Source of the DNA: Proteromonas lacertae | Lineage: Eukaryota | Length of the DNA stretch: 46,212 bases | NCBI GenBank assembly: GCA_002245135.1 | Contig: NGBS01000011.1 | Location: forward strand, 124,001 to 170,212 | Direction of reading: 5' to 3' | Shown here: in pieces, positions 1-46,212 of the stretch | How the letters are laid out: each line of letters opens with the position of its first letter | How positions within the stretch are numbered: position 1 is the first letter of the stretch | Notes under the pieces: generated by a model | Seen by the model: the letters and a program-made list of their open reading frames with translations, nothing else | Told to the model about the DNA's origin: nothing | Databases searched by the model: none | Made by a program: the position numbers and the translations under genes

Positions 1-10768: not shown

Positions 10769-13700
10769 CTAATTATTGTATCCATAAGGAACTGTTTCAT
10801 AATCATCCTCAAAGTATCTTTTATCATCAAAATATGTAAGTCCTATCTTTTCTTCATAAGCAGTATAGATATGATGATTTCTACTTCTAATATGATTAAT
10901 ACCAAACTTTTGTTTAGAAACATATCCATCAACCATTTCAGTATAATCATCTCCTGTCATCTTACTTGCTATAGCTGTTATTAATCCTTTACATTTGTTG
11001 GAGGATTTGAGTGTACCATCATTAACACATTCCTTTTCATAATAGTAACATTTGGATTTCAATCCTCTAAACTTAGTGATGACATAGAATTTCTTACCAT
11101 CCTGTTCCTCAAATTTGAGTTTATTTAATGTTCCAGGTTTACATGATAATGAATCCCATTTGTAGTAATTACTGAAAGGAGGCATATTCAGATTACTTCC
11201 ATCTATATATTTTTGAAGATGATTGAAATTCCAATAAATATCCTTAGTCTTTACAGAAAAGAGGAGACTGTCAGTATCAGTCATTAAGAGTCTAACATCT
11301 TCTGGTGAATTGTAATGTAATACTCCATCATACCAATACTGTTGCATTAATAATTTAGAAAGAGCAAGGATAGTCATACCTATCTGAATAGGTTTATTAA
11401 TTTTGAACATCTTTTTATGATAATGTACTAATCTCAAATCTCCGTGAATAGTATCTATCTTATCAAACCAAGGATCTCTAATAGCTTTTCTTGCTTGATT
11501 TTCTGACACTACTAATTTGATACTTCTCCACTTATCAACTCTTTCTAAAGTTTTTCCATAAAGTGAATTAAGTAATTTCTTCATTATATTAGTAGTAGAT
11601 GTTTGATGCATTTCCTTCGCATAAACTCTCATATCCTTTAATTGATCAATATGTTTAGACATGTGTTTACTTTCCAAGAATGTTGGTACTTTATATACTT
11701 TTGTTACTCTATATCCATGATCAACTGCAAATTTGAGATTCTGATAATGGATGACATAATGTTCTTTAGGCAATAAATCAGTAACTAACTTTTCAGAGGA
11801 AACATATTTATGAACATCAGGATTTTTCTGATCATCCTCTTTTTGAGAGTATAATACTTCTAATTTTTCTTTGTGTATATCTGACAATTCATCATAGCTA
11901 ATCTTCCTTCTTGAAGGTAGAATAGGATATTCTCTTAAATACTCCTTATAATAGGAAATAGGTTCAATATCCACTTCTAACATATATCCTGTAGTTTCAA
12001 AGGAATCATTCTTATCATAGAATTTAGTAGAATCTAATATCTCATGAAGTTTAGGACAACCAGGATCTTCATAACAATAAAGATGTTAATTCCTTATAGG
12101 AAGTTTACATAAATACATTACTGAAGGATATAAGGAATTCATATCCTGATAAACAATAAACTTTGAAGGTTTCTTAGGATCATAATCCTTCATATATAAA
12201 TTATTAGCATCTTCTTTCCTCTTTCCTATATAGGATAATCCTCCATATAATCCATTAAGGATGAAATCATATATTTCAGGTTCATGAATTAACTCTATCT
12301 TAACTGAACTTTCTTTCAAGAACAAATCCAAAGATAAACTAGGAATTGATACATACCAACAAGGATCAATATGAAAGTGATTAAAGATGTTTTGTCTAAA
12401 ATCCTCAAATACTGAACATAGGATATAAACATCAATACTTAAATAGAAATTACAATATTCTCCTATAGAAGCTTTTCCTTCAAACAAAATGTTATTCACT
12501 TCCATTGCAAACTTATATTCATCTTCTGTTATTGTTGAATTGAATAAACTTGAATAGAAATCCTGAATCTTCAAATCCTTAAATTGATTATCATATTTTT
12601 CCAAACAATCTACATATTCATAAGGAAAGAAGTTTTTCTGAAGAAGATACTTATCAATGATTTCCTCATTTAATTCAGGAAAGTTATCATAAATGACTTT
12701 AAACTTTTCCTTTTTACAATTTAACTCTAAAGCTGTTATCTTTAAATCCTCTGTTAAACTAGATAATTTTTTAGAAAGGAATTGGTATGAATCAATGAAC
12801 ATTAATCTATCAAAGAATATAGCTTTATAATTTTCATCTGTAGAAGGAAGGATATCCAAATTTAAACTAGTCTGTTTAGCAATTTCTGCAAGTTCTCTAA
12901 TGATGAAATGCTGGTCATATCTCATAGCGTTATGACCAATTATAGGAATCTTGTATCCTTTTACTTTTATTGATAAGTTCTCTTTAGAATGAATTGAAGC
13001 AATGTACTTTCCAGTGAAATGATTATGGTGGAGGACTTTTGGATCAAAAGGAGTAAAAGGTTTACTACAAAAATCACAAACAGTTTTACTCATATAAATA
13101 GCTAAATCTTCCTCATTTTGATCCCAATCTTTAGGATATAAGTTTATTATATTATATAAGTGTTTTACATCTTTATATACTGTCATGATATCCTCCATAA
13201 ATTCTTTATCTAAATTTTCATCTTCGGATATCTTCACATTCACAATAGTTGTAGATTTAATTTGAGGAATTTTACTTTCAATATATAAACAATATGATTT
13301 TAACTTATGTTCATTTTTGAAGGATCTTAATGTTTTTGAAGGAAAGATTATAGGTTTGTCCTTTTCCTCTTCATCAATTGCAAATACATTTATATTTAAA
13401 TCATAAGTTTGCTCTACTTTATCTATATCAAGATTAGTAACAGGAGCTACTGGTATTGTAATAAAATCGCTACTAGGTTGTATTTGAGGTAAATGTTGCT
13501 TTTTTAAACATGAATTAATTGCTCTCCAAAAACAATCCATATTATCATTATCCTTATTTTCACAAGGATCTAAACAATACTTATTATTAAATATATCAGG
13601 AATATGATAATTTCCTCCTGCTCCTGCCATAATTTGGTATTGATTAATATGAGTTTCCATTAAATTTATATATTGGAATATTAAACCAGATTCTGGAGGA

Positions 13701-14254
13701 GAAAAGTCATCCTCATTATTAGAATGAAATAAGGAACGCATCTTTGCTGCTACTGATGCAGGACTATCATACTCATTTATTAAAATATTTCTTGTATTAT
13801 AAAATAAGGATACTTCCTCACCTGATTCATCTTCCGAAGAAGTATAAACATACCAAAATACAAAGTATACTTTAATATTTTTCATTTCATGTGCTATTTC
13901 ACTTATTCTTAAAGCAACATCTGTGTTATCAACAATGAAATTATAATAATCTTCAGGAGTAAGATGATGAATATCCTTTAAATTAGTAACGTACTTCCTT
14001 GTTACTCCTTCGGAGGATTGGCCTTCTAATTCATACCTTTTTAATCTTTCCTCTAAATTTCCTCTTGGAGGATGAATTCTATTATCATCCATATCATCAT
14101 CTCTTCCACCGAAATACATTCCATAATCAGGATATATAATATGTACTTGAGGATTATTATTTAAATTCCTTATATAGGAGGATTCACTTATATTCCTTCT
14201 TTTACTAGTTGCATTAATGAAATATTGGGAAGTACTATCCTCATTTTCTAGCAT
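10769..14254 (-). pseudogene. Polinton/Maverick-type protein-primed DNA polymerase B, with one in-frame TAA (12086-12088) and an apparent internal deletion
   Basis: The 722-aa and 404-aa ORFs are in the same frame. vOTU-like DCFWRAINSCL; Zn insertion CDFC..KVLHHNHFTGKY; ExoII GHNAMRYDQHFII; ExoIII YLSIDVYILCSVFEDFR; Pol A YQDMNSLYPSVM; Pol B KKLLNSLYGK; Pol C MTDTDSL; C-terminal FDDKRY. Confidence 0.93.
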
Positions 14255-14519
14255 CTTTTCTAATAAATGAGTTTTTGCATTTAAAGCATATTTTTCTGCT
14301 TATCAGTATTCTTCCTTTTATTCATGATTTTATACTTATAGAAATTCAAAACTAAAAAGAAAATAAAAAATGAATATACTTTAAAATAATTGGTCAAATA
14401 CAAATGTACACTAAATTTTGATTGGATAATGAAAAATCTACTAAAAAATCGTTACTTTTTTTATTTGCAATTTTCTTGCTATTTTTAACTATTTTTAAAA
14501 ATTTAACTTCTAAAAAATC

Positions 14520-15443
14520 ATGAGTTCTGGTAAAAAATACTTTACTTCTAAAAAGTATGTAGAAGAGGAGGCTGAGGAGGATAACTCTACTATAACTAGT
14601 GATGAAGATGATTTAGAAAATTGTGAAACTGAACCAGTATCACAAAGTGAATATGAAAAGCCTTATATTAAGGATTATGAGAGATGGTGTAAGGAAAACA
14701 ATGTTGATGAAATGGAAAGTAATCCTGAACCAAAGTATGCAGCTGAATTAGTGAGGAAAATCATGGATGATAAACAAATGTTAGAAATGGGAAATATTCC
14801 TAAGTTAGAATCTGCAAGAGGATTAGTGAGTGATTACCTTCCTCCTAATTTAAATAGAAGGTTAACTTTCATTGGACATGTATCTGAGATGAAATTAGAA
14901 AAACCAAAAGAGGATCAGGAAGGATATTATTCTGTGAAGTTTACTAATGTTCAAGTAGCTAGGTTTGCAGGAAAGGATTGTGATGCTAGTGAATGGATAA
15001 AGCTAAAATCCTCTTGGTTATATGATATAGCTGATTATTTGAAAACCTCTAAACATTTGGAGCATAGTATTGAAGTTGTCCTCAATTTATACAGGATTCT
15101 CATTTGGAAGAATGATGATAGGCATAATCTTGTAGGAAATGATAAAACAGTATATGAGGATTGGACTGTTATGGAGGGTAAGGATGTTGTTGTTCCTGTA
15201 GTAGCTTTAAAATATACCATCAAGAATAATACATGCTTTGTTAATTTATTCATTGATGGAGATATTATGATTGTAAGTGAGGATTATGTTAAAGAAAAAG
15301 TTAAGGATAAGGTTGAGGAAAAAGAGGAAAAGAAGTTTAGTACTCCTAAAAGAAAAAGAGAAAGGCCCTTAAGTCCTCCAGTAGTGAAGAGAAGTAACAT
15401 AGGAGGATTAACCTTAAAGAAGGATCATAAGCATAAAAAGTAA
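14520..15443 (+). CDS. Polinton accessory protein, possible OB-fold ssDNA-binding protein
   Basis: Intact 307-aa ORF divergent from pPolB. Acidic N-terminus, beta-rich core (EGKDVVVPVVALKYTIKNNTCFVNLFIDGDIMIV), C-terminal NLS-like PKRKRERP. The SSB call is inference. Confidence 0.55.
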   Translation: MSSGKKYFTSKKYVEEEAEEDNSTITSDEDDLENCETEPVSQSEYEKPYIKDYERWCKENNVDEMESNPEPKYAAELVRKIMDDKQMLEMGNIPKLESARGLVSDYLPPNLNRRLTFIGHVSEMKLEKPKEDQEGYYSVKFTNVQVARFAGKDCDASEWIKLKSSWLYDIADYLKTSKHLEHSIEVVLNLYRILIWKNDDRHNLVGNDKTVYEDWTVMEGKDVVVPVVALKYTIKNNTCFVNLFIDGDIMIVSEDYVKEKVKDKVEEKEEKKFSTPKRKRERPLSPPVVKRSNIGGLTLKKDHKHKK

Positions 15444-15496
15444 TTAAAAAGATAATTATCATTAATTCCTTACTATATTCTTATTTTTGTTTTTCT

Positions 15497-15741
15497 ATGA
15501 ATATTCCAAAAAAGACTTTACCAGAGCTATATTCACAATACAACTATTTATCTTCTAAAGATTTCATCAATATTTGCACTCACTATGGTTATAGCGAAGA
15601 TGAAGCTAAGACTTTTGCATATTCTTCTCCTCGATATCAGTTAGCATCAAAAAGAGTTCGTCCTAAAAAATTAAGGTATACTACTATTAAAGTACCAGGT
15701 ACTTTTATGATTGATTTTGCATTCTTTCAAGGAAATGATGG
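15497..15741 (+). pseudogene. Polinton-type retroviral-like integrase, N-terminal part, interrupted by the Ginger element
   Basis: YQLASKRVRPKKLRYTTIKVPGTFMIDFAFFQGNDG resembles the approach to the first catalytic Asp of Polinton integrases. A degenerate GFIL*QVEV continuation follows the right TIR at 31884. Confidence 0.6.
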
Positions 15742-16385
15742 TGTTGTGCGCCGTTTGTCAGAGTTGGCCGTTTGTCTACCAGACACTTTCAAAACAAACT
15801 AAATACACAATTACACTTCTTTTAATGAAAAATTGTTAATTTTATTTTAACATTTTGTATATGATAGACATGTCACGATATGACTTAATTAGTATATGTA
15901 ACAAATTATTTTACATAATCTATTAATACATATTAAGTACATGAATAATATAAAATATTATCTTACAACTCACTTCTGTTGTTGATATAAATAAAATAAT
16001 GTAACTAAAAACTTGAATTTTCTTACCCCCTTATTTGTACGAAAATCAATATTTTGATATAAATACTTGTTTTATATGCACATGTTTTTCATCTAAATCT
16101 ATAATTTTAGTTACAAAGTTAATATCTACAATATAAACAGAAATACAATCTTTAATCGACATGAATCTCAAAGCTACAACATATTAATGTATTTCATATT
16201 TCAATACCTTCTATAAAAATCATTCATTTCAGTGTGTAGCTAGTTACAATATATTTTTAACACTTAGCTTCTTTTGTATAATTTACAAAATTATAATTTA
16301 TGTGTTGTTTTTTATTTTATGTAATAGTATCAATGATTATGAAATGATACACATAAGTCACAGAAGAAAATTGAGAAGTGAAAAA

Positions 16386-16443
16386 TGTCTCCTAGACAAA
16401 CGGCGTATTTCTAAATCTTCTCACGCCGTTTGTCTAGGAGACA
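16386..16443. repeat. Internal perfect 21-bp inverted repeat containing the TIR core GCCGTTTGTC
   Basis: tgtctcctagacaaacggcgt (16386-16406), 16-nt spacer, acgccgtttgtctaggagaca (16423-16443). Confidence 0.9.
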
Positions 16444-16649
16444 CTTTTGATTTCTCATATTTCATATATGAGATAATCATAATATATTATTAACAAATAT
16501 AACAAAATTGAAATCAGAAAATAAGTTGAAACAACATTCAACTCAAATCTTTTTCCAAATTTGTTTTTTATGTTATGTGGATGTGTGTACCTAACAAACA
16601 CATTGTAATTATATAAAGATACTTTTTAGAATTTTTAAAGAAAATGAAA

Positions 16650-18002
16650 TTATATAAATCTATAAATGTTTTTTTTGTTGTAAATGTAAAACAATTTCGC
16701 TTTTTCTTCGTTATTTAAACTTTCTATACCTTCAATTAAATCATCAATGAAGTATTTTATATTAAAACTTTCTATATTTTGAATCTTTGTTATTTCCAAA
16801 TTATTCAATCTTGCTCCAAGAAAGAATAAACAGTAATATTCACAAGTTACAGCATCTGTTTGATGAACTTTTGTATCTACTATTTCATATGATTCTAATT
16901 CACGATTGCAAGAATGAAAGAGTTGTTTAATATTCTTTATTACTATATTTCTTGGTTCTTTGTTCATATAAATTGCTAAACTGTCATATATTCTAAACAT
17001 CATATAGTCATTAGGAACATAATCTACTTCCCATAAACTCCAATGACTTTGATTTGGATCACATACTGGAAAATAATAAATTCCTTTTTCACTTATCTTT
17101 TTTTTATTATCCTTTTGCTTTTCATTTAAAAATACAACACCAGGATCAATAACATTCTTATTGTTGTTGGAAATATAATGTAATAAAAACAGGAATTCAT
17201 CGCCTTTTAGTTGATTGTTAATATTTAAATGACTCACCAATTCTTTACAATTTACTTCATATTTCGGTTGTTGATGTTGTCCATAGAATCTTACATGACC
17301 AATATCATTATATCCTTTAATTTTCTTTACAAACAACAAACTATCATGAGTGTGATCATCATATGTAATTGATGCAACACTAGTATCTTTTCTATTTACC
17401 ATTTTACATGCATATTTTAAAGTCATTGAATTACGCTCTATCAGAAGGTGTATATAGGTTTTGAATAGATCAATCATGAGAATAATATCAACATCGCTTA
17501 TATATGGATGATCTTCAGACATCTTTATCATTAGCATTACAGCAGCCAATATTTCTGTTGCTTCAAGAAAGTTAGTATTAACATTGGTCTTGACAATCTT
17601 ATATTGAGATATTATTTCACCTACACTTCTATCATATCTACCAATACGACGAATACCTTCTGCATAATCATCTTTACCAAATGAATCTATAACTTCGATA
17701 GTTTTATTATCATGATGAATGATAACAGTGTAATAATTGTTACTATCTTTAGCTCTAATTATGAATGCTTCCATCTCTTTATTCATTATCATTTGTTTAT
17801 CTTTACATACGTAATAATGTTGATTTAAATTGTATAATTCCAATATGAAATGAATTTCATTTAATCCAAGTTGAATTTTTCCAATACTTTTTATAAATCT
17901 TTCAACAAATTCCAAGTGATCATTAGTTAATGGATCCTTAATATCTTCTTCAGAAGTTCTAATACCAAATATATCATACACTGCATTCTTCTTTGGATTC
18001 AT
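16650..18002 (-). CDS. Ulp1/SENP-like (C48) cysteine protease region of the Ginger polyprotein
   Basis: FPVCDPNQSHWSLW..IYDSL..HQTDAVTCEYYC gives the His-Asp-Gln-Cys order. A degenerate upstream copy reads NNYYTVII..EVIDSFG. Confidence 0.8.
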   Translation of the reverse strand: MNPKKNAVYDIFGIRTSEEDIKDPLTNDHLEFVERFIKSIGKIQLGLNEIHFILELYNLNQHYYVCKDKQMIMNKEMEAFIIRAKDSNNYYTVIIHHDNKTIEVIDSFGKDDYAEGIRRIGRYDRSVGEIISQYKIVKTNVNTNFLEATEILAAVMLMIKMSEDHPYISDVDIILMIDLFKTYIHLLIERNSMTLKYACKMVNRKDTSVASITYDDHTHDSLLFVKKIKGYNDIGHVRFYGQHQQPKYEVNCKELVSHLNINNQLKGDEFLFLLHYISNNNKNVIDPGVVFLNEKQKDNKKKISEKGIYYFPVCDPNQSHWSLWEVDYVPNDYMMFRIYDSLAIYMNKEPRNIVIKNIKQLFHSCNRELESYEIVDTKVHQTDAVTCEYYCLFFLGARLNNLEITKIQNIESFNIKYFIDDLIEGIESLNNEEKAKLFYIYNKKNIYRFI

Positions 18003-18200
18003 TACTATTTGCTGAAGTCTTTTTTCATAGGTGTTAATATCCTTTTTTTAGGATTAGGATGAATCTATTTAATATAAATTATCATCAAATATACTAGTAT
18101 TTTGTCTGCTGTTTTCTTCATATTCTCTAATAATTCTGATGAAACTTCAAGCTTTATTAAAGGTGTAGATGATACTAATGGAATTTGCATGTTTTCATTT

Positions 18201-19630
18201 CTATTCATTAGATAGTAATAATTTAATAATATACACTAAATATTGCTTTTTATTAACTTTATCATCTTTAACTAATGCTAGACTCTTTTCATCTTGGCAC
18301 ATCTTTCGTTTCACAGCTGTAATAACCACATCTCCATGTTCTGGATTAACTAGTTTATTTCCTAATTTCTTAATGGAATCATCTCTCATTTTGTTATTAT
18401 AATTGAAGTTTCTTTCGTCTATATAATCTTGAAACTGTTCTATTATATTTCCATTTTGTGTTATATCTTTTCTGATTCTATCTTTATAACTTCTTCTTCC
18501 ATTATTGTTACTTCACCATTACCGCTATTACCACCATCATCACTATTATCGCTATCATTACCATCTTCATCTACATCTATAACATGATCAGAACCACCAT
18601 TATTGCCATTAACGCCATTAGCACCTTCTTCTTCTTCATATTCACTGTCTGCTTTAACTTCTTCGCCATCACTGTCATCATTATCATCATTATTATCACC
18701 TTCTATATTAGTATAATCTGGTTTAAACTTCTTATTCTGAATCATCAACTCTTTCATGTCCATAAAGAATAAGGATCTTCCTTTACAATTTGTTCTTCTG
18801 CATCTATGATTATTAATTATTTCTGTTATTCTTTCCAAGTTTTCAGTCCAATAAACATCAGGATTATCAACCTTCATAGCTGCTATCTTTTCTTTAATGA
18901 ATCTATTATATCTCTCCACTTTACCATTGCACTGTGGGTGTCTTGGCTTGCTATGCGCAATTATAATACCATATTTACTAAGCATATCTTTCATTAAAGC
19001 ATTTTTGAATTCTTAACCATTATCCATCTGCATAATTTCAGGAGGACCAAAGATTCTTATAAAAGATTGTACATTTTTCACTGTTTCTTTATCTGTTTTG
19101 CGTTTCTGGGCATATAACATGATAAAATTAGAGTAATGGTCGATGACAGTTAAGATATAATGGTAGAGATCTTCTTCTTTTATGTTCGTGAAATCTTCAT
19201 TACAATTGTCCATTTCTACAAGATCAATCAAAACTCTTTCTCTAGGTCTTGTAACAACAATAGGATGTGTTGGTTGTACTCTTTTAGCCTCCTTAAGTTT
19301 AATACAATCATAGCAGGTTGTCAAATAAGCTCTAATCATCTTTCTATTAATACCATAATAACCATGAACTGGATCATTAATTACATCTCTTAAAGATGAT
19401 TCTTTACAATGGGCATTATCTCTATGTAACTTGTCTAAGAAGTCGAATGAATCTTCCAATTTAATGACTTCTCTTCCTTTAAAATACAGTTTACCTGTAG
19501 ATTCATCGCAAGTGTAATAGCCTCTATTGGCTGAAGTTCCAGCTAAATCATGAAAGAACTTGTACTTATTCTTATCAAAAGCTGCACAATCACGTGTCTT
19601 TTTATTGTTCTTTCCCTTCGGCTTTACCAC
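18201..19630 (-). pseudogene. Gypsy-like DDE integrase/transposase of the Ginger element (in-frame stop and frameshift; 5' end interrupted by element A)
   Basis: HHCC (LHRDNAH..CYDC), RPRERVLIDL, YILTVIDHYSNF, QMDNG*EF (in-frame TAA at 19013-19015), SKPRHPQCNGKVERYN. Confidence 0.92.
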
Positions 19631-19650
19631 CTTCTCTGGTATATAGTATA

Positions 19651-19845
19651 TAAATGGGACCCTGGGACATTGTCACAGAGTCCTAACGAGTTTTCTAGGG
19701 GTCCGTCCCTTTCTAGATTCAGAGTTGACTTTTACGGGGCCTTGCATCGATGAAGCTCCCGTAAAGGTCAACTCTGAATCTAGAAGGGGACGGACTCCTA
19801 GAACACTCGTTAGAACTCTGTGACAATGTCCCAGGGTCCCATTTA
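19651..19845. repeat. 195-nt imperfect palindrome (left terminal hairpin of A)
   Basis: taaatgggaccctgggacattgtcacagag...catcgatg...ctctgtgacaatgtcccagggtcccattta, centred on CATCGATG. Confidence 0.97.
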
Positions 19846-20088
19846 CGTAAGGTTCCTACGGGATTCCTCCTAACGGAGTCTACTTCCCTACGGAGACTCT
19901 TGGAAGCTATTTCTATACCTATCTATGAGACGATCTCCTACGGGTACTCCTGGAAGCTATCTAGAAGTGTTGATTACCTCGAGGTGATGAATCTAATCAC
20001 GCTCTTGACTCTCCTTGCTACGCTGGTGACCTTGTAAGGGCTTTTAATTGAACTGTGGAAACCAATCGTGGAACCGGGAGTTTACAGT

Positions 20089-20800
20089 TGTTAACTTGTT
20101 ACCAATTGTTAACTAGTTACCAATTGATAACAAGTTACCAAATGGTAACTCCGGGAGGTTCTAGCTAGTAGTGGATTTCTCAAGGGCCCTTGAAGATAAT
20201 GATTAGCAATCTCGGAAGGCTTCTGAAGGTATGTTTTATCATCCTTATAACTTTCCTAGATAAGTTCATCCAAGACCTTCCCGAGAAGAACAGCCGTGTT
20301 GGCAAGGAAGGGAATCTCCCACGATGGGAGATTCCCTGACGCAGTCATGCACGGCTGGACGTATCTGGGAAGGTGCCTTAATGGTTCTTCTATTAATCAG
20401 TGACTTTATAACTGGAGGTTCTGGTTAGTACTGGATTTTCTCAAGGCCTTGAAGATCATCGTAAGCATTCTCGCTTCCTAGAGGTAAGTCTAATCGTCCT
20501 TGTTAATCAACTAGGTAACATTCAACTATCATCTATCCTAGCAAGGAAGGGATGTTCCTCCTTGAGTTACAGCTCAAGGAGGAACCTCCTGACAAAGCCA
20601 AGGAACTTCCATCAAGAGACTGCATTACAAAGCCAAGGAACAGGATCATTGCCTAGGTAAGTTTCATTGCCCTTCTAAGACTTGAATCCAAGATGCTCCA
20701 GCTAGTTCTGAATTTCTCAAAGGCCTTGAAGATCGTGATAAACAATCTCGGGAGGGTTCTGTAGGTATCTTCCATTAGCCTTGTAAGTCATCTACTAGGA
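20089..20800 (+). repeat. Non-coding repeat/hairpin array in A (iterated TTGTTAAC/GTTACCAA, three ~110-bp degenerate units, two stem-loop cassettes)
   Basis: Units sharing (t)ttctcaa(g/a)ggcc(c)ttgaagat start near 20153, 20414 and 20696. Hairpins at 20310-20336 and 20554-20585. Confidence 0.8.
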
Positions 20801-21098
20801 AGCTCCTTACATACCAGTTTAGTTTATTTATTCCTGAAGGTAAAGTTCATTCCCGAGGACAGCATCATCATCTAAGCAATCGTAGAAACGTGAATACCGT
20901 GATTGGGAAGCTTAGGATAAGTAGGAACTTACCTGAGCACTTGTTAGAGATGTTACTGGAGGTAAGCTAATGAGCAATTTCTTAAGGTCAATTCCCCATC
21001 ATCTGTCCAATGGAGATTGAATAGGAATCATTCTGAAGCTATTCACTAAATACTGTAGCTGAACAATACATATACTAGGATCAGCAATCCATAAGTAA

Positions 21099-21163
21099 GG
21101 TCAAGATGCCCTAGTGGGCAGACCAGGTACCAACATCCCATCCCCTCCGGGTTCGAACCCCAG
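21099..21163 (+). ncRNA. tRNA-like RNA polymerase III unit (box A/box B), not a full cloverleaf
   Basis: Box A-like TGCCCTAGTGG (21107-21117) and box B GGTTCGAACCC (21150-21160), 32-nt spacing, T-arm-like CCGGG-TTCGAAC-CCCAG. Confidence 0.55.
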
Positions 21164-21718
21164 TACAGCTACTGCTTATATCTGAACCACCTCCTACATA
21201 GCCTTGCCTCATCAACTCAGGAGATCACCAGCAACTTTTAAGATCCAAATTCTAAAGAAAAAATTGAATAGAGATGAATCTGTAATCAACAGTTCACTAC
21301 GTAGTACAGTACCAGATACCCTAACACTGGAATGAGATCAACAGCAGGAGCTTAGGAAGCATTGAGTGACCCCTACTACAAGAAGCCTAGGAGTTGGAGG
21401 TGCATTCACAACTCTGATAAGGCCAAGAAAAATTGAACTGACCGGACTTAAGGACATCGTAAGGAAGGTTTAAAAATAGGGACATAGAAAATAGATCCTG
21501 GACTTAGTTGCTAAATTCCAATAGCTTATCTAAGTGATCAATATGTAGTAACCAGTTACAGACTATCTACTAATCATCATTCCTAGATATGAATAAGAAC
21601 TCATAGAAGTAAAGCTAATAAACAAGTGACTAATAACCATGAGATCAATATGTAGTAACCAGTCAATTATTACAGTCACTCAAGGCATTAAAATATTTCT
21701 AGTTATTTTTATACTTAA

Positions 21719-22507
21719 TTGGTAACCATGCAATCCATCGTCAAATGTAGTCGATGTAAGAAGGAGTTCCAATCTGAAGCTGATGGAAGAGCATACAGCT
21801 GTTGTAGTTCTTGTAGAGCTCTCTTACGAAAGGCAAAGCAGAAGACAATAGCCCGATGCCATGAGGAACGTAAAGCCTTGGAAGAGAACGGTGAACTCAT
21901 AGCCAAGACTATGTCCTGCAGTAGATGCCATATGCACTTCGCTTCATCGATGATGTTAAAGCCCAATGGAGACTACTATCGATGTTGTCCAAGATGTAGA
22001 TCTGGGAAACCTACTAAGAATCAACAACCAGGAATCTCCATCAACTCCAGTGATAAAACAAGGGATATAATTAATCAGCTTATGCAACACAGTATACATG
22101 AGATTCTTAAGACAATCAAGGACAACAATGATCTAATCGACCATGATGGGATGTTCGATAAGATTATTTCATTTCCATGTGATGCTGTTCACCTCAAAGA
22201 GAAGTCTTGCCAGGCCAAGATAGTTTTATCTATCAAAGATGGACATATCAACTTTCACGTAGATCCAAAGGTAAAGTCACTTCCGATGTGCTGTCTCTTG
22301 AGTCTGTATCATCGCTTAAGACAATATGAAGATCATCTCCGACTCAGGATAGAATCAATGAGGAGACAAAAACAGCTTAGTAATCCTCCGAAGAAGAGAC
22401 CGATAGCAACACCCTCACTACCATCGCTAGGTGCTTCAAGTGATCCTCCAGCAAAGCATCTAAAGCTAGCTTCTGAAGCAACTCCTTACCAGGCAAAGTC
22501 ATCATAA
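21719..22507 (+). CDS. Double Cys4 zinc-finger protein with C-terminal NLS-like motif (element A)
   Basis: CSRC..CCSSCR and CSRC..KPNGDYYRCCPRCR; PPKKRP. Likely ATG at 21728. Confidence 0.8.
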   Translation: MVTMQSIVKCSRCKKEFQSEADGRAYSCCSSCRALLRKAKQKTIARCHEERKALEENGELIAKTMSCSRCHMHFASSMMLKPNGDYYRCCPRCRSGKPTKNQQPGISINSSDKTRDIINQLMQHSIHEILKTIKDNNDLIDHDGMFDKIISFPCDAVHLKEKSCQAKIVLSIKDGHINFHVDPKVKSLPMCCLLSLYHRLRQYEDHLRLRIESMRRQKQLSNPPKKRPIATPSLPSLGASSDPPAKHLKLASEATPYQAKSS

Positions 22508-22514
22508 CTTCCAC

Positions 22515-22515
<1 letters not shown>

Positions 22516-22560
<45 letters not shown>
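22516..22560. repeat. (AGT)15 microsatellite
   Basis: Directly visible just after the Zn-finger stop codon. Confidence 0.97.
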
Positions 22561-22561
<1 letters not shown>

Positions 22562-23751
22562 AACGCATCTCCTGATAAGGAACGTGATTAACATTGTTGG
22601 TACTTAGTAAAATGTTACCATGGGTATGACCGAGGACAATAGAAATAATCAATTCAAGGAACCTTACGGAGATGAGCAACTCAAGGACATGGTAAGTAAT
22701 CAATTCAATAAACTAAAGGAGTCTTGGATAAGTTAATGATAGTAAGGACATCAACAACCCTGAGATAACATCCTTGGATCAATGACTCTGAAGATCATGA
22801 AGTAGTTGTAGGTACATAAAGAGTTACAATTGCAGACTATAGGAAGTGTGATCGATAATCCTTTACCTGAGTAGTCCTTACTTGTGATGCTAGGAATCAT
22901 TACTAGTAAGTAAGTAAGTAGACCAGAGATATCGTATACTCCTCAAGTAGCAACACTGGCATAGATGTCCAAGAGTCTATAAGCTATCGATCGTAAGGTG
23001 ATTATCAGTAGATAGGTAAAGACACTGACTTCAATAACAATACCGAGACTAGTAGTGATCAGACTGAAGGCTAGTAAATTACCGAGGATCAACAACTTCG
23101 ATGAACTAGAACTAGAAGGAATTGTCACTTGAGGGGTTACCATCAGTTCAAGAGATAGGTATCGGTAAAGATCACAAGTAGTTCTTCAAGAGATGTTAAG
23201 GATGAGATCAACTCTAACTTCAGCAGTCAGTCTCAAGGTACTTACCATAGCAGTGATCATAGACTGCTAGAACCAAGAGTGAAGACAAAGTACTTCATAG
23301 GTAATGCCTGCCACGTTCGAGAAGTCCAAGAAGGTAAAGGAGCATCTGGAATAGAGACGATTAGTAGATCCTTGGAAGTCAAAGCTGCAAGTGAAGTCTA
23401 TAGAGAGTAGTTGAACTTCAAAGGAGGCTTCTGACCATCGTATAAGTCTTATCGGAATAGAAGCATTGTAAGTTAAGATGGTAGATGATGATCGAGACTA
23501 TGAAGTGCACAGCATAGAGATCACGCAACTCATTACAAAGACCGATAAAGTCATCTACATCCATCAGCTAGTAATCGTAAGGAGTTGAAGTTCATCGTGT
23601 GGATAGAGTAAGCAAGGTACTTCTCGGGAGGTAGGCAAAGCTGTTGAAGGCCAGGACATGCTATGATATAAAAGATACCTGAGAAGTCATCTAAGTAAAG
23701 TAGCTCCTGGATCTATAAGTAAAGTTCTGATCTGGAATCATTACCTAGGCA

Positions 23752-26211
23752 ATGTTCAACGCCGGGAACAACTCACGTGAGAACGATGAGGAGATGTTAA
23801 GGTTGCTTAATACTATTGACAAGACTACTTACGATGTGAAGCAAAAGATAGATGGGAAGGTCGTTGTTAAGTATGATAAGGACGTGTTGTTCCAAGACTC
23901 CCAGGAAGTGATTCAAAAAGCCTTGGGTTCTGGTGAACTCAAGGCCGTGATAGACTATGATAAGATCAATCCTCCATTGGTAAGCACTATCCAAGAAGTC
24001 CTCCGAGGAACACTAGTCAGTATCAATCAGAAGCAACAAGAAGAAGTAACCTCATCCACAACAGCTATCAAGAGAAAGTTAGATGATCACTCGGAGGAGT
24101 CATCTACGAAGTTGGCTAAGCTAGAAACTGATCATCAACAACTCCATGAGTATCTTCAAAGCACCTTACAACCAGATCATAAAGCTATTCAATCGACCTT
24201 AAAGGAAGTGCTAGATGAGACTGATAAGATTGAAGGTATCGATCAGAAGCTCCAGGAAGTCAAGAACCTAGGTACTTTGCTTAACAACAAGATCCCTAAA
24301 GACTTCGGAGATACGACTATTACAACCTTGAGCAATATCATTACTTGTGGCAATGAACTTAAGCAGTACACGGAGAAGCAATTACCAGAGTTGTATAAGA
24401 GCATGGAGGATGTAAGCAATGCCCTTGAATCCACCAACACTTCAATCGATCAATTGAAGGGATCAGAGGATGAGAAATTGGATCGTCTAAGTACCTTGTT
24501 GAAGTCATTATGCGAGAGTCTCAATATCGGGGATGTTAACGTCTACGATATGATCAAGTACATCACTACGGTGGATGATAAGAGCCTTACGAAGCTCACT
24601 GACTTAGAGAAGCAGATCAAAGTAACCTCCGAGGAGTTGATCAAGATGAAGAACAACTACGAGGAGTACAAGGCAATCAATACTGTGATCAACAATAACA
24701 TGATTAAGTTCAAGGAGGTCTTACAAGAGATTGAGATTGCCAATGGTTACAACAAGGACTTCAAGAACCAGATGAATGCTATGGAGGAAGAGATCGCCGG
24801 GTTGAATGGAGAAGCTGACAAGACGAATACCTTCTGTACTGCGGAGAGAGCTACCGCTATTGACAAGACCAAGGATATTGTAAGTAAGATAGATATCGAT
24901 AATATCAACCAGTATTGTAGTAGCTCACAGAAGGAGAAGATTGATAAAGTCCATGAGCTGATCACCGGCATAGCCATCGAAGACATTAACAACTACTGCT
25001 CCTTGGAGAGACTTACCATTGTCAAGAGTATTGAGGAACTGATCAAAGGATTCATTACCGATAAGAGAACTAAGGAGCTCGACGATGCCGACATTACAAT
25101 CAAGGAGTTTTGTACTATCCCGAGAAGTGCTGCTATCGATGAGACTAACACTGCTGTGAAGCACTTCTGTACTTCGGATCGATCGGAGAAGATAGATAAG
25201 TGTTATGAGCGTGTCCATGACCTCAACAAGGAGAGTATTAACCAGTTCTGTACTGAAGGCCGAGGTAACTTCATTGATATAACAAAGGCCAGCACCGATG
25301 CAATCAAGATCAAGGTGGATTCTCTAAGCATCAACGATGTGAATGCCTCCTGTGGCGTGGCTAGAAGGACTGAAGAAGACAACCTCCGAAGGAACTTGGA
25401 TGGCTTCTTTAACAACACTCGTAAAGGACTGATCGATACAGCTATCAACAATGCAGCTGCTATCAGAACCAAGATCGATGGATTCAATACTGGGAATGTC
25501 AATAGCTTCTGTTCACCAGCTCAATTAACCAAGGTCAATGAAGTACATTCAAAGATAGGAGATTGCCAGACAAGAGTCATTGAAGTCCAAGGCAAAGTCA
25601 ACAACCTCAACAACCTGGCTGTGACTCAAGTAAATAACTTTACCAGTGCAGCTCAATTAAGTAAGATCAACTCAGTCGATAGCAATGTCCAGGATGTCCA
25701 GAAGAAGTTGACCGAGTTGAAGACATCAGTAGAAAGTTTGGCTTCTCAAGGAGATGGATCATCGGAGATCAAGACCGTACTTAACCAGATGAGTAACACC
25801 TTGTCTTCGATATTGAACATGACAGCAGCTAGCATGGACTCTCCTCTGGTGGCAGTTCCCATAAGCTTCTATAGTACAGTAAGACCTGATTGTATATTTG
25901 AATGTTTACTTAAGGCTTACGTCAATCGTGTAGAGCTGGAGTTCATATCAAGCAGCGGATGGATCGGGAAAGTGTGGGTGAAGGATGTGAATGCAAAGGG
26001 CTTTGCTAAGTTCAAGGAGTGGTTCCATCTTGATAAGAAGATAAGTCACTGGGTTGTTCCCAATCCTAGCGATCCTAACGTGACTGATTATGACAGACAC
26101 TTCCTTGAATTCATCCCCGCCGACAATTCAATTCATTGTGAATTCGGTATGATGCCAGGTAATGGAACAAGAGCAATCTGTATAGATGCTAACTTCAATG
26201 GTCCTCAATAG
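23752..26211 (+). CDS. 819-aa coiled-coil repeat protein with a small beta-rich C-terminal domain (fibre-like; element A)
   Basis: Intact ORF. Long heptad-like region and ~10 repeats of [IV]NxFC[TS]xxRxxxID, ending in an aromatic/beta-rich ~120 aa tail. Confidence 0.8.
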   Translation: MFNAGNNSRENDEEMLRLLNTIDKTTYDVKQKIDGKVVVKYDKDVLFQDSQEVIQKALGSGELKAVIDYDKINPPLVSTIQEVLRGTLVSINQKQQEEVTSSTTAIKRKLDDHSEESSTKLAKLETDHQQLHEYLQSTLQPDHKAIQSTLKEVLDETDKIEGIDQKLQEVKNLGTLLNNKIPKDFGDTTITTLSNIITCGNELKQYTEKQLPELYKSMEDVSNALESTNTSIDQLKGSEDEKLDRLSTLLKSLCESLNIGDVNVYDMIKYITTVDDKSLTKLTDLEKQIKVTSEELIKMKNNYEEYKAINTVINNNMIKFKEVLQEIEIANGYNKDFKNQMNAMEEEIAGLNGEADKTNTFCTAERATAIDKTKDIVSKIDIDNINQYCSSSQKEKIDKVHELITGIAIEDINNYCSLERLTIVKSIEELIKGFITDKRTKELDDADITIKEFCTIPRSAAIDETNTAVKHFCTSDRSEKIDKCYERVHDLNKESINQFCTEGRGNFIDITKASTDAIKIKVDSLSINDVNASCGVARRTEEDNLRRNLDGFFNNTRKGLIDTAINNAAAIRTKIDGFNTGNVNSFCSPAQLTKVNEVHSKIGDCQTRVIEVQGKVNNLNNLAVTQVNNFTSAAQLSKINSVDSNVQDVQKKLTELKTSVESLASQGDGSSEIKTVLNQMSNTLSSILNMTAASMDSPLVAVPISFYSTVRPDCIFECLLKAYVNRVELEFISSSGWIGKVWVKDVNAKGFAKFKEWFHLDKKISHWVVPNPSDPNVTDYDRHFLEFIPADNSIHCEFGMMPGNGTRAICIDANFNGPQ

Positions 26212-26698
26212 TCGATGTGTGTTGGGTGAACTATCGGAGGATAACTATAAGCAGTGACCACCTTCGGAGCTGCCCAACCATGCTGCAAATAGATTACCTT
26301 GCTTTGTTGGGCAGCAATAACTCCAAGAGATTCAACAACCCTGGATGATGATCAAATGAAAGTACCTTCTCAATGATCCTGGTAATGAAGAAATCAGTTC
26401 TTCTTCCAGGTATGGACAAGAACGTCTACGATGGAACCTTCCTTACCAAGTCCGATATTGCTCCGCAACATCGTCCTTGGTAAGGAAGCTTCCTCTGAGA
26501 CATTCTTACCCATACTCCGAAAGAGATCACTGCTTCTTCATTACCATCACCTTGTGGTAACCTACACTTCTAGATAGCTTCCAGGAGTCCCCGTAGGAGA
26601 TCGTCTCATAGGTAGGTATAAGTAGGTATAGAAATAGCTTCCAAGAGTCTCCGTAGGGAAGTAGACTCCGTTAGGAGGAATCCCGTAGGAACCTTACG

Positions 26699-26893
26699 TA
26701 AATGGGACCCTGGGACATTGTCACAGAGTTCTAACGAGTGTTCTAGGAGTCCGTCCCCTTCTAGATTCAGAGTTGACCTTTACGGGAGCTTCATCGATGC
26801 AAGGCCCCGTAAAAGTCAACTCTGAATCTAGAAGGGGACGGACTCCTAGAACACTCGCTAGAACTCTGTGACAATGTCCCAGGGTCCCATTTA
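26699..26893. repeat. 195-nt imperfect palindrome (right terminal hairpin of A)
   Basis: Inverted copy of 19651-19845 with a better-paired outer arm. Confidence 0.97.
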
Positions 26894-26939
26894 TATACTA
26901 TATACTCTGGTTGGTCATTTTTTGCCAGTAACACCTTTA

Positions 26940-29900
26940 TCCACTCTCTTTTAAAGTTCTTCTTTCTATTCCGAAATTCACTGGTAAATTACCTATGTTA
27001 GTTATTGTAAATGTCTTCGTCTTGCAATCAATTCGAACTACATTACCAAAATCTACTACAACCTAAATGTAAATTAGATATTTTCTTATTCGCCATTTTT
27101 GTTGTTTTGCCTGTTTTATTACTGATATTTGTTAAACCAGTTTCAGGTGTTTTTGTGGTTTTATCAACTACTCCTTCACTTTTTGAACCATTTATTGATG
27201 TTCCATTTAATTCTTTCTCTTTTCGAGGTAAACATAAATTAGCAGGATTTTGATAGTTTATTTCATCTAATAATAAATCAATATAATATAATCTTAATGC
27301 TTCAGATTCTCTATCAACTGTGATTTGTAATCCTGTTGTATTCTTTCCTGAAGGTAATTTGTTCGTATTTGTTCGTATTTATCATTCTGTTGTGAATTCT
27401 TACTTCTGACAGAAACTGATTTTTGACTATTTACTCTTGCAGTATATTGTTTCTTGTTTTCATCTTTTTCTTTTTCTTTAGATTTTTCTTCTTCTGCATT
27501 TGTATTTGCTATTGTTGGTTCTTCACTATGTGGTGCTAATTCTCCTTCAATTTTTGGTTCTGGTGGTAATTCTTTTAACCATGTGTTGGTGAATTAACTG
27601 GAACTCCATCTACAATTATTGGCTTTTCAGCTTCAACTGGTTTTTCTTTTTCTTCTTCTGTTGATGGTTGTTCTGGCTGTTGTTGTTGTCTTGCTTCTTC
27701 TCCTTCAGTATTTATAATAGTGTTATTATTACTTTCATCTATTGAAGATTCCACTACTTCAGGTAAAGATGGTTGTTGTTTGATTGGTGATGGTAAAGCT
27801 GGAATGATAATGGATGTTCTGTATTGGATAATTCAATCAATCTATCAGCTTCTTCCAAGTAATGTTCCCAATTATCTGGTATTACCAATTCAGCATCATT
27901 CACTTTGATATTTGCATAAATACCTGTTATATAAAGTGGAAAATCTATTGGAACATAATGAGCTATTTCTATTACTAATTTCTCTATTACTGAATCTGGA
28001 ATTCCTACTCCCATCTTAACAGAGATTCTTTGTTGATCATGAGATGGAATTAATCCATTACATGGTGAAACACCAACTAAACCAGGTCGAGATACACTAT
28101 CAGTTGAGATTTTAAATGGAAAATCTACTGAACCTGTATTAAATATATGAAAATCTCTTTCTTCTACTTTCATATAAGGAATTCTACCAAAATCAATATT
28201 CTGTTTATCCAATCTATAAGATACTACAGAACTTTCACCTTTCATTTTGATATTATAAACTGGTCCTCCATCTACATAACATTTACCCAATGCTCTTGAT
28301 AATACATGTAGTATTCCAGAATATCTCAATTCCATTTCTTCACATTCACCTATTTATAAAATACCTTGAATTGGAGTGATTTCAAATACTTCATTGATTG
28401 GAGATGTTTGATTTTCAGTTTCATCTATTTCTAATTCCCAATGATAAGGACAAGGAATTGTTCGACGATTTTCAGTTCAAAATCAAAATCATTTTTAGAT
28501 AACCATAAATTGGGAAAGGCAACATCAGCTGCACATGGAATTGAATCTTTCTGAGGATGATCTTCATATCTTATATTCAATATTCCATTTATTTTACATG
28601 AGATTTTATCATCTTTATAATTTGGATCAAATTCCACTGTCACATTCATTGATTCATTTGGTTCTAAATGGAATTCATTCATACTCAATAATAATGGAGC
28701 TGCTATACTTATTATCACATCTAAACTCAATGTTGATATATTCTTAAATACAACTGTCTTACTTTGAACTTCGATTTTCTCTTCAGAACATTGAATTAAT
28801 GGATTCATAAAGTTCACTTTTACTTCGGTTTCTTTTGCTTCATTATTTCTTATTTCTCCATCAAATTTCCTCAAACAAGAAAACATTTTCATCACTTCAC
28901 AGGGTTTTTCACAACTTCCAGATGTTACAAAATTACAAGCAGTATTGGGTTTTAATTCGATTGCATTGGGAGTTATAGTAAATATAGCTTCATAAGGTTT
29001 GAATTCATTTCACTTTCCATCTTTGATTTATTGGCTTTAAAAGATTTTTCTTTTTCTGCTGCAGTTTGATTTATCCAAGTTAATCTTTGACTTCTTAAAC
29101 CTCGGTTTTCTAATAAAAATACTCTTTCGATTGTTCTGTTTGTGAATTGATCACCAAAATCAATTACATCTACTGGATCTTCTCAAAATATTGTTGTTAT
29201 TATACATTTAGCTGTAACTGGAAGAATTTCACTATCTCCTTCAGTTGCTGCTATGTATATTGTATCTTTATAAGCTGATACATCTTCCAACATACAACTA
29301 ACTACTATCTTTTGAGATTCTTTACTTTGTAATATACCATCAACTATATCAGTATTAAAATAAAATCCTCGTTCAAAATCTAATTTATAAAAAGCTGGAA
29401 TTGAAGTTGGATTAGTTATTGTAAATTCTTTTGTATGAGTATCTAAACAAGTTATATCACCAAATTTTATATGATTTAAATTTGACTTTATCACTGGTCC
29501 AAGTCCATTTGCTTCTAATACTAATACCAATGGAGGATATTGACTGCCAATTATTTGAATATATAATGGAATTCTCAAATCACCTAATTTCTCAGGATTT
29601 AATTAAACTTGAATCATTTGAGTTGCCATTGGTCCAATTACACCTTTAGCTGGATCAGGGAAATAACTACCAATCGATTTACTTCTTTCATCTTGTTCTG
29701 TTTTCAAATTGAGCACTTAAATTGGATTTATTCTTTAATGTTAAAGTTCGATAATAAGTATATCTTAAATAACAATCTCCATATTTCAATGATTCTTCTA
29801 ATAATTCTACTTCAGCTACTCGACATTCAGCACTTATTGGAATTGTTAATAAAGCTTCACCTACACTTTCAATATCAATTGCTAAACAATAATCATATAC

Positions 29901-30390
29901 TTTTATTGTTTGAGATATGAAATTGACTTTGATTTTCTCTTCTCCTTCAGGTAATATTGTTGCTACTGCTTGAATTATTTCGAATTCTTTGTTTAAGTAA
30001 TTACCATCTTGAGGAACTCGTAAATTGAATATAAATGGAACAGAGGAAGTATTTCTTAATATCAAATCAGTTGAGTTTAAAAACGCATAACTTACAATAC
30101 CAAAATCTAGTTTATTCTTATTAAAGAAGAATGTTGGACCAACTACATGCCCTTTTATTGTTAATACCACATTATTAGTTGCTCCTTTTAATGCAAATTC
30201 AAAATGATCACTAAATTCACCAAGAGTTGAACTTGTATAAGATACTTCGATTGTTACACTTTCTTCTATATCTAATTCACCTTGGTGGAGTAAATATTAC
30301 ATTTGGTTTAATTGATCCTTCATTGGTAAGTGATACTTCATATCGATGTGTTGAATTAATAAATATATCACCAATATCTAATACATCATA
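26940..30390 (-). pseudogene. HYDIN: Hydin-like fragment (more N-terminal portion), multiply frameshifted, inside the Ginger TIRs
   Basis: YDVLDIGDIF; KGHVVGPTFFF..LDFGIVSYAF..NTSSVPFIFNLRVPQDG; CYVDGGPVY..GESS..IDFGRIPY; VVDFGNVVRIDCKTKTFTITNIGNLPVNF. Confidence 0.85.
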
Positions 30391-30433
30391 AAATGTTTGA
30401 GAGGTTTGAATTGATTTTTACTAAATTGACTTT

Positions 30434-30499
<66 letters not shown>

Positions 30500-30500
<1 letters not shown>

Positions 30501-31335
30501 AGTGATTTTACTTTTACTTAAGATAATTTTCGAAAAACTTAAGCAAGCCTTCGAGTTATTTTCAAAATACTTAAGTGTGAAACCGACATTTTCTAAAAAC
30601 TTGAGATTTATTGCGAAATACTTGAGCTTTTTTCAAGCTCTCTTTTAAAGTGAGATATTTCATTTTAAGTATAATAAACCTATAACAGTTTATATTTTAT
30701 TTATGATATTGTAGATATTATAACTGAGAATTGTAGAGGTTATAGTAACTAATAGTAGTAAATTAGGTTGAAATACCGATCTTCTTGGTATAATACTTTC
30801 AAATCCTATTCTGCTGAAGATTATATTTAATTATATGATATTATTGTAGTTATAAATCTGTCATTTACATTTATACTGTTTTTTGTGGAATTATTACTCA
30901 GATTATCATAAGAATGTGTTTACTATCTTTTTTTAATAATAATATGTGGAAATGAAAGCATATATAGTAATTATAGAAGTATTGATATAATGTGTAATTT
31001 ATATGTGTTGTAGTTGTTATTAATATCAGAATTAAGTAGTGTTAATTGCATGTGTATAACAAGCGTTTTAATTGTATGTATAGTCATATCAGCAGTAATT
31101 ATACATTATATATTGTTAAAAGATGAATTGGTTATTGTTTGTATTATGTATTGTGTTTTTATTATACTTAAAATGAAATATCTCACTTTAAAAGAGAGCT
31201 TGAAAAAAGCTCAAGTATTTCGCAATAAATCTCAAGTTTTTAGAAAATGTCGGTTTCACACTTAAGTATTTTGAAAATAACTCGAAGGCTTGCTTAAGTT
31301 TTTCGAAAATTATCTTAAGTAAAAGTAAAATCACT

Positions 31336-31336
<1 letters not shown>
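30500..31336. mobile_element. Tc1/mariner-type MITE (837 bp, 179-bp TIRs, TA TSD) inserted in a (TAA)n microsatellite
   Basis: ta|CAGTGATTTTACTTTTAC.. (30500-30678) and ..GTAAAAGTAAAATCACTG|ta (31158-31336). (TAA)n on both sides (30435-30499, 31337-31370). No transposase. Confidence 0.93.
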
Positions 31337-31371
<35 letters not shown>

Positions 31372-32044
31372 TATATATATATAAATATATAGTACTTACA
31401 TTTTGATTTTCTGAAATTAAAAAAAACTGTCAAGTTTGACAAGCTTGATTTTTCTTTTTTGAAATATCTTCTTATCTTGATAGAATTTTATAACATTCTT
31501 CAAAGTGTCTGCTGAAATTCATTTTTTCTCTTTGACTGAATCAAAAAAACATACAAACAAAAAAGTTGAAGAAAATGAAATTTTAAATTAAAAATGACGT
31601 CAGAAGGGGTATAATTCTTAATTCCTGTGTAACTGACACTTCTCATTTAGACATTATATGTCAATAAAAACATAAAATTTGGAATATACATAATTTCTAG
31701 AATATATTTTGATAGTTTTTATTCAATATTATGACAATTAATAGTTACTCATAGATGTAGGTTATATGACAAAGTAAGTATAAAAGTAACAATTTTTCAT
31801 TAAAAGAAGTGTAATTGTGTATTTAGTTTGTTTTGAAAGTGTCTGGTAGACAAACGGCCAACTATGACAAACGGCGCACAACATATGGGTTTATACTTTA
31901 GCAAGTTGAAGTGGTTTAGCTTTTGCAGACATATACAAAGTTTGTATTTCAGAATAAAGTAAAAAGAATTTTAGAAGATCAAATAATAATGAGGCATTTC
32001 TACTCAAAAGGATAACAAGATAATCTCGACTATATTAATTTTGG

Positions 32045-33960
32045 GTGGAAGAAATTTATGAGGATTATAAGTTATGTGTAGAGGAATATAAGGATTATTT
32101 AAAATATGTTAAAAAGAAGAAAAACAAGAAGAAGGAAGAAAATATACTTCAATCATTAGAGAGACTTCAAATGAGCATTGAGGATAGTCGATCCTCCTAT
32201 CAAAGTAAACATGCGGAAATAGCGGAAAGGATTTGGAAGATAAGGAACATATCGATTATCTGCTTGATTTTAGATTACGACAAAGAAAAGGAAGAAGAAA
32301 GGAAAAATGTAAAGAAAAGGAAAACAATTTGATTGGTTAATTAGAATATTACTATTTTCTAGTTCATTATTCCTCAATTAGATGAATCTAAGGTACTTAC
32401 AAAGGAGAATTTTAATGACTTTATTTTTAACAACACTCATTTTTGGGATATTATGGTGAGTAATACAAGAAGTATGACTGAGATTCTTTTAAGAAATCTT
32501 ATCGATAGATTAAGCTTATACAAGATAGCAAATGCAAGACAAGAGGATTTTATTGATTTCCTTACTGATTGAAAATCAAATATACCATTATTAGATTTTA
32601 AAATAGGTATTAATCCTAGCGAACCATTTGCAGAGGATGATGAAGAGGAAGAAGAAGATGATAATGTCATTCCTATTACTAAAAAGAAGAAGGAATCAGC
32701 TCCAGTACGAGAAGGATCACAAAAGTGTTTTACATGCAATAGAATCCTTCCTTTGGAAAACTTTGCATCAAAGCCAAATGGTGATACTTCTAGAATTCCT
32801 TACATAGCAGCCTATGGTTTTGAAAGAATTTATGGCGTAAGAAGATATGTCATATATGTTCTAATGCATAATCGTAGTGTTTATAATTGAAAGTGTCTAT
32901 GAACCTACACCCTTTCTATTGAAATATAATTTAAAAATGAGGGAATTAATAGACTCATGGGATGTAACAGCTGAAGGACATCCTCACAGCACAGTTTTCT
33001 TTTATATCTACTATTAACCAGTATTAATGTGTATGCACTATTTCAAAATTGTATATTATGCATATAAAGCATATTGTCCTCCTAAAGAAATTGATGTAAT
33101 TGAGGAATTCAGCATAATTAGGGAAGTACAAATATAAAAGAGGATGATGAAGAGTATATTATTGAAGAAAATGAGGAATTATCCTCAATAAGCAGAACAT
33201 ATAAAACAAGCAGCGGAAGATTACACTGTCCTCCTTCCAAGTATTTAGACTCAATATAGATATCATTATCGGTATTTTTAAAATCTAAATTAATGATTTC
33301 TTTCTAAGTTCCTTTTATGGGTTTCTAAAATCATCTTTTTTCATAAAAAAGTAACGGTTTTTGTAACGAAGGAAAATCATCCAATTATATGTAAGAAAGG
33401 AAGGATCTTCATTCAGAACATTTTTTAAAGAAGGATGATTCATTGAATCATCTAAAAGTAAATCTATCATTAACAAATTTAATGTTAAGAAGATTATTGA
33501 ATGTTGGAAGAGAAGTATCCAAGGAAATCAATGGAAAAAAGATGGTATTTAAAGAAAGTTCAGATGATGATAAAAAGGTGATGAAGGTGTGCAAGAAGAT
33601 TGAATATGTACATCCAACAAAGGATTAAGGTGAAATAGATATGATAGGAATACTTAACAGCAGAAGTTGCAAATACCAGTGGTGGTTTGGATGCTGAAAA
33701 GATTAAGTCAATGGATTATCATTATGTCTTTGCAACTTATTAAGATTATTCATAATCCATCATAAAAAATAAGTCCGGAACAAGATTTCCTCAAGGAATC
33801 GTATCATTAAAGACTTAAAGAAGAATATTGAGGTGAGAAGCGATGTTAGCAAAAATATGTAAAGAGAGAATAAGGAAAAGATTCAGTTAAGAAAATGGAC
33901 GAACAAAGTAATTATTAATTAGATGATAATGATAATTCCTCATTGATATGAAAGGATTAA
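32045..33960 (+). pseudogene. Degraded Polinton accessory ORFs, including a CxxC..KPNGD zinc-finger remnant (~32725-32785)
   Basis: Short broken Lys/Glu-rich ORFs on +; manual translation KCFTCNRILPLENFASKPNGD. Confidence 0.5.
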
Positions 33961-34156
33961 GAAAATACATAATCATATTGTTCTAGACACTTCATATATC
34001 ATCAAGGATTAAGGAAATTATCATCATTACTTCTTTCATCATCAAGGATTTGTCTTCAACTCATAATCAAGGAAATATATTAATGGTAAATTACAATACT
34101 AATTTTATCCCTTTACTAATATATTTTTTAATTTATCATTTAGATTAGTTTTTATA

Positions 34157-35097
34157 GTGATTATTTTTTACTTTGTAGTTGTTGTTATATTATACTATAA
34201 AATATATCTAAAAACATATGATTACATCTTCATAACTACACTACCACCTTTGTATTCATATAACAAATATATAGTCAATAAATCATTAACTAGGTTGTTA
34301 GAAATAATAAAAGAAAATGGACTAATAATACTATATTATCAAAGTGATTTAAAATTATATTACGTTTATTGTTTAAATAAATGTCTATTCATCAGAATAT
34401 CCTTGTATAATATTTCAATATTATGTTTAGGAATAATAGTTATGGATCGCCATTCTTTTATCCAATGATAAGAGAATCTATAACAATAACAAAGTGTAAG
34501 CTAATTATTTATTTCAATTCAGATATTGTATTTCATAAAAATATTAAGAAATTAATAAAACAATTAGTAGATGATTATAAACTATTACATAGAGAAATAT
34601 TAATTGTAGGAAAAAGAGGAGATATATTTTGGAGAAATTATTCAACATATTCAAACCATGATTGTATTTGGGAAAATAGCAAAATTCATTCAGGAAAAGG
34701 AATAGATTATTTCATATTTTCAAGATTTTCTTTTACATATAATAAAATCATCATACTTAACGAAATAATTGTAGGAAGGGTTAGATATGATAATATTATT
34801 TTGGCTTTAATGTTAAATGATAATAACACCATTGTTATTGATAGTACATATTTTATAAAAGCTCTACATTTAAGTGTATCAAAAGAAGAAAAGAATGAGT
34901 TGATTAAAGTATTGTTATATTTAATATATTACTAGCATCAAAAGCATACAGATTATTTCTATAACTATAATGTAACAAAGAAATACAAAATAGATTATTG
35001 CACTGTATTAGGATCAGTAGATAATATTAAAATCCATATTGATGAAAAGAATTATATATCTACATTTATAAACATTTCTAAATGTAGTAATACTTAA
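34157..35097 (+). CDS. Glycosyltransferase-like membrane-anchored host protein with tiny introns (34405-34430, 34909-34935)
   Basis: Motifs NSYGSPFF, YFNSDIVF, VGKR, GIDYFIF, VGRVRYDN. Removing the 27-nt GTATTG..TACTAG intron extends the frame to TAA at 35097. The 5' exon structure is uncertain. Confidence 0.6.
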
Positions 35098-35389
35098 CCC
35101 ATATTATGAAGACAAAAAAAATACCATTATTATAACATTTTGTTGTATTATAAAATACTTTAACTGTTTGTATTTTAGTGAATGAAACATTTAAATAAAA
35201 TAGTTTATGTGATAAGACAATAACAAGATTAAAGTTTTAAAGTAGAAACAGCTCATGATAAATGAAGGTGCTGAATGAGAGGAAGAAGATAATGAAGGTA
35301 AATCTATATAGTATATAAATGGGACTCTGGGACATTGTCACAGAGTCCTAACGAGTTTTCTAGGGTACCTTTATTATCTTTTATTTCCT

Positions 35390-35460
35390 TTTGCAAGATT
35401 TGAACCCGGTTGGGCTAGTACTTCCTACGGCATTCCTCTGACCATTCGGGCTACGCCCCC
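35390..35460 (-). ncRNA. tRNA-derived RNA polymerase III unit (box A/box B), acceptor stem not closed
   Basis: Minus strand GGGGGCGTAGCCCGAATGGTCAGAGG..CCGGGTTCAAATCTTGC. Box A TAGCCCGAATGG, box B GGTTCAAATCT, 35-nt spacing. Confidence 0.6.
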
Positions 35461-35693
35461 AAGGAAATGAACCTTCAATCATGTATATATACCTTCATAT
35501 ATTGAAACCACTAATTTGCAATTCTATTATGACTATCTTGTAACGACTAAATTCAATTCTATTTTGACTAATACCCAATACACTGGTACTATGTATTGCA
35601 TTTGGCATTTTACAATTAATGGTTATGAATCGACACTTCTCATAGTTTCAAATTTCCTGCACTTTTTAAACTTTGTCAATTACGTAATTTACC

Positions 35694-37021
35694 ATGTCAA
35701 AAAGATCTCGTACCTGTGAGTTTTGTAATTATTGTGGTCAAGGAGCTGTTGATAAGATCACCATGCGTATGGAAGCTTCCTTGAAGACTGATGACTGTCA
35801 GCCTGATAAGAAGAAGGTACTTGCTTCATTGCTTTATTGTTTATAGGTAAAGACCGAGGCTATCTGTAATGACAGTGATAGTGACAGTACAGAACCATGC
35901 TGTGATACTCCAAGGGATCTGTCCGATGTAGAGACCGAGATTGATGATGATGATATTGAGTTTCAAAAGGAGCTTCTGAATCAGAGAGATCCTGTCACTG
36001 AACCGGTTGAAGAACCTTTAAAGGAACCTTCAAAGGAACCTTCTGAAGAGCTATACTCCTCTTCCGAAGAGACCTCCGAGGAGGGATCTGTGGAGATACC
36101 CAAGTACTGGTCTCCGATGAACTACTGTCAGGAAGTCAAGAGACTTTACCAGATCATCCACGATTGCTTAACCAAGTCCATGCTTCACTACCAAGAGATC
36201 TGTGATACTCCATCTCATGAAACGGATACTTTTATAATCTTACTTGGACAGGTCAATGATAGTAAATTACTTTCCCTGATCAATAGTGAATGGAAGATGT
36301 CCTCCAAGGATCCAAGATACTTTACTGAGTGGTGCTGTAGACAAAGTCGTATCTATCAACATGCTGTGGATCTGCTAGACTATGTTCTCTTTATGAAGCA
36401 TAACGCCAACAATGATTCTCTCTATGAATTGACTGCCTACAAGAACATCGTCCGTAAGCTCCAGAGTAAAGTTAATGCCTTGATTGAATTCCTTCAGTCC
36501 ACAAAGACCACATCCGATACTCCTGAGCAGTTCACGGTCTTTATGAGTTATCTCCGAGACTTCCAACAGTATAGCCTTGATCTACGATGCAATGCTACTT
36601 CCTTACTCAGCTACTACCATCAGTTCCGAGAGAGCTTACTTCAAGAGCATCCACACTTCGACTATTACAAGGATAAGGTAATCACTCAGCTATGGAAACT
36701 CAACGATCTTGATAAGGAGGTGGAAGCCCTTACTGACTTTATATCCAGCACGTCACCGACTTTGAGAACGTCGTAAACAATCGCATAGGTATGATGACTA
36801 GAGCTAACTTTAGAACCCTTTGCCGTAACTACTCCAAGATGTATGATGAGCTGATATCCATTCTCAAGTACCCAGTCTTACAACTCCAGGACAATCTCTA
36901 CGTACCATTAGACTGTGACTCTTTCAAGAGCCTTAAGAAGTTCCACGATCTAGTTGATGATCTCAAGCAGTCCATTGCTAAGATTCAAACGATTGCTAAC
37001 TCCTTCTTAAGCTTATTCTAA
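35694..37021 (+). CDS. Spliced helical protein of element B (30-nt intron 35817-35846; probable frameshift near 36745-36776)
   Basis: ATG 35694 MSKRSRTCEFCNYC..PDKKK|VKTE.., acidic linker in frame with ORF 36090-36776. The 36791-37021 ORF continues in another frame. Confidence 0.7.
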
Positions 37022-37108
37022 TTCCCTTTACTTTGCTTACTCTCGTTATTGTTTCTGGGAATCCCTAAGCACTAGTTTCATAATAAAAAATACTGTTTAA
37101 GTAAAGCT

Positions 37109-37774
37109 TCAATGATCTTGCTCCCACCAGTTGAGAAGGTGCTCCTCGGAGTCGATGATCAGCTTAGAGACGTACTTCCTAGTCTCAATAAGAGCTCCTT
37201 GAAGGTGTAAGATGTAATCGATCCTTGACTCTTGATAGTACCATCTCTTCTTTGAGGATACTACTGTTGCCTCGGAGGTAACAGTAGTATCTCGTTTCTT
37301 TGCTTTACGACGACTCTTACTATTACTCAAGACACTTGCGTAAGTGATTGCTTTAGTAACTTTTTCCTGGTCCTTGTCCTTCACTTGAGGAGTTTCTTGT
37401 GATGTCTCCTTCTTGAACATCATCAACCAGCAGTAAGTATGGAGTAGACACTCCTCCATTATCTGGACGATCTCCTTGAACTTCTCTTGAAGCTTAACGA
37501 TATCATCCTCATAGTAGTACAGTTCAGTAATGACTTTGCTATCTAGTCTATCGCACTTCTCCTTCATAGTATAGAACTGCTCTAGCAAGTGATCGACCTC
37601 ATTGTCGGAGATGTTAACATCTCTCAAGAGGCTTCTTGTTAACTCTCGATCAGCAAAGTAGTTCTCCTCCACAGCATTAAAGTAAGTGTTGATCTGGCAG
37701 GCTCCGTTCTTGATAGTGCTGATGTACTCACAGTGCTTACCAAAGAGATTGTAAGGGTCCAGGCAGGTTGTCAT
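37109..37774 (-). CDS. Hypothetical helical protein (element B)
   Basis: 221-aa ORF with basic patch KSRRKAKKR, part of a tightly packed minus-strand run. Confidence 0.65.
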   Translation of the reverse strand: MTTCLDPYNLFGKHCEYISTIKNGACQINTYFNAVEENYFADRELTRSLLRDVNISDNEVDHLLEQFYTMKEKCDRLDSKVITELYYYEDDIVKLQEKFKEIVQIMEECLLHTYCWLMMFKKETSQETPQVKDKDQEKVTKAITYASVLSNSKSRRKAKKRDTTVTSEATVVSSKKRWYYQESRIDYILHLQGALIETRKYVSKLIIDSEEHLLNWWEQDH

Positions 37775-37777
37775 TCA

Positions 37778-38287
37778 CTAGACCGCATTAACCATCAAGC
37801 AATGGAACTTAAGTCTTAGACTAGCAGCTTTCTTATAGACTGGATAGTAGATCTCAGACTTACACTTTCCCATCGTGTACTCTGCTGATATCATTCCTTC
37901 CATGGAGTATAGGAATAGACATGCCCGGCTCTGGTAAATGCTCTTCTCTACGATCTCATGATCCTTCAACTCACAGTCGGTGATACGATGAAGGCAAGTC
38001 CTTAACACTTCCTTAGCTTTGATCACTGACTGATGAACTACCTTGAGTAACATCCTTACTGAGCTGTGAACTTCCAAGTCACTCTCAGTGATTCCTTTGT
38101 TAGCATTGTCGATCATGATAAAGTGCGTGTCCAGAGCTAATTGTTCACACTCCGATAACTTCTCTTGAGCTTCCTTGACTAGAAGAGTCCATTCATTACC
38201 TTCTTGGATTCCACGATCGGCCTTATGAATACACACTCTCGGGTAGATTGGTAAGAGTCTCTTGTCGGGTTGATGAATTGAGATCAT
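37778..38287 (-). CDS. Hypothetical helical protein (element B)
   Basis: 169-aa ATG-started ORF, 3 bp from the next gene. Confidence 0.6.
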   Translation of the reverse strand: MISIHQPDKRLLPIYPRVCIHKADRGIQEGNEWTLLVKEAQEKLSECEQLALDTHFIMIDNANKGITESDLEVHSSVRMLLKVVHQSVIKAKEVLRTCLHRITDCELKDHEIVEKSIYQSRACLFLYSMEGMISAEYTMGKCKSEIYYPVYKKAASLRLKFHCLMVNAV

Positions 38288-38327
38288 GTTTCTGGAGTAG
38301 GCAAGAAATTTAATAATAGCTTATCGG

Positions 38328-38660
38328 CTATGAGCTCTTCCTCTGAGGGTGTCGATGATGAAGATGATGATGACTTCTTCGATCCGATGAATCTACAGCC
38401 TGATGCTTTACGTACTTTCTCTTGACCCTGAATGTGAGCTGACGACATCTCTTGAGTTCTTCTCGTTGAACAGGAGTAAGTCGATAAGCTTCTCGGTTAA
38501 AGATCTCCTCGGGACTTAGTGTTCTTTCAGTCATGCTCCCATCCTTGTTAAACTTAAAGATCATTATCGTAGCATCCAGATCGATAGTGCAATACTTGCC
38601 TTTCCTATGAGAGTCTTGGTTATTGTCAGAGTCACTTCCATCCATAGAGTTGTATTCCAC
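38328..38660 (-). CDS. Hypothetical basic/His-rich protein (element B)
   Basis: 110-aa ORF ending RRSHHHLHHRHPQRKSS. Confidence 0.5.
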   Translation of the reverse strand: MEYNSMDGSDSDNNQDSHRKGKYCTIDLDATIMIFKFNKDGSMTERTLSPEEIFNREAYRLTPVQREELKRCRQLTFRVKRKYVKHQAVDSSDRRSHHHLHHRHPQRKSS

Positions 38661-38687
38661 TCCTTGATAAATTACCTTACTGTACTT

Positions 38688-39161
38688 TTAATTACCACTG
38701 ACAAACAAGTCCTCGGAGGATTCATTGAGTGCCTCAATGCTCCTCCGGGACTTCTCTATCTCCTTTAAATCTTGATCCAACTTCATTTGAATCTTGCTCC
38801 TTGTTCTCTCATCCACCTTCTTCACATTCACGTGGACGTGTTTATTCCTTTGCTTACTCTCACTTACTTCATCGATGAGTTCCCAGACTTTCTCGGGATA
38901 GATGATCATCATGTCTCCATCCTTCCAATAGCCCGAGGTAAGCGATTGCTTATAAACCGATCGATAGACGTCTCCTTGATTGTTGAGCCATAGCTTATAG
39001 CGATCAGTGTACTTAGGATTCACTGATACTCCAAAGTACCACGATGTTACCTTTACTTGATCATCAGAGGATGAAGTCGTTGTTGAAGTCTTGAGCTCTC
39101 CAGTCTCAGTAAAGAACTTTGCTTTCAATGAACCTAGTTGACTTCTACTATCCTTCATCAA
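38688..39161 (-). CDS. Hypothetical protein (element B), 5' end probably degraded
   Basis: 157-aa ORF with an aromatic beta-like core and coiled-coil tail. Confidence 0.55.
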   Translation of the reverse strand: MMKDSRSQLGSLKAKFFTETGELKTSTTTSSSDDQVKVTSWYFGVSVNPKYTDRYKLWLNNQGDVYRSVYKQSLTSGYWKDGDMMIIYPEKVWELIDEVSESKQRNKHVHVNVKKVDERTRSKIQMKLDQDLKEIEKSRRSIEALNESSEDLFVSGN

Positions 39162-40105
39162 GAGATAGAACGGGTGCTGACGATCACAACCTGCTGGAAC
39201 ATCCAGGCAGATTCCATCACTTACACTCTCGTTGAACTTCTTTGAGTTGAATACTTCTACTTCGATCTTGAGGTCCCATAAGAATTGTAAAGCATAACCT
39301 TTGTGTAGATCTCGGTACTAGAATATAGATGGGTAGTCGTACCTCCGAAGCTTTGTTGAATCTCGACATCCACAAACGAAAGGAGTGCATCGATAGATTG
39401 GAGGAGTAAGGACTGGGTAATGTTGATAGTCGATAACTAAGTCCTAGGAGATCTCAGGTAATGTCTTCTCCGAGGATTGCATGGTAGGGACTGTCATCTT
39501 TATCGATGAGCTATTGATGGTAATCATGCTCTTCCAGGAATTCATTCAATGAAGGGAGTAGTTCAACTTTTCCTATTGAAATAACCCAAGTGCTTACAAT
39601 GCCTAAGAAACTTACCCAGGAGAGTGATGAAGAGATCTACTAGGTCGATGATCCCTTTAACAATGAACCTGACGATGACTCCTTGAAATCAATTCACTTG
39701 AATCTTCCATGGATCCAGATTGCAGGCTTTGCAAGTGACCTCCAGAACTACTACCATTAAAGGGTATCTAACAACATTAACTATTTTGAATCAGGTCCCG
39801 ATAACTTCATCTCCTAGATGATCTTCATCGTCTATACGCAGAAGCCAAGTGGTTAGCAAGAGATTTAAAAGCTGATCTGATGGATGCTGAAGGTACCATG
39901 GAGGAACGCGTTGTTTCAAAGTCCAAGGGTGATAAGAGACGAAGACTCTAACTAGCTTAACAACGTCCCTTGATAATTCACTTGCTTTATCATCACCTTC
40001 TATCTTATTGGGATCAATTTTACATGAGTAAAATCATTTATACACGATTGCTTAAGACCGAGAATTCATCTAGTTGCAATTTTCCAAACGATCCCGACAA
40101 AGTCT

Positions 40106-40471
40106 ATGAGTCCCAGGAAGTCATCACGCAGATCATCATCATCAACCAACTCTAGCATTGATAAGTCATCCAAGGAGGGTAAGAAGCTCCGAGTAAAGAA
40201 ACAAGGAGCTAGTAGTAGAACCATAAGGAAGTCATCACCGATGATTACGGAGCAAGGTAAAGCAACACTCCGGGAAGAACTCATTGAAGCCATTGTGGAT
40301 AACTTAAGCTTATTAGCAACCATTGCTCCAGACTACATTAACGATGAACCTTTAAGTACACCACCATCTACTCCTAAGAGACTTACAAGGAAGAGCACAG
40401 CCCGAGGAAGTAAAGAACAACAACAACAACCAAGGAAGTTGAGCCCAATTAAAGTTGGTAGCTACTCGTAA
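40106..40471 (+). CDS. Small basic Ser/Arg/Lys-rich protein, possible DNA-condensing core protein (element B)
   Basis: MSPRKSSRRSSSS..TPKRLTRKS..PRKLSP, with SP/TP-basic motifs. Function is inference. Confidence 0.55.
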   Translation: MSPRKSSRRSSSSTNSSIDKSSKEGKKLRVKKQGASSRTIRKSSPMITEQGKATLREELIEAIVDNLSLLATIAPDYINDEPLSTPPSTPKRLTRKSTARGSKEQQQQPRKLSPIKVGSYS

Positions 40472-40871
40472 GGCCGGGAATAAACGAGATGTTAGAGTTC
40501 ATCCAGGATGTGATCGTAAGGTACCTTTAAAGTCCAAGGATGAAGTTAAGCTTATCAAGACTTCTTGTAATGAGACTGGAGGACACGACGCTATCCAAGT
40601 AAAGGATCTTGCTTCTTATAATGGTACAGTGATACTAGTTAGTCTAGATGGCCAGATGATTATGGAGATGGATCCAGACCACAACCAGATAAGACTTCAT
40701 TTGGATCCTGACTTTAACCTAGCAAAGGAATCCATGGAGGTATGGGACAATGCATTCTACGTTCCTTATGATGATACTAAGAACTTCTTCCGAGTCTGTG
40801 ATGATGCTTTAACCTTGTTAAACCTCCCGAGAATGGCATCCACCTTCAAGAAGATGGTGAACCATAAGTAG
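40455..40871 (+). CDS. Hypothetical protein (element B)
   Basis: 138-aa ORF overlapping the previous one; may be a frameshifted continuation. Confidence 0.5.
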   Translation: MVATRKAGNKRDVRVHPGCDRKVPLKSKDEVKLIKTSCNETGGHDAIQVKDLASYNGTVILVSLDGQMIMEMDPDHNQIRLHLDPDFNLAKESMEVWDNAFYVPYDDTKNFFRVCDDALTLLNLPRMASTFKKMVNHK

Positions 40872-41049
40872 TTGCATTATGAGCTTAGTTCATTTACTTA
40901 CGATAGCTGTCTTGTCTTGGGATGATAAGCCTTTTACCTTGATGAACTTTGATATCAGCTGATGAAGACCTCGGTAAAGCTCTTATTGTTGATTGATAAG
41001 AACCCTCTTAGCAAAACAACACCGTAAAGTCAAGGGATAAGTAATTACT

Positions 41050-42120
41050 TTAAGGATCATCAAGAGCTGTAAGCTTATTGATAACATCACCTGTCTTGTA
41101 TAGTAGCTCCTCCAACTGCTTATCATCAGGAGTATAGACAACAACTATCTTGTTGATGATCTTCAAGTAGCTCTGATTCAACGATCGGATACTTTGCTTC
41201 TGTTCATCATCCTGGTACTTGAGTTCTTTCATCAGCTTCAGGCACTTTACAAGATGACCTTGAATGTATACCGACTCCTTCTTCTTAAGAGTTGATGATA
41301 TTCCCATGGAGTTGCAATAACTTTTCTTGGAATCCTTAGTTAAGCAGGTGAGTTGGATGTGATCATTAATGGAACCTAGGTACTTCTTAAGGCAGTAAGG
41401 ACAGAGACCACAGGAAATGTTCTTATCGGTGACTCTAGCAGCAGTAATCACGGGATTATCAACATCGATCACGTCCATTGGATTAGCAATCACGGTATAA
41501 TGATATTGAACTTGATCATCCTCCTCGGCTTCAAGGTAAAGTAAGTGAACAAAACGATCAGGAGAAGTCATCGGTAAAGTACGGCTACTGCGTCTGGCTA
41601 ATCGTAAATGCGATCCCTTCAATTGATAGATGTGAACACCCACATTATTGTTCTCTTCAAAGGAGTCGATGAGTCTGAAAGATGATATTGGATTTGCTAT
41701 AGGGTGTTGGTAGTTAATGATGTACTTGCTCAAGTACTTGGAGTACATCTCAGGATTCTCAATGGCTGCGTTCTTACTGAGTTGATGATGATGAAGAGCT
41801 GCGATTGCGGAGTAAGCAAAGCTGAACATAGCAATACGTACATTTATAATACTGCTAGGATCAATCACTTCCTTGGGCACCTCCAGCAGTGCTTCGATGA
41901 AATAAACTTTGTTGACCCGTGACTTCTTAGCTGGATGATCCTCAGCTGCCTTATGAAGTTCCTTATGTGATCTCTTGACCTTACCTTCGGAGGATGAATC
42001 TACCAGTGGTGTGTAGTTGCTTACCTGGGATAGTTGAGAAGCTAAATTGAAGTCCCTGGAGGTGTCTTGTTCTATGACTACTTTATCATTCAATGGAGAT
42101 GTTGCTTGGGTTGGATCCAT
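41050..42120 (-). CDS. Stand-alone homologue of the Polinton pPolB N-terminal vOTU-like + CxxC..H..C zinc-finger module (catalytic Cys apparently Ser)
   Basis: SFAYSAIAALH..IDSFEENNNVGVHIY..VHLLYL..YHYTVIAN..CPYCLKKY..DHIQLTC parallels the Polinton pattern CFxWAIL..I..FE..N.I.INV...LL..HY..I..CxxCL..H..C (compare DCFWRAINSCL..IDKVEQTYDLNINVF in the local pPolB). Confidence 0.7.
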   Translation of the reverse strand: MDPTQATSPLNDKVVIEQDTSRDFNLASQLSQVSNYTPLVDSSSEGKVKRSHKELHKAAEDHPAKKSRVNKVYFIEALLEVPKEVIDPSSIINVRIAMFSFAYSAIAALHHHQLSKNAAIENPEMYSKYLSKYIINYQHPIANPISSFRLIDSFEENNNVGVHIYQLKGSHLRLARRSSRTLPMTSPDRFVHLLYLEAEEDDQVQYHYTVIANPMDVIDVDNPVITAARVTDKNISCGLCPYCLKKYLGSINDHIQLTCLTKDSKKSYCNSMGISSTLKKKESVYIQGHLVKCLKLMKELKYQDDEQKQSIRSLNQSYLKIINKIVVVYTPDDKQLEELLYKTGDVINKLTALDDP

Positions 42121-42488
42121 TTATACTTCACTAGGTAAACGATTTCAACTATTCAAGGCTATCGAAGTTACCAATTGTAAACTCCTGGTTCCACGATTGG
42201 TTTCCACGATTGATTTACTAATCACCAGCGTAGCAAGGATAGTCAAGAGCGTGATTAGAATCATCACCTCGAGGTAACCAACACTTCTAGATAGCTTCCA
42301 GGAGTACCCGTAAGAGATCGTCTCATAGATAGGTATAGGTAGGTATAGAAATAGCTTACAGGAGTTCCCGTAGGGAAGATGACCCCGTTGAGAAGTAGAC
42401 CCCGTTAGGAGGAATCCCGTAGGAACCTTACGTAAATGGGACTATGGGACATTATCACAGAGTCCCATTTATATATTATATATAAATC

Positions 42489-43250
42489 AACACCTCCTGG
42501 GGATGGTAACAACGCTGACAATAGTGTTGTGAACCTAAGTCTTCAACAAGAACCACTAACATCTATCATCGATAATGATCCTGAGCTTCAACTTCAACAA
42601 TAAGAAACAGACAACTAAACATTATCTGATAATAGTCAATGTTAACAGGGTGATGTCCTTCTAAATTGCCTCCAACAACACCGAGATGTTTACCAAGTAC
42701 GATACTATGTGGCTATGGTAACTCAACAAGATCCAACCTTCCCTAAGCATCTTCAGATCATCAACGCTGCCTATGTTTCAACTCCCTGAGTAGATACTCT
42801 CAATTCAACTTTCTGGAAGAGAGGCAACATTGGTAAAGTCTTAATGTTCTTGCTAGTGATCAAGGATTCAGTTATCTATCCCGGCAAGGAAGTGTCTAGT
42901 GATGGAGCTACAAGGAGTTGCAAATCAAGGAGTTCAACAACAGTAACCTCAAATACCTCCTCAGAATCCTGAGCAACCAGCAGCTGCTTCAATGACTTCA
43001 CCATCTTCATAATTTCCTAGTACTTAAAGTCTATGTTGTTGTAAGCAAAGTCACCCAAGATAGTAGCTCCTTCCAAGTATGAGGTCATCTCTCCGATCAC
43101 CGTCCTTTAGATGATGTTCACGATACCACTTTCATTGACAGTAGCTCCTCGGCCAGTGACCATTCTCTTGCTTTGTCTATTTTGGAGATTGAATAAGCCA
43201 AAGTTGCTAAAGATGAGGAACTCGATGAAATTTTCTTCCTCTTGAACGTA
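42489..43250. pseudogene. Older GC-richer coding remnant into which element B inserted
   Basis: Broken frames on both strands (e.g. minus EEENFIEFLIFSNFGLFNLQNRQSKRMVTG..NII*RTVIGEM..FKY*EIMK). Composition resembles A/B rather than host genes. Confidence 0.45.
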
Positions 43251-43295
43251 TTATAACAACTTCTTATCTATATCAAAACCCCAACAAACATTTAA

Positions 43296-44470
43296 TTGCA
43301 TAATCTATATATGATAGATCTTTATTTTTATGTTTCTTGTATATGTTTATCTGCAATTCTGTTAGAGATTTTTAATCATAAAACACAGCCAAATGTGTAT
43401 TATTTAGAAGCAATAGAGATAAAAAAGAATTTGTATTTAACATCATACTATTATGATAGCAGATTTAAAGCGATTAGATTAATCTTATATAATTACAATA
43501 ATAGTAATATATACAATATATCATGTATATATGAATATCATAGAATAAGCCATATATGTAGAATGGAAGTATATAATAAATTAGCAGAAGATAATACATT
43601 AGTTAATATTTTAATTTTTATCACTTCTTTTCCTGTAAAAGTCGTATTAAATAACAAAGCTATAATTATTAAAAATAAAAATAAAAATGAAATTCTCAAA
43701 AAGTCAAATATTACTGTTTGTATAGGAAAGATGGTTAATTTCTCAGCATACAATATGTTGATTGAAATGATTGAATCTTATCTTTATTTTGGAGTTGATC
43801 ATTTTGTTATTTATAAAACATCTGCTTCAAAAAATGTGAGTAAAGTATTAAACTACTACCAAGAAAAGGGAGTGCTAGATATAGTTAGATGGAAAAATGA
43901 TTTTGATTTAAAGTATGCAAAGTATAAAACTTACGGTCAAAGAGTTAAAATAAACGATTGTTTCTACAAAAAACTATTATACGACTAACAATATAATAAT
44001 GACAGATTTAGATGAATTGCTTTGGCCGAATAATAAATTCACAATTATGGAAATGTTGGAAAATATTGAAAAAGTTAAGAAAAAGAAAATATGATGTATA
44101 TTATTTTCAAGAGAAAATATTTAAAAGAAATTATATACCATATTTCGATAGATTTGTTCATAACATTGAAGATTGTGATATTTTTGATTATCATGATTGT
44201 TGTGATTATACTTGGAAATGGCCTAAAATGATAATTAGAAATTTAAAAAGAATTACATCATTAAGTATTCACTGGATTACAGGAAGTTTATATAATTATA
44301 CTGAAACAAAAATCAACAGTAAAATAGGATATATAAGACATACAAGAAGAATTTATCCATATATAATTAGTGGATTAATAGGAAAATGGTCAGTTTGTGA
44401 ATCTGATATTAGAGAAGGTATAATCAAAATAAAATCACAACTTGCTAGGTTTATAATTTTAAATAATTAA
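43296..44470 (+). CDS. Glycosyltransferase family 92 (DUF23)-like protein, two frameshifts in A-runs
   Basis: N-terminal TM; ITVCI, LIEMIESYLYFGVDHFVIY, GQRVKINDCFY; a bridging frame gives IIMTDLDELLWP; then WPKMII..SIHW, YIRHTR. Confidence 0.8.
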
Positions 44471-44563
44471 AATCTATAAATATAAAATTCAATAATTAAT
44501 TTAGTACAGTGTTTTACAATAGTAATGATATACAATATTTCATAATTCTTATAAATAAACTGT

Positions 44564-45466
44564 CTAAATTTTCCATCTACTGTGATTGATTTTAGAGCTT
44601 TTATTAATATAATGTAAATATGAAGGAGGTATTTTTTCAGGATTTATATACCAGTCTGTGTGTAAAATAGAATATGGAGGCAAAGATCTATATGTATTAC
44701 CTTTAAATCTTCCAAACATAGAAGTACTTCTTCTTAATTGAAATGTTGTGTCAATATCACATTGAACTAATGAATAATATTTATTTTTCCATATTATCTC
44801 ATAATGAGTCTTAGATATTGCTTTATTTTGTTCATAAAAGAAGTAGTTGGATAGAGGATAGTAGTTTGGTAAATTGCTTACTACTATTGAAGGTCCAATA
44901 ACATCTATTCCTTTGCATCTATCAAGAATGTATATATAAAAATGTAGTATATCATAAGGAGCAGTAATTAATGAAATATCACAATCAGTTAATATATAAT
45001 ACTTAAAGTGATTAGTTTGAGTTATATTTTTAATAATAAAAGGTAATTCATTATTCACCATTTTAAACCAGTTCTTAGTTTTAAGTTTGATGAAAATGAT
45101 TTCATTTAATTCAATTAGATTTTTTAAATAGTTTTCAGTTTGTTGATAAGTTGTAAAATGATCAAGTATATATATTAATAGTTTATATTTTCTTTTTAAA
45201 TGTTTAATGTTCTTTAGCAAAATTTTAAGAGAAAATAGTCTATCTCGGCTTAGTATAAATATAGGTATAATTGAATTATAGAAATAATTATTTATTTTGC
45301 TAAAATTACATTTTAACTTGTTATATACATTAATATTTTGGTTAAATATATTTAAATATACATATTCATTATTTTGATTTACCTTTAGACTAATTTTTGG
45401 TTTGTATTCATAATTATATAATATTATAGAAAGAAATATAATATTCAATATAAAAAATATGATCAT
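44564..45466 (-). CDS. GT2/GT-A-fold glycosyltransferase, type II membrane
   Basis: N-terminal TM; IPIFILSRDR, YILDHFTTY, YYILTDCDI (DxD), IDTTF, HTDWY. Confidence 0.8.
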   Translation of the reverse strand: MIIFFILNIIFLSIILYNYEYKPKISLKVNQNNEYVYLNIFNQNINVYNKLKCNFSKINNYFYNSIIPIFILSRDRLFSLKILLKNIKHLKRKYKLLIYILDHFTTYQQTENYLKNLIELNEIIFIKLKTKNWFKMVNNELPFIIKNITQTNHFKYYILTDCDISLITAPYDILHFYIYILDRCKGIDVIGPSIVVSNLPNYYPLSNYFFYEQNKAISKTHYEIIWKNKYYSLVQCDIDTTFQLRRSTSMFGRFKGNTYRSLPPYSILHTDWYINPEKIPPSYLHYINKSSKINHSRWKI

Positions 45467-45713
45467 TATAATCAGGATACTATCAAAGTTAGCTAGGTTA
45501 AAAAGTATTATTTGGTTGTATTTCCTATTATTTTACTTTTATCTACGCTTTGTCATATTATTAATTAAGATATACAAAAATATATAAAAATATCTAATTA
45601 AGAATAATGATAATGAAATATTTGATTTTAATATTATTCTTTTCTTTGTATAGTATATTATTATATTTGTATATATCACTAATGTATATAACATATGAGT
45701 ATATTTTTATTAC

Positions 45714-46212
45714 ATGTTATTTTCAAGACGAAAGATAAATAATAGAAAAGTACATAGTTTAGAGAATTATAAAAAATGGATAGATACTTTCTTCAAGAAT
45801 GTTAAAAAGAATGTGATTGTATTTACAGACAATAGAAAATTATTACAACAATATAAACCTTTAAGAATATTTTATTACAATAGTATTGAAGAAGTTCAAT
45901 TAATATCAACAAGTCTAATCTTTATAAGTATCAAATGAAAATAGAGCCATGTGTATATGAAAGAAGTTGGAGAAGTAAAATGATATGGAATTCTAAGCTA
46001 TATTTTATGAAAATTGCAATTAATTATTACTATTCTCCAACATATATATGGATTGACATAGGATGCATGAGATACCAACAGAATTATATTAATTTACCTG
46101 ATTTAAAAAAAATAAAACAAACTATCATCTAATAATGAAATGAATTTCTTTATAACTAGAAGAAATTCATTTATTCCAGAGAAAATACTAAGTTATAAGT
46201 GCTTATATATAA
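45714..46212 (+). CDS. HtrL/YibB-like putative glycosyltransferase (fragmented or partial)
   Basis: KVHSLENYKKWI, VIVFTD, IWNSKLYFMKIAI, YIWIDIGCMR. Broken by small introns or frameshifts. Confidence 0.55.

Follow-up and report, generated by a model that had tools for sequence, protein, structure and literature searches.

The window, a 46,212-nt stretch of the Proteromonas lacertae genome, holds one copy each of two inserted elements, A and B (Table 1). A preliminary description had given their coordinates, their lengths (7,265 and 7,178 bp) and the 6-bp TSDs CTCTGG and TAAATC; all of these proved exact, and given local composition, the chance probability of a 6-bp flanking match is 6.8e-4 (A) and 5.6e-4 (B). 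A reading frame is interrupted at each insertion site, for A and B alike. Both elements are GC-richer than their surroundings, as previously described, with 41.4% (A) and 41.1% (B) versus 21.6–33.0% in seven neighbouring regions, and GC3 was 0.39–0.55 in eight A/B ORFs versus 0.13–0.27 in 13 neighbouring ORFs. The sequence of A scored -1.324 under its own Markov model, -1.329 under that of B and -1.399 under the best model from outside the family. The lengths differ by 1.2%, or by 0.9% with the 156 nt lost from B added back; under uniform random sizes, a comparable match arose in 1.4–2.4% of draws, a post hoc figure for what is a single post hoc coincidence. No ORF is common to A and B by tblastx or by tblastn/blastp with 16 ORFs, in agreement with the first account.

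The rve integrase gene at the insertion site of A is also broken by an in-frame stop. B sits within a decayed relic that has the composition of A and B but shares genes with neither, which indicates that the gene pool of the family is larger than A plus B. The resident Polinton (28.6% GC; CpG ratio 0.12, compared with 0.51–0.57 in A and B) was rejected as a parent of the two elements because its composition is different and it has no end sequence in common with them. No helper element with the ends of A and B was seen within the window.

Table 1. Positions of the elements and associated features in the window.
Feature	Position	Strand	Details
Third, older remnant of A-type subterminal region	8454..8640	+	includes intron-like segment
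rve integrase gene, target of A	18461..19633	-	frame resumes 26911 onward
Left TSD of A, CTCTGG	19634..19639	.	exact 6-bp
Element A	19640..26904	.	7,265 bp, GC 41%, 45% coding
A left TIR	19640..19989	+	11-nt tip, 195-nt palindrome (19651-19845), CCTACGG at 19855, 19887, 19937
Block shared with B right end	19815..20097	+	reaches ~110 nt past A's own TIR
Imperfect palindrome of short tandem repeats	20074..20155	.	z -6.0, 0/200 shuffles
Three diverged ~270-bp units	20150..20980	+	each with 31-34-nt GT..AG intron-like segment
A1, 259 aa	21728..22507	+	four CxxC motifs, predicted zinc-binding
Non-coding or decayed region of A	22508..23751	.	between A1 and A2
A2, 819 aa	23752..26211	+	long coiled coil, ~27-residue Cys-bearing repeats, ~120-aa C-terminal domain
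167-nt imperfect hairpin	26380..26546	-	just inside A right TIR; RNA fold of core
A right TIR	26545..26904	-	near-perfect 195-nt hairpin (26699-26893), three CCTACGG motifs
Right TSD of A, CTCTGG	26905..26910	.	exact 6-bp
Left TSD of B, TAAATC	35299..35304	.	exact 6-bp
Element B	35305..42482	.	7,178 bp, GC 41%, 72% coding
B left end	35305..35445	+	61-nt common tip, then unrelated sequence, one diverged CCTACGG at 35424
B1, predicted 350 aa	35694..36776	+	acidic N-terminal part
B2, 94-aa open frame	36737..37021	+	overlaps B1 end
B3-B6, four orphan ORFs	37109..39317	-	tightly packed; 221, 169, 105, 156-209 aa
Probable pseudogene	39599..39951	+	in-frame stops, frame change
B7 and B8, orphan ORFs	40106..40871	+	121 aa, basic, Ser/Thr-rich (B7); 142 aa (B8)
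B9, 356 aa	41050..42120	-	stand-alone homologue, vOTU plus zinc-finger region of Polinton pPolB
B right end	42165..42482	-	tip, palindrome collapsed to 39 nt (42433-42471), then the subterminal block in common with A-left
Right TSD of B, TAAATC	42483..42488	.	exact 6-bp
Decayed coding relic, B's insertion target	42489..43280	.	A/B-like composition; left stub 35245-35298

Structure of the element ends

A tip of 61 nt is common to A and B (60/61 identical between A-left and B-left), and all four ends start with TA, giving TA..TA termini. The common terminal motif recognized earlier is confined to the elements: with up to two mismatches allowed, its 21 nt occur at exactly four places in the window, which are the four element ends, and the B-right copy has one mismatch. 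All nine CCTACGG occurrences in the window likewise fall within A or B ends. The left and right TIRs of A align with 339 matches, 11 mismatches and one 10-nt indel, and the A-right palindrome folds as DNA at -109.5 kcal/mol, a stability equalled by 0/200 shuffles. Pairing between the two ends of B covers only 44 nt, compared with TIRs of 350–360 nt in A, and the B-right palindrome has collapsed through loss of 156 nt across a 6-nt microhomology. The matching hairpin termini first proposed for both elements were found in A, with its two 195-nt palindromes, but not in B, where the right palindrome is reduced to 39 nt and the left end shares 61 nt. The shared subterminal sequence of ~270 bp was similarly recovered between A-left (positions 176–457) and B-right, with 251 matches and 20 mismatches, but it is absent at B-left.

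A variant at position 22 is present in 3/3 surviving B arms and 0/4 A arms. The shared block carries 20 differences in 271 positions versus 11 in 350 between the TIRs of A, which argues for B as a distinct lineage whose ends were homogenized among themselves. These data support assigning A and B to one ~7-kb family with common ends and no common genes, each having been inserted independently.

Gene content and the link to Polintons

Element A looks like a structural/RNA type, with a fibre-like protein, a zinc-finger protein and a hairpin cluster; 55% of it is non-coding. A long hairpin follows each of repeat units 1 and 2 (z -9.3 and -4.7), but no structure was detected for unit 3 (z -0.6; 55/200 shuffles), and together the units are a candidate hairpin small-RNA cluster. 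The core of the hairpin beside the right TIR has RNA-fold z scores of -14.2 on the minus strand and -8.4 on the plus strand, and its G-U strand bias was not significant. No homologue of A1 was found in searches. In the region between A1 and A2, the best spliced gene model scored 24.6, no better than shuffled controls (maximum 24.5 among 30), and 0/6 read-through frames matched Pfam. A2 is computed to be helical, and its heptad periodicity was reached by 0/200 shuffles in three segments and 4/200 in one; the periodicity was not seen in the C-terminal domain. Two structure models of A2, both of low confidence (pLDDT 38.7 and 42.6), gave no fold match at E 0.001. The protein is a candidate fibre or spike.

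Element B looks like an accessory-gene type. A 30-nt, phase-0 GT-AG intron (35817–35846) is predicted from sequence in B1, and B3–B6 matched no family at the curated cut-off. B9 was one of only two among 625 window frames to exceed the threshold for a profile of four pPolB relatives that excluded B (E 1.3e-10), the other being the resident pPolB; its score of 36.8 bits compares with a best of 12.6 over 500 shuffles. Among 1.84 billion proteins, B9 had a single match, to the same domain (E 4.1e-4). When a full-length pPolB profile was run on 198 read-through chunks, it matched the resident Polinton gene throughout, and within A and B only B9 matched, over profile positions 182–361 of 1175; the exonuclease/palm core was not detected on either element. 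The catalytic Cys column of B9 holds Ser100, His207 is kept, and the ATG lies 45 nt inside the end of the shared subterminal block. The resident pPolB gave no significant pairwise match to B9, which suggests that this gene has been remodelled and is not a recent truncation product. The Polinton polymerase origin of this vOTU–zinc finger ORF ties the A/B family to Polintons and is direct evidence of its Polinton ancestry.

Other core genes were sought on both elements. Neither an rve integrase nor a tyrosine recombinase matched in the 11 A/B ORFs (Pfam, NCBIfam), and pieces of the resident integrase did not match A/B read-through frames. No family-level match to a double jelly-roll MCP, penton, A32 ATPase or maturation protease was obtained for A/B ORFs (Pfam, PHROGs, NCBIfam), the Pfam matches for these 11 ORFs included no helicase family, and no transposase remnant was found with Pfam or in read-through frames. 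The original statement that A and B encode no integrase, polymerase or helicase agrees with these searches, but it had missed the polymerase-derived B9.

Origin of the elements

Our preferred explanation, to which we assign a probability of roughly 0.45, is that A and B are helper-dependent satellites of a Polinton-like virus absent from the window and are moved in trans. The protein-primed polymerase of the helper would initiate at the common ends, producing linear copies of each element; when terminal palindromes fold back and TIRs pair, the arms within a lineage could be homogenized and a hairpin sometimes lost, as in B. A retroviral-type DDE integrase acting in trans may recognize the TA..TA tip and insert the element with a 6-bp duplication. 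Nuclear transcription of the accessory genes would be followed by host splicing of the short GT-AG introns, and packaging in helper capsids could keep both types near 7.2–7.3 kb. Precedents exist in transpovirons for ~7-kb helper-dependent TIR replicons (PMC7031253) and elsewhere for segments with a common terminal sequence (PMC6521256, PMC8363768), as far as the cited passages describe them. Of the earlier proposal of satellites or segments mobilized in trans, what holds is one non-autonomous family with common cis-acting ends and independent insertion by an enzyme supplied in trans.

A and B could instead be internal-deletion derivatives of a larger Polinton-like virus (~22 kb or more) that retained different accessory genes and are mobilized in trans but are not evolved, size-limited types, which we regard as somewhat unlikely. 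B-left keeps 61 nt of TIR, the B-right hairpin has collapsed, B carries a pseudogene and A has long non-coding stretches; the truncated B-left, the pseudogene and the non-coding 55% of A count against the satellite reading as decay from something larger. The relic of the same composition with other genes also fits a larger gene pool, and truncated endogenous virophages with flanking TIRs appear in the excerpted literature (PMC8547959). Deletion would, however, need to have kept non-overlapping genes at lengths within ~1% and to have removed all core genes with no detectable fragment, the genes at the ends of B appear whole, with the B9 start just inside the shared block, and B9 is remodelled relative to the resident pPolB.

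A multipartite, integrating virus of Polinton descent, with A and B as two of its segments, is improbable; in that case the polymerase, capsid and integrase would lie on other ~7-kb segments, and each segment would be inserted separately owing to the common tip. The elements have equal size, no common genes and identical composition, the relic around B could represent a third segment type, and the 61-nt tip recalls bidnavirus segments of ~6.5 and 6 kb, described in the cited section as sharing 53 nt (PMC6521256). The layout of A, a zinc-finger protein with a large, possibly structural protein, may parallel bidnavirus VD2 by way of analogy (PMC4061559), and B9 may parallel the degenerate PolB homologues excerpted for Vesanto virus segments (PMC8363768). 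No recognizable essential gene lies on A or B, though, protein scans of both gave no bidnavirus similarity, the cited passage has bidnavirus ITRs forming no hairpins (PMC4061559), the asymmetric ends of B are unlike those of a panhandle segment, and the window contains no core-gene segment. We likewise doubt a reading in which A and B represent, in provirus-like form, two segments of a multipartite Polinton-derived DNA virus of a protist; every ~7-kb segment would bear one and the same integrase-recognition tip and hairpin origin and enter the host genome by itself, and one of them would have a fibre-like gene together with a cluster of spliced hairpin RNAs.

A further, rather doubtful, explanation is that A and B are non-autonomous cut-and-paste transposons of IS3EU/GingerRoot type, with acquired virus-derived cargo and no replicating or packaged free form. 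In its favour, repeated motifs near element ends commonly serve as binding sites for transposases. TA..TA termini with a 6-bp TSD are the IS3EU/GingerRoot signature stated in one source excerpt (PMC10045372), and GingerRoot elements are given as 3.9–12.9 kb and often carrying gene fragments in another (PMC6839031). The 6-bp TSD with long TIRs had been taken as a Polinton signature, but according to these excerpts TA..TA with a 6-bp TSD is also that of IS3EU/GingerRoot (PMC10045372, PMC6839031); the TA..TA ends fit those elements better than classical Polinton ends. The cargo of A and B, however, is not host-like (41% GC, GC3 ~0.5) and consists of long intact ORFs instead of fragments, composition is uniform across A, B and the relic, no transposase remnant was found on them, and the IS3EU/GingerRoot descriptions, in the portions used, are without 195-nt terminal palindromes.

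Comparison with known systems

Protist genomes contain abundant Polinton-like viruses, which have been sought through capsid genes; because A and B are without recognizable capsid genes, such searches would miss elements of this kind. According to the cited passages, Polintons/Mavericks and Polinton-like viruses resemble A and B in their 6-bp TSD and GC contrast with the host, A in their long TIRs and B in its pPolB-derived domain (PMC12220804, PMC10120064, PMC8547959). Polintons are given there as 14–40 kb, so that A and B, at 7.3 and 7.2 kb, are half that or less (PMC12220804), and as ending in AG..TC (PMC6839031), versus TA..TA here, with 195-nt terminal palindromes in A. Unlike Polintons, A and B lack a pPolB core, an integrase and a recognizable capsid, ATPase or protease. 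If they were simple deletion products, they would be a well-resolved case of Polinton decay and palindrome collapse.

IS3EU/GingerRoot elements, as excerpted, share TA..TA termini, 6-bp TSD, size range and the carriage of cargo with A and B, which differ in having no transposase, virus-like intact cargo versus host fragments, and longer TIRs with palindromes (PMC10045372, PMC6839031, PMC12730594). In the cited parts, bidnaviruses and Vesanto virus, like the A/B family, distribute distinct sets of genes over molecules that are similar in size and have a terminal sequence in common; a polymerase ancestry in Polintons and an inactive vOTU are further points of likeness (PMC6521256, PMC4061559, PMC8363768), and some segments carry degenerate PolB homologues comparable with B9 (PMC8363768). 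These are, however, Drosophila/insect viruses with PolB, and the same passages mention neither an integrase nor TSD-flanked insertions (PMC6521256, PMC4061559, PMC8363768); the bidnaviruses have parvovirus-like capsid and helicase genes (PMC6521256, PMC4061559), of which none was recognized on A or B. No homology of A/B to bidnavirus/Vesanto proteins was detected in family and profile scans. If A and B were segments, they would show how a monopartite Polinton can give rise to a multipartite virus, as has been proposed for the origin of bidnaviruses, except that here each segment would also integrate separately; a segmented virus would then be stored as pieces across the host genome.

Transpovirons, as characterized in the sections cited, are likewise ~7 kb, linear with TIRs and helper-dependent, with a zinc-finger protein and a vOTU domain of Polinton origin, as in the A/B family; their TIRs of 380–520 nt are close only to those of A (PMC7031253, PMC11161782). 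They have a conserved superfamily 1 helicase fused to pPolB domains and an active vOTU (PMC7031253, PMC11161782), whereas neither a helicase nor a palm domain could be detected in A and B and the vOTU of B is without the catalytic Cys. Transpovirons ride on mimiviruses (PMC7031253, PMC11161782), whereas A and B occupy chromosomal sites flanked by 6-bp TSDs; A and B further differ in the predicted spliceosomal intron of B and in sharing no gene between the two types. Newly recognized features are this predicted 30-nt intron, the candidate hairpin cluster of A, the third end remnant and the decayed relic of like composition. If they are evolved satellites, A and B would provide a nuclear counterpart of transpovirons that integrates and contains introns.

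Precise insertions with related ends

A and B are a real, unusual pair of Polinton-derived non-autonomous elements. They share cis-acting ends, were inserted independently and precisely and carry Polinton-derived cargo, with no detectable mobility or replication core. The coordinates and the 6-bp duplications of the target site (TSDs) proposed in the preliminary description proved exact; a chance 6-bp match at one given pair of ends has a probability of about 6e-4 at local composition. A 21-nt terminal motif occurs at exactly four sites in the window at two or fewer mismatches, and these are the four ends of A and B. Each insertion splits a reading frame: A is flanked on each side by an rve integrase frame, in which either copy of the duplicated hexamer encodes the same dipeptide, and B is likewise flanked by a decayed frame. 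Exact TSDs, the four-end motif and the split frames indicate that both insertions are real and precise. The terminal pattern had no matches in viral contigs, and five matches in metagenome contigs were rejected as chance because they spanned just 21–25 nt with dissimilar flanks. The similar lengths claimed previously were also confirmed, the difference being 1.2%, or 0.9% with 156 nt lost from B counted; uniform random sizes come as close in 1.4–2.4% of draws, which is one post hoc coincidence.

At both ends, A has an 11-nt tip followed by a 195-nt palindrome and then by some 150 nt with three CCTACGG motifs; between its two TIRs there are 11 differences in 350 positions and a single 10-nt indel. 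The right hairpin of A has a predicted stability of -109.5 kcal/mol as DNA, equalled by none of 200 shuffles. Relative to the end, the two hairpins of A face the same way (5 differences, versus 17–23 for the flipped form), a comparison that is uninformative on flip/flop. The right end of B resembles the left end of A, with 251 matches and 20 mismatches, up to A position 457, which lies about 110 nt past A's own TIR; the palindrome of this B end is now 39 nt, the 156 nt having gone across a 6-nt microhomology. The left end of B keeps 61 nt, 60 of them identical to A-left, followed by unrelated sequence with one diverged CCTACGG motif. Matching hairpin termini, previously assigned to both elements, are therefore intact in A but not in B, and the roughly 270 bp of common subterminal sequence is present at the right end of B but not at the left. 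All nine CCTACGG motifs in the window lie within these four ends.

A variant at position 22 is present in three of three surviving B arms and none of four A arms, so each lineage has homogenised its own ends. The outer arm of the A left hairpin (19682–19710) has three mismatches in common with the B left end (35347–35365), and at those positions the right outer arm of A agrees with the inner arm. This pattern suggests arm-to-arm correction or exchange between ends.

Coordinates of A, B and surrounding features (window positions)
Feature	Position	Strand	Details
Element A	19640-26904		7,265 bp; CTCTGG on either flank
A1	21728..22507	+	ORF of A
A2	23752..26211	+	ORF of A
Element B	35305-42482		7,178 bp; TAAATC on either flank
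B9	41050-42120	-	pPolB-derived ORF of B
Relic	42489-43280		sequence into which B inserted
A-type subterminal remnant	8454-8640		older, third copy
Ginger-like TIR element	15742-31883		TGT..ACA ends; 113-nt arms, 95% complementary
Ginger-like right end, third copy	8322-8452		adjoins A-type remnant
Apparent Polinton integrase, 5' part	15497-15741		holds Ginger-like element
Palindrome	16358-16471		114 nt; Ginger-like TIR motif twice
Resident Polinton pPolB	10769-14254	-	decayed, two ORFs
Hydin/CFAP65-like fragment	1500-3600	+	frameshifted
Hydin/CFAP65-like fragment	27100-30400	-	frameshifted
Three orphan ORFs	3531-6680	-	320, 279, 434 aa
MITE-like element	30464-31372		909 bp; 215-nt inverted arms (95%); TAA microsatellites at ends
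ABC-transporter-like gene piece	1-810	-	Walker A motif by eye; 27-nt GT-AG intron
Glycosyltransferase-like genes	8792-10102, 34423-34935, 43311-45466		intron-free, very AT-rich

Composition and gene content

The GC-richer composition noted previously was borne out: A is 41.4% GC, B 41.1% and the 800-bp relic around B 40.2%, against 21.6–33.0% in seven neighbouring regions. Under the second-order Markov model of B, A scores -1.329, versus -1.324 under its own and -1.399 under the best outside model; GC3 is 0.39–0.55 in eight A/B ORFs and 0.13–0.27 in 13 neighbours. These contrasts indicate that the cargo is unlike host sequence and did not come from the resident Polinton, and the composition of A, B and the relic implies that the family has more genes than those of A and B. 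A reassigned stop codon was rejected, since the standard code leaves long AT-rich ORFs open.

ORF comparison found none common to A and B, as the preliminary description held. Pfam and NCBIfam gave no match at curated cut-off for any of the 11 ORFs, and PHROGs none better than E 0.01 (B1–B8 were searched against all three). The exception in profile matching is B9. A pPolB N-terminal profile was made, excluding B, from P0001–P0004, four proteins related to the resident polymerase; of 625 window frames only two pass it, B9 (E 1.3e-10) and the resident gene. B9 scores 36.8 bits, versus 12.6 for the best of 500 shuffles. A search of 1.84 billion proteins with B9 gave one match, the pPolB-related protein P0006 (E 4.1e-4), which has the same motifs. 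Position and motif suggest that B9 consists of the vOTU domain, as described in PMC11161782, followed by a zinc finger. The catalytic column is Cys in five of five relatives and Ser100 in B9, which retains His207. Pairwise comparison of B9 with the resident pPolB was not significant (E 0.20); the homology is visible only via a profile or closer relative. B9 had no match among 2,086 candidate proteins or in viral contigs, and three weak matches among PDB sequences (E 0.03–0.09), one a human enzyme, were dismissed. B9 aside, neither the full-length pPolB profile nor the resident integrase pieces matched read-through frames of A or B. The earlier statement that integrase, polymerase and helicase are missing stands for integrase, helicase and the polymerase core, but B9 is polymerase-derived.

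A1 has four CxxC motifs and no match in viral contigs. A2 has heptad periodicity at residues 70–360 and 590–700 (0 of 200 shuffles as periodic for each) and at 360–600 (4 of 200), but not at 700–819, together with Cys repeats of ~27 residues; this layout makes A2 a plausible candidate fibre protein. There were no matches for A2 residues 340–819 among 7,999 proteins, for the whole protein or residues 690–819 in Atlas, or for A2 in viral contigs or PDB sequences. AlphaFold2 without alignments gave unusable models, and fold searches of PDB and BFVD returned no matches at E 0.001. In B1, splicing out a predicted 30-nt GT-AG intron (35817–35846) would bring an upstream exon of 41 codons into frame; this intron is in the size class of one of 27 nt in a host-like gene nearby. 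B also probably holds a pseudogene.

Region 20150–20980 of A comprises three diverged units, which carry equally placed GT..AG segments of 31–34 nt (at 20229, 20484 and 20765); the remnant at 8454 also has one. Long hairpins follow units 1 and 2 (20270–20380, z -9.3; 20530–20620, z -4.7), and inside the right TIR of A there is another of 167 nt (26380–26546; core z -14.2, minus strand), all in windows chosen after scanning; unit 3 is unstructured (z -0.6). Rfam gave no hits at gathering score in the window or at E 1 in 19640–23800, G-U strand bias across six hairpins was not significant (p 0.25–1.0), and a spliced gene in 22508–23751 or 20150–21727 did not exceed shuffles. Our guess is that A may carry a candidate spliced hairpin small-RNA precursor.

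The mobile-element nest

The Ginger-like element has no exact TSD at its ends and includes the integrase interrupted by A, a downstream protease-like ORF and a hydin fragment. The protease-like ORF had no family match; it has what we take to be an Ulp1-type motif. Both hydin/CFAP65-like fragments point into the nest. Decay, capture or read errors may account for their breaks, and read errors could likewise explain part of the stops in neighbouring genes. Together with the short introns, the hydin-like genes suggest that the host is a flagellated protist. Compared with the 64%-identical P0001, the resident pPolB is missing a block inside the vOTU/zinc-finger region. The orphan ORFs, one of which has 39-nt repeats and a stretch rich in Ala and Thr, matched no family at curated cut-off and are possibly genes of the resident Polinton. 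The intron of the ABC-transporter-like piece falls in the size class of those predicted in A and B. The glycosyltransferase-like genes, scattered between mobile elements, include two GT92 Pfam matches.

Origin of A and B and comparison with known systems

We tentatively favour A and B as evolved helper-dependent satellites, with a rough probability of 0.45. The protein-primed polymerase of a helper would copy them as linear molecules, and fold-back at the palindrome would account for arm homogenisation and hairpin collapse. A DDE integrase would insert them in trans, their genes would rely on nuclear transcription and host splicing, and packaging possibly limits their size. Deletion derivatives of a larger virus are a less likely origin; truncated virophage insertions with flanking TIRs are known (PMC8547959), but A and B have no ORF in common. 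The resident Polinton was rejected as parent on composition and the lack of shared ends. True segments of an integrating multipartite virus, as the preliminary description entertained alongside satellites, are improbable. In their favour are gene-disjoint content, near-equal size and a terminus common to both elements, a feature also of bidnaviruses and Vesanto virus; the defining enzymes of those viruses were not found on A or B.

Cargo transposons of IS3EU/GingerRoot type are an equally improbable origin for the pair. A 6-bp TSD with long TIRs had been taken as a Polinton-type signature, but the 6-bp TSD is not unique to Polintons; according to PMC10045372, IS3EU families usually have 6-bp TSDs and always TA..TA termini. 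PMC6839031 gives Polinton ends as AG..TC and describes GingerRoot elements of 3.9–12.9 kb with TA..TA ends in 72 of 77 and frequent cargo. A and B match this end signature, but the defining enzyme was not found on either. Polinton-like viruses of protists may also have TA..TA ends.

No account of Polinton-derived elements that are TSD-flanked, equal in size and gene-disjoint turned up in the literature searched, which covered few subscription papers. A and B differ from autonomous Polintons in size and ends and in having neither polymerase core nor integrase, and from transpovirons in having no helicase.

Follow-up and report, generated by a model that had tools for sequence, protein, structure and literature searches.

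Long imperfect hairpins just inside the ends of gene-poor, Polinton-like elements in Proteromonas lacertae

Vertebrate Mavericks are described as producing 6-bp target-site duplications and as carrying terminal repeats of 46-1447 nt with the end motifs (AG)3, (AGT)2 or (AC)3A (PMC8097293), and rve integrases typically produce 6-bp duplications (PMC12220804). For the exit of Polintons from the chromosome and the onset of their replication there is so far only a model, which connects short terminal tandem repeats with protein priming and a single-stranded racket (PMC4196379). Polinton polymerases carry a viral OTU domain that is thought to cleave off the terminal protein and that has been inactivated in adenoviruses and bidnaviruses (10.1101/2024.03.18.585575). 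Among the viruses of Halocafeteria, all complete virophages of subtypes 1, 2, 5 and 6 and the PLV of subtype 4 are reported to have palindromes that lie in the terminal repeats, adjacent to the target duplication (10.64898/2026.07.28.741278). Hairpin priming has already been proposed for these virophages and the one PLV subtype in that preprint, as an untested model with accidental annealing as its alternative.

The DNA analyzed here, referred to as the window, is a stretch of 46,212 nt from Proteromonas lacertae (contig NGBS01000011.1, assembly GCA_002245135.1, positions 124,001 to 170,212 of the forward strand). It is a nest composed of a broken Polinton polymerase gene, a Ginger-like element, an element designated A inside the Ginger-like integrase gene, and a second element, B, in a fragment of 40% GC. 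Element A (19640-26904; strand not applicable) is 7265 nt long and has 42% GC compared to 27% in its surroundings. Perfect copies of the 6-bp sequence CTCTGG (19634-19639 and 26905-26910, both plus strand) directly abut its termini at 19640 and 26904. The target of A was the rve integrase gene of the Ginger-like element (18461-19639, minus strand), which A interrupts; the frame of this gene reaches both sides of the CTCTGG duplication, which indicates that the insertion was precise. The terminal inverted repeats of A are about 350 nt long with 94% identity, a length within the Polinton/Maverick range of 50-1500 nt. The inboard part of the left repeat (19846-19989, plus strand) differs from the right end by 6 substitutions in 144 aligned nt, and its counterpart on the right lies at 26545-26698 (minus strand). 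Subterminal DNA at 19990-20097 (plus strand) is common to A-left and B-right and absent from A-right.

Element B (35305-42482; strand not applicable) is 7178 nt long with 41% GC, has the same ends as A and, judged by its subterminal DNA, lies in the opposite orientation. It is flanked by perfect copies of TAAATC (35299-35304 and 42483-42488, both plus strand), and its terminal inverted repeats are present only as remnants. The left end is truncated after 61 nt, leaving the tail and the first 50 columns of the outer arm (35305-35365, plus strand). At the right end, which has about 460 nt in common with A-left, subterminal and inboard repeat DNA with 7% substitutions relative to A-left (42165-42432, minus strand) is followed by a collapsed hairpin (42433-42471, plus strand) and a tail with one substitution (42472-42482, minus strand). 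The collapsed hairpin retains 39 of 195 nt, the other 156 having been lost at a junction with CAGAGT microhomology. Outside the ends A and B have no similarity, protein level included, and their cargoes are unrelated. B is itself embedded in a third, degenerate segment of 40% GC (35245-35298 and 42489-43270), which resembles A and B in composition, is without ends, and has no similarity to the cargo of A or B.

The motif (TA)3 opens all four ends of A and B. Both elements begin TATATA and have 6-bp duplications, as opposed to the TGTNR termini and 4-5-bp duplication described for Ginger DNA transposons (PMC2836005). The original prediction of integrase-type ends was thus borne out, with perfect 6-bp duplications at both elements and a (TA)3G motif that resembles the Maverick motifs (AG)3 and (AC)3A.

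Each end of A carries a hairpin of 93 + 9 + 93 nt, or 195 nt in total, that starts at base 12. At the left end the outer arm (19651-19743, plus strand) is followed by the asymmetric 9-nt spacer GCATCGATG (19744-19752, plus strand), within which CATCGATG occupies 19745-19752, and by the inner arm (19753-19845, minus strand), which is identical to the inner arm of the right end (26699-26791, plus strand). The right spacer (26792-26800, minus strand) and right outer arm (26801-26893, minus strand) complete the second hairpin, and the spacer has the same orientation relative to the element end at both ends. The arms mismatch at seven positions on the left and four on the right. DNA folding gave -98.7 kcal/mol (z -22.9) for the left hairpin and -107.3 kcal/mol (z -26.2) for the right one, and none of 200 shuffles of either folded as stably. 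The palindromes scored 72 and 81, whereas the best score reached in 20 base-shuffled versions of A was 7-10, and a 21-nt motif of the arms occurs seven times in the window against 0.01 expected. These results indicated that the hairpins of A are not due to chance, and the coordinates first noted, 11 nt inside each terminus, were exact. The 11-nt tails outside the hairpins (19640-19650, plus strand, beginning (TA)3G, and 26894-26904, minus strand) were unpaired in all four folds of the ends of A. The tail has no complement near the hairpin and no match to the DNA inboard of it, and it is kept at all four ends of A and B.

Of the nine strongest local palindromes in the window, six fall in A. Further palindromes, clustering just inside the ends of A, lie at 20077-20152, 20309-20337, 20550-20589, 26380-26546 and 37257-37291, and three related units of about 270 nt begin near 20150, 20410 and 20693 in A.

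The differences between the arms were compared by column, with every arm read from the element end inwards. In A, the left outer and inner arms disagree at columns 32, 42, 50, 60, 80, 89 and 90. The four variant words originally quoted for this arm (columns 32, 42, 50 and 60) were correct, but columns 80, 89 and 90, together with a change at column 36 that only the right outer arm has, had been overlooked. The right outer arm was described as mostly matching the inner arm, and it does have the inner-type base at columns 32, 42, 50 and 60, while it remains outer-type at 80, 89 and 90; the switch falls between columns 61 and 79, and columns 80, 89 and 90 are mismatched at both ends of A. The right outer arm therefore appears, from its base pattern, to have been partly rewritten to inner-arm sequence, as template switching would do. 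Template switching is reported to homogenize the arms of inverted repeats and to be able to invert the spacer (PMC8604942).

The left remnant of B differs from A-left at a single one of its 61 nt, and at each of the three variable columns that it covers (32, 42 and 50, the last being its final base before the breakpoint) it has the outer-arm base. The probability of this agreement by chance is about 2e-6, which excludes coincidence and indicates that B-left and A inherited these outer-arm bases. That B carries the same variants thus held for the three bases, but a sharing of the mismatches themselves could not follow, the inner arm of B-left being absent. Because the partner arm of B is missing at those columns, the shared bases show common descent but do not show selection, and the claim that mismatches are conserved between elements reduces to identity by descent of three outer-arm bases. 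Selection on the mismatches was rejected as an explanation, since B-left was not significantly more conserved than inboard DNA (1 of 61 versus 17 of 241 differences from A; Fisher p = 0.14). At column 11 all four arms of A have C and all three surviving arms of B have T, which suggests that one change spread between arms in one lineage. Flop isomers were seen at none of three informative ends (both ends of A and, by its outer-arm type, B-left), a result with a 1-in-4 chance expectation on few ends and of limited meaning for flip/flop, since template switching alone can invert a spacer. The history of the arms is read from two whole and two partial ends in one assembly.

Neither element encodes a recognizable replication or integration machinery of its own. 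The long ORFs of A had no polymerase, integrase or capsid match in Pfam or PHROGs, scans which did detect the flanking rve gene; degenerate stretches of A were judged for an integrase by eye. The long ORFs of B likewise had no polymerase, integrase or capsid match in Pfam or PHROGs, and in B a dedicated polymerase profile matched only the N-terminal-domain ORF described below. Capsid, ATPase and protease had no Pfam or PHROGs match in either element, although such libraries often miss capsids of this kind, and no HUH/Rep nickase matched an ORF of A or B, although a nickase could act in trans. The cargo of A includes a Cys-rich ORF of 259 aa (21728-22507, plus strand), with no family and with Atlas matches all under 0.9, and an ORF of 819 aa (23752-26211, plus strand), with a long helical repeat region and a predicted beta-rich C-terminus. 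The 819-aa protein had no homolog among 7,990 candidates and no usable Atlas match, and the model of its C-terminus gave no structural match at E 0.001, which is uninformative at its pLDDT of 41.5. None of ten window proteins was found in the exact-match collection. Candidate tRNA-like units at 21100-21175 and 35388-35465 were rejected (ARAGORN found none; fold z -0.6 and -0.1; relaxed thresholds gave noise).

One ORF of B (356 aa, 41053-42120, minus strand) encodes a stand-alone OTU-fold domain and zinc finger of the Polinton polymerase N-terminus. A profile built from 120 Polinton-type polymerases matched this ORF over the N-terminal part of the profile (E 1.6e-9 within the set of window ORFs), and apart from it only the polymerase gene at 10772-14299 matched that profile among window ORFs of at least 40 aa. 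The ORF also matched one of 1.84 billion representatives, a protein of the same domain; a search of viral contigs with it found no locus. Aligned with 62 relatives, it has Ser at the catalytic column where 61 have Cys, and it keeps the His present in 60 relatives as well as four zinc ligands. From these residues the OTU-fold domain is likely dead. The predicted model has a pLDDT of 79, on an alignment of polymerase relatives that biases it to their fold; compared with 48,161 chains it gave 22 matches at Z of at least 5, all of the OTU type, the best at Z 7.6 (under 8; rmsd 3.6, 111 aligned), and it also matched an adintovirus protein (E 4.8e-6). Another gene of B (35763-36776) has at 35817-35846 a candidate intron of 30 nt with GT-AG borders, whose removal would leave a first exon of 18 codons in frame; this suggests nuclear transcription. 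The window holds two short intron candidates, of 27 nt and 30 nt, and a blind scan of the window for short introns had no discrimination. Together with the hydin-like sequence and a GC content of about 27%, these candidates are consistent with a protist of flagellate descent, Blastocystis or a kindred organism having been considered; a search with hydin gave two matches, neither of them informative.

The polymerase gene of the window (10772-14299, minus strand) lies outside A, at a distance of 5 kb, and encodes a broken protein-primed B-family polymerase of the Polinton type. It has 707 relatives, the best 87% identical, and compared to its closest relative it has one in-frame stop and one internal deletion. 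Its GC content is 28% compared to 42% in A, and terminal repeats of this neighboring Polinton were not found in the window. We consider it a candidate for the helper lineage of A. A diverged copy of subterminal DNA of A (about 20018-20200) lies at 8459-8620 (plus strand), 2.1 kb past the 3' end of the polymerase gene. The copy is oriented as A-left, more AT-rich, different at 25 of 146 aligned nt, and cut at 8453 by an inverted repeat of the Ginger-like element; it is possibly the end region of the neighboring Polinton.

The Ginger-like element (15742-31884, also 8322-8453) has TGT... inverted repeats, an rve integrase and flanks of GATGG and TATGG that form a near 5-bp duplication, and it encloses A, a hydin fragment and a MITE. 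Its 450-aa ORF looks Ulp1-like by eye and has no Pfam match. An AT-flanked palindrome of 114 nt (16358-16471) bears the word GACAAACGGC, as do the Ginger-like repeats. Intron-free, frameshifted hydin-like sequence occurs at 1472-3614 (plus strand) and about 27750-30300 (minus strand) and may be a pseudogene, a captured fragment or the result of sequencing error. The MITE-like insert (30464-31372) has 215-nt inverted repeats and is flanked by long (TAA)n runs. Three or four minus-strand ORFs at 3534-6950 (320, 279 and 434 aa) start where hydin breaks; they are possibly Polinton virion-internal genes and matched no family.

The 6-bp duplications, the inverted repeats, the end motif and the OTU domain of B together indicate that A and B behave like non-autonomous Polintons. 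For autonomous Polinton/Maverick elements, a protein-primed polymerase and an rve integrase of their own would be expected, and neither gave a match. Our preferred reading, to which we assign a probability of roughly 55%, is that A and B are non-autonomous Polinton-type elements copied by a helper from their extreme ends, and that the hairpin is a fold-back duplication which snaps back on displaced strands. The hairpin likely goes back to an old duplication of bases 12 to 104 of the end, the stem likely folds during copying but probably does not prime synthesis, and A and B were likely moved by the integrase of the helper.

By analogy with Polinton biology, the protein-primed polymerase of a helper would start at the terminal TA repeat, copy the tail and displace the other strand from its 5' end, so that the 11-nt tail would be retained with no extra steps. 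The displaced end would fold at once into the 93-bp stem (computed stability -97 to -111 kcal/mol), leaving just 11 nt of it uncapped. The end-to-end panhandle, at -418 kcal/mol compared to -369 and -366 kcal/mol for the four-way form, is about 50 kcal/mol more stable, which suggests that a second round would be unblocked and that the racket model still works. Because this stem would form on the displaced strand immediately, the arms could be patchily copied from each other by template switching, as the mosaic right arm and column 11 suggest, and end-to-end copying would keep the hairpin at both ends. Once chromosomal, the palindrome would be unstable and would tend to be deleted. Such a deletion is observed at B-right, with its loss of 156 nt at microhomology, and B-left is cut at base 61; as a rule it is an extrapolation from one end.

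Several points weigh on this reading. The link to a helper is thin, consisting of one diverged 160-nt fragment near a Polinton of 28% GC. Both ends hold a 93-bp stem at a constant position although the structure is unstable, which suggests a function, one that copying by a helper explains weakly; the stem may serve in end protection or as a putative platform for binding at its GGGAC repeats, or it may merely persist. As a counterpoint, the Halocafeteria palindromes are reported to occur preferentially with elements that lack a protein-primed polymerase (10.64898/2026.07.28.741278).

The main rival is self-priming, which is possible but clearly the less probable of the two. Once the element has been excised or nicked at base 11/12, or the flap has been trimmed, the 3' outer arm would fold back and prime a host or helper polymerase; the element would be freed from the terminal protein, and the tail would be restored from the opposite end via the panhandle before integration. 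This reading is favored by the recurrence of the long stem at either end of A, always 11 nt from the terminus, by the lack of a polymerase match in A and B, by the lost catalytic Cys of the OTU domain of B, and by the proposal of the same model for the Halocafeteria virophages of subtypes 1, 2, 5 and 6 and the PLV of subtype 4. The mosaic right arm of A could also be a flip/flop recombinant. Against it stands the 3' end, an unpaired flap; terminal resolution would have left an end copied from inboard DNA, and this flap is no such copy. The base-paired 3' terminus of parvoviruses was found in none of the four folds, and a tail-restoring step would be needed in each cycle. Parvoviruses, poxviruses and asfarviruses have either a paired 3' end or a closed end, with flip and flop isomers as the result. 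Plain self-priming requires a paired 3' end, as in parvoviruses, and terminal or cruciform resolution, as in parvoviruses and poxviruses, regenerates ends only to the boundary of the palindrome. Either would lose the 11-nt tail, yet all four ends keep it, which conflicts with both as an ordinary cycle; the self-priming or cruciform-resolution origin originally proposed does not, as stated, accommodate a tail that is unpaired and non-complementary to inboard DNA. The absence of flop from the three informative ends and of a nickase or Rep match from A and B also argues, if weakly, against self-priming.

A further, unlikely possibility is that A (7265 nt) and B (7178 nt), being of much the same size, represent segments or satellites of a virus-like replicon of linear DNA with several parts. 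The two would share only their ends, start replication from hairpins with no terminal protein, rebuild each 11-nt tail from the opposite end and enter the chromosome with the help of a borrowed Polinton integrase; replication with no terminal protein would account for the likely dead OTU domain of B.

Cruciform resolution, in which a junction nuclease would cut the extruded ends to give a hairpin-capped linear DNA like a poxvirus telomere, is quite improbable. The imperfect stem with its asymmetric center is compatible with such a step, and an endonuclease-VII-like insert of the helper polymerase could do the cutting: many relatives of the window polymerase carry PF02945, and the window polymerase itself contains a CxxC...HxH..G motif. 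However, a cut at the base would leave the tail on the host side and re-integrated copies would be tail-less, whereas four of four ends have the tail, and although these polymerases often have the endonuclease-VII insert, none of five comparator ends had a hairpin. No flop isomer was present among the three informative ends. Even less probable is a non-Polinton origin, in which A and B would be non-autonomous foldback-type elements mobilized by a conventional cut-and-paste transposase with 6-bp duplications as its footprint, and with the OTU domain as picked-up cargo. The lack of an integrase or polymerase in A and B, and their likeness only at the ends, would fit, but the end motif, the duplication length and the B gene all point to Polintons, and the Ginger-like element of the window, with its TGT ends, differs from them in its duplication, which is shorter.

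We give still less weight to a role of the hairpin as RNA, in which read-through would produce a 93-bp double-stranded RNA that feeds small-RNA control. On the inward-reading strand, five of the six transition mismatches become pairs of the G-U type, but this strand bias was not significant (p = 0.11), no Rfam match was obtained at E up to 1 in 19600-43300, and the fixed position next to the end would be left unexplained. An artefact of assembly or polishing, with a fold-back read creating the palindrome or mis-mapped reads the mosaic right arm, is the least credible reading: the frameshifts of the nearby hydin gene could be sequencing errors and the left/right arm differences alone could stem from polishing, but two whole copies share the same offset and asymmetric center, two partial copies have variants of their own, the 6-bp duplications are intact at both elements, and arms that differ at 4 and 7 places are not the product of a fold-back read, so that an assembly fold-back is an unlikely source of the palindrome.

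To place these ends among relatives, viral contigs were searched for loci with a related polymerase. Five of 36 such loci hold a distant inverted repeat of at least 140 nt, four of these starting at a contig end. None of the five repeats contains a local palindrome, and folding of the first 220 nt of each gave -13 to -29 kcal/mol. This is in keeping with the earlier statement that a long hairpin is not routine in Polintons, although hairpin ends are under-sampled in this comparison, since long hairpins may interrupt short-read assemblies. Each of two exact end patterns had no occurrence in viral contigs, and blastn of 19640-20300 against plasmids gave no match. Five loci from a metagenome scan matched only 21-25 nt of the pattern and had no long hairpin at the match, and were treated as chance. 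Unrelated metagenome contigs (L001-L005) have in common a tandem word, TGGGAC-N2-TGGGACA, which is perhaps an iteron-like motif of other replicons. Egoviruses were considered and set aside, the portions of their description that we used giving no link to A or B (10.1101/2024.03.23.586382). In the literature open to us, with subscription papers outside its scope, there was no report of a hairpin of about 200 nt inside the Polinton-type ends of gene-poor elements.

The ends of A offer a sharp test case for how such elements replicate, with a 93-bp stem and seven marked mismatches that record arm-to-arm copying. The 11-nt tail separates the models, as it would be kept under protein priming and lost under plain hairpin priming. 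A and B also represent a family of elements of about 7 kb that swap whole cargo between shared ends. Since such hairpins would tend to collapse once chromosomal, surveys would under-count hairpin-ended elements.

Among known systems, parvoviruses, poxviruses and asfarviruses resemble A in having a long imperfect stem with an asymmetric center at each end. A differs from these viruses in its 11-nt non-complementary tail outside the stem, its integration with duplications, and the lack of a Rep or resolvase match in A and B. Transpovirons and bidnavirus segments are linear DNAs of about 6-8 kb with inverted ends. A and B resemble them in their size of about 7 kb and their inverted ends, but are integrated in the chromosome with 6-bp duplications and have no helicase-polymerase or polymerase match. 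Bidnavirus polymerases further have an inactivated OTU domain (10.1101/2024.03.18.585575), as B probably does.

The likeness to Polintons and Mavericks includes the 6-bp duplication, inverted repeats of a few hundred nt and a dinucleotide motif repeated three times (PMC8097293, PMC4196379), together with the polymerase-type OTU domain in B and the Polinton polymerase gene nearby. A and B differ from them in their length of 7.2-7.3 kb, compared to the 13-25 kb given for Polintons, in having no polymerase, integrase, ATPase, protease or capsid match, in a (TA)3G motif outside the three end motifs given for vertebrates (PMC8097293), and in the 195-nt hairpin inside the repeat of A, with no counterpart in five comparator ends. 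In Halocafeteria, the palindromes described are 52 nt long (subtype 5) and belong to complete viruses of about 24 kb, and longer palindromes may exist there; in A the palindrome is 195 nt, lies 11 nt in from the end, is a mosaic of mismatches and belongs to an element with no recognizable core genes. What A has in common with Halocafeteria seosinensis is the placement of palindromes in terminal repeats next to a target duplication, and fragments that have repeats and duplications but lack core genes are reported there as well (10.64898/2026.07.28.741278).
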